DNA from: a virus
Lineage: Duplodnaviria > Caudoviricetes
IMG/VR virus record: IMGVR_UViG_3300028914_000066
Location: 1 to 64,000 of that record
Reading direction: 5' to 3' (one strand)
DNA length: 64,000 nucleotides
Part shown: positions 1 to 64,000 of the stretch, piece by piece
How positions within the stretch are numbered: the first letter of the stretch is position 1
How the letters are laid out: every line of letters begins with the position of its first letter
Program-made: the position numbers and the translations under genes
The notes under the pieces: model-generated
Told to the model about the DNA's origin: nothing
What the model saw: only the letters and a program-made list of their open reading frames with translations
Databases searched by the model: none

Positions 1-300
1 ATCGGATTGAAGAGTATTAATATTAATTCCTTTTAATCCTATACTATTACCAAGTACTCGAACAGCTTTATGAGTAGGAGCTGCTAGTCCTACTACAGAA
101 AAAGACTTTTTAGAATTAAGCAATAAAGCTTTAACTAAATAAGTTTTTCCTGTACCAGCAGCTCCTGTTAAAGCAACTTTAAAGTTTTGTTCATCATAAG
201 GTGAATTTATAAACTCTAAAAGCCCTTCATAAGCTTTAGCTTGATCTTTAGTAAAATTAGAAATATCTACCTTTTTAATATTAGGAATTGATAAATCCAT
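1..300 (-). CDS. SF1 RecD/Dda-like helicase, N-terminal part (runs off window)
   Basis: Manual translation from ATG at 300: MDLSIPNIKK...KVALTGAAGTGKTYLVK...GLAAPTHKAVRVL; Walker A plus motif Ia (APTHKA) typical of SF1B helicases. Confidence 0.9.
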   Translation of the reverse strand, partial: MDLSIPNIKKVDISNFTKDQAKAYEGLLEFINSPYDEQNFKVALTGAAGTGKTYLVKALLLNSKKSFSVVGLAAPTHKAVRVLGNSIGLKGININTLQSD

Positions 301-303
301 ATT

Positions 304-741
304 TTAAAAACTTATATAACATTCAGGATTACAAACTTCAATTATATTAAAAAGTTTATTTCCATTTTCTGTTACTAATCTACCTTTCACTTTAATTCCA
401 GGTTTAAAAGGAACAAATCTTGGATGTTTTCCTTCAAAATATAATTTGCAGTCATTATTATTTTTTAAAATAACTGTATATATTCCTTTTCTATTAGGTT
501 TTCTTGAATATACAGCATTTTTATCATAACAACTATATGATTTATCAGTTAATGGATAACAAGTTTCTTCAATTTTAGAATCTTTTGTAACAGTAACTTT
601 AGCAATATAGTCATATTCTTTACTTTTCTCTATAATAGCACTTATTAAAGAAGCACTACTAGGTTTCTTTTCTTTTTTGGGTGTTTTAGTTATAGCTTTT
701 ATTTTAAAACTAAGAAACCCAGTATTAAAACCAATAGCCAT
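304..741 (-). CDS. hypothetical protein
   Basis: 145-aa ORF tightly packed in minus-strand operon. Confidence 0.7.
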   Translation of the reverse strand: MAIGFNTGFLSFKIKAITKTPKKEKKPSSASLISAIIEKSKEYDYIAKVTVTKDSKIEETCYPLTDKSYSCYDKNAVYSRKPNRKGIYTVILKNNNDCKLYFEGKHPRFVPFKPGIKVKGRLVTENGNKLFNIIEVCNPECYISF

Positions 742-743
742 AA

Positions 744-1004
744 TTACTTAATTTTATTATGTTTCTTAATTCTTTCTTTAGTAGTTGTGGGCTTATCGTC
801 ATCAACATAATTCTTACTATTTATAATAAGACGATTATCCCAATAAACCATCCAACCACAATGATTGCGAAGAAAATCAAGTTTTCCCCACATTTTAATA
901 CCAGGATTTTTACTACGAGAAATAGCTATAGAATGATTACCATAGCTTACATTTGCAATCTTAGATACACTTCTAAGATCTCTGCTTTCGTCATGTTTTG
1001 CCAT
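744..1004 (-). CDS. hypothetical phage protein
   Basis: 86-aa ORF, codon usage like neighbours. Confidence 0.75.
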   Translation of the reverse strand: MAKHDESRDLRSVSKIANVSYGNHSIAISRSKNPGIKMWGKLDFLRNHCGWMVYWDNRLIINSKNYVDDDKPTTTKERIKKHNKIK

Positions 1005-1070
1005 TTTACAACAGATTTGTTAATTATTAATATTAAGTTTACTATAACTTCCCCGTAAAAGAAGAATATG

Positions 1071-1301
1071 CTATTTAATTGTATCTTTCTTCTTACGTGG
1101 GAGTTTTATTTCTATAGTTACTGCAATAGGTTCATCAGTATATTTAAGTTTAGGAAATTCCTCTTTATCAATTTCCATATAATCTCCTACTGCTGTTGAA
1201 GCCCATAAACCTGTAGCTGGATTAAATATAGGTTTAGCTTTTGTATAGATATATAAATAGTTATCTTTATCTCTTGCTATATATCCATTAATCTTTAGCA
1301 T
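1071..1301 (-). CDS. hypothetical phage protein
   Basis: 76-aa ORF with YIARDKD...LYIY...P...W pattern common in small phage proteins. Confidence 0.75.
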   Translation of the reverse strand: MLKINGYIARDKDNYLYIYTKAKPIFNPATGLWASTAVGDYMEIDKEEFPKLKYTDEPIAVTIEIKLPRKKKDTIK

Positions 1302-1303
1302 AA

Positions 1304-1537
1304 TTATAAAACTTTATCAGATGCAATATGTAATAAATTATGAATATCACGCATGAAATTATTAGTTTCTTCTTCTGATTTATTATCTTTTTTCAGTTTC
1401 ATATACATAGCTTGCATAAAAACATCATAAGTTTTATCAAAAGAATATTTCATTCCAACTTTTACTCCTCTATAAAACCAAATAGCATTAGTAATAAATA
1501 CTAATACTATACAAGTTATAAACATTACTGTTTTCAT
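1304..1537 (-). CDS. small membrane protein
   Basis: N-terminal hydrophobic helix VMFITCIVLVFITNAIWF. Confidence 0.7.
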   Translation of the reverse strand: MKTVMFITCIVLVFITNAIWFYRGVKVGMKYSFDKTYDVFMQAMYMKLKKDNKSEEETNNFMRDIHNLLHIASDKVL

Positions 1538-1770
1538 ACTCCTTGCATTAAAATTTCAAAATCTCTTAACATAGGAATTACTTCACTATTTAATTTTTCT
1601 CTATATTTAGATAAACTTATATCTTTATTGCATTTAAAAGAATTTTTCATTGAAGTTTGATTTAATGTACTTTCAATACTACAATGAGTTATTATATAGT
1701 CTTTTTCTTCTTTTGTTTTTATATGAAGAAGAGTATGCTTTTTCTTAAGAATTATATTTGTTTTTATCAT
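1534..1770 (-). CDS. hypothetical protein
   Basis: 78-aa ORF with 4-nt overlaps to both neighbours. Confidence 0.65.
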   Translation of the reverse strand: MIKTNIILKKKHTLLHIKTKEEKDYIITHCSIESTLNQTSMKNSFKCNKDISLSKYREKLNSEVIPMLRDFEILMQGV

Positions 1771-1922
1771 AAATCTTCTTCTATATGTTTTAATGCAATT
1801 TGTTTTAAATCTTCTATAGTTTTAGGATCTACAATAGTTACTTGAATACTATCATAATAATGAAATGTTACAGCAGTTGCACAATCAACTGCTAAAGCGA
1901 TATCATTTTTAGTTGGTTTCAT
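1767..1922 (-). CDS. small hypothetical protein (not in ORF track)
   Basis: 51 aa MKPTKNDIALAVDCATAV...KHIEEDL fills the gap and overlaps both neighbours. Confidence 0.6.
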   Translation of the reverse strand: MKPTKNDIALAVDCATAVTFHYYDSIQVTIVDPKTIEDLKQIALKHIEEDL

Positions 1923-2199
1923 TTAGTGTTCTTTTTAATTTTTCAATAGCACCAATAATATCAAACCAAGTTGATTCAGGATGTCCTTCTAATTCTTGAA
2001 TATAATATATATCTTTATATTTACGTAGAATTTTACAACTACAACCAATATTCTTAACTGTTTCTTTATCTACAAGTCTTCTTTGTATATGATAATACAC
2101 ATATTTATTAGTTTCTTTATATAAACTTCTAATAATAATATGTAATGTATTACGATTTTGTAAATCTTTAGATTTCCATTTAATAGCTATAGTATCCAT
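1909..2199 (-). CDS. hypothetical protein
   Basis: 96-aa ORF in operon. Confidence 0.65.
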   Translation of the reverse strand: MDTIAIKWKSKDLQNRNTLHIIIRSLYKETNKYVYYHIQRRLVDKETVKNIGCSCKILRKYKDIYYIQELEGHPESTWFDIIGAIEKLKRTLNETN

Positions 2200-2213
2200 A
2201 ATTTTATTATTTG

Positions 2214-2284
2214 CTGTCCTACTAGGACTCGAACCTAGTCAAACAGAACCAAAACCTGTTGTGCTACCATTACACCATAGGACA
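2214..2284 (-). tRNA. tRNA-Gln(TTG)
   Basis: Acceptor TGTCCTA/TAGGACA, D arm TGGTGTAATGGTAGCAC, anticodon arm ACAGG-TTTTGGT-TCTGT, T loop GTTCGAG. Confidence 0.93.
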
Positions 2285-2292
2285 ATACCTAT

Positions 2293-2553
2293 TTAATTTA
2301 CTTCAATTATTTGATCTTTATGAAAAAATATTGGAGTTTCAATATTATTTTCAATTATATCAACAATTAATAAATTTTCACTAACTTTCATTTTAGCATC
2401 TTTTTTAGTAAAATGATAAGTAGTATTTGTAGTTGTAATATCTACATTTCCTTTTATATCAAATTGTCTTTTAATTCTATTTAAAAGAAAATAATGACAT
2501 TCATAACAATTTGTACGTTTACAATAATTGCAAGATGTATGAATTATATCCAT
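2293..2553 (-). CDS. hypothetical protein, Cys-rich N-terminus
   Basis: CNYC...CYEC possible Zn site. Confidence 0.65.
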   Translation of the reverse strand: MDIIHTSCNYCKRTNCYECHYFLLNRIKRQFDIKGNVDITTTNTTYHFTKKDAKMKVSENLLIVDIIENNIETPIFFHKDQIIEVN

Positions 2554-2927
2554 ATTAATTACAATACCATAATATATAAGTTAAACCAATAGTTGCTATT
2601 ATAATTCTAGGAACTATTTTAGTTGTTCCATTATTATATATAACATTAATTATATTTGTAACTATAGATGTAATTCCATATATAAATAGAAATACTGCTA
2701 CAAAAAGAATAATAGTTTGTATCATAATTTATTTTCTTTCTTTTTCTAATTGTTTAACATATTCTAAAGCATCATGTTTAGAAATATTATAAATTTTACT
2801 AGCACAATCACAAGCTGTTATTAAACTAGTTTTAGCAAGAGTTAATATTATATTATCTGCTAAAGTTTTTGATATTTCTACTTTTTCTTCCATATTATAT
2901 AATTTTTAATTAATAATTTCAGATAAA

Positions 2928-2953
2928 TAAAGCCCACTATTACATGGGCTTTA
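2928..2953 (-). terminator. intrinsic terminator-like hairpin
   Basis: TAAAGCCCA-8nt-TGGGCTTTA followed by TTTAT on minus strand. Confidence 0.6.
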
Positions 2954-3282
2954 ATTCTTACTATTACTATTCTCACGAACAATAATAATACATTACCAAT
3001 TAATGTATGTATGAGTAATTTCCCAGATAAGGGCAATAATAAAAGCAACTTTAAAGACTCTATTTTGACTTATAGGCTTACAACTTGTTGCTTAAGAACT
3101 ATAATTGTTATTAGCTAAATAACCATTATTATGTTCAAGTTTTCGGATTGGTTCTTGCTAGTCCGCATACCTTTCATCAGTTATACTGTTAGCATTAAGC
3201 TACCCAGTCCAATCTACATACTAGCGTTTATGTATTTTATCTTAATGAGCTTTACTAGTATCATCATTAAGAGATTGAGTTG

Positions 3283-3367
3283 TACCAGAAGTGGGACTTG
3301 AACCCACACGTTCAAAATGAACAACAGATTTTAAGTCTGTCTTGTCTACCTATTCCAACATTCTGGC
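3283..3367 (-). tRNA. tRNA-Leu(TAA)
   Basis: GCCAGAA acceptor, anticodon arm ACAGA-CTTAAAA-TCTGT, long variable arm, GGTTCAAGTCC T arm. Confidence 0.93.
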
Positions 3368-3512
3368 AAATAAGTTTAATAGCATTAATTATATTATTAC
3401 CATTTTCACAAATAATAACAACAAAAACTATATATTCAATTGTACGTTAAGATCTAAAAAGGATAGTATTTACCACGTGCACCATTAATACTATTAAACT
3501 TATGATTATTAG

Positions 3513-3584
3513 TAGCGTTAATGGGAGTCGAACCCATCTTATAAGAATGAAAATCTTATGTACTAGCCGATATACGATAACGCC
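3513..3584 (-). tRNA. tRNA-Glu(TTC)
   Basis: GGCGTTA/TAACGCT acceptor, anticodon arm TAAGA-TTTTCAT-TCTTA, GGTTCGACTCC T arm. Confidence 0.9.
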
Positions 3585-3660
3585 ATCCATTAGTTATAGT
3601 AACAAAATAATGAAATATGTCCGAAAATAATCATATTTTATTACTATAACTAATATTTAT

Positions 3661-3990
3661 TTAAATAATCCAACCAATTATTGCAATTACTGCAAGAACA
3701 ATAACGGCAATAGTCTTAATTGAACTATTATGTTTAGTATTAAAGAGTTCGTTTTCTTTCTCAGAAGCTCTAGTACGAAGTTCTTTAATTGTTTCCTTAA
3801 GATTAGCAACCTCAGAAGTAAGATTACCATTCTTCTTATTACTCTCTTTCTGAGCATCAGTAAGTTTGTTTACTTGAGAAGTCAGTTCTTCATTCTTCTC
3901 TTTTAGCTCTTTTTCTACATTATCTTTGCGAAGGATAATGTCCACAAGTTCTTGCTTTTTCTTAAAAGTCAAATCACTTTTTCTACTCAT
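3661..3990 (-). CDS. coiled-coil protein with C-terminal membrane anchor
   Basis: Heptad-rich body, C-terminal IAVIVLAVIAIIGWII. Confidence 0.8.
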   Translation of the reverse strand: MSRKSDLTFKKKQELVDIILRKDNVEKELKEKNEELTSQVNKLTDAQKESNKKNGNLTSEVANLKETIKELRTRASEKENELFNTKHNSSIKTIAVIVLAVIAIIGWII

Positions 3991-4014
3991 AATTTTAATC
4001 TTTAAAAAAGTTAT

Positions 4015-4149
4015 TTAATAGTCAAAATCAACCTCTGATTCATCATCATCTTCAACAATTCGTTCTGCGAATAAATCAATTTTATCAATATCCTGGTCAA
4101 TAATCTCAGGATCTAAATCAATAGCATAAGCATCAGCAATATCATCCAT
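4015..4149 (-). CDS. small very acidic protein (not in ORF track)
   Basis: 44 aa MDDIADAYAIDLDPEIIDQDIDKIDLFAERIVEDDDESEVDFDY. Confidence 0.7.
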   Translation of the reverse strand: MDDIADAYAIDLDPEIIDQDIDKIDLFAERIVEDDDESEVDFDY

Positions 4150-4272
4150 AACACTTAATCTTTAACGTCATTGACGATTTCAAAGATACCTATTATTATT
4201 TATATTAATACTATCATATATGTGAATAAATGTTAAAATTAACACCTATTCACAATATATGATATGTATTGT

Positions 4273-4767
4273 TTAAATGCCATACATAGCACGTCTAAGT
4301 TCTCTCAAATCTTGCTTTGCATCATCAGTAAGATTAAGACGAACAATATGAGTGATATATCTATCACCTTCAAATGTTGTCTTAGTATCCTTTGAACTGA
4401 AAGGATTACTATATTCAGTTCCGTCTTTAACAAACTCCTGAATAATATCAATCTTTGCATCACAAAGCAGAGGATTAAGAGCAGCAAGATGTTGCTGAAT
4501 ATGATTTGTTGCAAATGCAGCACCACATTCCTTAAGAACTGCTATAATAGATATAGTTGATGTAAAGACAACATTTGACATTCTCTTTTCAACTTTACCT
4601 GTTTCAGCATTTCTTATGCACTGCTCAACTTCTTTATCAAGAGTAATTGATACTCTCTGATAATCATCTACCTTTTCACCTATAGTGATATTTCTAACTG
4701 TAAGGTCTTTATAAACCTTATTTTCCTTAACTTTCTTAAGTTCTTCAATAACTTGTTCTCTTTCCAT
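4273..4767 (-). CDS. crAss-type early protein, unknown function
   Basis: 164-aa ORF, phage-like codon usage. Confidence 0.8.
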   Translation of the reverse strand: MEREQVIEELKKVKENKVYKDLTVRNITIGEKVDDYQRVSITLDKEVEQCIRNAETGKVEKRMSNVVFTSTISIIAVLKECGAAFATNHIQQHLAALNPLLCDAKIDIIQEFVKDGTEYSNPFSSKDTKTTFEGDRYITHIVRLNLTDDAKQDLRELRRAMYGI

Positions 4768-4807
4768 TTTGATAAATATTAAATTGTTAATAACTATTAT
4801 TGCTTGC

Positions 4808-5035
4808 TTATGCTATTCTTCTTTTACGGGCGAGTTTACTGCGCCTTAAACTTAAATATTGTCTAATATTAAACATTTGTCTAACTGCTTTATCATCATA
4901 ATATTCCATATGTCCTCTTATAAAACGTAATGTTGAAGTAATATCAGATATTAATTCACTAATATCATCAATATCTTCAACATTACTATATCTATATAGA
5001 ATATCATTTAATTTCTTTTGAGTGTACTCTTTCAT
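4808..5035 (-). CDS. hypothetical protein
   Basis: 75-aa ORF. Confidence 0.65.
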   Translation of the reverse strand: MKEYTQKKLNDILYRYSNVEDIDDISELISDITSTLRFIRGHMEYYDDKAVRQMFNIRQYLSLRRSKLARKRRIA

Positions 5036-5312
5036 AATATTCTACATATTCTGAATATGCATCACCTTCCATAGCAACATCATAAATACAATCACAATCA
5101 CATTCATAAATTGCATCAATATATGCATCAGCCTTTTCAGCATATTCTTTCCAAAAACAACTATCAGCAAGTTGTTTATAATAATCAACTTCTGCTTGAA
5201 GTTTATTTATTGTTCCACAAGAAACAAACATTGTTCCTAATATAGCAAAGATTACTATAAATATAACTTTAACTACATCAATTATATCATCATCTTTCAT
5301 AATTTTATTCAT
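5004..5312 (-). CDS. putative lipoprotein / membrane protein
   Basis: Hydrophobic segment ending FVSC (lipobox-like). Confidence 0.65.
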   Translation of the reverse strand: MNKIMKDDDIIDVVKVIFIVIFAILGTMFVSCGTINKLQAEVDYYKQLADSCFWKEYAEKADAYIDAIYECDCDCIYDVAMEGDAYSEYVEYYERVHSKEIK

Positions 5313-5912
5313 TAAAATTTGTAAGCAGTATAAATAGAATATATGTATAACAGTATATATAATATATAAATATATTAAATAATAATATTAATATTATAAT
5401 TATATAAGATATAATTATAATATATAATAATATATATCAGAATATACTGCTAACTTTTTCTTACTAATTCATAAACACCTATATTATCAAATGATAATTG
5501 CTCTAAATGATGCTTTCTTTTATTTGCATCTTCTAAGTTGCTGAAAGTATTTAAACTTTCATTTATTTGCTCGTCAGATAATACTATATACATAATTATT
5601 TAAATTCTAATTGTGTCTGTAATGTAATCAACTGCAATTTATATACATAATATTTATCTGAGGTTTTCTTTTCTCTTAATTTATCAAGAGTTTCAATTAC
5701 TTCATTACCGAATAATATAATGTCTGAAACAATTTCATTATTTTGATTTAATATTATATACATAAAGCAGTATAATTATTTGTTTAATTATTAACAATAG
5801 AAATAATAATAAGATTATAAGTAAAAGGACACTAAGAATAATAATAGGCAGTATAATCAAGAATATTATATAGAGTATATATTATATTATGATTATAAGT
5901 AGTAATTAATCG

Positions 5913-6104
5913 TCAGTGTCCTTTATTCACTTCTTCATCTATATTCTGAATTACACATTCAGCTTTTTTAAGTTCATAATTATATTTATTACTATAAAGT
6001 CTAATTAATCTTATTAAAAGACTCATTAATAATCTACCTTTAAAGTTATTATAATTATCATCTCCTTCAATTATAGCCTTTATTGTTATTAATTGTTTCT
6101 TCAT
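5913..6104 (-). CDS. hypothetical protein
   Basis: 63-aa ORF starting within repeat A. Confidence 0.55.
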   Translation of the reverse strand: MKKQLITIKAIIEGDDNYNNFKGRLLMSLLIRLIRLYSNKYNYELKKAECVIQNIDEEVNKGH

Positions 6105-6326
6105 TCACTTCTTTATCTTCTTTTGAAACCACATTCTTATTTTGTCTATCACATTAACTTCTCTTATGACAATAAAATCATAACATTTTGTAGAAACACA
6201 ATAGTAACTTGGATTAGAATAATTACTATTATGATAAAATAAACATTTATGACAAACATTATCTTTATGAGGATTATTAAATCTTCTTATAACAAATTCT
6301 TTGTTATCAATAACAATAGTATTCAT
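6105..6326 (-). CDS. hypothetical protein, Cys-containing
   Basis: 73 aa, CHKC...C...C. Confidence 0.6.
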   Translation of the reverse strand: MNTIVIDNKEFVIRRFNNPHKDNVCHKCLFYHNSNYSNPSYYCVSTKCYDFIVIREVNVIDKIRMWFQKKIKK

Positions 6327-6388
6327 AATTTATCCAAACCATTCATTAACTACAATATTCCAAAGTCATCTTACACTTCTTCATTCAC

Positions 6389-6745
6389 TTATTTATCTTC
6401 TTTTTCAACTATCTCTTTAATTGCTTTTAAAGTCTTTATAGTAATATCCATATTATCTATAAAATCTTTACTTAAATCTCTTATATCGATCTCATCTGAA
6501 ACAATTGTAATAACTTTCTGAATATAACCTGATCTATTACATTGATAAGTAAGTCCGCAAACTATACTAATATGTTCTATTAGTTGATTATATTGTTCTT
6601 CATCTTTAACAATATCCTTTATTGCTTCATATTTATCACTACAATCATTTTCTTCACTTTCATCATAAAGATTTAATACAGCACAAGCGATATCGCCTAA
6701 ATCTTTTAGACTATATAGCTTTTCTTCAAATTTATTAGTTTCCAT
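6389..6745 (-). CDS. hypothetical acidic protein
   Basis: 118-aa ORF. Confidence 0.7.
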   Translation of the reverse strand: METNKFEEKLYSLKDLGDIACAVLNLYDESEENDCSDKYEAIKDIVKDEEQYNQLIEHISIVCGLTYQCNRSGYIQKVITIVSDEIDIRDLSKDFIDNMDITIKTLKAIKEIVEKEDK

Positions 6746-6764
6746 AATTCACTTCTTTATCTTC

Positions 6765-7004
6765 TTATAAAATATAAACATCACTTTCTAAAATATGATA
6801 AGGTTCAAGTATATATGGTTCTACTTCAATTTTATAACCACTACCTTTATATTTTTTAGTTAATTTGTTTATTATTCTAACTGCTTCTCCAAATGTTAGA
6901 TAATTATAGTCCTCATAAAGAATATGAGTATGATCTTTAGGATCATAAGTATTAATGTCATATCTAAGAGTACTTTTATCATTATATCTTTTAATTCTTT
7001 TCAT
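6765..7004 (-). CDS. hypothetical protein
   Basis: 79-aa ORF. Confidence 0.65.
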   Translation of the reverse strand: MKRIKRYNDKSTLRYDINTYDPKDHTHILYEDYNYLTFGEAVRIINKLTKKYKGSGYKIEVEPYILEPYHILESDVYIL

Positions 7005-7492
7005 AGTTCTTCTATGTTTAATTATTACTTATCCGTACCATTCATTAATTACAAGGTTCTACTAATACTGTTCTACTAATAAAATCTTGTTGATATTTCC
7101 ACTTATTTTGATTAGCCTCTTCTTCAGTATCAAATACTGCTAAAGGTTCATCGTCATATTCAAGTCTAAGTTGATATTTCATAGTTCTTCTATATTTTAT
7201 CCAAACCATTTATTAATTACATAATCATATTCTTTATGATTAGCAATCTCCTCATCAACCTTATCATCAGCACAAATAACACAAGTAACATTATATTTGT
7301 TACCTCTACTAATAAATTGAATAATCTTACTCATAATTCTTTTATGATTATTTGTTACTAATTAATTACTTATTCCATTTACCTTTAAAGGTTGAGGCTT
7401 AGCCGCAACCTCATCTTGATTATGTACAATAAGAGTAAATGATAAATAATAAGAGTAAAAACAAGCAATACAAAATGTAAAAGAAGTTGCTA

Positions 7493-7813
7493 TTACAGCA
7501 ACTCCTTAAACATTATCATATTGATATCGTCAAGTTGTATAGAATTAAGACGATAATACTCCTGACCATTATCACCCTGATATGGTTCAATTTCAGCAAA
7601 TGCACCTGCAATAAATGCAGATATATCATTCACTGCAATATTAGGATGACGAAGAACAATCATATTAATATATCTATTGGCTCGACCAATAGCACTATGA
7701 AGATATTTATCCTCACTGAAATTAATACACTTGTTATCATTCTCATCAGTACGATGAAAAGAAAGGCAGAAACCATTTGCAGTAACCTTAACAGAATTAA
7801 TTGTAGCGTTCAT
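7493..7813 (-). CDS. hypothetical protein, first gene of the leftward unit
   Basis: 106-aa ORF adjacent to the strand switch. Confidence 0.75.
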   Translation of the reverse strand: MNATINSVKVTANGFCLSFHRTDENDNKCINFSEDKYLHSAIGRANRYINMIVLRHPNIAVNDISAFIAGAFAEIEPYQGDNGQEYYRLNSIQLDDINMIMFKELL

Positions 7814-7888
7814 AATATGAAAATATTGAAAATTAATTTGGCACTATTGCCAAAATCTAATCCTGAATATGTAAAAAGAGAGTGCGGG

Positions 7889-7908
7889 GGATTTTCAATT
7901 GAAAATCC
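7889..7908. repeat. perfect 20-bp palindrome in strand-switch region
   Basis: GGATTTTCAATTGAAAATCC flanked by G runs. Confidence 0.85.
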
Positions 7909-8625
7909 AACGGGAGGGGTATAATGAGAGTGGCTCACCTTTACATTTTTAAACCTATAATTTACCTATAATCTCATCTTTTCCTTCACTATTTTCTTCT
8001 TTTCTTATAAAACCAACTTTATCTTCTTACTTTTAAACACTATTTTTATTTATAAGCCCACCTTCTCTTTTATCTTCTTTTCCTCTTATAATTACTTCTT
8101 TTTCTTCTCTATTATCAGCTAACTCCTTTTCAAGCATCTTCTCTTCTTACGGGGGAGCTTCTATTACTCTATGTTTCTTATTTATTCTTTGTCTTACTTT
8201 TGTATATTCTTGTTTATTTGCTCTATAAAAAGCCCTATCGGGGGTATCAAAATCTTCATTTTGACTACGGGGATCATTATCAGCACCAGCATACTCTTAT
8301 TTTCAAAAATATAATTTAATATAAGGTTGTATTAGCACCCCTTTAAAAGAAGAATATGCTAAAATGACCGCTATTAATTATATAAGTACAGGTACATATT
8401 ATTAATATAGTTAAAGCAGATAGTGATTTGTTAAAAACTCTTAAATTATACATTTTTTAACAAAAATATGAACAATGTATTAATATATGTACTATATTTG
8501 TTGCTGTAAAGTGTACTTATAGTTCCGATAATGATTAAGAACATTCTCTGAATAGCCTTCCAAATATAAGTACACTTTATTTTGATAATACATTTAACCA
8601 TAATATAAACTAAATTATTACAATT

Positions 8626-9156
8626 ATGAAAGAAATTAATGTTAAAACTCAAGCTGGTGAATTTAAAATTAACATTCCTACTTCTAGAAAAGATATAACT
8701 AATGAATATTTAGAAGAAGTTACACAAATGTTAGAAATTGCACCAAATTATTCTCTTGTTGCTCTTATAACAATAGAAGAACTTATTAATGTTGTTAATC
8801 CTAACGCTAAAAAACAAAGTGCTTTTACTGCCGGAATTCCTGTATTTGTAAGATGTGGTAAGAGTGAAGATGAATTTATTAGTAATATTTCTTGTGGTCA
8901 AACAATTATTATAAGTGATAGTGATTTGTCTATGGGACATCATATTAATAGTCCTTATAATAAGATTTCAAAGGGTTATTTATCTGCTATATTAAGTAAA
9001 GATAAAGAACTTGCTAGTAATGTTTGGGGTATGAATGAGAAATGTTACTTTTTATCTTTTAAGTTAGTACCTAATTGCAATATTCATGGTGCTATTTCAG
9101 AAGAAGATATTAATGTTGTAGATCCTTATGTTGTAAGGAGTGATATTAATGCTTAA
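8626..9156 (+). CDS. conserved crAss-like hypothetical protein
   Basis: 176 aa, first gene of rightward unit; TATATTTG at 8493-8500 upstream. Confidence 0.8.
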   Translation: MKEINVKTQAGEFKINIPTSRKDITNEYLEEVTQMLEIAPNYSLVALITIEELINVVNPNAKKQSAFTAGIPVFVRCGKSEDEFISNISCGQTIIISDSDLSMGHHINSPYNKISKGYLSAILSKDKELASNVWGMNEKCYFLSFKLVPNCNIHGAISEEDINVVDPYVVRSDINA

Positions 9157-9170
9157 TAATTATAAGTATT

Positions 9171-9662
9171 ATGGCGGAAACTTTTAAATTTCCACATGGA
9201 GGTAATGATGTTACCATTGTTAGGAAGCAAGATATTTTAGATTGTATAGATGAAAATATACTTGATAAAGATGTTGCTTTAGCTATTGTTGAACAATGTG
9301 AAATAGACATTGAACAAAATCTTATAGCTGGTAAATGGACAGGTATTCCTTTTCTTGGAAGTTTGAAGCCTAAACTTATGAAGAAAAGGATTAATGCTGA
9401 AATACAAGATGCCATAAAAGAATCTAAAATTCAAATGGATAAAAGTACATATGTGCTTTTTAGAAAGAATTTAGCTACTAATATGGCAAATCAAGAAAGA
9501 TACGATAGATGGTCTAAATATATTACTTCTATAGCAGCTCAAAGATATAAAAACAAGTATAGAATTTTGTGTAGAACTAAAGGTGAAGCTTATGCTAAAG
9601 CTTATATGTTTCTAACTAATTTTATTGTAGCTGTAGAAAACGAAGAAATTTATAATAATTAA
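9171..9662 (+). CDS. putative divergent HU/IHF-like DNA-binding protein
   Basis: RKQDILDCI...ALAIVE...NLIAGKWTGIPFLGSL resembles the HU helix-helix-strand pattern. Confidence 0.45.
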   Translation: MAETFKFPHGGNDVTIVRKQDILDCIDENILDKDVALAIVEQCEIDIEQNLIAGKWTGIPFLGSLKPKLMKKRINAEIQDAIKESKIQMDKSTYVLFRKNLATNMANQERYDRWSKYITSIAAQRYKNKYRILCRTKGEAYAKAYMFLTNFIVAVENEEIYNN

Positions 9663-9665
9663 ATT

Positions 9666-10274
9666 ATGATTAATAAATCTCTAATAATAGATAGTCTTTT
9701 GGAGATAGATGATACAGGTATGCCTAAAGCTCCAGGACTTAGACAACTATTAGATCGTGATATTAGAGAATTATATCAAAGAGATAAGACTGAAGATAAG
9801 AGTAAGTATATAAAAGAATGTATAGTTATTTATTATCTTGGAGATCCTAAATCTCCTGCTAAACAAGCTGGTCTTAGTGATCCTGAAGCTTTAGTACTTG
9901 CTATACAACAAGCAGGTTTAAAAGAAGATTATGTTCCAGATGAATTAGTTGTAAGACTTATTCAAAGGTATTATAATGAAAATATTACTGAAGCTGGTAG
10001 AACTTTAGAGAATTTACAACAAGTTGTTCATAATATGAATCTTGCTGTATCAGCTATTAATAATATTCTTAATGAAAGACTTAATACAGGAATTAATCTT
10101 GATAATGCAAGTCAAGTAATAGGAATGATGGATAATATAGCAGACAAAGCATCACAACTTCCTAAATTAATTAAAAGTTTAGAAGAAGCAAAGCAAAATC
10201 TTATTGAGGAAAAGAATACTGAAATTGCTCGTGGTGGTGGTCAAGTATTAAGTTCTATGAAAGCAGGAAATTGA
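9666..10274 (+). CDS. conserved hypothetical helical protein
   Basis: 202-aa ORF; function not assignable. Confidence 0.75.
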   Translation: MINKSLIIDSLLEIDDTGMPKAPGLRQLLDRDIRELYQRDKTEDKSKYIKECIVIYYLGDPKSPAKQAGLSDPEALVLAIQQAGLKEDYVPDELVVRLIQRYYNENITEAGRTLENLQQVVHNMNLAVSAINNILNERLNTGINLDNASQVIGMMDNIADKASQLPKLIKSLEEAKQNLIEEKNTEIARGGGQVLSSMKAGN

Positions 10275-10275
10275 T

Positions 10276-11271
10276 ATGATTATAGATACTAGATATAATG
10301 ATACTTTTCTATACTTTGAAGAAGAAGGTCATAGATACACAGATACTAATAATAATGAGTATCTTAGTGTTACAACTATGATAGGAAAGTATTATCCTCA
10401 ATTTGATGAACATTATTGGGCTAGACGTAAAGCTAAAGAACAAGGAAAAACTGAAAAACAAATAAAGGCTGAGTGGGCTAAAATTAAAGAGGAAGCTTGT
10501 AAACGTGGAACACATCAACATAATAATCTGGAGGATGCAATAAAAGATGTTAGTAAGTTTAAAGATGCTATACGATATCTTGAACAGGCTCAAAGTGGTA
10601 GATGTATTACAGTTGCAGATATTCCTAATTTAATACCTAAGCCTTTAAATGTTGAAGAATTTAAAGAAGCTACTTATAATAAATATCCTGAAATATATAG
10701 AGTTTTTGAACATTATACTAATTTAGGATATACAATTTATTCAGAAATTGGAAGTTTCTTAGTAGATTATTTAGTAAGTGGTACAATAGATATTCTTTGT
10801 TATAGACCTACAGACTTTGTTATATTAGATTGGAAAACTAATAGAGATGGTCTTAAATTTGAAGCTGGTTATTATAAGAAAGATAAAACTACAATACCTA
10901 ATCAATTAACTAATGAATGGGTACATAAAAATGAATATATGCTAGCACCTTTAAGCCACTTAGAAGATTGTAATGGTAATCATTACGCACTTCAATTAAG
11001 TGTATATGCTTTTATGGTACAATATATTCTTGGTATACCTTGTCATGGTTTAGGTCTTTGTCATATAGCTAGTCCGTGGATTCTTAATAAATATGGTCAA
11101 CCATTTAGAGATGTAGATGGTTATCATGTAGATCCTAATGGAGAAGAAACAGTAACATGGTATAGAATTCCTTATTTATTTAAAGAAGCTAAAGCTATGT
11201 TACAAGATAGATATAACGAAATAAAAGCTTTACAAGCTAAAGCTGGCAATGAACAATTAAGTTTATTTTAA
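10276..11271 (+). CDS. PD-(D/E)xK family (RecB/Cas4-like) exonuclease
   Basis: SVTT, RGTHQH, SE, GTIDIL, ILDWKTN, HYALQLSVY motifs. Confidence 0.88.
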   Translation: MIIDTRYNDTFLYFEEEGHRYTDTNNNEYLSVTTMIGKYYPQFDEHYWARRKAKEQGKTEKQIKAEWAKIKEEACKRGTHQHNNLEDAIKDVSKFKDAIRYLEQAQSGRCITVADIPNLIPKPLNVEEFKEATYNKYPEIYRVFEHYTNLGYTIYSEIGSFLVDYLVSGTIDILCYRPTDFVILDWKTNRDGLKFEAGYYKKDKTTIPNQLTNEWVHKNEYMLAPLSHLEDCNGNHYALQLSVYAFMVQYILGIPCHGLGLCHIASPWILNKYGQPFRDVDGYHVDPNGEETVTWYRIPYLFKEAKAMLQDRYNEIKALQAKAGNEQLSLF

Positions 11272-11367
11272 ATGGATAAAGATAATTTTCCAAATTGTAA
11301 TGATTCAGATGAATGTGGTCATTGTCAATTATATTTTGAAGGTATTTGTGGTATAAAAGAAAAATAG
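11272..11367 (+). CDS. 31-aa Cys-rich micro-protein (not in ORF track)
   Basis: MDKDNFPNCNDSDECGHCQLYFEGICGIKEK fills the gap between nuclease and lysin. Confidence 0.5.
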   Translation: MDKDNFPNCNDSDECGHCQLYFEGICGIKEK

Positions 11368-11369
11368 TT

Positions 11370-11972
11370 ATGAGTAGTCTTTATATGACATTAGATAAAT
11401 ATGATTTTAGCAAACTTTTTGCTAAAAAAGGTTATAAATATTTTACTAATGGTAATTATAATCTTAATATTATTGGTATAAGATCAGCTAATGATCATAA
11501 AGTTACTAATGAATTTGATGATTATCTTGTAGTTATATATAATACTTCTAAAGGTACTACTAGAGCTATTTATAAAATAACTACACAACCTGGAATTTCT
11601 TATATAGAAAATCCTTCTAATTCTAAAGGTACAGCTATATTAGCAGAAGGTCAATATAGAGGTGCTTATAAATTAGGAAAACATAAAGGTCAAAACGCTT
11701 TAATTCAGATTAAAGATGTAAAAGTTTATCGTGATAATAATAAAGATAAAAAATATGATTACGATAAACAATCTATAAATTGTGGTAAATTTGGCATTAA
11801 TATTCATAGAGCAGGTAATAATTCAACAAGAATTAATAATTGGTCTGCTGGATGTCAAGTATTTGCTATAAATTCAGAATTTGAGTCATTTCTTAGATTG
11901 TGCAATAAACAAGTAGAAAATGGCTATGGTGAAACTTTTACTTATACATTATTAAATGAAAGAGAGTTGTAG
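11370..11972 (+). CDS. putative endolysin, L,D-peptidase (YkuD-like)
   Basis: GINIHRAG...WSAGCQV His/Cys pair; precedes two membrane ORFs; start more likely ATG 11370 than 11346. Confidence 0.65.
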   Translation: MSSLYMTLDKYDFSKLFAKKGYKYFTNGNYNLNIIGIRSANDHKVTNEFDDYLVVIYNTSKGTTRAIYKITTQPGISYIENPSNSKGTAILAEGQYRGAYKLGKHKGQNALIQIKDVKVYRDNNKDKKYDYDKQSINCGKFGINIHRAGNNSTRINNWSAGCQVFAINSEFESFLRLCNKQVENGYGETFTYTLLNEREL

Positions 11973-12237
11973 TATTAAAGATTTAATGAAACAAGCGTTT
12001 TATAACACACTTTATATATTAATAGGTATAGTATTTGGAATAGCACTTTATAAAGTATTTGAAAAGCCAAATAAACCTGTTGAACCTATAAATGTTATAG
12101 AAACTGAACATAAGATAGATAGTTTAAATCAAGTTATTGAAACATTAGAAGCTATTAAAAATGGTAAGATTGAAGAAATTAAGAATCTTAATGACAGTGC
12201 TACTCTTAGCCTTTTCAATGAACTTATTAGCAAATGA
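11956..12237 (+). CDS. putative spanin-like inner-membrane protein
   Basis: N-terminal TM plus coiled coil, overlaps lysin and next gene. Confidence 0.5.
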   Translation: MKESCSIKDLMKQAFYNTLYILIGIVFGIALYKVFEKPNKPVEPINVIETEHKIDSLNQVIETLEAIKNGKIEEIKNLNDSATLSLFNELISK

Positions 12238-12541
12238 GTCTGATTCTATTAAATCTTCTTTTACGGGGGTACGAGTATCAGATGAATATGCTTTAGTTTC
12301 ATATGATGCTCTTCGTATTGCAAATGCTAAAATGGTAGAGCTTGAGTATGAAAAGGAAATAAATAAAAATCTTAAAGAAATAGTTTTTAATGATTCTATA
12401 ATTATAAATCAATATAAACAATATATTGAAGCTGAAGAAGTTGAGCATAAAGCTGAAGTTAAAAAACTTAAAAAAGAACTTTATGTTACAGGTGGCTGTG
12501 GTATTGGTTGTTTTGTAATATTGATATTAGTGATTATATAA
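12161..12541 (+). CDS. putative spanin-like protein
   Basis: Signal peptide, coiled coil, C-terminal hydrophobic tail; 77-nt overlap with previous gene. Confidence 0.5.
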   Translation: MVRLKKLRILMTVLLLAFSMNLLANESDSIKSSFTGVRVSDEYALVSYDALRIANAKMVELEYEKEINKNLKEIVFNDSIIINQYKQYIEAEEVEHKAEVKKLKKELYVTGGCGIGCFVILILVII

Positions 12542-14826
12542 TGCAAAGTGTAGAAGATTATATTAACGAATATCCTTTCTTAGCTTATATAAGAGAAGAT
12601 AAATCTAGGTATCGTCATGCTAAAGATGTTGGTTATGATGATCCTGATGATTTATTTCTTATTGGTGATAGTGGAGGATTTCTCCTTAATATAAATGAAG
12701 GAGATAAGTTTGTTAATACATATTTATTTACAGAAGCTGCTGACTTTTATAATAAGAATGGTACATACACATTCTTAAAAGAAGATAGTATTCCTCATAG
12801 ACAATTTAGAAAAAAAGAGGAATATAGAAGAGAACATGGTCTTACAGCACCATGTCTTCTTCATAATGGTAAGGTAAAAAATATTCGTATTACAGGTGGA
12901 ATGTATAATTATCTTAATTATACTAGAATTAAACAGCTTGATACGAAATCTACAAAACATAGTACATTAGCATCTACAGGTAGTAAAATTTATGATTTTC
13001 CTAAATTTATAGATGCACAGTTTTGGACTTGGCATATAATGGAATTTGCAGTACGTAATGGTTTTCATCTTATAATAGATAAAACTAGACGTGGTGGTTT
13101 TTCATATATTATGTCATCAGATACAGCAAATGATATTAATCTTCATTGTAGAACTACAGATATTCATGTTGCTGTAGATAAAAAATATCTTACTAAAATT
13201 GATGGTTTAACAGACTTTACTATAAAAGATCTTCAATTCTATGAAACTAATACTCCTTTTGTAAGAGGTATTCTTTCTCAAAAAGATGAAGATTTTAGAC
13301 TTGGATTTAAATTACCTAATGGAACAGTATCTCCAGACTCATGGAATAGTGGTCTTATGAGTGTATCTGCTGCCAATAATCCTGATTGTGCTATTGGTAA
13401 GGATGGCAAAAAGATTAAAGTTGAAGAGCTTTCAACTATGGAGAACTTTGATGAGTTTATGAATGTAACTGAACCTGCTATGAGAACAGGTAGTTATGTT
13501 ACAGGTAATCTTTTCTGTTGGGGTACTTCTACTGCTGGTAATATGCAAGTTTTTGAACAAAACTTTTATAATCCGAGTGCATGGCATTTTATGCCTTTTG
13601 AAAATGTTTGGGATAAAGATGCTAGAGGTGAAGTTTGTGGTTATTTTAAACCTTATTGCTGGGGCTTACAAGGACAAATAGGAGATAGATTTGCACTTGA
13701 TGAAGATGGTAATTCAGATTTAGAGATTGGATTACGTATAGCATTTGAAGAACGTGAAGATAAAAGAAAGAGTGCTAAAACATTTTCTGACTATATTAAT
13801 TATCTTGGTCAGTATGCTAATATGCCTTCTGAATCTTTTAGTTCTATAAGTGAAAATCTGTTTAGTAGTGAACGACTAATGGCATATGAAGAAAAATTAA
13901 AGAATGATAATTCTTATAATTTCTATGTTGATGGTATGTTCATGGAAGATCCTAGTGATGTAAGAAAAGTAATATTTAGAACTAATGCTGAAATAGAAGC
14001 TAAAGGCGGAAAATTCAATCAGGATTTCTTTAGCTATATAACGGGAGTTCCACGTAAACAAAATGAACATCATCATGGTTGCTGTAGAAAATGGTTTAAT
14101 CCTATTAAAGTAGCCTATAAAGATGCTGATGGTAAAGAACAATTTGGTACTCCTCCTGGAATATATTCTATTAGCTATGACCCCGTTGGTGTTGATAAAG
14201 AAAATAAGGAAATAACTAATAGACATTCACATAATAGTATTAAAGTGTGGATGGAACCTTGTGTTTATAATAATTTTAAACCTCAACTTTGTTTATCATA
14301 TTTTGGCAGACCTGATAAACTAGAAGATGCAGATTGGATTTGCTATCTTGCAGCTAGATATTATAATTGCGTTGGAACAACTGCTGTTGAAATAAATAGA
14401 GGTGAAACTGTATCTAACTTTAGACGTTGGAAAGCACTTAAATATTTAATGAAAGATCCTGTTCAACTTTGGGATAGTTCTATTAAAGGTAGTGTTACAG
14501 GTGATTATGGTATTAATCTTGGTGGTAATGTTGGTAGTTCTACAAAGAAACTTGAAGCTTTGCGTCTATTAAAAGAAATGCTTTATTCTATAGTTGCTAA
14601 AGATTCAGAAGGTAGAGATATTTATTTCTTTGAAACTATTTATGATTATCAGTCTATTCTTGAACTTAAGAAATGGAATAGTGTTGGTAACTTTGATAGA
14701 GTATCAGAAATGATTATTAGAGCTATTAGATGGAAATTAATGGATGTTCAAGCAGCTAAACAATTAGCTACAAGAAAGAAAGTTGAAAAAGATAGTAAAT
14801 CGCTTTTTGCAAGAGCTTGGTTTTAA
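12541..14826 (+). CDS. terL: terminase large subunit
   Basis: Walker A-like DKTRRGGFSY, Walker B KVEE, nuclease YDPVG and GNFDRVS; directly upstream of portal; ATG start at 12541. Confidence 0.93.
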   Translation: MQSVEDYINEYPFLAYIREDKSRYRHAKDVGYDDPDDLFLIGDSGGFLLNINEGDKFVNTYLFTEAADFYNKNGTYTFLKEDSIPHRQFRKKEEYRREHGLTAPCLLHNGKVKNIRITGGMYNYLNYTRIKQLDTKSTKHSTLASTGSKIYDFPKFIDAQFWTWHIMEFAVRNGFHLIIDKTRRGGFSYIMSSDTANDINLHCRTTDIHVAVDKKYLTKIDGLTDFTIKDLQFYETNTPFVRGILSQKDEDFRLGFKLPNGTVSPDSWNSGLMSVSAANNPDCAIGKDGKKIKVEELSTMENFDEFMNVTEPAMRTGSYVTGNLFCWGTSTAGNMQVFEQNFYNPSAWHFMPFENVWDKDARGEVCGYFKPYCWGLQGQIGDRFALDEDGNSDLEIGLRIAFEEREDKRKSAKTFSDYINYLGQYANMPSESFSSISENLFSSERLMAYEEKLKNDNSYNFYVDGMFMEDPSDVRKVIFRTNAEIEAKGGKFNQDFFSYITGVPRKQNEHHHGCCRKWFNPIKVAYKDADGKEQFGTPPGIYSISYDPVGVDKENKEITNRHSHNSIKVWMEPCVYNNFKPQLCLSYFGRPDKLEDADWICYLAARYYNCVGTTAVEINRGETVSNFRRWKALKYLMKDPVQLWDSSIKGSVTGDYGINLGGNVGSSTKKLEALRLLKEMLYSIVAKDSEGRDIYFFETIYDYQSILELKKWNSVGNFDRVSEMIIRAIRWKLMDVQAAKQLATRKKVEKDSKSLFARAWF

Positions 14827-14844
14827 AATATAATTAATAAAGAT

Positions 14845-17265
14845 ATGGCTGGAGAAATTGTACAGAATTTAGGTGGTCGTGCTGATTTTCCTCCTCAGAG
14901 AGTTAGTTGGGAAGAAAAGCAAAAACCTTATTGGTATTGTAATAGTATTGACTATATTATATCAATGGGTATGGCTATGAATGATAGGTCTGAAACTGAA
15001 ACTCAGATTAATATTCTTCATGGTAATATTCCTCAAGAATTTTATAAGAAAACATTAAATCCTTATAATACAGATAAAGAGAAATACAAGAGATTTCCTG
15101 CTACAATGAGAAATCTTGATATTATGTCTGATATTATAAGACGTTATGTTTCCGAATATCATAAAAGCCCACACGAATTTATTGTTGGTGCTAGTAATCC
15201 TGAAATTGTTTTAAATAAAAATGCTAAGCTTAAGGAAGAAATTCTTTTAGCTGCTCAGCAAGCATTTATACAAGAATTTCAAGCTAGATTTCAGCAGATG
15301 CAAGAAGAAGCTGCTCAGCAAGGTATTCCTGCTGATCAACTTAATCCTCAAAATGCTATGCCTAATCCTGAAGAATTTATTAGAAACTTTGAGGATAAAT
15401 ATGTTGATGATGAAAGCAAACAAGGTCAAGAAGTTCTTGAGTTTGTAAGAAGTTGTACTGATGATATTGTAATGTATCTTAGTGCTTTCAATCAATGGGT
15501 TTCTTTTGGTGAATGTTATAGCTATACTGATATACGTGGAGAACAAATAATAAAAGAAAATGTTCCTATTATAGAAGCTTATCCTATTCCAAATAATAAA
15601 CAATTTGTTGAAGATCATGATATGTTTGCTAGAAAAATGATGCTATCTTATCAACAAATTATGGATTTATTTGATGATGATTTTGATGATAGAGATAGAA
15701 ATTTCTTAAAAACATATTATCAAAATAAAGGAGCAACATCTGCTACAAAAATATTATATTCTCAATATTTTGAAACATATGGTGATATATGTGAGAAATA
15801 TACTGATGAAGATAGGCAATTATTTAATAAACAAGCTACAACTGTTTATCAAAATAATACAGGTCTTTTTGAAGTTTGGCATGTTGTTTGGAAAGGAGAA
15901 GCAAAGAAAGGTATTCTTACATATGTAAATGAAGCTGGTCTTATAGCTACTAGAATAGTAGATGAAGATTATAATTTAAATAAGGCAGCTGGAGATATTT
16001 CTATTGAATGGGAATATGATACTCAGATATATGAAGGATATAGAATAGGTACAAGACAATGTGGTATTTATCCTATTAAATGTAGACCTATTAAATATAG
16101 TAGAAACAATAAACTTCCTTATAATGGTCTTATGGAGGTTCTTCCTTTTATGGGAAAATTTAGTATTGTTGCTACTGTAACTCCTTTCCAAATAATGAGA
16201 AATATCTTTGCTTATCATAGAGAAATGTTAATAGCTAAAAATAAACTTCTTATTTTACTATTACCTAAATCTCTTGTTAGTGGAGATGAAGATGATATAA
16301 TATACAGAATGGCTGCTGATGGTGTTCTTTATGCTAATGATGAAGATGATGAGAACACATTAAAACTTCAACAAGTTAGACTTTTAAATGCTAATATTGG
16401 AGATTATATTAGACAAGTATCTGAACTTATAGAAAATGTTCGTCAAGAGGCTTGGGATACAGTTGATATGAATGCTCAACGCTATGGTGATATTCAACAA
16501 TCAGCTGGTGTTGGAACAACACAAGAAGCTGTAGCTAGAAGTTCAATGGGCAGTGTTATTATAGTAACAATGTTTGATGAATTTAGAAAGCGTGATTATC
16601 AAAGAGATTTAGATTATGCTAAATTAGCTTATATTGATGGACTTGAACAAGGTTTCCAGGATGTAGATGGAAATAGACATTATCTTAGCTTAGATGTAAA
16701 TAGTTATGTATATTCTTCTTACGGGGTATTTGTAAAGAACGATGCTAAGACTAAAGATAAATTAGAACAATTAAGACAATGGGCATTTAGTGCAGCACAA
16801 AATGGAGATCTTGACGCAGCTCTTGCAGCTATTACTGGTGATAATATTGCACAAATAACAGATGCTATAAAACGTTTCAACGAAATTAAGCAAGAACATG
16901 AAGCTCAAATGCAACAAATTGATTCTATGCTTAAACAAGAAGAAATTCAAAATAGACTTAAAGAGATTGAGGCTAAAGGTGAACAAGATAGACTTCTTGA
17001 AAATCTTAAATATGAACATGAGCTTGCTCTTAAGTATATTGATATTGATACAAGTCTTAATAATACAGACGAAGCTAAAAATAGGTTAGATACATTAACT
17101 GAAAATAATAAACGAGAAATAGAATTAAGCAAACTTAATCTTGAACGTCAAAAAATACAAGCTGATTTATATAATAAGGCTGCTGATAGAGCAATTAAAA
17201 AGTATGATGTTGATATGAAAGTTAAGATTGCTAAGACAAATAAAAATAAATACGATAAAAAATGA
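14845..17265 (+). CDS. portal protein
   Basis: 806 aa after terL, FPPQRVS N-terminus, coiled-coil C-terminus; crAss synteny. Confidence 0.9.
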   Translation: MAGEIVQNLGGRADFPPQRVSWEEKQKPYWYCNSIDYIISMGMAMNDRSETETQINILHGNIPQEFYKKTLNPYNTDKEKYKRFPATMRNLDIMSDIIRRYVSEYHKSPHEFIVGASNPEIVLNKNAKLKEEILLAAQQAFIQEFQARFQQMQEEAAQQGIPADQLNPQNAMPNPEEFIRNFEDKYVDDESKQGQEVLEFVRSCTDDIVMYLSAFNQWVSFGECYSYTDIRGEQIIKENVPIIEAYPIPNNKQFVEDHDMFARKMMLSYQQIMDLFDDDFDDRDRNFLKTYYQNKGATSATKILYSQYFETYGDICEKYTDEDRQLFNKQATTVYQNNTGLFEVWHVVWKGEAKKGILTYVNEAGLIATRIVDEDYNLNKAAGDISIEWEYDTQIYEGYRIGTRQCGIYPIKCRPIKYSRNNKLPYNGLMEVLPFMGKFSIVATVTPFQIMRNIFAYHREMLIAKNKLLILLLPKSLVSGDEDDIIYRMAADGVLYANDEDDENTLKLQQVRLLNANIGDYIRQVSELIENVRQEAWDTVDMNAQRYGDIQQSAGVGTTQEAVARSSMGSVIIVTMFDEFRKRDYQRDLDYAKLAYIDGLEQGFQDVDGNRHYLSLDVNSYVYSSYGVFVKNDAKTKDKLEQLRQWAFSAAQNGDLDAALAAITGDNIAQITDAIKRFNEIKQEHEAQMQQIDSMLKQEEIQNRLKEIEAKGEQDRLLENLKYEHELALKYIDIDTSLNNTDEAKNRLDTLTENNKREIELSKLNLERQKIQADLYNKAADRAIKKYDVDMKVKIAKTNKNKYDKK

Positions 17266-17834
17266 AATTAGGAAGTCATAATAGTTGGAGTTACTTGAAG
17301 CCAAAGTATTGGTGGTTATCTCCATTTAATTTTATAGCTAAATGTCAGAAAGTTGATATATATGAACAACACGAAATATATGGAGTTGAATGTTTTGATT
17401 TAAGAGTTAAATTTGATAAACATGGAAATATTCAATTATGTCATGGTCTTATGACTTATAAAACTGATGCAATTGAACTTGGTAGAAATCTTTCTTATAT
17501 CAATAGTATAAAAGGTGAAGTAAGAGTTATATTAGATACTAGAACTTTTTATCAACATAATCATAATTATCCATATTTTAGACAGTTTTGTGCTAATTTA
17601 ATTTATGAATATCCTGACATTAAATTTTGGTGTGGTAGAAATTTATATGATTGGACAATAGATTATAATTTCAAATATAATCCTACTTGTAAAGAAGATT
17701 ATGCTTCTGTTTCTGGTAATAAATGGATTAATCAATTTTATCCTCTTCCTTATGCTAAACAATATAATCATGAAATATTAAGTAAGGAATATAAAGAGGA
17801 CATATTATTAATAGATTTTGTTAATATAAAATAA
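17262..17834 (+). CDS. PI-PLC X-domain-like phosphodiesterase
   Basis: GSHNS, CQ...I.EQ...GVECFDLRV, LCHG motifs. Confidence 0.8.
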   Translation: MKLGSHNSWSYLKPKYWWLSPFNFIAKCQKVDIYEQHEIYGVECFDLRVKFDKHGNIQLCHGLMTYKTDAIELGRNLSYINSIKGEVRVILDTRTFYQHNHNYPYFRQFCANLIYEYPDIKFWCGRNLYDWTIDYNFKYNPTCKEDYASVSGNKWINQFYPLPYAKQYNHEILSKEYKEDILLIDFVNIK

Positions 17835-17835
17835 T

Positions 17836-18606
17836 ATGCCTAAAAGAAGTTTAGAACTAGGTGGTAGAAAAGAATATACTGAAGAAGAAATACAACAAGC
17901 TTTTAATAATCCTTCAGTTAGACAAGCATATCTTGAAAGTGGTTTTGATAGTTTAGCATATAATAAAGGAAGTGGTGCTACCGGTATATATCAAATAACA
18001 CAAGGAGTTATAGATGATTATAATAAAGCTAATAAAACTAATATAAAATTAGCTGATATGATTCATCCTACACCAGCAAAAAAGGTTTATGATTGGGAAA
18101 TGAATGAACTTTATAATGCTAGTTGGCAACAGAATCCCAATATGACTGAAGATGTTAGAAGAGCCAGAGCCTATTATGCATATAATGCTGGTAGAGGTAA
18201 AGCTAGAACTTCATTAAATGATCTTGCTGCTAAAAAAGTTAATATACATACTAATCTTGATTTTGTTAATTATATTAATCCTGAAAGCAGAGATTATGTT
18301 AATTTTATGATGACAGGACAAGGAAATGATGTTCATAGAAATTATGAACAATTTAAAAAAGCTTTTTTAAAAAATCCTGATGTTATTAAACAAATTAATT
18401 TTGAAAATGGAGGATATATTAGCACGCCTGTAAGAAGAACATTAGCAAATGGTGGTGGAATTTATATTAAACCTTCTCATAGAGGTAGACTTACTGAATT
18501 GAAAGCAAGAACTGGTAAAACTGAAAGTGAGCTTTATAATGATGGTAATCCTGCTCACAAGAAAATGGTAGTATTTGCAAGAAATGCTCGTAAATGGAAT
18601 CATTGA
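17836..18606 (+). CDS. lytic transglycosylase (SLT) with crAss-type C-terminal domain
   Basis: ES...GATGIYQI...AYNAG motifs; C-terminal IYIKPSHRG...FARNARKWNH. Confidence 0.85.
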   Translation: MPKRSLELGGRKEYTEEEIQQAFNNPSVRQAYLESGFDSLAYNKGSGATGIYQITQGVIDDYNKANKTNIKLADMIHPTPAKKVYDWEMNELYNASWQQNPNMTEDVRRARAYYAYNAGRGKARTSLNDLAAKKVNIHTNLDFVNYINPESRDYVNFMMTGQGNDVHRNYEQFKKAFLKNPDVIKQINFENGGYISTPVRRTLANGGGIYIKPSHRGRLTELKARTGKTESELYNDGNPAHKKMVVFARNARKWNH

Positions 18607-18642
18607 GTAGAAGAAAGTAATAGTGCAATCCCTATTACTCTA

Positions 18643-18679
18643 GCCCTTAGTTATAAATGTAATGTTTATAATTAAGGGC
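18643..18679 (+). terminator. hairpin after SLT gene
   Basis: GCCCTTAGTTATAAAT-loop-GTTTATAATTAAGGGC. Confidence 0.55.
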
Positions 18680-18941
18680 AAATTATTTTGTTTTGTAAAT
18701 AATTTTTGCATACCTTCCTTTTAAGGGGGTGCTTGGTACGAGTATTCACGATTACATTTTTACGGCATTGTGGGGCAGAATTTTGCCGTCTATTGACCTA
18801 ATTTGTGGCTGGATTAGTTGTCAATTTTTTGGCTATAAATAGGTGCAAATATAGGTAAAATAATATAAGCAGTATAAACAATATATGTATAAGATGATGA
18901 AAATAATTGTGATAATAAGCGTTAAATTTTTGATATATTAG

Positions 18942-18972
18942 TTGGAATATATAATAGGTATGTTTATATTTG
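18942..18972 (+). promoter_or_regulatory. Bacteroidota sigma-A-type promoter upstream of head operon
   Basis: TATATTTG (TAnnTTTG, -7) at 18965-18972 with TTGG 19 nt upstream. Confidence 0.6.
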
Positions 18973-19017
18973 CAGTAGTTTATCATAAAATAATGTTTAA
19001 CTAAAACTTTTTAGATT

Positions 19018-20277
19018 ATGCCTGCAAATGATATTGATTTTGGTAATGGAGATCCTAAAGATATTAATACTCCTCCTGCTGATCCTCAAGATCCTAAAGA
19101 TCCTCAAGATCCTAAAGACGATGATGGTAATAAAAATCCAGAACCTCCTAAGGATCCTGAACCACCTAAAGATCCAGAACCTTCTAAGGATAATAAAGAT
19201 CCTAAAGAAGGTGAAGATAAATTGGAAATTAAACCTGGTGATAATATCGAGTTTGATGGTCAAACTTATACAGTTGCTGAAAACGGAGATATTGTTGATA
19301 AAGATGGTAAAGTTTTCAAAGAGCAAAAAGATGTTGCTGCTTGGTTAGAAAGTCTTGAAGAAAGTCAAGAAGAAGGAATATCTATTGATGCTATTAAAGA
19401 AGCTTTTCCTGAGGATATAGTTGATGAACAAGGTAATCCTGTAGAATTTGAAAACACTGTAGAAGGTGTAACAAAGTACATTAATGCAATAGTTGATAAT
19501 AAAGTTAAAGGAGTAGAAGAGGCTGCTATTAATACATTATATGCAAACAATCCTCTCCTTAAACAATTTAAAGACTATGTTGATGTAACAGGTTCTTACA
19601 AAGGTTTTGGTGAATTACCTGATAGAGAAGATTGGGAAGTTGATAAGAATAATGAATCACAGCAAGAGTCTATTATTAAACTAGCTGCGACTGAATTTGG
19701 TAATAAGACTATAAATGATGCTTATATTCAGTATCTTAAAGATAGTGGTTCATTATATGATTATGCTGTTGAAATGCTTGATGCTTTAAAAGAAAAGGAT
19801 AAGGATTTTAGAGAAGAAGTTTCTAAACAAGCAGAAGAAGCTAGAAAGCAAGAACAACAGAAGGTAACTGAATATTGGAATAAAGTAAATAATATCATTA
19901 AAAGTAAAACTATAGCAGGTTATAAATTGCCAGATAGTATTACAAAAGAAGTTGATGGTAAAAAAGTAATATTAACACCTAGTGATTTCTTTGACTATCT
20001 TTCTAAGCAAGTACATACTAATGCTAATGGTCAAAAAATTTCTGCTTATCAGAAAGATTTAGAAGCAAAGTCAGATGATGAATTTATTAACAATGAACTG
20101 ATAAATGCTTGGCTTATGTTTACTGGTGGTAGTTTTAAAGATTTAGCTAATATGGCTATTAAAGAAAATGAAGTTAGAACTTTAAGATTAACAAGTAAAC
20201 AACACAAGAGTCCTACTACAGTTAGAGTTAATAGTAAAAAGCCTTCTAAAGTAAACGCAGATGATATTCAATTTTAA
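19018..20277 (+). CDS. putative capsid scaffolding/assembly protein
   Basis: Acidic Pro-rich N-terminus, immediately upstream of MCP. Confidence 0.7.
   Translation: MPANDIDFGNGDPKDINTPPADPQDPKDPQDPKDDDGNKNPEPPKDPEPPKDPEPSKDNKDPKEGEDKLEIKPGDNIEFDGQTYTVAENGDIVDKDGKVFKEQKDVAAWLESLEESQEEGISIDAIKEAFPEDIVDEQGNPVEFENTVEGVTKYINAIVDNKVKGVEEAAINTLYANNPLLKQFKDYVDVTGSYKGFGELPDREDWEVDKNNESQQESIIKLAATEFGNKTINDAYIQYLKDSGSLYDYAVEMLDALKEKDKDFREEVSKQAEEARKQEQQKVTEYWNKVNNIIKSKTIAGYKLPDSITKEVDGKKVILTPSDFFDYLSKQVHTNANGQKISAYQKDLEAKSDDEFINNELINAWLMFTGGSFKDLANMAIKENEVRTLRLTSKQHKSPTTVRVNSKKPSKVNADDIQF
19081..19206 (+). repeat. coding tandem repeats (DPQ/DPK and DPEPPK)
   Basis: 9-nt GATCCTCAA/GATCCTAAA units, then 18-nt units. 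Confidence 0.85.
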
Positions 20278-20298
20278 TATTAATTTAAATTAGTAATT

Positions 20299-21774
20299 AT
20301 GTACGCACTTAGAGAAGTATCTCGTGGAAACTTTGATGATCGTGGTTATTCTAATGAAGAAACTATTGCTCATCTGGCTTTAAGTAAGCCGTCAGAAATT
20401 AACTCTATTCTCACCTATACTTATGGTATGGATGATGATAGATTCCCACTTACTTTCTTAACTGAAGGTCAAGGACAGATTGGTGTTGTTGATATTAATG
20501 AAGTTGAGTGGACTTGGAAGACAATGGGTAGAATGAAGTTTACTGACTATGTTCTTTACTTTAATTCTGCTAATACTACTCCTGGTAAAGGTGGTGCTAT
20601 TTTTGAAGTAGAATTTGCTACACATTGGTTTATTGAACAATATGGACTTATTGCACCTGATGGTCATACACAAGTTCGTATTATGAAAGACCTTGGTCCT
20701 GGTGCTCACGGTGGTTATGTTTATCGTCTTAAACTTACTAATCCTGATCCTAATGCTTTTGTTGCTCTTGGAAATCTTGCTAAGGGTATGTATTGGGGTA
20801 TGACTGCTCCTACTATTCCTCAGAGTTATTCAAAGGGTAATAGAAGTAATGTTATGGGACCTGGTAAGATGAAGAGTCAGCTTGAGTTCCATCGTTATAG
20901 TAAAGAGATTGCTGGTAATCTGTCTAATCAGATTGTTACTTATGAATTTAAGACAAAGAATGGTGGTACTACTAATCTTTGGATTAATGAAGAGATGCGT
21001 CAGCATGATATTACCCTTCGTGTAATGGATGAAGAACGTTTATGGTATGCTGAATATAACCGTAATGAAGAAGGCGTTATTACTCTTGTAGATCCTGATA
21101 ATGGTCAGCCTATTCCTCATACAGCTGGTATGCAGCAGATTTGTCGTGAGGCTAACTATGAAACTTACGGTGAATTTTTAACTATTAACAAGATTGAACG
21201 TTCAATAGGTGATATTCTTGACAAGCAGACTGATAGTGGTACAATGGAAGTTGTACTTGCTGCTGGTAAGGGTTTCATGGCAGACTTTGATGAAGCTATT
21301 CGTAATGATGCTCGTGCTGAAGGTTTTGCTACTCCTCTTGGTGATAAGATGATTGAAGATTACAATGGTGGTCTTTCATATGGTAAGTATTTCCGTAGAT
21401 ATAAGACTATTGATGGTCATATTATCACTGTAAAGCATCTTGCTATGGCAGATAAGGGTACAAATGCTGAAATGGATCGTGCTAATGGTAATGTGCATCC
21501 TCGTACTGGACTTCCTATGAGTTCTCACCAGGCATTTATGATTGACCTTTCAACTTATGAAGGTGTTCGTAATGTTCGTAAGGTTCGTCAGAAAGGTCAG
21601 ATTTATCATCAGGGTGTTATTAAGGGTTTGACTCCTATACCTGCTAGTTGGGGTGCTGTTCCTACTAATAGCTTAGCTACTGATGTTGATGTTTCACGCT
21701 ATGAAATTAAGAATAGCTATGGTCTGCAAGTTAATAATGCAGAGAAGATGATGCAAATTAAGTGTGTTATGTAA
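20299..21774 (+). CDS. major capsid protein
   Basis: 491 aa; DDRGYSNEETIAHL...YGMDDDRFPLTFLTEGQG recalled from crAssphage MCP; high-expression codon bias. Confidence 0.93.
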   Translation: MYALREVSRGNFDDRGYSNEETIAHLALSKPSEINSILTYTYGMDDDRFPLTFLTEGQGQIGVVDINEVEWTWKTMGRMKFTDYVLYFNSANTTPGKGGAIFEVEFATHWFIEQYGLIAPDGHTQVRIMKDLGPGAHGGYVYRLKLTNPDPNAFVALGNLAKGMYWGMTAPTIPQSYSKGNRSNVMGPGKMKSQLEFHRYSKEIAGNLSNQIVTYEFKTKNGGTTNLWINEEMRQHDITLRVMDEERLWYAEYNRNEEGVITLVDPDNGQPIPHTAGMQQICREANYETYGEFLTINKIERSIGDILDKQTDSGTMEVVLAAGKGFMADFDEAIRNDARAEGFATPLGDKMIEDYNGGLSYGKYFRRYKTIDGHIITVKHLAMADKGTNAEMDRANGNVHPRTGLPMSSHQAFMIDLSTYEGVRNVRKVRQKGQIYHQGVIKGLTPIPASWGAVPTNSLATDVDVSRYEIKNSYGLQVNNAEKMMQIKCVM

Positions 21775-21794
21775 TTTAAAACATATATAGAATT

Positions 21795-22937
21795 ATGGGT
21801 CCAACTGTAAATACTCCAAGTAATCCTGCTATGGGAGGTAGTGTTAGTACTACAAAGAAAGAAGATAATGAAGTTAAACAGAATCAGGAACAAACTAATT
21901 CTGCTCCTAAGAAATATACTGAGGAAGAATTAAATGCTCCTTATACTGATGAAAGAAAAATAACAATAAAACCTGTTCAATATTTCTCTGCTTATCGTCA
22001 AGTGAATAAACACGTTCTCGGTAACAAGAAACAAGTAATAGGTAGTTCTATTAAGAGTTCTAGAGTATTAAGCTCTAATAAAGGTGAAATTGAAGCATAT
22101 TTTCCTGAACTTGTAGGATTATCTCCTTCACATCCAGATTTTATAAGTCGTGTTAAGGGTTATCTTAATAACATACAATTTACTGTAAATAATATCGGTT
22201 CTGTTATTGATTGTTCTTTTAGATATGATCATCTTAAAGATTATCTTAAGATAAAGGAACAAGAAGATAAACTGATTGCTGAGAGAAATAGTACTAATAG
22301 AAATGACACATCTGCTTTATCTAAAGCTGTTGAACTTTGGGCAGATAAACTTAATGAACTTGAAGGAACTAAATATCAATTTGGTAGACCTTTAAACATT
22401 AACAATTATATTCTTTATAGACATTGTTTACTTTATAAGGATGTTGCAAAAGACATTTCTCTTATTAATGCAGACAATTCTATTAGATTCTATATTGAGG
22501 ATAATGAAAGAGAGGCTGAACGTAAGAAGAAGATGGTAGAAGAGAAGAAGTTAGCTATGCGTAATTTCGTTGCTCTTGATGCAAGTGATAGTAAGCGTGA
22601 AGCTGTATATATTCAGGTACTTATCCAAAATGGTGAGAATTTAGGTTATGCTCTTAATAGAACTAAGGAAGAAAAGTATGACGTACTTATGAAGTTCGTT
22701 AATGAAAATCCTGATAAGTTTAATAAGATGTATAATGATAAGAATGTTGAATTGAAGTCATTTATTGAGCAACTTGTTCTTAGAGGTGAGTTAGTAAGAG
22801 CCGAACATAATCAAATGCTTTCTACTGCTGAAGGTAAGTTTATTGGTAATAATGTAACAGAAGCTGTTGCTTATTTCAATAATCCTGATAATAAAGGAGA
22901 ATTAGAAAGCTATAAGAATAAACTTAATAAAGCATAA
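21795..22937 (+). CDS. conserved crAss protein downstream of MCP
   Basis: 380 aa; synteny. Confidence 0.75.
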   Translation: MGPTVNTPSNPAMGGSVSTTKKEDNEVKQNQEQTNSAPKKYTEEELNAPYTDERKITIKPVQYFSAYRQVNKHVLGNKKQVIGSSIKSSRVLSSNKGEIEAYFPELVGLSPSHPDFISRVKGYLNNIQFTVNNIGSVIDCSFRYDHLKDYLKIKEQEDKLIAERNSTNRNDTSALSKAVELWADKLNELEGTKYQFGRPLNINNYILYRHCLLYKDVAKDISLINADNSIRFYIEDNEREAERKKKMVEEKKLAMRNFVALDASDSKREAVYIQVLIQNGENLGYALNRTKEEKYDVLMKFVNENPDKFNKMYNDKNVELKSFIEQLVLRGELVRAEHNQMLSTAEGKFIGNNVTEAVAYFNNPDNKGELESYKNKLNKA

Positions 22938-22949
22938 TATATACTTGTT

Positions 22950-23822
22950 ATGAATATTTCGGAAATGCACGTCTGGTTTCGTCAGTATGCTCAGCAAATG
23001 GGTATGCAAAATACTCGTGCTATACTTCCCGAACAAATAGATTTGCTAATAAATACAAGTATTAATGATGTTGTTAATAAAATAATTGCTGAGAATATCT
23101 CTAATCGTAATGATAGGGTAATTACCGATAATTCTAAGATTGGACAAATTAATGCTCTTAGAACATTATATACAACTAAAGATATAAAAGGTTCTACTAT
23201 CAGAGTTAAAAATAATACTGATAAATTGGAAGATCTTAAAAGTAAACCTTTTACTATAATACTTTCAGATTTAGGAGAATTTTTATATTTAGTTGATTTT
23301 GCTATATCTTATGATATATCAAAAAATGATGAAAGTAATGAAACTAAATTGTTTCCAATTAGAATTATAGATAGAGCTTATTTAGCTGATACACTTCAAG
23401 ATTATATTTTATCACCTAGATTTAGAACACCTATTGGTGTAGTTACAAATAGAAAAATAATTGAACTTGTTCCATATTTTCATCCTGTAACTCAACAAAT
23501 ACAATATGCTGAGAGAGAAGAAACAGCAGAAGTTCTAGATATTTATGTAGGTGAAAATGAACTTCATTCACAACTTATTAAGAATATGTCAATTGATAAA
23601 ATTGAATGTTCTTACATAAAAAAACCTGCTAAGGTTAAATATGTTAGTGATATTCTTGAAGAAAACGTAAATTGTGATTTACCTGAATCATTACATTATG
23701 ATGTATTAAAACACGCAGTTGATTTATATAGACTTTCAATAGCTGGAAGTATAGCTGCTGCTCAAGAGCAAGCACAAAATCAAGCTAGAGAAAACATAAG
23801 AAACAACATTAGAGAACAATAA
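22950..23822 (+). CDS. putative neck/ring (head-tail adaptor) protein
   Basis: MNISEMH..FRQ, YIKKPAKV, CDLPESLH..V..AV pattern. Confidence 0.65.
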   Translation: MNISEMHVWFRQYAQQMGMQNTRAILPEQIDLLINTSINDVVNKIIAENISNRNDRVITDNSKIGQINALRTLYTTKDIKGSTIRVKNNTDKLEDLKSKPFTIILSDLGEFLYLVDFAISYDISKNDESNETKLFPIRIIDRAYLADTLQDYILSPRFRTPIGVVTNRKIIELVPYFHPVTQQIQYAEREETAEVLDIYVGENELHSQLIKNMSIDKIECSYIKKPAKVKYVSDILEENVNCDLPESLHYDVLKHAVDLYRLSIAGSIAAAQEQAQNQARENIRNNIREQ

Positions 23823-23840
23823 CAATTTAATATTTAAACA

Positions 23841-24779
23841 ATGAAACAATTACTTATAGTTAATAGTGCTAAGGCACTTGATGCAGGTCTTACTTCACAC
23901 AAGGTAAATGATCTTTCTGGTCTTGAGGCTGGTGCTATAACATTCTTTGAGCTTGGTTCTGATACTGCTTTAAGTGCAGCTCCTGCTAAGAATTTTGCTA
24001 TAGCTCTGGGTATGGGTGCAAAGAATTCTCCTTTTGTAATTCCTGAAGTAGACATTGAAACTTTAACTGTAACTGAAACTCTTCCTGCTAAGGGTGTTAA
24101 GTTTAATGTTGAGTTTACTGCTCCTGCAGGTACTGCAAAGAAGGATTATACTCTTATTCTTGTGAAGAAAGATACTGTTCCTAATCAGCGTAATAAGTTT
24201 ACTATTACAGTTTCTGTAGGTTCATCTAATCTTACTGCTGCTCAGCTTGCTGCTAAGTTTGTAGAGGCTGTTAATTCAAAGGCAAATGAAATGTTTGACT
24301 TTACTGCTTCTGCAGTTAGTGATGCAGTTACTATTGAGTGCAATAATATGGGTGAACTTTGGAATGCTGTTGCAGCTGATCAGCTTGAAGGTACTTCACT
24401 TACTATTACTCAAGGTGAACGTGAGATTGGTGGTAAAGAATTTATTTCAGATTTAGCTTCACAATGTGCAGCTGGTAAGGGATTTAATTATACTGCTGAA
24501 AATGCTCATGAACTTTATCCTGGTTATCCTGAGGCTGTTGAAGCATTAGTTCCTGATGCAGTTAGTGGTTCTTGCACTGAAGGTTATTCTGTATTCAATC
24601 TTCATTTTGCTACTAAGAGAGATTTTGGTAAGCAGTTAGATGAAAGAGTATGGCAGAATGTTCATATTGCAGTTCCTATTACTAATGCAAGTTATAGTGA
24701 TATTCAGGCTATTTTAAGCGGTGCTAGTAAGTATCTTACTAAAGCTGTAGCTGATGCTACATACGAGCCTAAACTTTAA
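23841..24779 (+). CDS. abundant virion structural protein (auxiliary capsid-like)
   Basis: Ala/Thr-rich 312 aa, MCP-like codon bias, followed by a hairpin. Confidence 0.6.
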   Translation: MKQLLIVNSAKALDAGLTSHKVNDLSGLEAGAITFFELGSDTALSAAPAKNFAIALGMGAKNSPFVIPEVDIETLTVTETLPAKGVKFNVEFTAPAGTAKKDYTLILVKKDTVPNQRNKFTITVSVGSSNLTAAQLAAKFVEAVNSKANEMFDFTASAVSDAVTIECNNMGELWNAVAADQLEGTSLTITQGEREIGGKEFISDLASQCAAGKGFNYTAENAHELYPGYPEAVEALVPDAVSGSCTEGYSVFNLHFATKRDFGKQLDERVWQNVHIAVPITNASYSDIQAILSGASKYLTKAVADATYEPKL

Positions 24780-24790
24780 TAATTAAGTTA

Positions 24791-24825
24791 TATTGCATCT
24801 CTTCTTTTACGGGGGAGGTGCAATA
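24791..24825 (+). terminator. hairpin containing the dispersed motif
   Basis: TATTGCATCTCTT...GGGGAGGTGCAATA. Confidence 0.55.
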
Positions 24826-24836
24826 TTCTAAATATT

Positions 24837-25460
24837 ATGGATGAACTTGAAGTAATTAATAATATTATTGCTGAAAGTGTTCGTGATTCTTCATATATAA
24901 CAGTAATTATTTCTAGTGCAGTATTTTTACTTTATACATTAATTACTAATCTTATTAGTTATTTTAAAGCAAAAAGTAAAAATAAGCCATTACTTGAAAT
25001 GGCTAATTCACTAAAAGAAAATACTGAATATATTATCAAACTTAGCAACGTCTTAGATAAAACTTTACAAGATACTGAAAGAAAACAAGCTAATAGATGT
25101 GAAAGTGCTATTGATGCAGGATTTAAAGCTTTTGGTTTTAAGTTAATTCAAGAAACTGCAAACATTATAGCTCACAATAATATTAAAGCTAATAAAGAAT
25201 ACATAGTAAACAATATTAACAAAGTAGTTAGTACTGAATATTATAAACTTTATTCTAGTCTTTCAGCTTATGAAATTAAAGAAGTAAACGTAGCATCAAA
25301 ACTAAAAGAGGAATGGATAAAGGAGATTGCGGATAATATAATAGCTATTGTTTACAATGGACAAGATGCTATAGCAAGAATAACACAAGTTAGTAATAGA
25401 ATTAATATTTCTATAAATGAGTATTCCACTTATGTAAATAATAAAACTTTTAATACATAA
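24837..25460 (+). CDS. membrane protein
   Basis: TM segment YITVIISSAVFLLYTLITNLI. Confidence 0.7.
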   Translation: MDELEVINNIIAESVRDSSYITVIISSAVFLLYTLITNLISYFKAKSKNKPLLEMANSLKENTEYIIKLSNVLDKTLQDTERKQANRCESAIDAGFKAFGFKLIQETANIIAHNNIKANKEYIVNNINKVVSTEYYKLYSSLSAYEIKEVNVASKLKEEWIKEIADNIIAIVYNGQDAIARITQVSNRINISINEYSTYVNNKTFNT

Positions 25461-25463
25461 ATT

Positions 25464-25709
25464 ATGGCAAACGATGCTAACTTTGTAAAGGAAATGCTTA
25501 CTACTCTTGAAAAAAGGGTAGTAAGCATTACTAGTTCTATAATGGAATGTAATAAACTTGGATTAGTTCCTAGTAAAAGTTCTATTATTAGATTGCAATG
25601 GTACACTATTCTTATTCATGCTTATAAAGCTTTTAATTTTGAAAATTTTTATACTGAGCAACAAAAGAATAGAATAAATAATTTATTTAGACAAGTATCA
25701 GAATTATGA
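25464..25709 (+). CDS. hypothetical protein
   Basis: 81-aa ORF in operon. Confidence 0.7.
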   Translation: MANDANFVKEMLTTLEKRVVSITSSIMECNKLGLVPSKSSIIRLQWYTILIHAYKAFNFENFYTEQQKNRINNLFRQVSEL

Positions 25710-27034
25710 ATGATGCAATTAAAAATATAACAGACTATGTTAATATAAGAGTTCCTTTAGAACAATTAGAATTATATTATAGTATGTTAGCAGCTCTTTC
25801 TGATTACGGAGAAGATATGCTTAAAGATTGTAAAGCTTCATGTACAGATAAAGATTCTAATATTATAGAATGTTTTAATATGTTTAGTGGAGCTTGTGCT
25901 AAATATGAATTAGGAGATATTAAAGGTGCTAATGTTATATTTAACTATGTTAAAAGTACTTTAGGACTTAAATATAAAAATCTTGTAATTCCAGATAATA
26001 TAAGCTTCCCTGTAAAAGAAGAAAATGTTACAATATATTTTGATTTTAAAAATAAAGAATATTATGTAGAAGAAGGAATAGTTATTCCATTAGAAAGTAT
26101 TGATATAATTGGTCCTGATGAAATTGAGGGTGTTTCTCAAGAATATACTTATATATTACATCCAGATAATACAACACAGACAGGAGTTGTTTGGGAAGTT
26201 ATACAAGGAGAAGGATCTCAATATGCTTATATAGATAGTACAACAGGAGTTTTATATATTAAATCAAATGCTTCAAATAGTTTAGTTAAAATAAAAGCTA
26301 CAAGTATAACAAATCCTGAAATAAGTACAATAAAAGAAATTATATGTACTTATAATAATGAAACAGAAGAAGTTGATTGTGTAGTTAATGTAACATATGA
26401 TAGTTCTATAGCTGAATTTAGAACTAATAGAACAATTTTAGCTACTGTTGTAAATTCAACAAAAGATGTTCTTAGATTAGAATTACATAATATTGATGTT
26501 GTAGAAAACGATATTATAATAGATATTGCTAATTATCAATCATCTAAAGAATTTACTATTAATTTAAATGTAGTTGGTCATAATAAATATTATGTTGAAG
26601 CTGTATTTTATGATGGAACTATAAAGAAAAGTAATATAATAGATATTTGTGCATATCCTTGTTGCTATATAGGAGAAGCAACACCTACTGAAAGTTCATA
26701 TTATCAAGTAATAGGTAATTCTAATTATAAACTTGAACCTATGTTAGATATAGCATCAGTTGTAGGAAAAGAATATCCTGTTAATGTTACACGTGATGGA
26801 AATTATATTTATATAATTGTTCCTAGATTATCTGGACATATGCAAATAGATGAAGTTCGTTTAGATGAAACTAATATGTCTGAAGGATTTTATTTTGATG
26901 TAGATACAACTGTATCAGATATAATTATAAATGGAATACAATATGGTGTTTATGGTCTTAAATTAAATAATAAAGGATTTGTTGCACAAGATAATCCTTA
27001 TAGATTATTAATAACTAAACCTCAAGAATTATGA
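25706..27034 (+). CDS. tail-associated protein with Ig-like domain
   Basis: PDNTTQTGVVWEV...AYIDSTTGVL...VKIKATS is Big_2-like. Confidence 0.7.
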   Translation: MNDAIKNITDYVNIRVPLEQLELYYSMLAALSDYGEDMLKDCKASCTDKDSNIIECFNMFSGACAKYELGDIKGANVIFNYVKSTLGLKYKNLVIPDNISFPVKEENVTIYFDFKNKEYYVEEGIVIPLESIDIIGPDEIEGVSQEYTYILHPDNTTQTGVVWEVIQGEGSQYAYIDSTTGVLYIKSNASNSLVKIKATSITNPEISTIKEIICTYNNETEEVDCVVNVTYDSSIAEFRTNRTILATVVNSTKDVLRLELHNIDVVENDIIIDIANYQSSKEFTINLNVVGHNKYYVEAVFYDGTIKKSNIIDICAYPCCYIGEATPTESSYYQVIGNSNYKLEPMLDIASVVGKEYPVNVTRDGNYIYIIVPRLSGHMQIDEVRLDETNMSEGFYFDVDTTVSDIIINGIQYGVYGLKLNNKGFVAQDNPYRLLITKPQEL

Positions 27035-27273
27035 GTATAAGAATACCTGATGATCTTATTCCTGCACAAGTTGGAGGAAAAGTCACAGATGCTGATTATA
27101 TCCAAGATGGAAGTAAAACTCAGCATGAAATAAATGAAGAAACTATTAAAGGTGATGCTCCACAAGATGATGGAATGTATATTCGTAAAAACGGACAATG
27201 GTCTAAATTAGAAATATACTATGACGATGAAAGTGAAACTTTAGTTATAAATACACAATCTGTTAATAATTAA
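27031..27273 (+). CDS. small fibre protein with foldon-like motif
   Basis: DAPQDDGMYIRKNGQWSKL vs T4 fibritin foldon EAPRDGQAYVRKDGEWVLL. Confidence 0.7.
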   Translation: MSIRIPDDLIPAQVGGKVTDADYIQDGSKTQHEINEETIKGDAPQDDGMYIRKNGQWSKLEIYYDDESETLVINTQSVNN

Positions 27274-27275
27274 TT

Positions 27276-28475
27276 ATGAATATTAAACATATAAATATAG
27301 ACGGTAATGCTCTTAATTTAGATGATGAAAATGCATTACAGCTTCCTGATGGTATTGAACCTGAAGATGGTGATATGCTCATATACGATGAAACTTTACA
27401 TAATAATGAAGGTGGTTTCAAGTATATAAAGAAAAAAGATATTCCTGAAGTTGAAGTTGGAATAATACCTGATTCTAATAAATTAGCAACAAGTGGAGAT
27501 GTTTATAGTGCGATAAATGCTATTAATAATAAAACATGTTGTTCTTTAAATGTTATTTATGATAGTTCAGATGTTTCAAATAAAAAATTAATATTTCAAA
27601 GAGCAAATATTATAGGAAATCCTGCTTTATTAGTAAACGCTAAATTACTTATATTAAGTATAAATACATTATATAATCAACAACAAGAAGAATTAAAAGT
27701 TTCTAATATTTTAGATATATTAACATTAACTCCTTCTGATACATATGTTGAAAAATCAATTGATGATTTTTCAGAAGATAGAATGTTTTATTTTATATTA
27801 TTTAATGATACTCCTAATATACAAATTTGTAAATTAATAAATGATAGGATGTTAATCGCTGGTGTTAATGCTAAAACTAATATAATAATAACACCTATTT
27901 TTGATCCATCTTATTATCCTAATGGAGGTATTAACATATTAGCATCAGGTAATGTTGATGTTGATGTTAATATAATTTTAACTTTAACAAGAACAGATAA
28001 TAGAGTTGAAATTATAAATGGAATATTATTAGCAGGAACTTCATCTTTACTTTTAGGTATCAGTGCTTCAGGTCTTGATAGAAATTGTAATATATCTTTA
28101 AATACTACTACTATAAGTTCTACTCAAAATTATATGTTAGCTACTTCTAATATAGAAATTGATGCTAATGTTCCTAGAATAGCTTTAGAAATAACACCAG
28201 GTTTAACTTCAGGTGGTACACATTGTGTAAAATTTAGTTTACCTAATAATGTTGTAGCTGATAGTCCAGTAGATGTTAATTTATATGCTCCAAGAAGTAA
28301 TACTAGTCCTATTTTATTACAAGGAACAATAGCTACAGGTAATAATTATGTAGAAATTGTATATGAAGATGTTGAATTTAGTGGAAATATATTATATGCA
28401 GAAATGGGAAATCGTGTTATGAATCAAAATGTTGAATATTATATAAGTAATCCAGAAGTAGTAGTAGGTCAATAA
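27276..28475 (+). CDS. putative tail fibre / beta-rich virion protein
   Basis: Ile/Asn/Thr-rich; DSNKLATSGDVY fibre-type motif. Confidence 0.6.
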   Translation: MNIKHINIDGNALNLDDENALQLPDGIEPEDGDMLIYDETLHNNEGGFKYIKKKDIPEVEVGIIPDSNKLATSGDVYSAINAINNKTCCSLNVIYDSSDVSNKKLIFQRANIIGNPALLVNAKLLILSINTLYNQQQEELKVSNILDILTLTPSDTYVEKSIDDFSEDRMFYFILFNDTPNIQICKLINDRMLIAGVNAKTNIIITPIFDPSYYPNGGINILASGNVDVDVNIILTLTRTDNRVEIINGILLAGTSSLLLGISASGLDRNCNISLNTTTISSTQNYMLATSNIEIDANVPRIALEITPGLTSGGTHCVKFSLPNNVVADSPVDVNLYAPRSNTSPILLQGTIATGNNYVEIVYEDVEFSGNILYAEMGNRVMNQNVEYYISNPEVVVGQ

Positions 28476-28496
28476 TTTAAAATAAATTAATTAATT

Positions 28497-28904
28497 ATGC
28501 CTATAGTTAGAAAAATTGTTTTTAATGGTGTTCGTCTAGATATTAATGTATCTGAAGATGATCTTGTTAATGCTAACAATTCTTCTGATATTTCTAATAT
28601 TAAATTTAAGTCTAAAACTAAAGCTCCTACTGCAAGAAGTTTACAAGTTTTAAAATCTTATGTAGACGCTTTAATAATTCCAGAAGGTACTTTAATTTTT
28701 GATACTACTCCTACTGAAGGAAGTAATAAACCTGTTACGTCAGGAGGAATATATGAATTTGTATTACAGGCAATAGATGACTATTTTAATGCTAAATTTG
28801 TTGTTCTTACACAAGCAGAGTATGATGAAATAGAAAATCCTAATCCTAATAAATTTTATATGATTTATGAACCAGAAATAATAGAAGGAAATGGCAGTAC
28901 TTAA
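28497..28904 (+). CDS. tail fibre-associated protein
   Basis: DTTPTEGSNKPVTSGGIY and VLTQAEYDEI motifs. Confidence 0.7.
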   Translation: MPIVRKIVFNGVRLDINVSEDDLVNANNSSDISNIKFKSKTKAPTARSLQVLKSYVDALIIPEGTLIFDTTPTEGSNKPVTSGGIYEFVLQAIDDYFNAKFVVLTQAEYDEIENPNPNKFYMIYEPEIIEGNGST

Positions 28905-29070
28905 AGGAGAACAAGTAATAAGTGCTATACGATGTGGTAGTCTTATTATAAGTACAATATTTAATGGAGTTAAAAAAATTAGTACAGATGTAGTACAATC
29001 CGTATTTAATATGGGATATTGGATTAATAATACATTCTGGGATAACTTTGATGGTTGGAAAAATGGGTGA
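28891..29070 (+). CDS. small tail-region protein (not in ORF track)
   Basis: 59 aa MAVLKGEQVISAI...GYWINNTFWDNFDGWKNG overlapping both neighbours. Confidence 0.7.
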   Translation: MAVLKGEQVISAIRCGSLIISTIFNGVKKISTDVVQSVFNMGYWINNTFWDNFDGWKNG

Positions 29071-29326
29071 AAAAACAATTATTATAAATGAAAATGGCTG
29101 TCCTAATAGCCTACAAGTGAGTGTATTACAAGATGTACCTGAAGGTAATTTTTCTCCAGGTAGACCTGTAGTGATTAAAAATATAACTGATGATGCAATT
29201 CAACTTTCAGTTCGTCTTGTTAATCAAGATAATTTTGTAACAACACAAATTTATCCTGGTTGGAATCCAGAACTTATTATTGAAATTGAAGATGTTGAAG
29301 CTGATACTTTACAATATGGTTATTAA
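29063..29326 (+). CDS. small tail-region protein
   Basis: YPGWNPELI...LQYGY; start probably ATG 29063. Confidence 0.7.
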   Translation: MGEKTIIINENGCPNSLQVSVLQDVPEGNFSPGRPVVIKNITDDAIQLSVRLVNQDNFVTTQIYPGWNPELIIEIEDVEADTLQYGY

Positions 29327-29344
29327 AATTAAATATTAACTAAT

Positions 29345-32300
29345 ATGGCTAAAAAATATTCAAATAATCCTATTCCTGATAAATATACTGATTGGGGTAA
29401 AGATCCTACATATCATAATTATCCTTTTAGTGGTAGATCAGTTCAAAATTATATAAAGGAACAATTTGACAATAAAGTTGGTTATCTCCATCCAGATGCT
29501 AGTAATGAAAATTATTTATTATTTGCAGATGAAGATAACTATAACCTTTATATGTCAGATCCTGTACAATATGCAGATTTGCTTATAGGTACTGTTCCTT
29601 TAGCATCAAATTATGTAGTTGCTATAGATTTAGAAAATACTGAAACTATCAATTATATTAATTATGGTGATACAGGTAACTATATTCAGGCTTACTTTAA
29701 AGTTTTAAATAAAGGTGGTGCTGAAATTAGTGATGAGTTTAAAGTTACAATTACAATTCGTAATGGTTCAGCTGTAACTACACTTCATAGAAATGCAACT
29801 TATGGTACATTATTTAGCTTAAATATTGATGAATATTTAACTGAAGGAACTAATGTTGTTACTTTATCAGTAGCAGCAGTTACTTATGGTGTAGGTAGTT
29901 CTATATCATTAATGTATCATGCTATTGTTCTTAGAGTATCTGATGATTTAGATTTATCAGAAGTTTATGGTTCTGAGAATGAAGTTATTGAAGCTGCTGT
30001 ACATATTGAAGGTACAGGTACTAAAAGAATTGAATGGTTTGTTGATGGAGTTCAACTTCCTTTTGATTCTCAAACTGATGAAACATCTCAATCTTCTACA
30101 ACTTTAACAAGATATATTTCTGTATCACAATTAGCTGAAGGTAGACATAATCTTCAATATAGGGCAGTTGTTAATATTAATAGTGTTAATTTCTATAGTG
30201 ATACTCAATATAGAGATTTCATTGTTTATAGAGGACAAACTTTAGATACTATTATTGTCAATTCTTTCTCTTATAGGGGAGTTTCTCTTATTGATCCTAC
30301 TGATGATCCTATTGATTTGGGTTCAGTAGAGCAATATATGACAAAAGAAATAAAGTATGCTATTTATAATCCTAATAATGTAGCAGTAAATTCTCTTGAA
30401 ATAACTATTGCTGGTAAAACTACTACAGTAAATGCTGATAATTATAATGAATATACTTATGAATTAAAAGCATTTAGTGCAGGTTCAACAAGTTTATCAT
30501 TTAGTTTAAATGGTACAACATTGGAATATAATGTAGATGTTGAACAATCAAGTTTAGATTTAGATACAATAGGTAATACTGAATTTGAATTTGAAGGTAA
30601 TTGTAGAGTTAATACATCTATTGATAAACGATTAGAGAATTGGTCTTTCCATGCTTTGAGTGGTAGTACTTATGCTGCTTCTATGAGTGGATTTGATTAT
30701 ACTGAAAGAAATGGTTGGACAGGTGAAGGATTAATGATAGGTGCTGGAGCTTCTCTTGCATTTAATTGTGCGCCTTTAAATTATAATATTGTTCAAAATG
30801 GTGGTACATTTGAATTTGAATTTGAAACAAGACGAGTTCTTGATGATGATGAAATAATTTGCACTTTGATGCAAAATGGTGTTGGTATTAGAATTACTGC
30901 ATCTGAAGCTAAGATTGTATCACAACAAGGTGTTGAATTATCTTGTAAATATAAAGCTGAAGAAAGAAATAGAATTACATTTGTAATTAATCCTTTAAAT
31001 GCTGCTGTTAATAAAGGTCTTGTATTTATCTTTATTAATGGTATTCTTTCTGGTGTAAAGAATTATCAAGTTGGTGATAGTTTTACATCAAATATATATG
31101 CTGTATTTGCAGGTAGTGCTGATGCTAATATTGTTCTTTATCAATTAAGATTTTATAGAAGAGCTTTACGTCTTGATGAAGTTCTTAATAACTATATTCT
31201 TTACAGACCTACTGTTGATGAATTATTAGAAGCTTATGATAAGAATGATATTTATACAGGTGGTTCATTATCACTTGATAAACTTTCTGCTCAAACTCCT
31301 ATTATAATTATAACAGGTAATGTTCAAGAACTTCAAGACTTTACAAAAGCAGATAAAGGAACATATAGAAAGATGGCTAAGATTGAAGTTATAAATACTG
31401 ATGATCCTACTAGAAATCTTACTCTTGTTGATGCTAGTATGCGTTGTCAGGGTACATCTTCTATGAACTATCCTAAAAAGAATTTCCGTTTCTATACTCA
31501 GGCTGATAGTAAAGATGAAACTGTAGCATCTTATACAACTAAGATGTACGATTATGAAGGTACTGAATATACAGGTGAAGATAGACTTTATGCTTTCAAA
31601 CAAGGTGCTCAGCCAGTTAAAACTTGGTGTTTGAAAGCTGATTATGCTGAATCTTCTTCAACACATAATACAGGTACTGCAAGACTTTGGAATAATCTTC
31701 TTAAAAATGCAGTTATTCAGAATATAGATCAAAGATATTGTCAAAAAGGAAGTATTCCTTATAATGGTACTACTCCTTGTAGAACACAAGCTCAGCAAGC
31801 TGCTATTGATAATAACTATGAATATGATGTTCGTACTGCTATTGATGGATTTCCTATTGTACTTTTCTATCATCTTAATGAAAATGATCCTCTTATATTC
31901 TTAGGAAAATATAATTGGAATAACGATAAATCAACTGAATCAGTATTTGGTTTTAAAGATGTTCCTGGCTTTAATAATGAACATATGGAATGTTGGGAAG
32001 TTGTTAATGGTGACTATCCTGAAAACTTATTTACTGATTTAAGTAATTGGGATACTGATATTCAATATGAAGGTAAAACCATGAAAGGATGGCAACGTGC
32101 TTTTGAAGCTCGTTATCCTGATGATAGTGGTAAACCTTCAGAACAAACTCGTGCAGATCAAGCTCTTAAAACTTTTGCAACTTGGATTAATGGATTGAAA
32201 ACTGCTGCTAAAGTTCAAGGAGGTCAGGTAGTTGTAGACGATGTTTCAGTTATGGCTACATTTAGTGAACAAAAATGGCTTCATATGGATGTTTATAAGA

Positions 32301-35300
32301 TGGCTGCTTATTATGTTTATCTTATGCGTCAAGGAGCTGTAGACCAGACTGTTAAAAATGCAATGTTTACAACTGAAGATGGTCAGCATTGGTATTATAT
32401 TCTTTACGATAATGATACTATTAATGGTTTGGATAACAATGGTGCATTAGCATTTGGATATAATATTGATAGACAAACTATTGATCCTAGAACAGGTAAT
32501 AGTTATTGTTATGCTGGTCATGATTCTGTTCTTTGGAATAATCTTGAAGCTGATGCTGATTTTATGGCAATTGTTAAAATTGTAGACCAAGCTCTTTATA
32601 ATGTAGGTCTTACATATGCAGCTGCTATAAATATGTATAATAATGAACAATCTAAGAAGTGGTCTGAAAGAATACATAATCTTGATTCTCAGTATAAGTA
32701 TCTTGATCCTTGGCTTAATGATAATAACTCAGTAGGTCTTCCTAAACTTCAAGGTGCTCGTGATACTCATCGTCAATGGTGGTTATCTAACAGATTTGCA
32801 TTATATGATGCAATTAATGTTACAGGTGCTTATAAAGCTAATGTATTCCTTGTACGTGTATCTTCTGTTACATTACCTGCTCCTGTAAATGCTTATATAA
32901 CTCCTGCTAGAACAGGTCAAGTTTATGGTTATGGTAAAGGTGGTGTACCTATAGTTGCTGGTGTAATTGGAACTGTTGATGTTCCTATTGCTATGCAAAT
33001 TAGCGATGAACTTTATGTTGGTGCATCATTAGATTTCTATAATGCTGTATTTGCTAAGAAGATTGATATTTCTGCTATATCTCAATATCTTACTGAAATT
33101 CATCTTGAGGCTATTAATTCAGAAGCTTTTGATTCTTCACTTGAAGAATTGATTTTAGGTACTGAAATTTCTGAAGTAAATGTTAATGCTTTAACACAAT
33201 TAACTAATTTAGGTAAAGCTAAATATTTAAAGAAACTTGGTATTTGCAACTTTAATGGTCTTGTAAGTATTGATTTATCACAAAATAATTATCTTGAAGA
33301 ATTAGATGCTCGTGGGTGTGCTAATTTAACTAATATAGTATTTCCTGATGCAGCACCTATTAGTGCATTATATTTGCCTGCTAATTTACAACGACTCGCC
33401 CTTAAAGAGATAACAACATTACAAACTTTAAGTTTAGTAAATAATGGTGAAACTATTACAAATATTGATATTCGTAATTGTAATATTGCTGGATTTACAG
33501 ATGCACCTACTAAACTTTTTGCTTGGATGAATGCTAGAGGTGATGTTCAAGGTCAATTAGATGTTTATGTAGATAATATTAATTGGAATAATATAGATCC
33601 TGATGATATTATTGAGTTTGGTCAATATGTTAAATCTAAAGGTTATCTTACATTAAAAGGTAGATGTGTTCTTTCTAGTTTAACTCTTGAACAAGTTGAT
33701 AGTTTAAGAGAAGTATTTGGTAATAATTGTTTTGATGCTGATGCTTCACTTAGATTTATTGCTACAGGTATATTCTTTACAGGTCCTGATGATATACTTT
33801 CTGATGGTCAATATCAATATGCTGTTGTAAATGCTACTGGTGCACAAGGTACTATTACATATTCTATTACTCAATCTGCTAGTATTACAGGATTAACTAT
33901 TAGTAATCAAGGTTTACTTACTGTTCCTGAAGTAACAGGTAGTGATAAAAATATTACAATTCGTGCTACTTTTGAGGATGCAACAACAGGTGATATTACT
34001 AATGAAACAATGAATATTGTTGTAAGAAAACGTGTATATCCTGCAAATGCTACTATTAATGGTCCTGCTAGAGTTGAAAGTAGAGAAACATATAATTGGT
34101 CTACAACTACAACAGGTATTAATACAAATGATAAAATGTATGCAGAATGGACTTTAACAGGTGATATTACTAATTCTGTTAGAATAGCATCTCAAAATTT
34201 ACAATCTTGCATACTTGAATTATTTGGTAGTCCTATAAATGAAACTGGTACTTTAACATTAACATTAAAGAAAGTTGCTGATGATAGTACAATTCTAACT
34301 ACAACTATGAATGTATCAGCTTTTAATAATTCTATTGCATTTACAAAAGAAACAGATCCTTATCTTGTAGAAGTAATGCATAGTAATTATAATGCTAATG
34401 GGGATCTTCTTTGTGCAAGTGCAGATTATATGACTAAAGCAGAATGTAATGCAGTTGTAAATGAAGATTTATATCAACATTTAACTCCTACACAAGCTAA
34501 TAGTATATTTTATAACAATACTAATTTTAGAAATTATTGTACAAATTTAGATGCTTTAAAATATTTTACTGGACTTACAGAAATACCAGATTATTGTTTT
34601 TATGCATGTAATATAATTGAAATAACAATACCAGAAAATATAGTAGTAATAGGCAATAATGCGTTAAAATATTATAATACTGTAAATAATGAATCTTCTT
34701 ATAAATTAAATAAATTAGAATTTATAGATAATATAAAACCTATTACAATAAATGGTTTAAATTTAAGAATAAATTCAGATTTAATATTTACAAAACCTAT
34801 AATTATTACACAATCAGCTGGTTTATGTTTTTGGAATAATAATAGAGATATTTTACGTACTGTAACATTCAATAAATTAAATATAAATAATGGTTCAGTA
34901 TGTACTGGTGGTATTGGTAGTAGTGGAAGCTATTGGCTTACTAGTAATATAACATTAAAAGTTTTAGAATCAGATTATATAAAACAAGAAAATTATGGTT
35001 GTTTTTATGCAAAAGATATAGAAATATATTTTGAATTATCAAATGATAATAATTATAAATATTTTGTTAACGACATTTCAAATTTATTTTTTAAAGATAC
35101 AACAATAATTCCAGATAGGGTTATAGCCAACGTAACTAATTTAGATGTAAATATTTATTGTGATAAGGAAATAAATTATATAGGAAACTATTATCTTTAT
35201 GGCAAATTATATTTGCTTAATAATACAAGTGTTCCTCAAACTTGTAATTTAATTAATTCACGTCTTGGAGGAAAATGCATTGTGGTTCGTCATGATATGT

Positions 35301-36136
35301 TATCAGCTTTCCAAAATGCATTTCCTGCTATTGCAGATCATTTTACTGATGAATTTACACCAGAAGGCGATCCTGTAGATTTTACAGTTACAGGCGATGA
35401 TGTTCCTGGACAAGCTATAGGAACTATTCTTCATGTAGCTAAAACTTATAATGGTCATTACGCTGATGGAACTCAAGGACAAGAAGTAATAGTTGAAGAT
35501 ATGGAACAAGAGGATAACTTCTTTGCTCAAAATGAAGGTAATACACCTATTACAAGAACTTTTAATGTTACAATTGATACAATTACAAAAAGTTGTACTA
35601 TAAATCAAGAAGTAATAGATAATACTTTGAGTGAATTTGAGTATCCAACAGGAAATAATATTAAAGTTATTTATGGTACAACATATAAAGATGATATTAT
35701 AAATCTTTATATAGATAATAAAAAGAAAATTATAAACAGAACTAATTATAATATACAAAATTCTGGTTATAATGTATTAATGAAATTAAATTCAAATATA
35801 ACAAATAGTACAAGTTTATACGGAACTGCAATTAAAAAAGTTAAACTTAAAAATATTAATAATATATATAGTTCAATATTTGAGCGATGTTCTAATTTAA
35901 CTAATGTAGAATTTCCTTCTACTTTAAGTACATTTAAAGGAGATTTATGTAAAAATTGTCCATTAACAGAATTAATATTTTTAAGTATAACAGCTCCATC
36001 TTATTATCAATCTGTAAGTCTTAATACAACAGGTTGGGGTGAAAATGGCATTCTTAAATATCCTCAAGGTTCTAATTATTCTAATATTACAAGTAGAATT
36101 CCTTCAGGTTGGACTACAGAAGAATTAACAATTTAA
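29345..36136 (+). CDS. giant multidomain tail/receptor-binding protein (beta domains, CotH-kinase-like, LRR, Ig-like, BspA-like LRR)
   Basis: QGTSS..YPKKNFR, KADYAESS, DQTVKN, YDNDT; LxxLDLSxNxxLEELD repeats; LKYFTGLTEIPDYCF and FERCSNLTNVEFP. Confidence 0.8.
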   Translation: MAKKYSNNPIPDKYTDWGKDPTYHNYPFSGRSVQNYIKEQFDNKVGYLHPDASNENYLLFADEDNYNLYMSDPVQYADLLIGTVPLASNYVVAIDLENTETINYINYGDTGNYIQAYFKVLNKGGAEISDEFKVTITIRNGSAVTTLHRNATYGTLFSLNIDEYLTEGTNVVTLSVAAVTYGVGSSISLMYHAIVLRVSDDLDLSEVYGSENEVIEAAVHIEGTGTKRIEWFVDGVQLPFDSQTDETSQSSTTLTRYISVSQLAEGRHNLQYRAVVNINSVNFYSDTQYRDFIVYRGQTLDTIIVNSFSYRGVSLIDPTDDPIDLGSVEQYMTKEIKYAIYNPNNVAVNSLEITIAGKTTTVNADNYNEYTYELKAFSAGSTSLSFSLNGTTLEYNVDVEQSSLDLDTIGNTEFEFEGNCRVNTSIDKRLENWSFHALSGSTYAASMSGFDYTERNGWTGEGLMIGAGASLAFNCAPLNYNIVQNGGTFEFEFETRRVLDDDEIICTLMQNGVGIRITASEAKIVSQQGVELSCKYKAEERNRITFVINPLNAAVNKGLVFIFINGILSGVKNYQVGDSFTSNIYAVFAGSADANIVLYQLRFYRRALRLDEVLNNYILYRPTVDELLEAYDKNDIYTGGSLSLDKLSAQTPIIIITGNVQELQDFTKADKGTYRKMAKIEVINTDDPTRNLTLVDASMRCQGTSSMNYPKKNFRFYTQADSKDETVASYTTKMYDYEGTEYTGEDRLYAFKQGAQPVKTWCLKADYAESSSTHNTGTARLWNNLLKNAVIQNIDQRYCQKGSIPYNGTTPCRTQAQQAAIDNNYEYDVRTAIDGFPIVLFYHLNENDPLIFLGKYNWNNDKSTESVFGFKDVPGFNNEHMECWEVVNGDYPENLFTDLSNWDTDIQYEGKTMKGWQRAFEARYPDDSGKPSEQTRADQALKTFATWINGLKTAAKVQGGQVVVDDVSVMATFSEQKWLHMDVYKMAAYYVYLMRQGAVDQTVKNAMFTTEDGQHWYYILYDNDTINGLDNNGALAFGYNIDRQTIDPRTGNSYCYAGHDSVLWNNLEADADFMAIVKIVDQALYNVGLTYAAAINMYNNEQSKKWSERIHNLDSQYKYLDPWLNDNNSVGLPKLQGARDTHRQWWLSNRFALYDAINVTGAYKANVFLVRVSSVTLPAPVNAYITPARTGQVYGYGKGGVPIVAGVIGTVDVPIAMQISDELYVGASLDFYNAVFAKKIDISAISQYLTEIHLEAINSEAFDSSLEELILGTEISEVNVNALTQLTNLGKAKYLKKLGICNFNGLVSIDLSQNNYLEELDARGCANLTNIVFPDAAPISALYLPANLQRLALKEITTLQTLSLVNNGETITNIDIRNCNIAGFTDAPTKLFAWMNARGDVQGQLDVYVDNINWNNIDPDDIIEFGQYVKSKGYLTLKGRCVLSSLTLEQVDSLREVFGNNCFDADASLRFIATGIFFTGPDDILSDGQYQYAVVNATGAQGTITYSITQSASITGLTISNQGLLTVPEVTGSDKNITIRATFEDATTGDITNETMNIVVRKRVYPANATINGPARVESRETYNWSTTTTGINTNDKMYAEWTLTGDITNSVRIASQNLQSCILELFGSPINETGTLTLTLKKVADDSTILTTTMNVSAFNNSIAFTKETDPYLVEVMHSNYNANGDLLCASADYMTKAECNAVVNEDLYQHLTPTQANSIFYNNTNFRNYCTNLDALKYFTGLTEIPDYCFYACNIIEITIPENIVVIGNNALKYYNTVNNESSYKLNKLEFIDNIKPITINGLNLRINSDLIFTKPIIITQSAGLCFWNNNRDILRTVTFNKLNINNGSVCTGGIGSSGSYWLTSNITLKVLESDYIKQENYGCFYAKDIEIYFELSNDNNYKYFVNDISNLFFKDTTIIPDRVIANVTNLDVNIYCDKEINYIGNYYLYGKLYLLNNTSVPQTCNLINSRLGGKCIVVRHDMLSAFQNAFPAIADHFTDEFTPEGDPVDFTVTGDDVPGQAIGTILHVAKTYNGHYADGTQGQEVIVEDMEQEDNFFAQNEGNTPITRTFNVTIDTITKSCTINQEVIDNTLSEFEYPTGNNIKVIYGTTYKDDIINLYIDNKKKIINRTNYNIQNSGYNVLMKLNSNITNSTSLYGTAIKKVKLKNINNIYSSIFERCSNLTNVEFPSTLSTFKGDLCKNCPLTELIFLSITAPSYYQSVSLNTTGWGENGILKYPQGSNYSNITSRIPSGWTTEELTI

Positions 36137-36149
36137 ATTAAAATAAACT

Positions 36150-36542
36150 ATGTATAAGATTGATAACATTGTATATTCAGATGCTGGTAAGCTTTTAATA
36201 TTTGATAAATTTAAAGGTTATTCTCATATAGGTAATATTGAAGATTTTAGTGAAATTAAAATTAATTTAAACTTAGCTACTATTGAAAATAATATAATTA
36301 CTTTTGATGGTTTAGCTCCAATTTACATTAATGAAACTAATAGTAAATATAATTATGGAAATTGGAAGAAACATATTATTAATCTAAGATATTCTAACGA
36401 TGATCAAATAGCTATCATTTTAAATAAAGATAGTGGTGATGAAAAGGATTTATTAAGATATAATAAAATGCAAGAATGGAGAGTATGGGCTGGACAACTT
36501 GCTAATAAAATCTTAGAAATGCTTAATATTAACAATAATTAA
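36150..36542 (+). CDS. putative tail fibre assembly chaperone
   Basis: RYSNDDQIAIILN...MQEWR; directly after fibre gene. Confidence 0.55.
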   Translation: MYKIDNIVYSDAGKLLIFDKFKGYSHIGNIEDFSEIKINLNLATIENNIITFDGLAPIYINETNSKYNYGNWKKHIINLRYSNDDQIAIILNKDSGDEKDLLRYNKMQEWRVWAGQLANKILEMLNINNN

Positions 36543-36553
36543 CTTAAATAAAT

Positions 36554-36596
36554 TGATAGTCTGAAGATAGTAATATATCTTTGGACTATCATTTAT
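36554..36596 (+). terminator. intrinsic terminator
   Basis: TGATAGTCTGAAGATA-loop-TATCTTTGGACTATCA then TTTATT. Confidence 0.7.
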
Positions 36597-36742
36597 TAAT
36601 ATTAATAGTTATATGATAATTACTGATAATAAACATAATAAAGTTTATATTACTACTCCTTTTGGATGTATAACTATAAAAGATATACATACAAATGTTA
36701 TAAATAAAACAGATAACGAAATAATAAATACAACATTTAGTT

Positions 36743-36997
36743 ATGATTGAATATAAGTTTGAAACTAAATTTAAAGTTGGAGATAAAATATTGGCTTTCT
36801 TTGATGGAAATTTATCTTATGGAATTGTAGATAGGATTGAAAGTAATACTATGATGTATTCTGATGTAAAAACAACAAACAATAGATATTTTTGTTCACC
36901 ACTTCCAGATAGAACTAAACCAGGTCAAAGAATATTTAAAGAAAATGAAGTATTTAAAGATAAAGAAGAATTAATAAATAGTATAAACAAATTATGA
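36743..36997 (+). CDS. hypothetical protein (SH3-like)
   Basis: ETKFKVGDK...ENEVFKDKEELI. Confidence 0.7.
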   Translation: MIEYKFETKFKVGDKILAFFDGNLSYGIVDRIESNTMMYSDVKTTNNRYFCSPLPDRTKPGQRIFKENEVFKDKEELINSINKL

Positions 36998-37197
36998 CTG
37001 CTAATGAAGAGAAAGAACTACTTAGATTAACTAAAGAAAATAACTTTATGTTAAAACAAATGTATGGTTATATTTCTCATCATATAGCAAATATTAATCA
37101 AGAGAATACGGATGACTTTATTAGAAATATTCTTGCTAATGTTATTTCTAACTCCCCTTTAAAAGGAAATGATAACAATGGATTTAACAATAGATGA
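36994..37197 (+). CDS. hypothetical protein
   Basis: 67 aa, ATGA overlap. Confidence 0.65.
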   Translation: MTANEEKELLRLTKENNFMLKQMYGYISHHIANINQENTDDFIRNILANVISNSPLKGNDNNGFNNR

Positions 37198-37252
37198 TAA
37201 TACTAAAAATAAAATAATTAATCGTTATATTAATAAATTAAAACTTAAACGT

Positions 37253-37756
37253 ATGGAACTTAAACACACTGTTTCTTTAATGCTTAGTTCTGATTATAAA
37301 GAACGTTTTATAGCAGAGTATCTTCAAGTTAAAATTAGATATGAAAAACTTATTGCTATGTGTAATAAGTGGGATGAAGGTAAACTTGAGTTTACACCTA
37401 CTTGTCCTAGAAGTCTTTATGCTGACCAACTTGGATATATGCAAGCTTATATGTCAGTTCTTGAAGAACGTGCTAAACTTGAAGGTATTGATTTATCTGA
37501 AGAAACTTTAGCTCATAGAACAGAGTATGTTCCTAGAGTTAAGGAATTTAGACAACTTGGTGATGAATTAATTCAATCTGTTAAAGAACTTCAACCTTCT
37601 AAAGAAGTTGAATTAAGTATAATTAAATTTCAAGAAGGTGTTATGTGGTTAGGTATGGAACTTAAACGTATTAATGAACCTAATCCTTATCCTAATAGCA
37701 AAGATGCTAGCACAGGAAACGTTATTGATAAAACAGCTGATGGTTTAAAACTTTAA
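37253..37756 (+). CDS. two-domain protein: crAss001_48-like domain plus Acb2/Tad1-like helical hairpin
   Basis: MLSSDYKERFIAEY...PTCP...QL..M..Y..VLEER and PSKEVELSIIKFQEGVMWL; likely start ATG 37253. Confidence 0.6.
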   Translation: MELKHTVSLMLSSDYKERFIAEYLQVKIRYEKLIAMCNKWDEGKLEFTPTCPRSLYADQLGYMQAYMSVLEERAKLEGIDLSEETLAHRTEYVPRVKEFRQLGDELIQSVKELQPSKEVELSIIKFQEGVMWLGMELKRINEPNPYPNSKDASTGNVIDKTADGLKL

Positions 37757-37759
37757 TAT

Positions 37760-38083
37760 ATGGAAAATATTATTAATGAGATTATTCAATCAATTCTTAG
37801 TAGTTTTGATTTTGCTTTTTGTCTTATAGTTAATTTAGCAACTTACTTTGTTATTCAAGGTCTTACTGCTTGTAAACTTAATCTTGGTACTTGGGCTAAA
37901 AGAGGCATTTTAGTAGCAATCATTCTTCTTACGGGGGTGCTTTATAAGGTTACTAATGCTGATGATATAAGAGTTCTTATTAATAGTGCAATACTTGCAC
38001 CTGTTAGTTGGAGTTGGATATTTAAACCTATACTTAAATATTTAGGTCTTGATTATAAAAAGAAAGAAGATGGCAAAGAGTAA
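37760..38083 (+). CDS. putative holin
   Basis: 107 aa, three hydrophobic helices, charged C-terminus. Confidence 0.6.
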   Translation: MENIINEIIQSILSSFDFAFCLIVNLATYFVIQGLTACKLNLGTWAKRGILVAIILLTGVLYKVTNADDIRVLINSAILAPVSWSWIFKPILKYLGLDYKKKEDGKE

Positions 38084-38204
38084 TTCAAGTAAAAGTTCCA
38101 ATAGTAAATCCAATAGTTCTAGACGACCTCAACCTAAATCTCCTCCTGGTGGTTATAGTGGTAAAAGAACTAGGTATGATGAAGGAGGAGAAATTGATTG
38201 GTAA
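38070..38204 (+). CDS. 44-aa basic Ser-rich micro-protein (not in ORF track)
   Basis: MAKSNSSKSSNSKSNSSRRPQPKSPPGGYSGKRTRYDEGGEIDW overlapping both neighbours. Confidence 0.6.
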   Translation: MAKSNSSKSSNSKSNSSRRPQPKSPPGGYSGKRTRYDEGGEIDW

Positions 38205-38568
38205 AGCTCTTTATAAAATAAGTTTGTATCTGCTAGAGAAGATACCAATGGTAACTGCGGTATTGTATCTAGCAGATACTATTTTATCCTATTTTACAGA
38301 TAAAAGTAATGCAATTATTTCTCCTATATGTGGAATGTCATTACTTCCTATTATTTTCTTTTATGTTACTTCTATAACATTTGGATTTTGTAAATGGCAT
38401 AGAATGTTTATACATTATATTGTAGTCAATGAAGCATTAAGTTGGTATGATTATTATGTTGGTATTCCATTAAATGCAGTTAATTTATTAATGTTAAACT
38501 TAATAATAGCAGGAATATTTTTGTTTTTAATAATATATTTCAAGTTTAGAGTATGCGTGAAGGATTAA
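38176..38568 (+). CDS. multi-pass membrane protein
   Basis: 3-4 hydrophobic segments, FGFCKWHRM; ATG start near 38176. Confidence 0.7.
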   Translation: MMKEEKLIGKALYKISLYLLEKIPMVTAVLYLADTILSYFTDKSNAIISPICGMSLLPIIFFYVTSITFGFCKWHRMFIHYIVVNEALSWYDYYVGIPLNAVNLLMLNLIIAGIFLFLIIYFKFRVCVKD

Positions 38569-38846
38569 GAATGTTGTTAGTTAGAGAATTAAGAGAACTA
38601 GCTACAAATATAGAACTTGATAGATGTGAGGCAACAGATGAACAAGGTTTAGATGTATTAGATCTTCTTCGTCATAAACCTATGTATAAAGAACAATCAT
38701 ATGAATATCTTGGATTAGGTAGAAGTAGATTTGATGATTTAGTTCGTGATGGTATTCTACCAAAAGGTAGAAAAGATAAAGGTGGAAAACTTTATTGGTA
38801 TAAAGATGAACTAGATAAAGCAATAAGAGATTATAAAGTAAAGTAA
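38553..38846 (+). CDS. AlpA/excisionase-like HTH DNA-binding protein
   Basis: KEQSYEYLGLGRSRFDDLVRDGILPKG...LYWYKDELD. Confidence 0.8.
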   Translation: MREGLRMLLVRELRELATNIELDRCEATDEQGLDVLDLLRHKPMYKEQSYEYLGLGRSRFDDLVRDGILPKGRKDKGGKLYWYKDELDKAIRDYKVK

Positions 38847-38877
38847 AATTCAGTGCCGTAAATCGGTAGTGCTTGCA

Positions 38878-38916
38878 GTCGCTAAATAGTTGATATTTAG
38901 CGGCTTTCTTTGTTTT
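38878..38916 (+). terminator. intrinsic terminator
   Basis: GTCGCTAAATA-GTTGA-TATTTAGCGGC then TTTCTTTGTTTT. Confidence 0.8.
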
Positions 38917-39030
38917 GTCGGCATTATTTTGTTTGACCTGATGTGCGTATTACCTTAGTGCCATAAATCAATTACGCGCGAAATTGAAATATTAAATTTA
39001 ATCAACTTTAAAAACTTAAATGAAGAAATT

Positions 39031-39954
39031 ATGGCACAAGATGGTGTATTTATTTATCCAGACGCAGCAAGACCTGCTACTTCTACTATTGACCCTAATC
39101 TTATGTTGGCTCTTAGTAACAATGGTGGTTTTGGTGGTAACAACGCTTGGTATTGGATAATATTCTTATGGATGATGTGGCAGAACAATGGTGGTCGTGG
39201 TAATTTTAATGACTATGTTGCATCAATGAATGGTAATGAAGGTCGTCAGTATCTTGCAGAAATAATGAATGGTAGATTTGATAATATTAATACTTTAGCT
39301 CAGATTGTTAATACAGGTGTAGAAACTGTTAAGAATGGTATATTCACTCTTCAGACTTCTATTCAGCAAGTTGGTGCTCAAGTTGGTATGTCAGGTCTTG
39401 AAGTTCAGAATGCTATTGCTCTTGGTAATGCTGGTCTTGCTAAACAATTATGTGAGTGCTGTTGCGAAAATAGACTTGCTATTGCTAATCAGACTGCTGC
39501 TCTTCAGAGTAGTCTTGCTGCTCACGATGCTAGTGTTCGTTTGCAACTTGCTCAGAATGAAGCTGCTGATCAATTAGCTGTATGTCAGCAAACTAATGCT
39601 TTATCAACTCAGGCTGATAGAAATGCTAATAGTATTCTTAATGCTATTGCTGGTCAAAATACTCTTATAACTAAGGAGTTCTGTGATTTGAAAGAACGTG
39701 AACTTCAGAATAAGATTAATACACAAGGTGATATTATTACTCAGTTACGCAATCAGATTAGTAACGATAAACAAAGTGAAATGTTTAATGCTGCTATAAA
39801 TGCTCTTAATGATAAGATAACTTTACTTGCAGCTAAACAGCCTAACACTGTTCCTGTTCAATATCCTAATCTTGTAGCTGCTAATGCTACACCTTATGTA
39901 GGTGGTTATGGATATGGTTATGGAAATGGTTTTGGCGGTGGTATTGTATTATAA
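39031..39954 (+). CDS. Gly-rich membrane-anchored coiled-coil protein with CECCC motif
   Basis: GGFGG-AWYWIIFLWMMW, QLCECCCENRL, GYGYGYG tail. Confidence 0.85.
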   Translation: MAQDGVFIYPDAARPATSTIDPNLMLALSNNGGFGGNNAWYWIIFLWMMWQNNGGRGNFNDYVASMNGNEGRQYLAEIMNGRFDNINTLAQIVNTGVETVKNGIFTLQTSIQQVGAQVGMSGLEVQNAIALGNAGLAKQLCECCCENRLAIANQTAALQSSLAAHDASVRLQLAQNEAADQLAVCQQTNALSTQADRNANSILNAIAGQNTLITKEFCDLKERELQNKINTQGDIITQLRNQISNDKQSEMFNAAINALNDKITLLAAKQPNTVPVQYPNLVAANATPYVGGYGYGYGNGFGGGIVL

Positions 39955-39977
39955 TTAACGGATAAGGAGGTAAAAGT

Positions 39978-40316
39978 ATGAATTGTTGTAATCAAGTTAT
40001 AGCAACTAATGCAGGTGGTATTCCGTATATTGTATCTACAAATACTGTTATTGGAACAGAAAATATTAATATTGCTTTAGGTTTTCGTAGAGTTCAACCA
40101 ATAGGATATATGTCAATTATTATATCTGATGTTATTCCTGCTGATGCAACTACTACTCTTCCTGTAACTCTTACTATGAATGATACTACTAGAGCTTTAA
40201 CATTGCCTAATGGTACTCCGGTAACTGCTGCAGAATTATTAAATGTAAGTAATATACTTATATTTAATGATAGAAGTAAAGGCTTATTAACATTAATGTC
40301 CCGTACAACTGCTTAA
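39978..40316 (+). CDS. hypothetical beta-rich protein
   Basis: 112 aa; AAGGAGGT upstream. Confidence 0.8.
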   Translation: MNCCNQVIATNAGGIPYIVSTNTVIGTENINIALGFRRVQPIGYMSIIISDVIPADATTTLPVTLTMNDTTRALTLPNGTPVTAAELLNVSNILIFNDRSKGLLTLMSRTTA

Positions 40317-40342
40317 TATAATAATTTAAAAAGTTAATAACT

Positions 40343-40843
40343 ATGTTTTCAAATTTAACGCAAGGAAGTATTCTTTATGGATATGATGCTAAAGAAACTT
40401 TTAAATATTTTACAGCTCCTATTGTTAGTGTAAGTCTACCTAGACTTAAAAATAAACCTAATGGTTTCTATCCACTTACAGAAATGGTTGTGGATATAGT
40501 TGCAACAGTTAATGGTGAAAGACGTGAGTTCCAACAAGTGCCCAGCAACACAAGTATTGCTGATTTTGGAGAAAACTCTTTTGTTATTGCTGATAGTAAA
40601 GAAGCTCTTAATGCTTTTATAGATTCTCAACTCATGAATGTTGATAACAGACTTAATAATATTGAGAAAGATAAACATTTAAAAGTTGAATATGAATCTT
40701 TACAAAAACAAATTAATCCTAATTTACGGCAATCAGTAAATGATGATGAAGTTAAAGAATTAAGAGATAAAGTTAATTCAATGGAAGGTTCACTAAAAGA
40801 AATACTTTCCTTGCTTAAACCTGGAAATGATAAAAAAGAATAA
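40343..40843 (+). CDS. hypothetical protein with C-terminal coiled coil
   Basis: 166 aa. Confidence 0.8.
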   Translation: MFSNLTQGSILYGYDAKETFKYFTAPIVSVSLPRLKNKPNGFYPLTEMVVDIVATVNGERREFQQVPSNTSIADFGENSFVIADSKEALNAFIDSQLMNVDNRLNNIEKDKHLKVEYESLQKQINPNLRQSVNDDEVKELRDKVNSMEGSLKEILSLLKPGNDKKE

Positions 40844-40849
40844 TAAATT

Positions 40850-41065
40850 ATGATGGTAGTTAAATTTCGTTCTTCTGAAAGTAAAGATACTTTAAAGAAG
40901 TTAAAGAAAATGCATAAATTTACTAAAGAACTTATTGAGTGCTTTGAAGATAAAATGCATGACGAAGATGATGATGATTATGATGAGGATTATCGTGAAG
41001 ATGAAGATTGGCGTGATGAAGATCCTCGTATGAGTAAGCGTTATCGTAGAGGTGGTATGCGTTAA
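40850..41065 (+). CDS. small charged protein
   Basis: Acidic tract followed by Arg/Gly tail. Confidence 0.75.
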   Translation: MMVVKFRSSESKDTLKKLKKMHKFTKELIECFEDKMHDEDDDDYDEDYREDEDWRDEDPRMSKRYRRGGMR

Positions 41066-41075
41066 ATTACTAATC

Positions 41076-41113
41076 AAGAGCAACGATTTCTAATACTTGA
41101 TTTCGTTGCTCTT
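41076..41113 (+). terminator. hairpin
   Basis: AAGAGCAACGA...TCGTTGCTCTT. Confidence 0.55.
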
Positions 41114-41128
41114 ATAATTTAAAAAGCT

Positions 41129-41551
41129 ATGAAACGAAGAGAAAATTTTACAGCTTATGAAGTATTACCTGATGATTTATATATTTATATGAGTCATTAT
41201 GGACCTCATTTTACTAAAGAACTTTGTGATTATGCAGTAAGTTTAATGTATGCTGATGATGAAAATGGAAATAAGAAAAATATAACTCCTTATACTAAGG
41301 AACAAGTTGAAAATCTTCTTAAATCTTATAATATAAAAGTTAAGTATGCAAAACTTTATGATTGTGTATATGTAGCTAATATGTGTAAATTTGATTATTT
41401 AGGAAGTGCTATTCCTAATGAACAATATTTAGCTAAATATATTAAAGATACATTAGATGATTCTGATGGTGCAGAAGGTCTTATGTTTAATAGATGGATT
41501 GCAGATATGAAATGGTTAGGAGAACCTATTGATTGGTCTGAATTTATATGA
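41129..41551 (+). CDS. conserved hypothetical protein
   Basis: YGPHFTKELC, YDCVYVANM..D, D.DG..G..FNRW.AD. Confidence 0.8.
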   Translation: MKRRENFTAYEVLPDDLYIYMSHYGPHFTKELCDYAVSLMYADDENGNKKNITPYTKEQVENLLKSYNIKVKYAKLYDCVYVANMCKFDYLGSAIPNEQYLAKYIKDTLDDSDGAEGLMFNRWIADMKWLGEPIDWSEFI

Positions 41552-41934
41552 TTAAACAAGTATTTAATGTAGAACATTATTGGAAGGTTATAATTTACTA
41601 TAATGTAGATTATAGCCTTTTCAATATTATAGCTAATACTTTGAAAGAAATACAATGTCCTAATTATATCATAAATGATATATATTATCAAATGAAAACA
41701 CAAAGAGCAAAAGCTGTAACAATAAGTAATTGTAAATATAAAACTAGTATTTTGCTTTTTAATAAACATTCTGATTATTATGATTATATTAATTCAGCAG
41801 TACATGAGGCTGAACATATAAAACAAGCTCTTTTAAAATGTTATAAAGTTAATGATGAAGGAGAAGCACCAGCATATACTATAGGGTTCTTAGCATCAAA
41901 GATGATAAAGAAAATGATCAATGTAATTTTATAG
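41548..41934 (+). CDS. putative zincin-like metallopeptidase
   Basis: HEAEH (HExxH) and downstream EAPAY. Confidence 0.65.
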   Translation: MIKQVFNVEHYWKVIIYYNVDYSLFNIIANTLKEIQCPNYIINDIYYQMKTQRAKAVTISNCKYKTSILLFNKHSDYYDYINSAVHEAEHIKQALLKCYKVNDEGEAPAYTIGFLASKMIKKMINVIL

Positions 41935-42364
41935 CTGTCTATATCTAAATGTTTTATAATAATTTAATTTTGGCTCTAAACGCATTAATTTTCAGGTAGT
42001 TAGATACTTAATTTAAGTTTAAATATGCCGTCAAAGCATATCCCAGCAGGGTTATGGGCTTGTTTTTCTTATTTATATATTATATATTTGCAATACATAT
42101 TATATATAATAATATTATATAATATATAATTAATAATAATATACATAATATAAATATAAGCACCCCTGTAAGAAAAGAATATACTATTCTGGGATATGGT
42201 TAAACAGATTTTCTTTCATACGCACTTATTCATATTGTGTAATTTATCTTAATAATTAGGTTAGTGATTTTGGTTAATAAACATAAAGTAGTTAGAGATA
42301 ATAACTTTAATGTTGTTCTTCTTTTACGGGGGTGCTTTAATTAAGATAATTATTCATATTTTTA

Positions 42365-43047
42365 TGGCTAGTATAAATCAACTTGTATCTGAATTTGCTC
42401 ACAGTGTTGGTATGCCCAACAATAAAGCACTTCGTGAAAATCTTAAACTATTGATTGTACAAACTCGTAATGAGGTTGTTAGACGTAGTTATGAGAATCA
42501 TGGTTATGTTGATAAAATATTAACTCAAAGATTTGAAGTTTCATTAACAAATGTTAATGATGGAGATATTCAAATTCCTGAAGGAATTGAAATAGATATT
42601 GCTAAAATAAAGAGAACTACACAAAAAGTTCCTAGACCTATAAGATTAACAAATAATCTTCCGTTTGATAGAGTAAGCTCTGTTGGTTTTGCAACTAGCA
42701 GAGTTTTTCCTTATATCAAGGAAACAAGTGCTAGATTTAGAAATGCAGTTCCAGGTCTTAGTGGAATGATTTGTTATGATTATATTAATGAATATATTTA
42801 TTTATTTCCTACTAATTGTAATAGTATAAAGTTAGATAAAATTGTAATTGAGTCTGCTTTTGAACATCCAAATGAAATTGCTATAATGCAAGGTGATGAC
42901 GAAATGACTATTGCTATGGATAATAATGAATGGTTATTATCTGAAGATATGATTGGACAAATAAAAGAATTAATATATAAGAGAGATTTACTTTCAACAA
43001 TTAGGCAGACTAATGAAATTCCTAATGAAGTAAAATTTAATAATTAA
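42365..43047 (+). CDS. tail ring/tube structural protein
   Basis: MASINQL start; YDYINEYIY, IESAFEHP; synteny. Confidence 0.65.
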
Positions 43048-43053
43048 TAAGTT

Positions 43054-44004
43054 ATGGCTATTAAAGAAATACCTACAAAGCTGTCAGAATATAAAACTGC
43101 TTGTATGCGAGCATATTCTGCAAAAAAGGAGAAATTTGTAGATAGTCTAAAAGACAAAGAAGAAGAATCTATAAAGCTTCACAATAAATGTGTTGAGTAT
43201 GTAGATCAAATTAAAAAAGAATATAATGTAGATTTAAATTCTTATGAAGAATTTGTTGATAATAAATATACAACAGGTAAATTTGTAAGAACTGCAAAAG
43301 GAATGTATCTTAAAGGTGGTGGTGAATTTGAAGTTATTGCTGAACTTTATGAAATATATAAATATTCGCTTTTGCAAGAAGAAATACATGATATTCAAAG
43401 ACAAATAGAACTTTGTGATAAAGTTCTTAATTTGACTCTTAAACAATATACTGAATTTATGGAAACTTATTTCCTTAAAGTTCACGAAAAACTTGTATTA
43501 GATGGATATGGTTATGTATTTGGTCATAATATAGGTTGTGTATGTGTTAATAGAGTAAAACAATATTCTAGAAAGAAACTTATAGATTATAAGAAAACAA
43601 AAGAAAGAAAAGAGCAGCTTTTAGCTGAAGGTAAAAAACTTTATAATAAAGAAGAAGAAGCTCAATATCATAGAATGGGTATGGAGTATGATGGAGTTGA
43701 TTATAGAGTTTATAAAGAAAATGAATATAATTACGAAGTTTGCTTATTTGATTGTCATTTTGAAAATGCTGGTAATTTTGAATTTGTAGCTAATGATTGG
43801 AGAAATAGAGATCTTAGAGGAAAAACAAATGATGATTTAATAAGAGAATGTAATTATAAAGTAGAAGAGATTGCAAAACTTAAAGTTGATGTTAAAACAA
43901 AAGCAACTCTTTGTACTCAGGTTGATGATATTTTTTATACTAAATTTATAAGAAATGAAGATCAAAAATCATATAGGTTTGGAAAGGCTGATAGGAAAAA
44001 TTGA
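43054..44004 (+). CDS. conserved crAss protein with possible IHF-like domain
   Basis: LVLDGYGYVFGHNIGCVCV...IDYKKT; synteny before tail tube. Confidence 0.55.
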   Translation: MAIKEIPTKLSEYKTACMRAYSAKKEKFVDSLKDKEEESIKLHNKCVEYVDQIKKEYNVDLNSYEEFVDNKYTTGKFVRTAKGMYLKGGGEFEVIAELYEIYKYSLLQEEIHDIQRQIELCDKVLNLTLKQYTEFMETYFLKVHEKLVLDGYGYVFGHNIGCVCVNRVKQYSRKKLIDYKKTKERKEQLLAEGKKLYNKEEEAQYHRMGMEYDGVDYRVYKENEYNYEVCLFDCHFENAGNFEFVANDWRNRDLRGKTNDDLIRECNYKVEEIAKLKVDVKTKATLCTQVDDIFYTKFIRNEDQKSYRFGKADRKN

Positions 44005-44617
44005 TAATGATTTTAATATTAGTGAAAGTGATTGGATACCTAGAGTAGCAGCATGGACTATTGATGCTCTATCTCAAATGAAAGTTCTACCTATGGAAAA
44101 GAAGGTTAGAACTTTAGCTGTTTCTGAGAGAGTTGCAAAATTTCCTTGTGCATTAAATGCAAAAGAATTAAAGGTATTTTATAATCACACTGAAGTTCCT
44201 GTTTATGATAGAAATAAAGTATATGGTTGTACTGAAGGTCAAGATTTAAAAGGATATTATTTTGTATTAGATAAAAATGATAATATAATTTTAGGCTTTG
44301 ATGCTGATGAAATTGAAGTAGAAAGTTATGAAGTAGCTACTTATTATGACGAATATTATCAGTGTGATTGTCCTTATATTTATGAAGATGGTAATCTTCT
44401 TGAAGCTCTTGCTTGGTATTGTATGTTTAAATATCTTAGTAGAGGTTCTAAACATCCTGTATATAGTTTAACATCTCCTAATCCAGCACTTAATCCTTAT
44501 TTTCAGTGGAAAGGAATTAAATCTAAAGCAGCTGCTTCTGTTAAAAACAGTATTGCTAAAGATAATGGTGGTTGGAATAACTTTTTCTATAATGCTACAT
44601 TTTTACCTAGAAGTTAA
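43955..44617 (+). CDS. tail tubular protein (P22 gp4-like position)
   Basis: 220 aa, LLEALAWY; directly upstream of stabiliser. Confidence 0.65.
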   Translation: MKIKNHIGLERLIGKIDNDFNISESDWIPRVAAWTIDALSQMKVLPMEKKVRTLAVSERVAKFPCALNAKELKVFYNHTEVPVYDRNKVYGCTEGQDLKGYYFVLDKNDNIILGFDADEIEVESYEVATYYDEYYQCDCPYIYEDGNLLEALAWYCMFKYLSRGSKHPVYSLTSPNPALNPYFQWKGIKSKAAASVKNSIAKDNGGWNNFFYNATFLPRS

Positions 44618-44620
44618 GTT

Positions 44621-47600
44621 ATGGATATTATAAAAAGACTACAATTAAATAAAAATCCTAAGGATATTAAAAGTGGAAGTATAATAGGAGCTAAGAATAT
44701 AATGCTAGATCCTATTAGTTCTTCTATTACTAATGAATATGGATTTACTTCAGCGTTTGATGCTAAAGAAATAATTGGAGAAGGATATAAAATTGTTGGA
44801 GTTATTCCTTGTAATGAAGAAATTATTATATTTTTATATAATAATAATAGCCTTGAATCTAAAATTTATAGATTAAATGAAGTTAATAATGCATTAAGTA
44901 AAAAAGTAGAATCTAATTGGAAATGGGAAGGTGGTGAAGTATTTGGAACATTTGCATACAATTATAAAAATGAACTTATAATAGCTATTTCAGAGAAAAA
45001 TGCAAATAAAGATGTTCCATTAAAAATAATGAATCTTGATACTTGTAAATCTACTGATAAAATTACATATAATTTAGAAGAAGAAATACCTAAATTTGAT
45101 ATAAATTATATTGTAGAACAAAAAGGTTCATTAGTTTGTGGAGTATATACATTTTTTATAAGATTTATAATAAGTAAAGATACTTATACTAAATGGTTTC
45201 AATTAACAGATGATATTATTATATTAGATTCTGTAATAAAAGAAAGACCTAAACATAAATATGATGAAGGTTATTTGGAAATATCTGGTACTAAAAATAT
45301 ACTTATAAATACAAATTTAATTTCAAATAGGTCTATATTATTAAATTTAAATATAGAAAAAGATAAATTTGAAAAATATCAGATAGGATATGTTATTAAA
45401 CATGATTCTGATGTAAAAGGAAGAATATTAAATAACTATGATATTAATATCAAAAATATAAATGTTTCTAATAATGATTTTTTAGAAGAAATAAATATAG
45501 ATAATTTTTTAGAAGATCCTAATCAATTTTATAATGTAAAAAATTTATTAAATTATAATAATAGATTATATTTATCTAATTATTCTTTTAATAAAAATGA
45601 TTATAGGAAGAATCAAGAAATAGCAAGTAAAGTAACAGCTTTTTTAAAAACTATAGATGTTCCTGTAAATTTAGATGATAAATACGAATATCAAGTATAT
45701 TCATATTATGGAAATGATAATACAGCAGATCTTGAATATGTATGTAATTTAGATAATGGTCTTATATCAAATTTAAATACAGAAGAAAGTCAAAAATTTT
45801 TACAAAAAATAGGATTATATAATAAAGCATATGATTTTATACATAATGCTATAGATTATTTAAATGTACAAAGTTGGAAAAATTCTATAACTCCCATAGC
45901 ACCAGAAGATAATTATAATTTATCTAGTAATCCTATACAAGGAGTTTCAGGAGATGCTGAATTTTGGATAATACCTGAAGATAATGATGTTAGTAATTTA
46001 AAGAAATCTATAAGATTAGCTCATTGTATAAATATAGTTTATGATCAAAATCAACATTCTAATACTAATTATAATGTAATATTTGATGATCATATAAAAG
46101 TAATAACAAATGGAAATAATGATATTATATTAAAACAAGGAAATATTACTGTAAATTTAAAAAAAGCATATTTTGGTGTTTTACTTTGGACTATAAATGG
46201 AAATAGTGAATTTTCTGATATTGTTAGTGATTATGGAGTAAGCACTCCACAATGGCGATTTACTGAAGATAATCATACTAAATTTTTTCTTAAATTTGAA
46301 CAACGAGAAATATTATTTGACTATTCTAATATAGGACTTCATTACAATAATAATAGAACTTTAATACCAGGACAAGTATATAATTTTTATATTCATTTTG
46401 TTAGAAAAGATATGTCTGTAACTGAAGGTTATAGAATATCTCCTAAAAATGAACCTATAATAGATGAAAATACTAAAATAGCTTATTTATATGGAGATGA
46501 ACCTTTAAATTTCTTTTATAGAATACTAATAAATGGAACATATTATTTTTATTGTCCTGGTATTTGGACTCAATATAATAATAAATTAATAGTTCCTGAA
46601 TTTAGATTAAATATAAAAGAATTAAATAATACTGAATTTATAGGATTTTTTATAAGTTATGAAAATGTAAATATAGTGTCTATTCCTGTAGTAGGTGTAG
46701 ATGAAAGAAAAGAACAAAGTGAAAGTAAAATTATTTATAAATATTTTACAGTTACTGATTATTTATATAATATAAGAGAATTAACAGGAAATAATATTTT
46801 AGAAACAATATGTATAGATCCTACTGGAACTCATGTACCTAGTATATATCCTATTTTAAACAAATGTACATATGTAGAACCTTATAAAGAAAAACATATA
46901 AAACTTGTTTCTGATATTAATGATTTTCAAAAAGGAAATTCTGATAAAATATCAAGAAAATATACATTATGTATAGATAATAAAAATATATATCAAAATA
47001 ATTATAAAACTTTATATCAACTAACTAATATTGTTTTTATACAAGAAAATAAATCTATATTAAAAACTGATTATAATACAGCTTATTGTTTTTTACCTGG
47101 ATTTTTTAATTATGAAAAAGTATTTGTTTATAATGGAGAATATATATTATCTCCTGTAACAAATCATAATTATGATAAAGAAGGTAATAAGATAGGTAAA
47201 TATGTAATAACACAATTTCTTTATAATAATTATTCTAATACTCCTATAAATGCTATGTCATTAAAACAAGATTATGATAAAGGTAGTCTTGTTTTAGTTG
47301 ATGAACATGGAGATGTTAAAGAAACAGTATTTAATAGTGTTCTTGAACCTAATAAATTATCTGATTTTCTTGAATTAAAATCAGCTTATACTTCTAAACC
47401 TATAAAATCTTATACTAATTATAATGAAGATAGTCAAAATACTTTTGATAAAACAATATATAGAAGTGATGTAATTTCTGATGAAAGTTTAAATAATGGA
47501 TTTAGACATTTTAGTATAGAAAATTACAAAAATATTCTTGAAAATAAAGGTAATATTGTAAATATTGTAGGTTATGGACTTTATTTATTAGTTCATACAG

Positions 47601-48736
47601 AATATTCTTTATTTGTTTTTGATAGAAGTAATCAACTTTCTGAAAATGCACAATTACAAATACCTGATGTATTTGATATTGATTATAGAGAATTAACTCC
47701 TAGCGGAGAAGGTTTTGGTGGACTTAAAAATAAAGAAGAATCTATTCTTACAAAACATGGATATATTTGGTTTGATAGAATAAGTAAATCTATATTTGTT
47801 TTTAATGGAGAAATAAAACCTATATCTGGTGATATTCATAAACTTATAAAACAGTTTATGGATAATAATAATTATTCTTATATAAGATTTGCTGAAGATT
47901 ATATAAGTAATAGATTATTAATAACTTTAAGAAGTGATTACAATGTATCTACTTATATAACATTAAGTTATAGTTTTGATACTAATACTTTTATAAGTTT
48001 ACACGACTATACATTTGATAATAATTATAAAACTTATAATAATAGTTATTTATTCTCAAAAGAACATAATACTGAATTATTTATTTGGAATAATAAAACA
48101 TTAGATACTGATAGTTTTAAAACAAATAAATATCCTTTGTTTGATACAATCAAATATGATGATAAAATATGTTCTTATGTAGATATAATATTTAATGATT
48201 TATATGAAGTTCCTAAAACATTAAATTCTATATCTTATATACTAAGTAGAAATAATTATTATGGTTATAGTACAAATATAATTGATCAATATTTTAATAC
48301 AGATTTTGATAATCAAAAACATCAAAATGAATTAAGATTATATAGTGGATTTAAACTTTTTATATGTACTGATTTAACTTTTAGTGGTGAATTAGATATA
48401 TCTAAACCTTTATATAATGAACCTAAAACTGGAGGTGTTAAAGATTTAAAAATTGATAAACCTCGTTGGAATAATGGTGTATGGAATTTTAATTGGTTTA
48501 GAGAAAATATAAATAAAGATGTAACAAATGATGAACTTCAACAACAAGATGTTAATAATCAAATGAAAGAAGTTTATCAAGAACATGGTAATTTATATCC
48601 TTCAGGACTTGAAAAATCAGATATGAGAAGTTTAATAAATGGTAAATATTTTATTCTTAGATTTGTATTTGAAAGAAATGAAGCAGATCTTAATCTTAAA
48701 TTTGAAACATTGGATGTAAATATTAGTAAATTATGA
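44621..48736 (+). CDS. tail stabilisation / muzzle protein
   Basis: 1371 aa beta-rich; G.Y.FFIRF, NNRLYL, KGNIVNI, FISLHDY, GKYFILRF. Confidence 0.8.
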   Translation: MDIIKRLQLNKNPKDIKSGSIIGAKNIMLDPISSSITNEYGFTSAFDAKEIIGEGYKIVGVIPCNEEIIIFLYNNNSLESKIYRLNEVNNALSKKVESNWKWEGGEVFGTFAYNYKNELIIAISEKNANKDVPLKIMNLDTCKSTDKITYNLEEEIPKFDINYIVEQKGSLVCGVYTFFIRFIISKDTYTKWFQLTDDIIILDSVIKERPKHKYDEGYLEISGTKNILINTNLISNRSILLNLNIEKDKFEKYQIGYVIKHDSDVKGRILNNYDINIKNINVSNNDFLEEINIDNFLEDPNQFYNVKNLLNYNNRLYLSNYSFNKNDYRKNQEIASKVTAFLKTIDVPVNLDDKYEYQVYSYYGNDNTADLEYVCNLDNGLISNLNTEESQKFLQKIGLYNKAYDFIHNAIDYLNVQSWKNSITPIAPEDNYNLSSNPIQGVSGDAEFWIIPEDNDVSNLKKSIRLAHCINIVYDQNQHSNTNYNVIFDDHIKVITNGNNDIILKQGNITVNLKKAYFGVLLWTINGNSEFSDIVSDYGVSTPQWRFTEDNHTKFFLKFEQREILFDYSNIGLHYNNNRTLIPGQVYNFYIHFVRKDMSVTEGYRISPKNEPIIDENTKIAYLYGDEPLNFFYRILINGTYYFYCPGIWTQYNNKLIVPEFRLNIKELNNTEFIGFFISYENVNIVSIPVVGVDERKEQSESKIIYKYFTVTDYLYNIRELTGNNILETICIDPTGTHVPSIYPILNKCTYVEPYKEKHIKLVSDINDFQKGNSDKISRKYTLCIDNKNIYQNNYKTLYQLTNIVFIQENKSILKTDYNTAYCFLPGFFNYEKVFVYNGEYILSPVTNHNYDKEGNKIGKYVITQFLYNNYSNTPINAMSLKQDYDKGSLVLVDEHGDVKETVFNSVLEPNKLSDFLELKSAYTSKPIKSYTNYNEDSQNTFDKTIYRSDVISDESLNNGFRHFSIENYKNILENKGNIVNIVGYGLYLLVHTEYSLFVFDRSNQLSENAQLQIPDVFDIDYRELTPSGEGFGGLKNKEESILTKHGYIWFDRISKSIFVFNGEIKPISGDIHKLIKQFMDNNNYSYIRFAEDYISNRLLITLRSDYNVSTYITLSYSFDTNTFISLHDYTFDNNYKTYNNSYLFSKEHNTELFIWNNKTLDTDSFKTNKYPLFDTIKYDDKICSYVDIIFNDLYEVPKTLNSISYILSRNNYYGYSTNIIDQYFNTDFDNQKHQNELRLYSGFKLFICTDLTFSGELDISKPLYNEPKTGGVKDLKIDKPRWNNGVWNFNWFRENINKDVTNDELQQQDVNNQMKEVYQEHGNLYPSGLEKSDMRSLINGKYFILRFVFERNEADLNLKFETLDVNISKL

Positions 48737-50163
48737 GTAGATATAGTTTAAAACGTGGAGGTCAAAGACCTCAAGCTTGGATTGGAGCAGTTATTGGTTT
48801 AGCTAGTACAGCTGCTAGTTTATATAGTAATTGGAAAAATAGACAAGCTCAAGTTCAAATGAACAATGATAATATTGCAGCACAAAATGCTGAATTACAA
48901 AGACAAAATCAATTACTTATGGCTAATAATCAAGCAAATACTTTAAATAATTATTATGCTAATGAGGAATTGAGAAGAAGAAATTTAGGACAAGATTTAA
49001 TTTATGCTTGTGGTGGTAAAAAAAGTCTTAGAGCTGCTACAGGTGCTAAAGTTGAAATAACTGATGGACTTACAGGAATAGTTCCACTTGGTAACAATGC
49101 ATTCCTTTTAGAGGGGAGTTCTCATAATCAAGTAAACGAAAGTGGACAAACAGGTATAGGAATGAAAATAGGTAATAAAACTGTAGAACTTGAAGGTGGA
49201 GAACCTGTTCGTTTTACTGATGATAGTATGCAAGTATTTAGTAAAAGACTTAAATTAAAAGAATTAGGAGGACTTAGTCCTGCTAAAGCAATAGAATTAG
49301 GTTATAATCCTGATATAGTATTTCCTATACAACAAAAAGCTAATGGTAATAACAGCACCCCTGTAAAAGGAAATAGACATAAAGCAGGTTATGGAGATTG
49401 GATTAATTTTGGTAGTGATATAGCAACTGCTTTAGGTACAGCATTAATTAATAATAATGCATATAAGAAATTAAATGTAAATCTTCAAAAACCTAATTAT
49501 TATGAAGAAACACCTGTTATTTTAGATACTAAATATCATAATGCAGGACAACTTGCTAATTTAGAAAGAATGAGATTAGCAGGTAATACAACTATAGGTA
49601 GAAATAGTGCTAATTCTCAACTTGCTCAAGCTAGAATGAGATTGAATAATCTTGATTATGGTTTGAAACAAAACGAATTAATTGATTATGCTGCTAATTA
49701 TAATGCTAATATGAGAAATCAGCAAGCTCAATTAGAACAAGGTGTAAGACAAAGAAATATAGCAGCTAAAAATTTATGGTCAGCACAAGTAGCAGATACT
49801 ATTAATCGTGAAAGAGAATTAGGAAATAATCGTACTCTTATGAGAGGACAAAATTGGAGTAATATGTTAGCAGGATTTAATAGAGCTGGAACTAATTTAT
49901 ATACTGCAATTAATCAAAGAAAATCAGATACTGATGCTTTAAGAGCTTATATGGCTGCAAGTAATCCTGGAAGCGATGAAACTTTCTTACTTAATGGAGG
50001 AACTTTTGGACCTGAAGTTGATGCAGAATATTATAATAGATTTAGAAATGTTGCAAAGACAGAAGAACAAATAGCTTTAATGAATAAAATTAGAGGTAGA
50101 ATGACACCTTGGCAAAGACGTCATTATCTTGGAGAAGATAAAGAAACAAGTAAGATTGGATAA
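48733..50163 (+). CDS. virion cargo/ejection protein
   Basis: Hydrophobic AWIGAVIGLASTAA, GSSH...G...VELEGGE, Gln/Asn-rich helices. Confidence 0.7.
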   Translation: MSRYSLKRGGQRPQAWIGAVIGLASTAASLYSNWKNRQAQVQMNNDNIAAQNAELQRQNQLLMANNQANTLNNYYANEELRRRNLGQDLIYACGGKKSLRAATGAKVEITDGLTGIVPLGNNAFLLEGSSHNQVNESGQTGIGMKIGNKTVELEGGEPVRFTDDSMQVFSKRLKLKELGGLSPAKAIELGYNPDIVFPIQQKANGNNSTPVKGNRHKAGYGDWINFGSDIATALGTALINNNAYKKLNVNLQKPNYYEETPVILDTKYHNAGQLANLERMRLAGNTTIGRNSANSQLAQARMRLNNLDYGLKQNELIDYAANYNANMRNQQAQLEQGVRQRNIAAKNLWSAQVADTINRERELGNNRTLMRGQNWSNMLAGFNRAGTNLYTAINQRKSDTDALRAYMAASNPGSDETFLLNGGTFGPEVDAEYYNRFRNVAKTEEQIALMNKIRGRMTPWQRRHYLGEDKETSKIG

Positions 50164-50186
50164 TTAAGAATTTTTATAGGAATATA

Positions 50187-50217
50187 TTTGTGTATATTCC
50201 TATAATCGTTATATTTG
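50187..50217 (+). promoter_or_regulatory. Bacteroidota sigma-A consensus promoter overlapping an inverted repeat
   Basis: TTTG (50187-50190), 19 nt, TATATTTG (50210-50217). Confidence 0.7.
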
Positions 50218-50241
50218 CACTTAAATAAATAGACAATAAAT

Positions 50242-51432
50242 ATGCCTACACTTGATGAAATAAATGGAGTTGCAGTTAGAACTCCTGTTAGAATGAATCT
50301 TGATGCTTATGCTCAAGCTCTAAATAAAATAGATCAAAGGGATTTAGCTGCTAGAGAAGAAATGTCTAGATTAAATGCTGGTCTTGCTAATATAAAAGCT
50401 CAATTAAATGTAGCCGACTATGATTGGTTTGATACAAAAGTTGAAGAAATTAATAATATAATTAATAAAGAAGCAAGTTTTGGTAATTATGCTAATGCTT
50501 TAAATAAAGCAATTGAACTAAGTGGAACATATCTTCAAGATTCAGGTTTATTAGCTAGAATAAAAGCTAATCAAGATTATGAAATTAAAAAGAAAGAAGT
50601 TCAAGCTTTAGCAGATACAGGTAAATTATCACCTATTACAGCAGATAGATGGTTAGCTGAAAATGAATATAGATTTGATGAAGAAACAAATAGTCTTGCG
50701 ACTTATAAAAGTCCTATTCATGGTGTTAATTTAGATAATGCTTTTAATTATGTTAATGCTATGACTTTAGCAAGAACTAATCAAAGACCTTTATATGAAT
50801 ATTTAGATGTAAACGGTAATACTACTAAAGAATTTGAATCTGCTATAACTAAATATCATGTTGAAAAAACTACTTTAAGAACTACAGATCAATTATATAG
50901 TAATTTTGATACATATCTTCGTAATCATCAAGAAATATATGATTATCTTGAACAAGAAAGAGCTGATAATGAATGGCAAATTTCAAAGTTAGAAGAACAA
51001 TATGAAAATGTTACTAGTGAGGCAGAAAGAAATCTTTTAGAAAAACAAATAAATGCTCGTAAAAGATTAACAAGAGATCCTAATAATTTAGATAATGAAT
51101 TAGATGTTGTTCAATATCTTAAAAGTAGATCTGATAGTTTTATTCAAAATTTAGCTATAAATGATGTTATAGCTAGTGAAAAAGTTCAACATTATACTAA
51201 GTCAGAAGATCAAGTTAAAAGTGAAGGTCAGAAAATAGTAGATGAAACTAAACCTAAATATGGAGTTACAGTTCCAGGTACTACAGCTCAACCTAAATAT
51301 GTAGGATTTAAAGGAGGAAAAGAATCATTTAAATCTGGAATTAAATCTTTTGTTGATAAAATGAAAGGAAATCAACAAGGATATACACAACAATATCAAA
51401 ATTATAATAATGTTCCTTTCTTATCTAATTAA
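50242..51432 (+). CDS. putative ejection protein
   Basis: 396 aa helical; position in cargo block. Confidence 0.65.
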   Translation: MPTLDEINGVAVRTPVRMNLDAYAQALNKIDQRDLAAREEMSRLNAGLANIKAQLNVADYDWFDTKVEEINNIINKEASFGNYANALNKAIELSGTYLQDSGLLARIKANQDYEIKKKEVQALADTGKLSPITADRWLAENEYRFDEETNSLATYKSPIHGVNLDNAFNYVNAMTLARTNQRPLYEYLDVNGNTTKEFESAITKYHVEKTTLRTTDQLYSNFDTYLRNHQEIYDYLEQERADNEWQISKLEEQYENVTSEAERNLLEKQINARKRLTRDPNNLDNELDVVQYLKSRSDSFIQNLAINDVIASEKVQHYTKSEDQVKSEGQKIVDETKPKYGVTVPGTTAQPKYVGFKGGKESFKSGIKSFVDKMKGNQQGYTQQYQNYNNVPFLSN

Positions 51433-51450
51433 CAATAAATAAAATTAATT

Positions 51451-53145
51451 ATGTTAGATAAAAGCCAATTTAATCAACAAGAATACGATAATTATATAAA
51501 TAATTATAGGTATGAAGAAGCTGCTAATTATCTTGAGCAGTTTGAAATGGATAATGATATAGACCAAGCTCAATATAAATATTTTATTAATTCTTTGAGA
51601 AATGAAGGAAGTAGATATAATCGTCTTATTGATATAAGTAAAGATGGTCAAGCTATTAGATTTTCTCAAGATATAGCTAATGGAGTTTTATCTGATTCTA
51701 ATAATAAATATATAAGAAGATATAATAGGAATTTAGATAAAATAGGTGTAGATCCAAATAATAATAAGAAAGCTAATTATTATAAAGTTTATTTTGAAGA
51801 TAGTAAAACTTTTGATGATTTTCTTACACAAAGTGGTTATAATAAAGACGATTTACAATCTAAAGGTATAAGTTATATTCCTGAAGATGGTAAAATTGTA
51901 ATAAAATTTGATAGAGCTGAAAATAAAGATTTATATAATACTCTTTACGCTTTAGCTAAAATTCAAGCAGGTCCTAATTTTAGAATAAAAGGTTATTTAA
52001 AAACAAATAATGGTGATGATATAGATCTTAGTGTTAATCAAAATTATACTCCTAGTTCTTACAATAGAGGTGCTAATTCTTTAGAAAGATTAAATATTCA
52101 ACAACAAGTAAATACTCCTGATTATTATAGAAATACTTATTATTCTCAATTACAAACTTTAGCTAATATTGTTGATAGAACAAATGACATTGCTAGTAAT
52201 GCTGAATTACAATTAAAAAATGACATTATTTCTAGTGAAATTGTAGCTAAAGATTTTAAAACTGCAGCTCATGCTAAACTTGATAGACTTAGAACAGAAG
52301 GCTTGAGTAAAACAGATTATGATGGTTATGTAAAACAATTAGATGATATTTATAAAAGTAGAATTATACTTGAAGGTTTTTCTGATAATGATATTTATAT
52401 GGTTGGAGATAAAGGAGATATTTATACAAAAATAGAAAAACCTAAAGACAAACTTGAATTAAAACAATATCTTAATGCTATATTAGGTAATGAAACTGAA
52501 TCTCAAAGATTAACTTATCGTGCTGCTATGTCAGGTAATATGGTAGGAACTATAATTACTGTTACACCTGATATTACAAATGATGGTAAAATAGTAAAAA
52601 ATAAATTTAATACTAAGGCAGGTGTAAGTGTATTTATTCCAGATTTATTTCATGATGAATGCGAACAATCTTTAAGAAGAGATACACAAATTAGAGCATT
52701 ATTAGATTATAATAGTCTATCTTCTATAGGAAATGAACATTATCTTTATAATGGAAATATAATCAAGGAAGTTAATAATGATGGAGGTAAAATTTATTAT
52801 AAAGAATTAAATGAATGGCTTCCTGCAAATAGAGAAGAAATATTACATTATCTTAATGAAGATAATTTAATGAAAGATGGTATAGATAGATATGCTTATC
52901 TTACAAATAAAACAAATAATATAGCTTATAGAGATATACAATTTTTAGAAGGAGAAAATCCAAATACTGGAAAAGATGCTATTATAGAAGATGATATAAA
53001 ACGATATTCTTATAATGCAGTAAAAGATTTAGGTTATGATGAAAATACTCCTGAATTTGATGCTAAATGGTATGATTTTTATATAAAATTGTTACATTCA
53101 GTTGATACTAAATTAAAGCCTACAATAATAGAAAATAAAAATTAA
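51451..53145 (+). CDS. putative ejection protein
   Basis: 564 aa; position in cargo block. Confidence 0.65.
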   Translation: MLDKSQFNQQEYDNYINNYRYEEAANYLEQFEMDNDIDQAQYKYFINSLRNEGSRYNRLIDISKDGQAIRFSQDIANGVLSDSNNKYIRRYNRNLDKIGVDPNNNKKANYYKVYFEDSKTFDDFLTQSGYNKDDLQSKGISYIPEDGKIVIKFDRAENKDLYNTLYALAKIQAGPNFRIKGYLKTNNGDDIDLSVNQNYTPSSYNRGANSLERLNIQQQVNTPDYYRNTYYSQLQTLANIVDRTNDIASNAELQLKNDIISSEIVAKDFKTAAHAKLDRLRTEGLSKTDYDGYVKQLDDIYKSRIILEGFSDNDIYMVGDKGDIYTKIEKPKDKLELKQYLNAILGNETESQRLTYRAAMSGNMVGTIITVTPDITNDGKIVKNKFNTKAGVSVFIPDLFHDECEQSLRRDTQIRALLDYNSLSSIGNEHYLYNGNIIKEVNNDGGKIYYKELNEWLPANREEILHYLNEDNLMKDGIDRYAYLTNKTNNIAYRDIQFLEGENPNTGKDAIIEDDIKRYSYNAVKDLGYDENTPEFDAKWYDFYIKLLHSVDTKLKPTIIENKN

Positions 53146-53147
53146 TT

Positions 53148-56100
53148 ATGGATACTCAATCATATTTTGAACATGGAGGAGATTTAGTTAGAAATCCTAA
53201 TTATTCTTCTAATAATGGGCAACCTAAATTTATAAACAAAACAGATGTAAGCAAGAGTAATAACCCTCTTGCTTCTGCTTTTTATAAATCAGGAGAAGAA
53301 GGTTATGGTTATACAGTAACAGATCCTGAATTAATTAATAAATCTAAAAAATATGGAGTTCCTTTAACAAGACAAAATGTTGAAAGTGGAACTCTTGATA
53401 AACAGTTTTATGATGCTCAAAGTGGATTAAATATGTTATTTAATTCATTAGAACAAACAATTGTAGGAGAAATAGGTCTTGGTACACTTAAAGGCTTTAG
53501 CGAAATAGCAGATATGATAGGTAATGCTATTACAGATAATGATTTCTTTAGAGAAAGCGGTCTTACAAAAGCTATAGCTGATTTACAAGAAAAAAATAAA
53601 CAAGCTTTTAATATAAATACTCTTCCTAATATGCATTTAGGAAATGGAGCATTAACTAATGCTGGATGGTGGGCTAGTAATTTTCCTAGTGTTGCAAGTA
53701 GTTTTACTTTACTTATTCCTGCAAAAGCTATGACTGCAGCTCCTAGTGTTATTAGTAAAACAGTTAAAAGTTTAAATAAATCTGAAGATGTTGTTAATAG
53801 AGCAAAAAGAATTACTGCTTTTACTAAAAAAGGTAAAAAAGCTTTAAATGCACTAAATAAAGAAAATTATTTAGGTCTTGGAGCTATTGGTAGAGAAGCT
53901 ATAGCAGCTAAAAAAGAAATAGCTGCTAATGCTGCTTTTATGAGAACTATGGAAAATTACCAAGAAGCTAAACAAGTTAGTGAAGATGTATTTAATAGCG
54001 CAAGAGCAGAATTTGCTGATAAAGAAAAATATGCAGAATATTTAAGAAATAATCCTGAATTTGTTTCAGATTTACAACAACAAGGTATTGATATTTCAGA
54101 TAGTGATGAAGTTGCTCGTTATATTGCTAAAAAAGCAGCTAACAAAACATTTGCTATAGACTATGCAAATATAGTATTTGATGTAATTCAAGTTGCAGCT
54201 TTACATAATCCTGCTAAAATAGGTAAAAATAATCCTTGGATTAGTAGAAAAGTTGCACAAGCAGATAGACGTTCTCGTGTATCTCCTCTTAAACCACAAA
54301 ATATAGTTGAGGCTGAAGAAAAAGCTTTAAAACTTCCAAAAAGAACAATTAATTATTTTAAAGATGTTGCAGGTGCAATTCCTACATTAGCAGCTGAAGC
54401 TAGTGAAGGTGTTGAAGAAGCCATAAACTATATTGCTCAGCAATGGGGTATGACTTATGGTAATATTCTTCTTGGAAAAGAAGAGAAAGATGTTAGTCTT
54501 GCAGATAAACTTTCAGAATATATGAAAAATCCTGAAATGTGGGATGCTGCAATTTGGGGTTGGTTTGGTGGTATAGGTTTTGAAATGTTTGGTTCAAAAT
54601 ATAATCAACTAACTAATGCTATATCTGAAAGAAGAAAAGATAAGGAAAATGGTGCTGAACTTAAATCTTTTGGTGAATATCTTAAAAATTCAGAAGATCC
54701 TTATAGAATAAAAGATATCAATAATCGTGTTGCATCAATGAACCTTCTTATAGAAAGAAATAGTATTCTTCATTCTGGAAAAAATGGAAAAAATCCATTT
54801 AAACCTGATGGTAAAGGAGGTTATGCTGATATAACAAGTGATGTAGAAAAAAGAGCTGTTCAAGAACAAATCAATAGTGAATATATTGGAACTTTAACTC
54901 TTAGTGCTTTACAAGCAGGTAATTATCAATCTTTAAAATCTTATTTACAAGATGAAAATGTTCGTAGAGTATTAAAAGAACAAGGTATTATTTTAGGTGA
55001 TGATACTGATACTTATCTTGACGATATGGTTACAAGAATGGAAACTATTGCAAATAAGTATGAAACACATCTAGATAGACTTGATAAATTAACAGAAGAT
55101 ATTAATGAAAAAGTTCCTGTTGAATATTTACAAATGGTAGCTAGAGAAAATACTTTAGCTGAAATGGAAATTGAATCTCTTAAATTAGACAGTAGTGTAT
55201 TTGAAAATGAAATATCTAAACTTGAATCCACAATGTCTTTTAGTGATGGTAATGCAGCAACAGCTGTTGATATTTATCATAATCTTAGAAATAAATCTAA
55301 AATTAATATTTTAGCATATAGACTTGCAGAAATACAAGCTAAATTAAAATTAATAAATGAAGATGATGAATATAAAGATAGTATTTCTGGAGGTATAGAA
55401 ATAGGAAAACTTAATGAACAAAAGAAAAAGATATTAAAAGAAATAAGAAAAACAGCTGGAGAACAAGCAGCTGCTGCTTCATTATGGTCTATACTTCAAG
55501 CAGAAAATGCTATAATAGATGATAATAATCAAGTTCAAGTAAATATGATGACTAAAGATTTTGCTGAACTTGCATCTGCTATAGATAGACGTGATGAAAA
55601 AATTATAAAACAAGCTTTTATTAATAATGGCTTAAAAGATTTTGCTAGTAAATTAGACATAAATGCTTTTGTAAATGATGCTAAACAAGGAGAATATAAT
55701 CTTTTTATTGATAATCTAGAAAAACTTGAAAAATATAGAGAAAATAATCCAGCTTTTGCTAAACAATATCAAATTGCTGAATATATAAAATTATTACAGC
55801 TTGATAAACAATCTGATATTGTAACTAATAAAACTCAACTTCTTAAAAGATTAAATGCTATTAATGATTCTTTAGCAGATATTTATACTAGTGCTCAAAA
55901 ACAAGCTAGACGCAATATACTTAATATTGCAAAGAAGTTAGAAAATGGTGAACAAAAAATATATAATTATATATTTAATGGTGCAAAAATTGAAGGTCTT
56001 AGTGAACAAGATAAAATCTTATTAGATGAATCTATTGATATAATGGCTTTCAAAAAAGATAATGAAACATTTAATAAAAGATTTGCTGAAGATCTTGGTC

Positions 56101-59100
56101 GTCAAGGTTATGAAAGAAAGATGAACGTAGAGAAGAAAAAGGTAAGTTCTTCTGCATCTGAAAATCCCTCAGAATCAAACGAAAGTTTAACTGAAGAGGA
56201 TAGTCCACAAACCGACCATGAATCCAACACAGACAGGCAAAATGGCATTGAGGGCGAAAATACTGATAAAGATACCACACCGAAATTGCCAAAAGCAAAG
56301 ATTACTATTAATGCTGATGATAATAATAAAATAATTGTTGAGTCTGTTGCAGATGATAGTACTGGTACTAATGTAGTTGAACTTGAACCTTTAGAAGAAA
56401 ACAATTATAAAATAATAATTGCAAATGATGCTAATAATGTAAACGAATTATTGCAAAGTAGTACATTATTTGTTGGATTTGATAGAACTAAAGAAAATAA
56501 TGATAAATATGAAAGAGAAATAACTAGATCTCCTTATATTAATATAGGAAAAGATGAAAATACTGGAGATGATATTTATAAAGTAGTAAATACAGGCAAA
56601 ATTGTTTATAAAGAAAAACAACCTGAAGCTAAAGCATCAATTCCTTTTACGGGGGATTTAGATGGAGCTGATATACCTAAAGATGCTTTAGCAGATGTTA
56701 ATGTTCCTCTTACTAGCACACCTTTAGGAAAAGAAATGTTTGATGCTAGACAAGATATTATGAGAGCTAAAAGTAAATTTTGGCTTGAATCTAAAACTCC
56801 TATTCAACAAATATGTGATGAATTAAATCAACAATTAGAAGAAATTTATGGTGATGGTGATAGAGAAACATTGGATGCTGTTAAACAAGATACTCCTAAA
56901 GTTGTAATATCAGGATTATTTGGCGAAAATGAAATTAAAGATGAAGAAATTCAAAATCTTAAAGAAGGTGTTGAAAATGTAGTAAAACATTCTATTATTG
57001 ATGAAACTATTAAACTTGAAGAAGATGTTCTTAATTCAATTCATAAAATAATTCCTTATTATTTAAATAAACACAAATCTTCATCATTTAATATTGAAGG
57101 TAAAACTAAATATTATATTAATCTTAATCAACTTCTTGATGATATTAACGAATTATATGGAAATTCTGACATTAGTGCTATAGTTCACGATTTTTTAGTA
57201 TCATATCTTAATACTAATGAAGGTAAACAAAGATATGCTATTACTTATTTAGATCCTAATTCTCCAGATTTTCTTGAAAAAATAAATGCTAAAGATGAAA
57301 CTAGATCTGCTAATAATTTAAATACTATTCAAGAAGCCGATATTAACAAATTTGGCAAACAAGGTAGAAATGAATTAAATAAATTAATTCCTGGAAGTAA
57401 GATTGATGTAGAAATTTCTCAATATGAGAATTATGATAAAATTGATGATTATTTATCATTGAAATATAATGGTATAGAAATTGGAGGATTAGCTTTAGCT
57501 AATTATATTGATGGTAAATATAGTAAGTATACTCAAGGTTGGAATTATATATTATCTGAAGATAACGGTTATATAAATTGTAATTTATTAAATGTATTTA
57601 TTGATTTACTTAATGATAAACACGTTTATAATACTTTATTAGAAATAAGAAGTGAAAATACAAGTGAAGAAGATAAAATTAGACTTAAAAGAAATTTAAA
57701 TAAATATATAGCTAATTTTAAATATAATGGTGAAAGATTAGGTAAAAAATACGTATTTGAAGGAACTAAAGAAAATAAATCTAATAGAGGACAACAACCT
57801 GTAGAACATTTAATTCTTCTTACAACATATGATGAAGCTTTAGCTAAAGCAAGTTATGAAGAAGCTAAACATTTATTACAAGACACTATTTATAAGTTTA
57901 TACAAAAAATGTATTATACTTATGATGCAGCGAAAAGTGTTAAAGATAAATTAAATAGAGGAGAAAAAGTATCAATAACTGTAGATGAAATACCTGGTGG
58001 TAAATTATTACAACCTGTAGAATTTGTTACAAAAGATACTTATTCTCAATTAAATCAATCTAATATCGCTGTTGCAAATACTGATAAAGTATTTTTAGGT
58101 ATAAAAGAATCTAATGAAAATGGTAATAGTGGTTTAACTGTATTAAATGATGGACAAGAAATATTTATAAATCACTTATATACAGGTAGTATTGTATTAT
58201 CATTTAAAGACAAAAATGATAAATTTTGGCATACTAGAGCAGTATCTGTTAAATTTAATGATGAACACTTAGATAAAAATAGTAAAGCTTACGAATGTAT
58301 TCAATTTATACAAGATGAATTTGGTAGAAGAATTGATGATTGGAATAAGAATAATGATAATTTTGTTTCTTTCGTTGATTATTGTAGAAAACTTTTTTCA
58401 AAGAATTATAAAGGTAAAGATAGTACTAATGAGTCTTTACTTAGAAATGTTCAATTCAGATATACTAATAGTACTATTAGATTAGGTGATGAAAATAATA
58501 TTTTAATTGAAATTTCTAGGAATAGAATTAAAGTAAGCGGTAAAAATGCTATTGAAACTATTTATAATAAAAAAGATATAACAGGTAATGACTTTAAAAA
58601 AATAATTAAACCTTTATTAGATAAATCTATATTTAATATAAGTTATACAATACTTAAAGAATTTAGTAATAAAAATAAATCATCATTGACTAGTGGTTTT
58701 ATTGATAGAAAAGTAGTTACTGATAACGATCCTACTGCTATTCAACTTAAAATAAATTCTGTTGATAAAAATATAGAACCTTTTGTTTATACAGCTAAAG
58801 ACTATAAATCTTTATTAATAGAAGGAGGTTTTCTTAGAACAAATACTAAAAAGTATTCTTATAAAGATAAAAAAGGAAAAACAATTACTAAAGAAGATAA
58901 TTTTGATTATAGTGAAAGTAGTAAATTTAAAATTATAGTTCCCAATTTCAATAAAGAAAATAATAGCTCCCCTGTAAAAGAAGAGATAACTAAAAATGAT
59001 AGAGATATATCTAAAATAGAACAAATTATTCGTGAAGGTAAATATAATCCTATTAGAAAAGCATTTGAAATGACTAATCTTACTAGAATTACTCATGAAG

Positions 59101-60011
59101 GTAAAAAAGTTAGTGTGTTAAAAATGTTAAAAGATTTTGATTTATTAGCAGATAATATTAACTTAGACGAAACTTTAAATTCTATTGATGATAATGGAAA
59201 TTATGTTGGTCCTATAGCTGAAGTTAATGATAATCAAATAAGTATTGGACAACGATGGCTTGATATGTTTAATGAAGAAGGTGGATATAGTAAACAAGGT
59301 TATAGAATTATAGCACTTAAAAAACTTATTCATGAAAATCTTCATTTAAAACTTAATAAAGACGGTAATCAACAATATGTTAAACGTATCACAGATATCT
59401 TTAATGAATTTAAAGATTATGTAAATAATAATGATCCTGACAATAAACATATTAAGCAATTTTTCTTTGAAACTAGATTTGTTAAAAATGAAGAAGGTAA
59501 ATATGTAGAAGAAAAAACTCCAATAGATATAGCTTTAGAAGAATTTTTAGTTGAAAGTATTACAAATAGTGATTTAGCAGAATATCTTAATAACATTCGT
59601 ACTGAAAGTACTGAAGGATTTAGTAGAAATGATATTAAGAAAGAAGATAGAAATTTATTCCAAAAGATAATAGATTTTATTATAGATTTGTTTAATTTTG
59701 GAAGAAAAGCCGAAGATAAACTTAATATTCAAGATAATACTTTGTATGCTAAAGAGTTTGTTTATCTTGCTAAAGAGTTTACTGAGGCTCAAGGAGATAT
59801 ACAAGTTTCAGAACAAGAAACTCAGCAACAAAAAGTTGAACAAAAACCTGTAAATAAATTTGATAGATGGCGTAATGTTAGAGATATTAAACAATCTTCT
59901 GTTGATGAAGTTTCTTCAATTAATCAATTTGTAAACACTGCTAAACCTTATAATAAACAAGATTTATTAAAACGTATAAATAGTGGTGAACTTTCAATAA
60001 TATGTAGTTAA
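53148..60011 (+). CDS. giant ejection protein with C-terminal zincin-like peptidase motif
   Basis: EGVEEAINYIAQ and GWFGGIGF near N-terminus; LIHENLH...EEFLVE near C-terminus. Confidence 0.75.
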   Translation: MDTQSYFEHGGDLVRNPNYSSNNGQPKFINKTDVSKSNNPLASAFYKSGEEGYGYTVTDPELINKSKKYGVPLTRQNVESGTLDKQFYDAQSGLNMLFNSLEQTIVGEIGLGTLKGFSEIADMIGNAITDNDFFRESGLTKAIADLQEKNKQAFNINTLPNMHLGNGALTNAGWWASNFPSVASSFTLLIPAKAMTAAPSVISKTVKSLNKSEDVVNRAKRITAFTKKGKKALNALNKENYLGLGAIGREAIAAKKEIAANAAFMRTMENYQEAKQVSEDVFNSARAEFADKEKYAEYLRNNPEFVSDLQQQGIDISDSDEVARYIAKKAANKTFAIDYANIVFDVIQVAALHNPAKIGKNNPWISRKVAQADRRSRVSPLKPQNIVEAEEKALKLPKRTINYFKDVAGAIPTLAAEASEGVEEAINYIAQQWGMTYGNILLGKEEKDVSLADKLSEYMKNPEMWDAAIWGWFGGIGFEMFGSKYNQLTNAISERRKDKENGAELKSFGEYLKNSEDPYRIKDINNRVASMNLLIERNSILHSGKNGKNPFKPDGKGGYADITSDVEKRAVQEQINSEYIGTLTLSALQAGNYQSLKSYLQDENVRRVLKEQGIILGDDTDTYLDDMVTRMETIANKYETHLDRLDKLTEDINEKVPVEYLQMVARENTLAEMEIESLKLDSSVFENEISKLESTMSFSDGNAATAVDIYHNLRNKSKINILAYRLAEIQAKLKLINEDDEYKDSISGGIEIGKLNEQKKKILKEIRKTAGEQAAAASLWSILQAENAIIDDNNQVQVNMMTKDFAELASAIDRRDEKIIKQAFINNGLKDFASKLDINAFVNDAKQGEYNLFIDNLEKLEKYRENNPAFAKQYQIAEYIKLLQLDKQSDIVTNKTQLLKRLNAINDSLADIYTSAQKQARRNILNIAKKLENGEQKIYNYIFNGAKIEGLSEQDKILLDESIDIMAFKKDNETFNKRFAEDLGRQGYERKMNVEKKKVSSSASENPSESNESLTEEDSPQTDHESNTDRQNGIEGENTDKDTTPKLPKAKITINADDNNKIIVESVADDSTGTNVVELEPLEENNYKIIIANDANNVNELLQSSTLFVGFDRTKENNDKYEREITRSPYINIGKDENTGDDIYKVVNTGKIVYKEKQPEAKASIPFTGDLDGADIPKDALADVNVPLTSTPLGKEMFDARQDIMRAKSKFWLESKTPIQQICDELNQQLEEIYGDGDRETLDAVKQDTPKVVISGLFGENEIKDEEIQNLKEGVENVVKHSIIDETIKLEEDVLNSIHKIIPYYLNKHKSSSFNIEGKTKYYINLNQLLDDINELYGNSDISAIVHDFLVSYLNTNEGKQRYAITYLDPNSPDFLEKINAKDETRSANNLNTIQEADINKFGKQGRNELNKLIPGSKIDVEISQYENYDKIDDYLSLKYNGIEIGGLALANYIDGKYSKYTQGWNYILSEDNGYINCNLLNVFIDLLNDKHVYNTLLEIRSENTSEEDKIRLKRNLNKYIANFKYNGERLGKKYVFEGTKENKSNRGQQPVEHLILLTTYDEALAKASYEEAKHLLQDTIYKFIQKMYYTYDAAKSVKDKLNRGEKVSITVDEIPGGKLLQPVEFVTKDTYSQLNQSNIAVANTDKVFLGIKESNENGNSGLTVLNDGQEIFINHLYTGSIVLSFKDKNDKFWHTRAVSVKFNDEHLDKNSKAYECIQFIQDEFGRRIDDWNKNNDNFVSFVDYCRKLFSKNYKGKDSTNESLLRNVQFRYTNSTIRLGDENNILIEISRNRIKVSGKNAIETIYNKKDITGNDFKKIIKPLLDKSIFNISYTILKEFSNKNKSSLTSGFIDRKVVTDNDPTAIQLKINSVDKNIEPFVYTAKDYKSLLIEGGFLRTNTKKYSYKDKKGKTITKEDNFDYSESSKFKIIVPNFNKENNSSPVKEEITKNDRDISKIEQIIREGKYNPIRKAFEMTNLTRITHEGKKVSVLKMLKDFDLLADNINLDETLNSIDDNGNYVGPIAEVNDNQISIGQRWLDMFNEEGGYSKQGYRIIALKKLIHENLHLKLNKDGNQQYVKRITDIFNEFKDYVNNNDPDNKHIKQFFFETRFVKNEEGKYVEEKTPIDIALEEFLVESITNSDLAEYLNNIRTESTEGFSRNDIKKEDRNLFQKIIDFIIDLFNFGRKAEDKLNIQDNTLYAKEFVYLAKEFTEAQGDIQVSEQETQQQKVEQKPVNKFDRWRNVRDIKQSSVDEVSSINQFVNTAKPYNKQDLLKRINSGELSIICS

Positions 60012-60029
60012 TTTTAAAATATTATAGAT

Positions 60030-62972
60030 ATGGCTTGTGAAATAACATTTCCTCTTGCAGAAGAGTTATTAAGTAAAAATAAGTTTTATAATACATTAGC
60101 TAGTAAATTTGATACTCAAGCAGATTTATTAGCTTGTTTAGGAAGAATATTTAAACTTGATGTAAAAGAAATTTCTAAAAATAAAACTACAGTAACTAAA
60201 ATCATTTCTGGAGGACAAACAGGTGTAGATACTATTGGTTTACAAGTTGCTAAATCTTTAGGTATTGAAACTGGAGGAACTGCACCTAAAGGTTATCTTA
60301 GAGAACAAGGTGTAGATAATGAAGATATTAAATCTTATGGTCTTGTTGAAATAACTCCTGAAGAACAAGCTGATTATACAAAAAGAAAAGGTAAACAAGA
60401 TCCATATACAGGTAGAACTGAACTTAATGTTAGAAATTCAGATGGAACTGTATATTTTTCTTCAGAAGAAGATAGTGCTGGTAGAACAGCTACAAAAAGA
60501 GCTGCTGAGGAATGGAATAAACCTTTTATTGAAAATCCAACTAGTGAGCAATTAAAAGAATTTATAAAAAATAATAATATAAAAATTCTTAATGTAGCAG
60601 GTAATAGAGGTACAAAGCTTAAAAATAGTAATCAAATTAGTACAATTTTACAAAATGCTTTAATTGAAGAAATTGAACAAGTTAGTGATATTTCTATAAA
60701 TTTTTCTCCTCAATTTAGAGAATGGTATAAAGAACATTATAATAAATCATTACCCACTCTTAATAAGATAACTAGTTCGTCAATAGATGAACTAGTTTCT
60801 TCTGCTTTAGAATATAACTCTAAAGGTGCAGAAGATGGAAATGCTACTGCAAAAGTAAACGACTCTTATATTCTTTCTACAGAATATACAAATGGCAATT
60901 CTACTAGACTTCAAGGTATTAAAATAGCACAAGGTTTTGTATTTGATTCTTATTTTGATTTAAAATATCGTTTAAATCCTGAACAAATAAGACAACTTTA
61001 TGGAACTAGAAAATTAAGTTCACTTACTAAAGAAAATTATCAAACTGAAGTTATTGTAAAATATATGGATGCTTTGGTTGATACTATTAATAAAACTAGT
61101 AGTGATAATGAATTAAATTTAAATGCAATACATGAAAAATATATTACTGAAGATATATTAAATGAAAACTATAACAAATTCAAAGAATTTGGTATTGATG
61201 AAGATAACGCCATAGGATTAGCTAATGTACAAGCAGAATTAAACGCTATAGAACCTTTTGTTAATAAACAAAAGGCTTCTCCTTATGTGCTTAATATTAT
61301 AGCTGCTCTTCATGATATGCTTAATTTTAATGTTGAAAACATAAATGGAAAGCATACAAGAGTTCGCGATGATTACTTTAAAAAAGTTTGGTGTAATAGT
61401 CTTTTATCACAACTTAATATAAAAGATGAATTAGACTATGTTGATCAAATTGAATTACAAGAGGAAGATGAAAGAGATAATGATATTCAAATAGATACTA
61501 GTTTTAGAGATTATGAAAATCGTTTAGGTTCTGATTATAATTCTTATAAATTACATATTGGTAAAGATATCAATATGTATTTAAATCATTTAGATGATAT
61601 TGATTATTCAGAACATAATGATTTTGGACTTCCTTCTAAAATGGATTCTTCTAAAGTTGCATCTTTGTTATATAGCAGTGTAGATAGAAGAAGTCTTGAT
61701 GCTATGATAGAATCTATTAGAGTTTTATCTGAAAAAATTCCTGGATTTAAAGGTTTACAAATTTTATATAATGATTTGAAAGCTAATAAAGATTTAGCAG
61801 CTAAATTTTATGTATCATTTGCAAAATATAAAATGCCATCATTTGCTATAACAGTTGATGGTACGAATATTAATGTAAAGACAAATGAACATCAACTTAG
61901 TAAAGAAAGTGTATTAAGATTTTCTTATTATAGTGATGCTAGAAATACTGCTATTTATAATAATCTTTCACTTCTTGGACAAAAGAAATCTGATGCTAAA
62001 AATGCTATAGATGAATTTGAGAAAAATAGAGATAAATCACATAAAGAAGATGCTGTTATTAAATTAACTTCTTTAATTAAGGAATATATACCTAGTATTG
62101 ATTATGCTAACATTTATAATTTTGTTAGTAAATCAGGTATGGATGAATTACAAGCTATTAGAACAATAAATAGTTTATTAGATGAATTAATTCTTAATAT
62201 AGAAAATAGAAAAAATTATATAGATAGTCAAGCTTCTGATTATATTATGAATAATGAAGTTCTAACAAAAAATATAACAGGAGTTTTAAATCAATTTGTC
62301 AATTATTTATTACCTTATAGTAATCCTTTTGTTCAACTTACTGTTTCTAATGTATTAGGCAAAAATCATTCTGCTTTGGAAAATAATACTTTCCTTACAA
62401 GATTTATGGATATGCTTAATAGTGATTTAAATGATTATAAAAATGGTAAAGTTGGTCCACTTCTCGAACATTGTAGATATTTAATTAATAATACTAAACA
62501 ATTTAATTATAGTAGTATTTTATTAGAACAAACTGATGAAAATGGTATTATTAATCCTGGTTTAGTTAAATATGACGGAGAAGAATTAGTTTATACTCCT
62601 TATGCTAAAGATCTTATTAAAATTATAGATTTTGATGGTATAAAAGATGTATTTGGAGAAGGTGCTACTTATGTAAAAACTTCAGAAGTAGATTATTTAT
62701 TATCTACATTTAATGCTTTCTTTGAAGGTAGAGATGATAAAGTTGATTTTACTTTAGCACCATATCTTTTAAAAACTCCTTCTGATTCTAGTCATAATAA
62801 AGGAATGTATGCACCTGTTCATAGAATTACTAGTACAGATGAATTACATCCTGAATATAGTCTTTATGAATATAATAAAGATATTGTTAAACAACAAACT
62901 AGAGATTTATTTAAGAAAATAAAGTTTGGTAAATACGAAAAAGAAGTGTTAGTAAAGGTGCTGTTGAAATAA
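60030..62972 (+). CDS. virion RNA polymerase, N-terminal part with inserted SLOG (cpYpsA-like) domain
   Basis: ISGGQTGVD...GGTAPKG...RTELNVRNSDGT...NVAGNRG; LKTPSD; coding continues in the -1 frame. Confidence 0.7.
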   Translation: MACEITFPLAEELLSKNKFYNTLASKFDTQADLLACLGRIFKLDVKEISKNKTTVTKIISGGQTGVDTIGLQVAKSLGIETGGTAPKGYLREQGVDNEDIKSYGLVEITPEEQADYTKRKGKQDPYTGRTELNVRNSDGTVYFSSEEDSAGRTATKRAAEEWNKPFIENPTSEQLKEFIKNNNIKILNVAGNRGTKLKNSNQISTILQNALIEEIEQVSDISINFSPQFREWYKEHYNKSLPTLNKITSSSIDELVSSALEYNSKGAEDGNATAKVNDSYILSTEYTNGNSTRLQGIKIAQGFVFDSYFDLKYRLNPEQIRQLYGTRKLSSLTKENYQTEVIVKYMDALVDTINKTSSDNELNLNAIHEKYITEDILNENYNKFKEFGIDEDNAIGLANVQAELNAIEPFVNKQKASPYVLNIIAALHDMLNFNVENINGKHTRVRDDYFKKVWCNSLLSQLNIKDELDYVDQIELQEEDERDNDIQIDTSFRDYENRLGSDYNSYKLHIGKDINMYLNHLDDIDYSEHNDFGLPSKMDSSKVASLLYSSVDRRSLDAMIESIRVLSEKIPGFKGLQILYNDLKANKDLAAKFYVSFAKYKMPSFAITVDGTNINVKTNEHQLSKESVLRFSYYSDARNTAIYNNLSLLGQKKSDAKNAIDEFEKNRDKSHKEDAVIKLTSLIKEYIPSIDYANIYNFVSKSGMDELQAIRTINSLLDELILNIENRKNYIDSQASDYIMNNEVLTKNITGVLNQFVNYLLPYSNPFVQLTVSNVLGKNHSALENNTFLTRFMDMLNSDLNDYKNGKVGPLLEHCRYLINNTKQFNYSSILLEQTDENGIINPGLVKYDGEELVYTPYAKDLIKIIDFDGIKDVFGEGATYVKTSEVDYLLSTFNAFFEGRDDKVDFTLAPYLLKTPSDSSHNKGMYAPVHRITSTDELHPEYSLYEYNKDIVKQQTRDLFKKIKFGKYEKEVLVKVLLK

Positions 62973-64000
62973 CTTATGATAAATTTATGGATACTTTAAA
63001 ACAAGATAGTTTTAAAGTATTTGCTATTAATGAAAAAGCTATAAAAAGACCTTCACAAACTGAACATTATATTACATTTGAAGTTGATGATGAAGGCACA
63101 AAATATACTGTTGTAGTTGAAGGTAAGTATGATACTGAAAATAAAATATTTACTAGAAATACAGAAAATTATTTAACTATAATTAAAGAAGATGAAGAAA
63201 ATCTTTTAGATTTAGCTAATAGAGTTAAAGAATTAATTGCAAATGATATTATAAATAGACGTCATATTACTATTGGAGGAAATACTTGGTATAATGGACA
63301 GTTTTTAACTAAAACTGTAAATAAAGATCATGCTATTTATAAACAAATGCGTAATGCTTTCTTACAAGAAGCACAAAATGCAGGTACTGCTATTAAATTT
63401 ATGTTTGATACAGCAAATGGTAGTATAACTCCAAGTAATTTAATAACAAATAAAAAATCTAAATTCTATAATAATTATCATTATAAGAAAGAAGCTATAG
63501 TAGATGGTAAACTTACAGGTCAAGTTTTCACTTCAGATAGATTTACCTTAACTGATGATAAAGGAAACTTAGTTAATTATATGACTAAGAAATTTGAAGT
63601 TGATGGTAAAGTATATCAAGTAATAAATGATGATGTTATAGATATAAGTAAACCTAATGCTACATTTAATCCTTATAGCATCAATTTCCTTTACGGGGGT
63701 GCTGATTCATACTTACATCTTGATTCTGAGGGTAATGCTAAGCTAACTGCTAAACAAGAAGAAGCTTTAGATTATGCATTAACACAATATATACTAGATT
63801 ATGTTGAAGATAGTAAGAAAAGACTTTTACCTTATACTGATTTAATTCATAGTGCTTCTATGACTTCAGATGATAATATTGCAGAATATGCTCTTAATTA
63901 TCATATGATGTACATTAATTCTTGTGATTTATTTGATGGTGATAGTAAATTCTATAAGGATACACAAGATATATTTAAACGTTTAAAAGAAACTCAAGCT
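62933..64000 (+). CDS. virion RNA polymerase, continuation in -1 frame (open to window end)
   Basis: Stop-free frame from 62933 ending DLFDGDSKFYKDTQDIFKRLKETQA, a pattern recalled from crAss vRNAPs; catalytic motif lies outside the window. Confidence 0.7.
   Translation, partial: MRKRSVSKGAVEITYDKFMDTLKQDSFKVFAINEKAIKRPSQTEHYITFEVDDEGTKYTVVVEGKYDTENKIFTRNTENYLTIIKEDEENLLDLANRVKELIANDIINRRHITIGGNTWYNGQFLTKTVNKDHAIYKQMRNAFLQEAQNAGTAIKFMFDTANGSITPSNLITNKKSKFYNNYHYKKEAIVDGKLTGQVFTSDRFTLTDDKGNLVNYMTKKFEVDGKVYQVINDDVIDISKPNATFNPYSINFLYGGADSYLHLDSEGNAKLTAKQEEALDYALTQYILDYVEDSKKRLLPYTDLIHSASMTSDDNIAEYALNYHMMYINSCDLFDGDSKFYKDTQDIFKRLKETQA

Follow-up and report, generated by a model that had tools for sequence, protein, structure and literature searches.

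We find that a lytic crAss-like phage carries 31 copies of a 19-base word that is very probably a cis-acting, polar signal under selection at the nucleic-acid level. The signal is polar in that each strand is tiled at even intervals by copies of its own, independent of gene direction. The stretch analysed (the window) comprises the first 64,000 nt of a 92,969-bp genome of the Crassvirales, family Intestiviridae, placed near Hacihdavirus. crAss-like phages are reportedly the most abundant viruses of the human gut; no published description of the word was found in the literature. We compared the source genome with six other Intestiviridae, including prototype crAssphage (seven Intestiviridae in all), and in spacing tests with an eighth genome, crAss001, scored by its own 9-mer.

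Copies of the word

The word runs from a pyrimidine run through TAC and a G run into a lineage-specific tail, holds ~30 bits, which is sufficient for uniqueness in a host genome of several Mb, and spans 19 bases in the source genome (19–26 nt counted overall). A pattern search allowing up to three mismatches found 18 matches in the window; the expected number was 0.04. A weight matrix (PWM) trained on these matches and run over the 92,969-bp genome yielded the 31 copies, 30 of them robust, with 18 on the plus and 13 on the minus strand and similar ratios in the six relatives. Scores left a clean empty zone between 9 and 16, and shuffled genomes gave 0.1–0.6 copies. All 21 copies that the initial annotation had found by eye (13 forward, 8 reverse) were recovered to within 1–3 bases, and the matrix added two weak hits in the window, at 22774 (plus) and 56715 (minus). 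The former is probably a chance match, judging from its drift away from the consensus in L034, a relative of the source phage at 90% identity.

Matches in the window (coordinates, strand, PWM score, context):
1046–1064, minus: copy, 27.7; between minus-strand ORFs, in a divergent pair with 1087
1087–1105, plus: copy, 25.0
4818–4836, plus: copy, 29.0
8141–8159, plus: copy, 33.6; at the divergent junction of minus-strand and plus-strand gene blocks
8334–8352, minus: copy, 28.9; convergent partner of 8141
12255–12273, plus: copy, 25.0; CDS, sense; orthologous copies in cr271_1, G002 and G003
16713–16731, plus: weaker copy, 19.3; in a portal-like gene; lineage-specific (retained in L034, missing from more distant relatives)
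18421–18439, minus: copy, 26.2; CDS, antisense; retained in L034
18715–18733, plus: copy, 30.1; intergenic, in the slot that precedes the capsid gene on the plus strand
22774–22792, plus: doubtful hit, 16.4; no copy here in relatives
24801–24819, plus: copy, 31.5; intergenic, at the apex of a long hairpin
26003–26021, minus: copy, 27.9; CDS, antisense; shared slot
30265–30283, plus: copy, 24.4; sense, in a 2263-aa gene
37150–37168, minus: copy, 27.0; antisense
37923–37941, plus: copy, 31.5; CDS; lineage-specific, by substitutions and not insertion (alignment with orthologues that lack the word is ungapped)
42159–42177, minus: copy, 30.3; intergenic, in a divergent pair with 42318
42318–42336, plus: copy, 34.1; intergenic; the tail ring protein gene starts 27 nt further on (ATG at 42364)
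49102–49120, plus: copy, 27.1; CDS, sense; orthologous copies in G002, G003 and G004
49354–49372, minus: copy, 31.9; antisense, in the same CDS as 49102
56641–56659, plus: copy, 27.2; in a 2287-aa gene
56715–56733, minus: weak copy, 19.5
58965–58983, minus: copy, 32.9; CDS, antisense
63685–63703, plus: copy, 29.1; within the gene for the giant RNA polymerase; cr271_1 and G001 have orthologous copies

Constraint on DNA rather than protein

The initial annotation had held that in-gene copies are constrained as DNA and not as protein, which would entail enrichment over codon-shuffled controls and synonymous conservation, and both were borne out. Codon-preserving shuffles averaged 3.6 genic copies and never exceeded 8, against 23 observed, and at seven copies whose positions are shared with relatives, agreement with those relatives at synonymous third positions is 81% inside the word and 67% in the flanks (p = 0.009). 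Copies use three sense and two antisense reading frames in addition to intergenic DNA, further upholding the claim, and the peptides quoted for in-gene copies were correct. A control word, TTAGGATC, takes one orientation relative to the gene in 19 of 19 genic copies. We rejected a protein-coding motif, bound to one strand and one frame, because the copies occupy both strands, several frames and intergenic DNA.

Spacing and orientation

Same-strand spacing in the source genome has a coefficient of variation (CV) of 0.40 and 0.37 on the two strands (p < 0.001), and same-strand values of 0.3–0.5 compare with ~0.95 by chance. All eight genomes (crAss001 by its 9-mer) show significantly even spacing on one strand or both, and four of the seven Intestiviridae show it on both. 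The median same-strand gap is 6.8 kb, or about one copy per 6–7 kb per strand, and a single gap among 213 falls below 1.9 kb, where by our own estimate random scatter would give about 50. With orientations pooled, the pattern is much less regular (CV 0.56–0.77).

Close pairs are inverted in 27 of 27 cases; the source genome has eight pairs less than 400 bp apart and zero direct ones. The opposed pairs listed earlier are thus real, except that 37150/37923, at 773 bp, is not close. An A/T-only tract separates the copies of the 42159/42318 pair, which is also present in cr271_1.

Relative to genes, 72 genic copies are sense and 48 antisense, and intergenic copies divide into 31 sense and 35 antisense. 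Most copies are genic; intergenic DNA is enriched ~4-fold for the word, and 19 of the 31 sense intergenic copies have a start codon 13–63 nt downstream. These counts agree with the earlier view that the word occurs genome-wide regardless of transcription direction and is not an ordinary oriented promoter or terminator. Base skews show no shift across the sites.

Dialects, turnover and the putative reader

The word comes in dialects that differ by lineage, with sub-variants also within one genome; the six further Intestiviridae genomes, prototype crAssphage among them, hold 19–31 copies apiece. Only the short 9-mer is over-represented in crAss001, and phi14:2 has no over-represented word, though its genes include a primase and a virion RNA polymerase. 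Many copies lie at orthologous positions across genera, where they match the local dialect and the protein residues change accordingly, as at FYGG in the primase gene (genome position 83479). Slots are kept across relatives while exact positions turn over: the 24801 slot is common to most of ~35 relatives, and in the slot upstream of the capsid gene the relatives' copy lies ~470 bp further on. Lineage-specific copies arise by substitution in ungapped alignments, without insertions or target duplications.

Because the dialects are lineage-specific, we infer a reader that co-evolves with the word; it would most simply be phage-encoded, and action as a protein–DNA contact or at the RNA level would be equally compatible with the sequence. 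Across 301 Bacteroidia genomes, counts of the word's 12-base core run from 0 to 12 per genome and do not exceed a reversed control, and together with the dialects this makes a host protein, which the initial annotation had allowed for, an unlikely reader. The candidate binders it proposed have doubtful annotations. The HU/IHF-like assignment of the ORFs at 43054 and 9171 looks weak, with no Pfam match, as does the AlpA-like helix-turn-helix assignment of the ORF at 38553, whose match to HTH_17 is sub-threshold only. Immediately after the 42159/42318 pair comes the gene of a tail ring protein (42364–43047; Pfam CrAss_Ring_2, E 5e-51).

Candidate mechanisms

We tentatively favour the possibility that each copy is a putative start or loading site for strand synthesis by a phage enzyme. 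Candidates acting on one strand would be a primase, a primase-helicase or a virion-packaged RNA polymerase. The constant 5' part of the word would serve as recognition element, the G run would be the first stable stretch copied within AT-rich DNA, and even tiling of both strands would place an oriented start within a few kb of any single-stranded or newly entered stretch. In favour of this reading, the layout, a contiguous word of ~20–25 bp with a G-run end, resembles promoters of single-polypeptide phage RNA polymerases. Single-stranded DNA is a template in vitro for the crAss virion RNA polymerase, whose promoter was not found (bioRxiv 10.1101/2020.03.07.982082). Counting against start sites are the unchanged base skews, the convergent copies 25–250 bp apart (8141/8334, 49102/49354), which would produce head-on starts, the lack of a word in phi14:2 despite its primase and virion RNA polymerase, and the restriction of crAss001 to a 9-mer. 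Known primase recognition sites, at 3–5 nt, are also far from a word of 19–26 nt.

A narrower version, in which an RNA polymerase ejected along with the DNA would load or start at the copies, strikes us as improbable. Circular permutation may let any sequence enter first in either polarity; a membrane-anchored polymerase would then engage the arriving end and pull in the rest by transcription, and evenly placed starts on both strands would permit this whatever the gene direction.

It is also conceivable, though unlikely, that the word is a Chi-like mark of self, read in one orientation by a strand-tracking helicase-nuclease or recombination machine that it flips from degrading to sparing or recombining, leaving host DNA without the word unprotected. 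The word's polarity and coverage of both strands fit, as does a density near that of Chi in E. coli (~1 per 5 kb), and its ~30 bits and lack of enrichment in the Bacteroidia genomes would suit a distinction between self and host, while dialects would tell competing phages apart. Among the products of the source genome are a Gam-like protein and an SF1 helicase of Dda/RecD-like type, and RecT and a PD-(D/E)XK nuclease are annotated in its relatives. However, known Chi sites are 5–8 nt long and read by host enzymes; a RecBCD/AddAB-type enzyme was not identified in the phage, host exonuclease is already handled by the Gam-like inhibitor, and no observation demands a nuclease.

Less likely again, the copies would mark positions at which one strand of virion or replicating DNA is nicked sequence-specifically, as in T5, phiKMV-like and tf-like phages, with the nicks here falling on both strands. 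A nick word is a short, asymmetric sequence, strand-specific and conserved within a phage family, that falls in genic and non-genic DNA alike, yet the published one is confined to one strand and clustered, not evenly spaced (PMC11780129). Conserved inverted pairs 25–40 bp apart (1046/1087, 76193/76218) would bring nicks close to double-strand breaks. A conserved nickase was not found, and the HNH endonuclease beside the ligase gene of cr271_1 apparently lacks a counterpart here, as judged from gene lists.

We consider it quite unlikely that a DNA-organising protein binds the copies without regard to their orientation, as in arrays of the parS, nucleoid-protein or centromere type, and acts through them in genome folding, ejection or maintenance. 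Retention of a dispersed, high-information word within genes would suit such an array, and phage N15 is a precedent for dispersed centromere sites. But regularity per strand that is much weaker on pooling, the near-absence of close same-orientation copies and the exclusively inverted close pairs are not predicted by an orientation-blind reader and disfavour the parS-type array suggested initially; the proposed binders, moreover, look structural or unsupported.

A role in gene expression or at the RNA level, as a promoter, a terminator or a hairpin for processing phage messages, is equally doubtful. G–U pairing between the pyrimidine run and the G run is possible, with TAC as loop, and both the intergenic enrichment and the sense copies ahead of start codons would fit. 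The outer stem of the 24801 hairpin covaries between lineages, some of which add a T-run, and the adjacent inverted pair 76193/76218, beyond the window, forms a hairpin within a fold of ~−37 kcal/mol. Set against this, antisense copies are about as frequent as sense ones in intergenic DNA, 48 genic copies are antisense, and the hairpin does not generally extend past 4–5 pairs. An intrinsic terminator was rejected in that a G+C-rich hairpin with a U run occurs only at individual sites (in some lineages at the 24801 slot, and at 76193/76218) and most copies are genic, and a Bacteroidetes-type promoter in that the −33/−7 boxes are absent from the consensus, inspected by eye, and intergenic copies take both orientations. 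The sole Rfam matches in the window were three tRNAs, and prototype crAssphage gave none.

A tag for packaging or uptake, comparable to the uptake sequences of Pasteurellaceae (USS) and Neisseriaceae (DUS) or to multiple pac sites, by which every fragment or concatemer segment would have a recognisable start, is improbable; in its favour are a pattern very close to USS/DUS and the report that crAss001 is circular or circularly permuted (PMC6235969). Nothing points to fragment-wise handling of phage DNA, and the sampled Bacteroidia (301 genomes) are not enriched for the word. In headful packaging a single start per concatemer suffices, with no need for many. Finally, a selfish miniature mobile element (MITE/REP-like), or spread by gene conversion, might account for a repeated word with inverted pairs and within-genome sub-variants, but is largely refuted and extremely unlikely given a unit of only ~19–26 nt, orthologous copies across genera and new copies made by substitution in ungapped alignments.

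Presence of the word in essential genes and across genera, prototype crAssphage included, points to a strand-reading step that nobody has described and offers a handle on crAss-like phage replication, early transcription and DNA delivery. The word supplies oligonucleotide baits for its reader and exact coordinates for RNA or DNA 5' ends or nicks, and its dialects may be usable as lineage markers. Should the reader be the virion RNA polymerase or primase, that enzyme's recognition target would be settled.

Comparison with known systems

USS and DUS likewise are words in many copies on both strands, evenly spaced, with dialects and with inverted-pair hairpins that follow genes; they favour certain frames inside genes, their inverted pairs act as terminators, and their dialects co-evolve with the reader. 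They differ in being chromosomal, present in thousands of copies in competent bacteria and read by uptake machinery, whereas the crAss word sits in a lytic phage in ~30 copies, is regular per strand and is not enriched in the sampled Bacteroidia. We therefore do not class it with them, its carrier not being a competent bacterium, although strandedness, even spacing, inverted pairs and dialects do fit.

Chi (RecBCD/AddAB) is similarly G-rich, polar, read on a single strand and found once per several kb, but it is 5–8 nt long, set by the host enzyme and enriched in the host; at 19–26 nt, specific to phage lineages and unenriched in 301 Bacteroidia genomes, the word does not belong to this class of short host-enriched words. 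The nick words of T5, phiKMV-like and tf/Rembedalsseter-like phages share its asymmetry, family conservation and mixed genic and non-genic placement, yet the published one is a 9-nt, clustered word on one strand (PMC11780129), while the crAss word is even on both strands, with 18 plus and 13 minus copies.

The ssi sites of plasmids, the sso sites of rolling-circle plasmids and T7 primase sites are also strand-specific and orientation-dependent and can form opposed pairs. The ssi and sso elements are structured, 40–200 nt long and present once or twice per replicon, whereas the word has no general structure beyond a 4–5 bp stem. Promoters of single-polypeptide phage RNA polymerases are, to our knowledge, all oriented along genes, in contrast to the crAss word, half of whose copies are antisense, and the gene lists of the annotated relatives contain no T7-like polymerase; in their ~20 bp length, G-rich start, multiple copies and phage-specific variants, the T7/T3/SP6-type promoters and the hairpin promoters of the N4 virion polymerase are nonetheless like the crAss word.

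A dispersed 19-nt word in an Intestiviridae genome

We searched the complete record for copies of a recurrent DNA word of ~19 nt for which the initial annotation had proposed a consensus pattern. Allowing up to three mismatches, this pattern has 18 matches in the window, against 0.04 expected, and every copy that had been listed by eye was recovered (21/21). A weight matrix refined on the pattern matches identified 31 copies genome-wide, 18 on the plus strand and 13 on the minus strand, with a clean gap in scores between 9 and 16; shuffled genomes yield 0.1–0.6 matches. Two weak matches lie beyond the initial list. One of these, at 22774, is probably a chance match, as it departs from the consensus in a 90%-identical contig (L034) and it has no counterpart elsewhere. 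Changes within copies in L034 are confined to degenerate positions. The informative part of the word spans 19 nt and carries ~30 bits, comprising a pyrimidine run, TAC or TTAC, a purine, four G and W-G-Y-T, and a faint G-C-A-T stands a few bases upstream.

The record is 92,969 bp long, the window being its initial 64 kb, and it is related to the uncultured phage cr271_1 (Crassvirales, Intestiviridae, Hacihdavirus), with ~76% DNA identity over the portal, terminase and capsid genes; the same genes resemble prototype crAssphage more distantly. Genes run leftward from ~8 kb, wrapping to ~74.5 kb, and rightward from 8.6 to 74.2 kb. Genes of the replication block specify a primase (phrog_12622), a Dda/RecD-like helicase, a ligase, a Gam-like protein, a DUF932 protein and ThyX; a family B polymerase is also assigned to this block from its location and from how relatives are annotated. 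In cr271_1 (74.7–76.7 kb), an HNH endonuclease gene adjoins the ligase gene; judging from the gene lists, the present genome (80.8–82.2 kb) seems to lack this gene, in keeping with a free-standing homing endonuclease.

The word is constrained as DNA

The proposal that the constraint acts on DNA rather than protein was supported by two tests. Shuffling synonymous codons within genes left a mean of 3.6 genic copies (maximum 8), compared with the 23 observed. At seven copies at shared positions, where residues are identical, 81% of third positions within the word agree with relatives, compared with 67% in the flanks (P = 0.009). Genic copies in the present genome use all three sense frames, and sense-frame counts over seven genomes are 38, 21 and 9. 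In genes of 100 codons or more, the antisense copies of the present genome all occupy one frame (10/10), and 34 of 40 antisense copies over seven genomes lie in the frame reading S-[ST]-P-V-[EK]-E; one of the two remaining antisense frames holds a stop codon. The spread of copies over several frames, the two strands and intergenic DNA, along with the loss of most copies upon codon-preserving shuffling, excludes a protein-level explanation.

In contrast, a control word, TTAGGATC, which occurs 20 times versus ~1 expected (window 19018–20277 and 19 further genomic locations), is a protein-level feature with the pattern of a coding by-product: all 19 of its 19 genic copies share one orientation relative to the gene, with the coding strand specifying Asp-Pro-Asn/Lys. 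Its occurrences include tandem K-D-P-Q-D-P repeats with which the gene upstream of the capsid gene begins.

Copies are evenly spaced on each strand

Counts over seven genomes bear out the claim that copies ignore the direction of transcription, with 72 sense and 48 antisense copies in genes and 31 sense and 35 antisense copies between them. Non-coding DNA makes up ~9% of these genomes yet holds 35% of the copies. Spacing between same-strand copies is markedly even in the present genome (coefficients of variation (CV) of 0.40 and 0.37, versus ~0.95 for random placement; P < 0.001), and every Intestiviridae genome tested shows even spacing on at least one strand, with 4/7 doing so on both. Across eight genomes, including the Steigviridae phage crAss001 scored with its own 9-mer, 1 of 213 same-strand gaps is shorter than 1.9 kb, whereas ~50 were estimated for random scatter; the median gap is 6.8 kb.

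The opposed pairs described initially are equally clear: all 27 pairs less than 400 bp apart (27/27) are inverted, and both divergent and convergent arrangements occur. Orientation alternates modestly along the present genome (22 switches of 31 possible versus 15.9 expected, P = 0.03), reflecting two interleaved regular sets. Evenness on each strand, inverted pairing and indifference to genes together indicate a polar signal that covers the two strands separately, every copy having a cost.

Between the members of one divergent pair (42159 on the minus strand and 42318 on the plus strand), also present in cr271_1, lies a near-pure A/T tract (window 42178–42317), upstream of the tail ring protein gene. 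This tract is a possible unwinding or control region.

Lineage-specific dialects and turnover of copies

Between 19 and 31 copies were found in each of cr271_1, four complete IMG/VR relatives (capsid protein 73–83% identical) and the prototype crAssphage strain ZA, and in every one of them the core of the word ranks first by frequency among GC-rich 9-mers. A pyrimidine run, (T/C)AC and four G are common to all of these forms, or dialects, while the tail and some upstream bases vary by lineage, and two to four sub-variants occur within a single genome. These dialect differences account for the scant yield of exact-pattern scans of IMG/VR, which returned no matches and then just 23 single matches. 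A full-text literature search, including by sequence words, found no description of the word.

Relative to the capsid gene, ~35 relatives share places kept for a copy (slots) at about −6.9 kb (plus), −1.7 kb (minus), −1.1 kb (plus), +4.4 kb (plus), +5.4 kb (minus) and +8.2 kb (a pair). In the present genome, the intergenic copy 18715 occupies the plus-strand slot upstream of the capsid gene; relatives have their copy ~470 bp beyond, within the adjacent gene, indicating that the slot is kept while its exact position turns over. Several genic copies are orthologous:

Genome 83479, in the primase gene, reading F-Y-G-G
Genome 88129, reading S-T-P-V-E-E
Two sites in the giant polymerase gene
Window 49102 and window 12255

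At each of these sites, the DNA carries the local dialect and the protein residues are altered to fit. Other copies are lineage-specific and originated by substitution, as seen in ungapped alignments; the lack of insertions at these copies and the orthology of older ones exclude a mobile element.

Relative to L034 (8225–8260), the present genome (window 18440–18608) is ~130 nt longer at the 3′ end of a gene, directly beside copy 18421, a single case that is anecdotal with respect to mosaic breakpoints at copies. In ZA (L132 and L133), several copies (for example, 5962, 28217, 28305, 45093, 94417 and 96606), mostly intergenic and some within annotated genes, precede a GC-rich element, which consists either of A-G-C-G-N pentamers in tandem or of a small hairpin with G-A-rich internal loops on its flanks. 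These elements have no Rfam match. Both RepL genes of ZA are preceded by divergent motif pairs.

Hairpins at individual copies

The pyrimidine run of the word can pair with its G run around a TAC loop, forming just 4–5 pairs, mostly G-U, which would be stable in RNA but scarcely so in DNA. No general extended hairpin was found, whether the pairing register was fixed or sequences were folded and compared with shuffled flanks, and Rfam returned only three tRNAs, with no known RNA family at the word. At the 24801 slot (window 24779–24837; same slot in L039–L110), the copy sits at the tip of a long hairpin, the outer stem of which shows covariation among lineages and stays complementary, with a T-run added in some. 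These features make the hairpin a probable intrinsic terminator, lying between two late genes and incorporating the word. The inverted pairs 1046/1087 and 76193/76218 form hairpins too. In the latter (genome 76193–76236; L139 2190–2240), which lies between two replication-block genes and is also present in cr271_1, opposed copies 6 nt apart make a near-perfect 19-bp hairpin, and a 130-nt fold reaches ~−37 kcal/mol.

Other crAss-like phages and bacterial genomes

In the marine crAss-like phage phi14:2, no 9-mer is over-represented (maximum z of 7). The 19-nt Intestiviridae word is not present in crAss001 (L134 and L135), where a different 9-mer, CTTCTGGAG, occurs 27 times versus 1.7 expected, dispersed on both strands and evenly spaced on the minus strand (CV 0.54, P = 0.006), possibly as another family's equivalent of the word. 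Among 301 Bacteroidia genomes, a 12-base core of the word is no commoner than its reversed control, arguing against a host-chromosome signal in that sample.

CrAss-like phage contigs sit in low-GC metagenome-assembled bacterial bins named Tenericutes, Bacilli or Clostridia (L140–L155), and a Chitinophaga silvisoli isolate assembly contains several small contigs with the prototype-crAssphage form of the word, one of which encodes a crAss-like capsid protein. Such contigs in bacterial bins look like mis-binning or contamination and are no evidence on hosts.

Candidate readers and possible roles

The word is a selected, polar, lineage-specific signal. From its dialects and its absence from sampled hosts, we infer that its reader, the molecule recognising it, is probably phage-encoded. 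No DNA-binding candidate stood out as the reader in the annotation of genes. The IHF-like ORF beside the 42159/42318 pair is tail ring protein 2 (42364–43047; Pfam CrAss_Ring_2, E = 5 × 10−51); given this counterpart, the matching prototype crAssphage genes annotated as IHF-like are probably tail parts, not free DNA-binding proteins. ORF 38553, put forward as AlpA-like, has only a sub-threshold helix-turn-helix match.

We tentatively favour the possibility that each copy would be a place where the primase or the virion RNA polymerase begins strand synthesis or is loaded for it, a choice based on promoter-like form, action per strand, indifference to genes and a polymerase with single-stranded templates. 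Against it stand the existence of head-on pairs, the lack of the word in phi14:2 and the finding of no change in base skew across sites, sought as a trace of strand synthesis. A Chi-like mark of self is a more doubtful reading of the polar signal, and the unenriched core in the 301 Bacteroidia genomes argues against a host-genome signal or host Chi. Nick sites are unlikely. An orientation-blind binding array seems improbable; with orientations pooled, regularity is weaker (CV 0.56–0.77). It is similarly improbable that the word is an RNA or gene-expression element; an ordinary promoter or terminator is excluded by the absence of any orientation preference relative to genes. A packaging tag is the least likely role.

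New in the present analysis are the dialect of this lineage, the codon-shuffle and synonymous-site tests, the neutral intergenic orientation count, the counts by reading frame, the hairpin with covariation at a single slot and the scan of 301 Bacteroidia genomes. As to possible strand synthesis from the copies, the crAss virion polymerase uses single-stranded templates and has no known promoter (bioRxiv 10.1101/2020.03.07.982082). In form, the word resembles the promoters of phage polymerases, being contiguous, with a G-rich start at its end.

Follow-up and report, generated by a model that had tools for sequence, protein, structure and literature searches.

What do six co-oriented genes that travel as a block contribute to a crAss-like gut phage? 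We examined such a block in the window, a 64,000-nucleotide stretch of virus record IMGVR_UViG_3300028914_000066. It lies at 38.1 to 41.9 kb. A sequence-only reading had described a self-contained accessory operon and proposed a membrane-anchored filament or pore acting in superinfection exclusion or host-surface modification. Our analysis confirmed the observation itself and partly supported that interpretation. We tentatively favor an exchangeable fiber-like virion appendage whose assembly and processing factors are encoded alongside it.

Gene order and distribution of the cassette

The window encodes a four-TM protein and an HTH protein. After a terminator and a host-type promoter box come six genes in the same orientation (A to F). 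All elements that the earlier reading had listed, the leader hairpin included, were present at the stated coordinates.

37760..38083, plus strand: gene o, a context gene outside the operon; 107 aa, three hydrophobic segments, charged C-terminus
38149..38568, plus strand: gene t, ~130-aa four-TM membrane protein; start GTG 38149 or ATG 38176
38553..38846, plus strand: gene h, 97-aa MerR/excisionase-type HTH protein
38877..38905, plus strand: intrinsic-terminator-like hairpin and T-run, dividing t and h from the six-gene operon
38928..38958, plus strand: Bacteroidota-type promoter-like element, TTTG-N-TACCTTAG (-33 and -7 boxes)
38963..38992, plus strand: leader inverted repeat, 15-nt, 80% complementary; core TCAATT-N8-AATTGA at 38969-38988
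39031..39954, plus strand: gene A, 307-aa keystone protein
39978..40316, plus strand: gene B, 112-aa beta-sandwich protein starting MNCCN; constant partner of A
40343..40843, plus strand: gene C, 166 aa; N-terminal beta-rich domain, C-terminal ~60-residue helix
40850..41065, plus strand: gene D, 71 aa, acidic; basic Arg/Gly end RRGGMR
41129..41551, plus strand: gene E, 140-aa DUF7841 protein; acidic DDxDxxDG motif
41548..41934, plus strand: gene F, 128-aa minimal zincin metallopeptidase; HExxH (HEAEH) and a Glu 16 residues downstream

The gene order A-B-C-(D)-E-F was near-invariant in ~130 fetched phage and prophage loci (80 viral and ~50 genome). Hundreds of gut and rumen phages that are unrelated to one another share this order. 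Among 80 IMG/VR loci fetched by A alone, C was found with A in 80, B in 77, F in 75, and E in 73, with the order unchanged. No other gene family was seen in more than 29 loci. The co-occurrence is far beyond chance, and similar blocks do recur in unrelated gut phages, as the earlier reading had stated.

Carriers of the A-B-C-(D)-E-F form belong to four Crassvirales families and to temperate Bacteroidales phages. Firmicutes phages contain an A-B core with different partners. The family is essentially phage-restricted. Its hosts are Bacteroidota and Firmicutes, and the phages are always from gut, rumen, or sewage, a restriction across two phyla that fits a habitat-linked add-on. The cassette is equally common in virulent crAss-like and in temperate phages. 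In temperate Bacteroidales phages it is the last unit ahead of the integrase, and in C3_41T2LP (a Bacteroides phage) and XP41-N3 (a Clostridium phage) it lies among non-structural genes. It was not found in crAss001, but cr116_1, from the same subfamily, does carry it. The virion structure of crAss001 has been solved (PMC10172136), so the cassette is not core virion machinery. Its varied genome positions and its absence from crAss001 make it accessory and mobile.

Regulation and expression timing

Gene o is probably holin-like, as its topology suggests. It had no match in Pfam, and its homologues flank the cassette in loci L002, L009, and L047. Gene t is loosely linked to the cassette. It adjoins it, upstream or downstream, in 23 of 80 viral loci and also in genome loci, and family searches gave no match. 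The product of h is a candidate regulator of the cassette. It matched Pfam HTH_17 (E 1.8e-4, under the curated cutoff) and a PHROG transcriptional regulator (E 4.7e-4). It lies beside the cassette in 28 viral loci, and a Firmicutes cassette variant contains a small related HTH (hhalign probability 90.8%).

The terminator hairpin is in the same position in 8 relatives, with compensatory changes in its arms. The promoter-like element follows the consensus of Bacteroides sigma-ABfr promoters. TAnnTTTG is exact at the aligned position in 7 relatives and has one mismatch in the window, where the count of the pattern overall is not above chance. The leader inverted repeat is a possible operator or 5' mRNA hairpin. 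As a hairpin alone it is weak (fold z = -2.1), and comparable but non-homologous palindromes occur at the equivalent place in only 5 of 8 relatives.

Two features bear on timing, the recoding of stop codons and codon usage. In the TAG-recoded relative cr272_1, A, C, and E contain in-frame TAGs, as do terminase, portal, and endolysin. Few early genes contain one, and most have none. This pattern indicates late translation and points to late lytic expression. The CAI of A is 0.683 against the MCP reference. It ranks third among long genes, after the MCP (0.741, self-referenced) and the gene at 23841-24779 (0.728), which bears out the MCP-like bias noted earlier. This capsid-like usage indicates that A may be highly expressed. 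By sequence inspection, there are no signal peptides in any of the six proteins and no lipoboxes in B to F. Proteins that assemble in the cytoplasm are expected to lack signal peptides.

A moron-type system for superinfection exclusion, host-surface modification, or anti-defense, with its own promoter and active also in lysogens, appears very improbable. It would account for the promoter and terminator, for the place ahead of the integrase, and for an HTH protein and palindrome that resemble aca-type control. The window cassette also lies in an accessory island, adjoining a Sequestin/Acb2-type gene. However, virulent phages carry the cassette as often as temperate ones, the TAG codons assign it to the late phase of translation, and B to F lack secretion signals. 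PADLOC gave no convincing match (best, A to LmuB, E 2.7e-4, over the coiled coil). Known exclusion and anti-defense genes also do not resemble a unit of 3 kb and six proteins whose codon bias is capsid-like. The superinfection exclusion or surface modification proposed earlier is poorly supported.

The cassette proteins

Protein A has a conserved DPNL motif, a Gly-flanked Trp-rich hydrophobic segment, a long coiled-coil helix, a Pro-rich linker, and a Gly/Tyr(/Cys) tail. The sequence carries GGFGGNNAWYWIIFLWMMW, LCECCCE, and a GGYGYGYGNGFGGG tail. It matched PHROG 16490 (E 1.4e-23) and, at E<=1e-3, over 6,100 clusters, every one unnamed. Homologues also occur in Firmicutes phages. AF2 predicted one continuous helix at residues 122-269 (~148 residues, pLDDT ~80), with the remainder at low confidence. 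A single uninterrupted helix would need oligomerization for stability. The cysteines at C143-C145 (CCC) are invariant, and length variation consists of insertions and deletions within the helix. A longer-than-usual A was found in one form among billions of proteins, and no fusion to a virion-attachment domain was seen. The hydrophobic segment is strongly membrane-partitioning (Wimley-White -10 to -16 kcal/mol) but, unlike a classical membrane anchor, has almost no Lys or Arg in its flanks. Of the membrane-anchored filament proposed earlier, the filament-like element is plausible given the long helix. The flanks weigh against the proposed exclusion or surface modification.

Protein B matched PHROG 31654, and its family comprises 369 clusters at 50% identity. 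The AF2 model is confident (pLDDT 87.5, pTM 0.78). Outside its own family, the best BFVD matches were parts of annotated tail fibers (E 5e-4 to 1e-2, TMq 0.5-0.63). The best PDB match was the bead of Pa193 tail-fiber gp47 at Z 5.5, followed by rows at 3.2-3.5, and a Z under 8 may mean a mere common arrangement. The predicted likeness to tail-fiber domains is modest. B-like proteins come after A in Firmicutes phages. The N-terminus of B is Cys-rich both in the window (MNCCN) and in XP41-N3 (MTCNRRCNCCN). In close pairs (72% against 82% identity), B evolves no faster than A. Receptor-binding tips typically evolve faster.

Protein C matched PHROG 28898 (E 1.2e-16) and was found in 80 of 84 viral loci. 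A PDB profile search with C returned coiled-coil noise only. Parabacteroides phage PD691P3 contains a C-E pair without detectable A. D is the least conserved slot and was detected in 50 loci. Its positional analogues elsewhere have RGG/RY tails, and it has a weak, sub-threshold match to a tail-assembly chaperone (E 0.0021). E matched Pfam PF25223 (DUF7841; E 1e-29) and PHROG 38431 (E 2.3e-34). It is conserved at longer range than any other member and, in the phage collection, is confined to Bacteroidota phages. A 294-aa crAss-like DUF7841 protein matched the B fold in the BFVD search. The Suoliviridae encode an E' form upstream of A.

Protein F retains the zincin residues H86, E87, H90, and E106, which are invariant in 31 sequences, and the HExxH motif noted earlier is thus intact. 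Relatives matched Peptidase_M78, MPTase-PolyVal, and SprT-like weakly (2 members each). All members stayed below the Pfam curated cutoffs, and F of the window had no Pfam family match. The C3_41T2LP homologue at the same position carries the annotation PolyVal metallopeptidase. Locus L050 contains a second F-like gene directly after h. Partner proteins in cassette loci have RGG or Tyr-rich low-complexity tails.

In the fiber-like appendage that we tentatively favor, the six genes would form a portable, late-expressed unit assembling an accessory structure, most likely a head or tail appendage displayed on the virion. A would form a stalk about 20 nm long, a parallel coiled coil whose Gly/aromatic head and Gly/Tyr/Cys tail may be ends for attachment or cross-linking. 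B would be a beta-sandwich subunit of the tail-fiber-domain type, bound to the stalk. C, D, and E may be adaptor or chaperone-like partners, and F may process a cassette component or the cassette regulator. Transcription would start from the host-type promoter behind the terminator, probably controlled by the neighboring HTH protein via the leader palindrome.

The near-invariant order at variable genome positions, the presence in cr116_1 and absence from crAss001, and the phage, gut, rumen, and sewage range are consistent with such an appendage. So are the uninterrupted helix of A, the tail-fiber matches of B, the lack of signal peptides, the capsid-rank codon usage, and the TAG codons in cr272_1. 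A carriers (28 phage records) and carriers of the crAss001 head-fiber protein gp29 (35) showed zero overlap, and gp29 was not found in cr116_1, which has the cassette. This exclusion also fits, but it may be purely phylogenetic. Most crassviruses have no gp21/gp29 homologues, and other proteins may serve (PMC10172136).

Other features argue against a fiber. The matches of B are modest, B evolves no faster than A, and the membrane-partitioning Trp-rich segment of A is unusual for a fiber. None of the six proteins is known from a virion proteome or structure. To fit podo-, sipho-, and myovirus-like virions alike, a fiber would require some generic docking site, and we know of none. The cassette has its own putative promoter, an HTH protein, and a 4-TM neighbor. 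It is often beside holin/endolysin genes or last before the integrase, and its surroundings in C3_41T2LP and XP41-N3 are non-structural.

A non-virion intracellular filament or matrix, in which A is intermediate-filament-like and polymerizes late as a scaffold or cross-linkable matrix, B to E are accessory factors, and F is a processing protease, seems rather unlikely. The head-rod-tail layout of A, its invariant CCC, and the Cys-rich tails common to two phyla suit it, as do the Cys-rich N-termini of B and the low-complexity partner tails. High expression by codon bias, the lack of fusion to any virion-attachment domain, and carriage by phages of widely differing virion types also point this way. 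The likeness is architectural only, as crescentin, FilP, and keratins gave no sequence or fold match, and the A model is of low confidence beyond the helix. A filament also fits no known phage need, and the B fold points to fiber proteins.

We regard ejected pilot proteins as improbable. Here packaged A, on infection, would insert its hydrophobic head into the host membrane to build or lengthen a conduit, comparable to the helical tube of the phiX174 H protein or to podovirus ejection proteins, and F would be a co-delivered PolyVal-type peptidase. A is ~300 aa long, its Gly-rich hydrophobic segment is N-terminal, and its helix runs for ~148 residues, a layout similar to the one reported for phiX174 protein H. 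Late expression and the weak MPTase-PolyVal affinity of F agree with this. Yet searches found neither a sequence nor a fold match to H or to ejection proteins, and some cassette carriers are long-tailed phages with tape measures. Crassviruses that carry the cassette already have cargo and ejection proteins of their own (gp45/gp46-like genes, located downstream of the muzzle gene; PMC10172136).

Lysis-gene neighbors and known systems

In three Suoliviridae genera the cassette directly follows holin and LysB-like genes. It lies between holin and an L,D-transpeptidase-type endolysin in cr1_1, upstream of endolysin in cr272_1, downstream of endolysin in Butyrivibrio phage Ceridwen, and after an L,D-carboxypeptidase in cr116_1. 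Of 85 loci, 27 have recognized lysis families no more than 3 kb away. The window has the holin-like gene and the 4-TM gene just upstream.

These neighbors raise an unlikely alternative, a lysis- or egress-linked envelope complex. The A head would insert in the cytoplasmic membrane, and its partners would modulate holin triggering, envelope disruption, or release, resembling a spanin or fusion protein in diderm hosts. The Gly-flanked hydrophobic peptide, heptad repeats, and Cys cluster of A do recall class I fusion proteins and i-spanins. However, homologues of A and B are also encoded by phages that infect monoderm Firmicutes, which rules out outer-membrane fusion as the general function. The cassette lacks a lipoprotein partner, and carrier genomes encode spanin-like candidates separately (lipoproteins and DUF6549/gp27-like proteins). 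Although it has no cassette, crAss001 lyses its host, and the segment in A has no positive flanks. Lysis genes also mark where late operons end, and accessory genes of any kind commonly insert there.

Among known systems, spanins (lambda Rz/Rz1, T1 gp11) and class I fusion proteins share with A an N-terminal hydrophobic segment followed by heptad repeats with conserved cysteines, and spanins share the frequent holin/endolysin adjacency. They differ in the lipoprotein partner, in that cassette homologues reach hosts without an outer membrane, and in that A lacks positive-inside flanks, is about twice the typical i-spanin length, and is modeled as one long helix with no hairpin.

The minimal zincins ImmA/IrrE (Peptidase_M78), MPTase-PolyVal, and SprT, often found with HTH regulators, share with F the HExxH and downstream Glu. 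F is likewise ~130 aa, has weak profile matches, and forms a unit with an HTH protein. It differs in falling below Pfam curated cutoffs, and the cassette HTH is MerR/excisionase-like, not XRE-like.

Phage fibers that combine a coiled-coil shaft with a beta-sandwich domain (T7 gp17-type tail fibers and Pa193 gp47), and head fibers (phi29 gp8.5 and crAss001 gp21/gp29), resemble the helical stalk of A and the beta-sandwich of B. They also share late expression, patchy accessory distribution, and absent secretion signals, and gp29 carriers do not overlap with A carriers. In the cassette, stalk and beta-sandwich are separate polypeptides. A has the Trp-rich hydrophobic head, CCC cluster, and Gly/Tyr/Cys tail, and there are four further dedicated genes, including the zincin, with their own promoter and regulator. 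No characterized fiber has sequence homology to the cassette proteins, whose place on the virion is a proposal.

Morons are accessory units flanked by promoter and terminator in phage late regions. The cassette resembles them in its upstream terminator and host-type promoter box, its patchiness among close relatives, its varied insertion points, and its integrase-adjacent place in prophages. It differs in having six co-evolving genes instead of one or two. In codon usage and in the recoding of stop codons it follows the late structural type, and its frequency is the same in virulent and temperate phages.

Genes of the cassette and their setting

The window belongs to a divergent crAss-like phage. 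It encodes a Crass_capsid major capsid protein (20299-21774), a 2263-aa fibre-like protein (29345-36136) and tail ring protein 2 (42310-43047; PF25702, E 7e-51). The downstream gene order is that of crAss001, with ring, muzzle, cargo and RNAP (PMC10172136). The cassette region is flanked on one side by the giant fibre gene and a few small accessory genes and on the other by ring protein 2. The sequence-only reading had described an accessory operon here, and every feature that it listed was found at the locus. The six cassette genes, A to F, all share one orientation.

38149/38176-38568: gene t, four-TM protein
38553-38846: gene h, HTH protein
38877-38905: terminator hairpin
38969-38988: inverted repeat TCAATT-N8-AATTGA
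39031-39954, plus strand: gene A, 307-aa coiled-coil protein carrying GGFGGNNAWYWIIFLWMMW, LCECCCE and a GGYGYGYGNGFGGG tail
39978-40316, plus strand: gene B, 112-aa protein with N-terminus MNCCN
40343-40843, plus strand: gene C, 166-aa protein
40850-41065, plus strand: gene D, 71-aa acidic protein with an Arg/Gly end
41129-41551, plus strand: gene E, DUF7841 protein (E 1e-29)
41548-41934, plus strand: gene F, protein with an HEAEH motif

Scans of the eight proteins against Pfam, PHROGs, NCBIfam and PADLOC returned only DUF7841 (for E) and function-unknown PHROGs. E matches Pfam DUF7841 (PF25223) with 103.5 bits (cutoff, 25.2) over profile positions 4-113 of 114, and no longer fused forms of it were found. 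F has the signature of a minimal, gluzincin-type zincin, HExxH and a downstream Glu as third ligand or catalytic residue, with H86, E87, H90 and E106 invariant in 31 diverse sequences. The window's F has no Pfam family match; 2 of the 31 relatives weakly match each of M78, MPTase-PolyVal and SprT-like (best E 5.7e-4). Only E, itself a DUF, and the catalytic motif of F belong to described families. Literature searches on DUF7841, on the lysis genes of Crassvirales and on the cultured carriers found no functional data, and the cassette is absent from the papers of the library searched.

Two genes upstream of t is a gene (37169-37756) for a 195-aa protein with a crAss001_48 (Sequestin-type) domain (E 7e-20), which places the cassette in an accessory island. 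The same protein has a weak Acb2/Tad1 hairpin match (E 5e-4). The island seems to be split into several short transcription units, since a strong terminator-like hairpin (36554-36591; 16 pairs and a T-run) lies directly 3' of the 36150-36542 gene. Next to t, a 107-aa protein without a family match (37760-38083) has three hydrophobic segments, a KKKEDGKE end and the appearance of a class I holin; its homologues adjoin the cassette in three other loci (L002, L009 and L047). A small ORF (38070-38204) overlaps the end of this gene and the start of t. It encodes a Ser/Lys/Arg-rich basic peptide of about 44 aa from the ATG at 38070. Two genes past the putative portal gene, distant from the holin-like gene, the 17836-18606 gene encodes 256 aa that include an SLT lytic transglycosylase domain (E 6.8e-8). 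Its product could be the endolysin or a virion-associated lysin.

Distribution and mobility

The cassette is a real, mobile unit. Homologous blocks were found at differing positions in annotated phages, and the mobile multi-protein unit proposed from the sequence stands. In ctcc615 (Intestiviridae) the block lies ahead of ring protein 2, as in the window. In cr272_1 (Suoliviridae) it is immediately ahead of the endolysin and terminase genes. In cr116_1 (Steigviridae) it lies between an L,D-carboxypeptidase gene and a gp31-like gene, and in the non-crass Bacteroides uniformis phage C3_41T2LP it sits amid recombination genes. crAss001 is in the same subfamily as cr116_1; its gp30 adjoins gp31, and the cassette is absent. 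The earlier reading had named ordinary core virion components as the result that would count against it. Because crAss001, a solved crassvirus, lacks the cassette, that identity is rejected. A virion proteome or structure was found for none of the cassette-positive phages.

Eighty IMG/VR loci were fetched by A alone and then searched with iterative HMMs. B was found in 77 of them, C in 80, D in 50, E in 73 and F in 75, and the order A-B-C-(D)-E-F was constant. The co-occurrence that a gene-neighbourhood check was meant to reveal is therefore present, with B to F recurring in fixed order beside A. When all flanking ORFs were clustered, no further family was found in >29 loci. The flanks differ among loci and include ring protein 2, terminase, portal, lysis genes, capsid genes or an integrase. 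Genes t and h are beside the cassette, on either side, in about one-third of the loci. A second F-like gene adjoins the HTH gene in one locus (L050).

Among species-representative genomes, Bacteroidales chromosomes also carry the full cassette (Parabacteroides, Phocaeicola, Alistipes, Muribaculaceae and Rikenellaceae), and in these it is frequently the final plus-strand unit ahead of an integrase. The plasmid collection contained essentially one carrier, a phage-like 61.8-kb B. thetaiotaomicron element. Proteins of the A family form >6,100 clusters at 90% identity, every one without a name or Pfam family; B forms 369 clusters at 50% identity. ESM Atlas look-ups of A and B gave only unnamed phage clusters without models.

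Distant homologues of A were found in Oscillospiraceae, Lachnospiraceae and Acutalibacter prophages, in Butyrivibrio phage Ceridwen and in Clostridium perfringens phage XP41-N3. They retain the Gly-flanked hydrophobic segment, QLAQCCC[DE]NR and a Cys/Gly tail (e.g., GCGCNSGCGC). One of them matches PHROG 16490 with E 2.8e-36, better than the window's A. A B-like protein is encoded downstream of A in these loci, and the XP41-N3 version starts MTCNRRCNCCN. The Firmicutes cassettes (L142-L166; Ceridwen, L167, 7740-10122; XP41-N3, L168, 5997-8909) have the conserved layout HTH-fam4-fam3-fam1-A-B-fam5-fam6. They encode a small HTH protein, proteins of 126, 144 and 71 aa, A, B and two acidic RGG-tailed proteins. 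When these partner families were compared with C to F by profile, no homology was seen; the exceptions in the comparison were the HTH protein (90.8%) and a weak B signal (26%). Three Suoliviridae genera have the layout E'-A-B-C, immediately 3' of holin and LysB-like genes. A and B are thus shared while the other partners differ by lineage, which makes A-B the keystone of lineage-specific accessory sets. Carriers include several crAss-like families and temperate Bacteroidales phages, with a reduced form in Firmicutes phages.

C and E may form a sub-module. In the cultured sewage phages PD691P3 of Parabacteroides (L086, 6197-7387) and BF503P2 of Bacteroides (L087, 6866-7363), a pair of C-like and E-like genes, or E alone in longer proteins, is just upstream of the endolysin gene. 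A was undetected in both.

Expression signals

When the sequences 5' of A were aligned for eight relatives, the terminator hairpin proved to be kept by compensatory changes. About 45 nt past it is a TAnnTTTG box in seven relatives (TACCTTAG in the window), in agreement with the -7 consensus of Bacteroides promoters. The count of the promoter pattern in the window is not above that in shuffles, so positional conservation is the sole basis for the predicted promoter. In five of the eight loci, non-homologous palindromes lie 3' of the box, and the window's leader folds weakly (z = -2.1). With an upstream terminator, this predicted promoter and a patchy presence in close relatives (cr116_1 against crAss001), the cassette has the properties of a moron.

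The cassette is probably highly expressed. The codon adaptation index of A relative to the capsid gene is 0.683, third among long genes, behind the gene at 23841-24779 and the capsid gene used as reference; the capsid-like codon bias reported earlier was thus recovered. A six-gene unit that is conserved, mobile and probably highly expressed must provide a real fitness benefit.

Timing was indicated by cr272_1, a genome with a tRNA-Gln gene in which TAG is a sense codon. This tRNA (L169, 12606-12679) is at the early/late boundary of the TAG-recoded genome, and in-frame TAG codons are nearly all in genes downstream of it. Of the genes that flank the tRNA, 10 of 13 minus-strand early genes and all five plus-strand genes through the dUTPase gene lack such codons. 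A contains one in-frame TAG, C two and E one; the endolysin gene contains two, and the terminase and portal genes four each. The ORFs of A, C and E are split by in-frame TAG in many further loci. The cassette is therefore part of the late translation set in those phages.

Predicted structures and candidate functions

The AF2 monomer of A has low confidence overall (pLDDT 59.9). It contains a single continuous helix at residues 122-269 (pLDDT about 80), which would be about 22 nm long if straight, and the invariant CCC is near its N-terminal end. This helix is what the model offers toward the elongated oligomeric shaft of a fibre. A fold search with the model, essentially one helix at low confidence, gave no meaningful match. 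By the Wimley-White scale, the hydrophobic segment has a strong preference for membranes (-10 to -16 kcal/mol in Trp-rich forms), but almost no Lys/Arg residues flank it. A search for longer forms of A found no fusions to other domains; the one longer form (568 aa) is probably a read-through.

The AF2 model of B, from an alignment of 102 sequences, is a confident beta-sandwich (pLDDT 87.5, pTM 0.78). Beyond its own family in BFVD, the fold matches parts of proteins annotated as tail fibres (E 5e-4 to 1e-2) and a crAss-like 294-aa protein named as DUF7841-containing. The sole stand-out in the PDB is the third bead of the Pa193 tail fibre gp47 (Z 5.5, rmsd 4.3 Å, 94 residues); both sets of scores are below the level that the search tool calls safe. 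The bead match is suggestive, not conclusive, of a relationship between B and fibre domains. PDB profile searches with B, C, E and F gave nothing or coiled-coil noise, and C showed no relationship to A or B. Median identities in close pairs were 82% for A, 72% for B, 64% for C, 58% for E and 46% for F; in distant comparisons E is the best conserved member. A role for B as a fast-evolving receptor-binding tip is unsupported because B tracks A in close pairs.

The observations are consistent with an accessory structure that is late, abundant, assembled in the cytoplasm and made around a coiled-coil stalk and a fibre-type beta-sandwich. We therefore tentatively favour a fibre-like appendage of the virion that is exchangeable and comes with assembly and processing factors of its own. 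A supporting observation is that, in the phage collection, none of the 35 records with gp29, the head-fibre gene of crAss001, is among the 28 records with A, and cr116_1 has the cassette and lacks gp29. The comparison is phylogenetically uncontrolled, and the pattern may reflect either functional replacement or just the structure of the lineages. crAss-like phages are among the most abundant human gut viruses. An exchangeable appendage would bear on gut-phage adhesion, persistence and host choice, and also on the unexplained diversity of crassvirus head fibres.

If the fibre reading is wrong, the cassette could represent phage machinery of a novel kind. It may be an intermediate-filament-like intracellular assembly or may encode ejected pilot proteins. 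The superinfection exclusion or host-surface modification proposed earlier is the weakest of these readings; late TAG recoding of the cassette genes and the absence of secretion signals disfavour it. PADLOC defence and exclusion profiles gave no significant match, and the sub-significant ones were of coiled-coil or HTH type (LmuB, E 2.7e-4 over the helix; mad1, E 5.7e-3). A further and rather unlikely reading makes A a keratin-like, Cys-cross-linkable coiled-coil filament or matrix with dedicated partners and a maturation protease. It would be a novel structure, neither classical virion part nor lysis protein, common to gut and rumen phages of Bacteroidota and Firmicutes. Such a structure might tether, embed or protect particles of strict-anaerobe phages during egress and transit. 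Carriers are available in culture (C3_41T2LP, Ceridwen, XP41-N3 and, in B. thetaiotaomicron BFG-119, the 61.8-kb element), so the function is directly testable.

The main rival to the appendage is a membrane complex linked to lysis or egress. In both phyla the cassette repeatedly adjoins holin and endolysin genes, and the layout of A resembles that of fusion proteins. Spanins have an outer-membrane lipoprotein partner or a lipobox of their own. No signal peptide or lipobox was found in A to F; lipoprotein genes (family 10) occur in the vicinity of some cassettes, outside the unit itself. As a general function, a strict spanin role is excluded, since A-B carriers infect monoderm Firmicutes hosts. 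Spanins are restricted to diderm hosts, whereas A homologues with the CCC motif are encoded by phages or prophages of Butyrivibrio, Clostridium perfringens, Acutalibacter, Oscillospiraceae and Lachnospiraceae.
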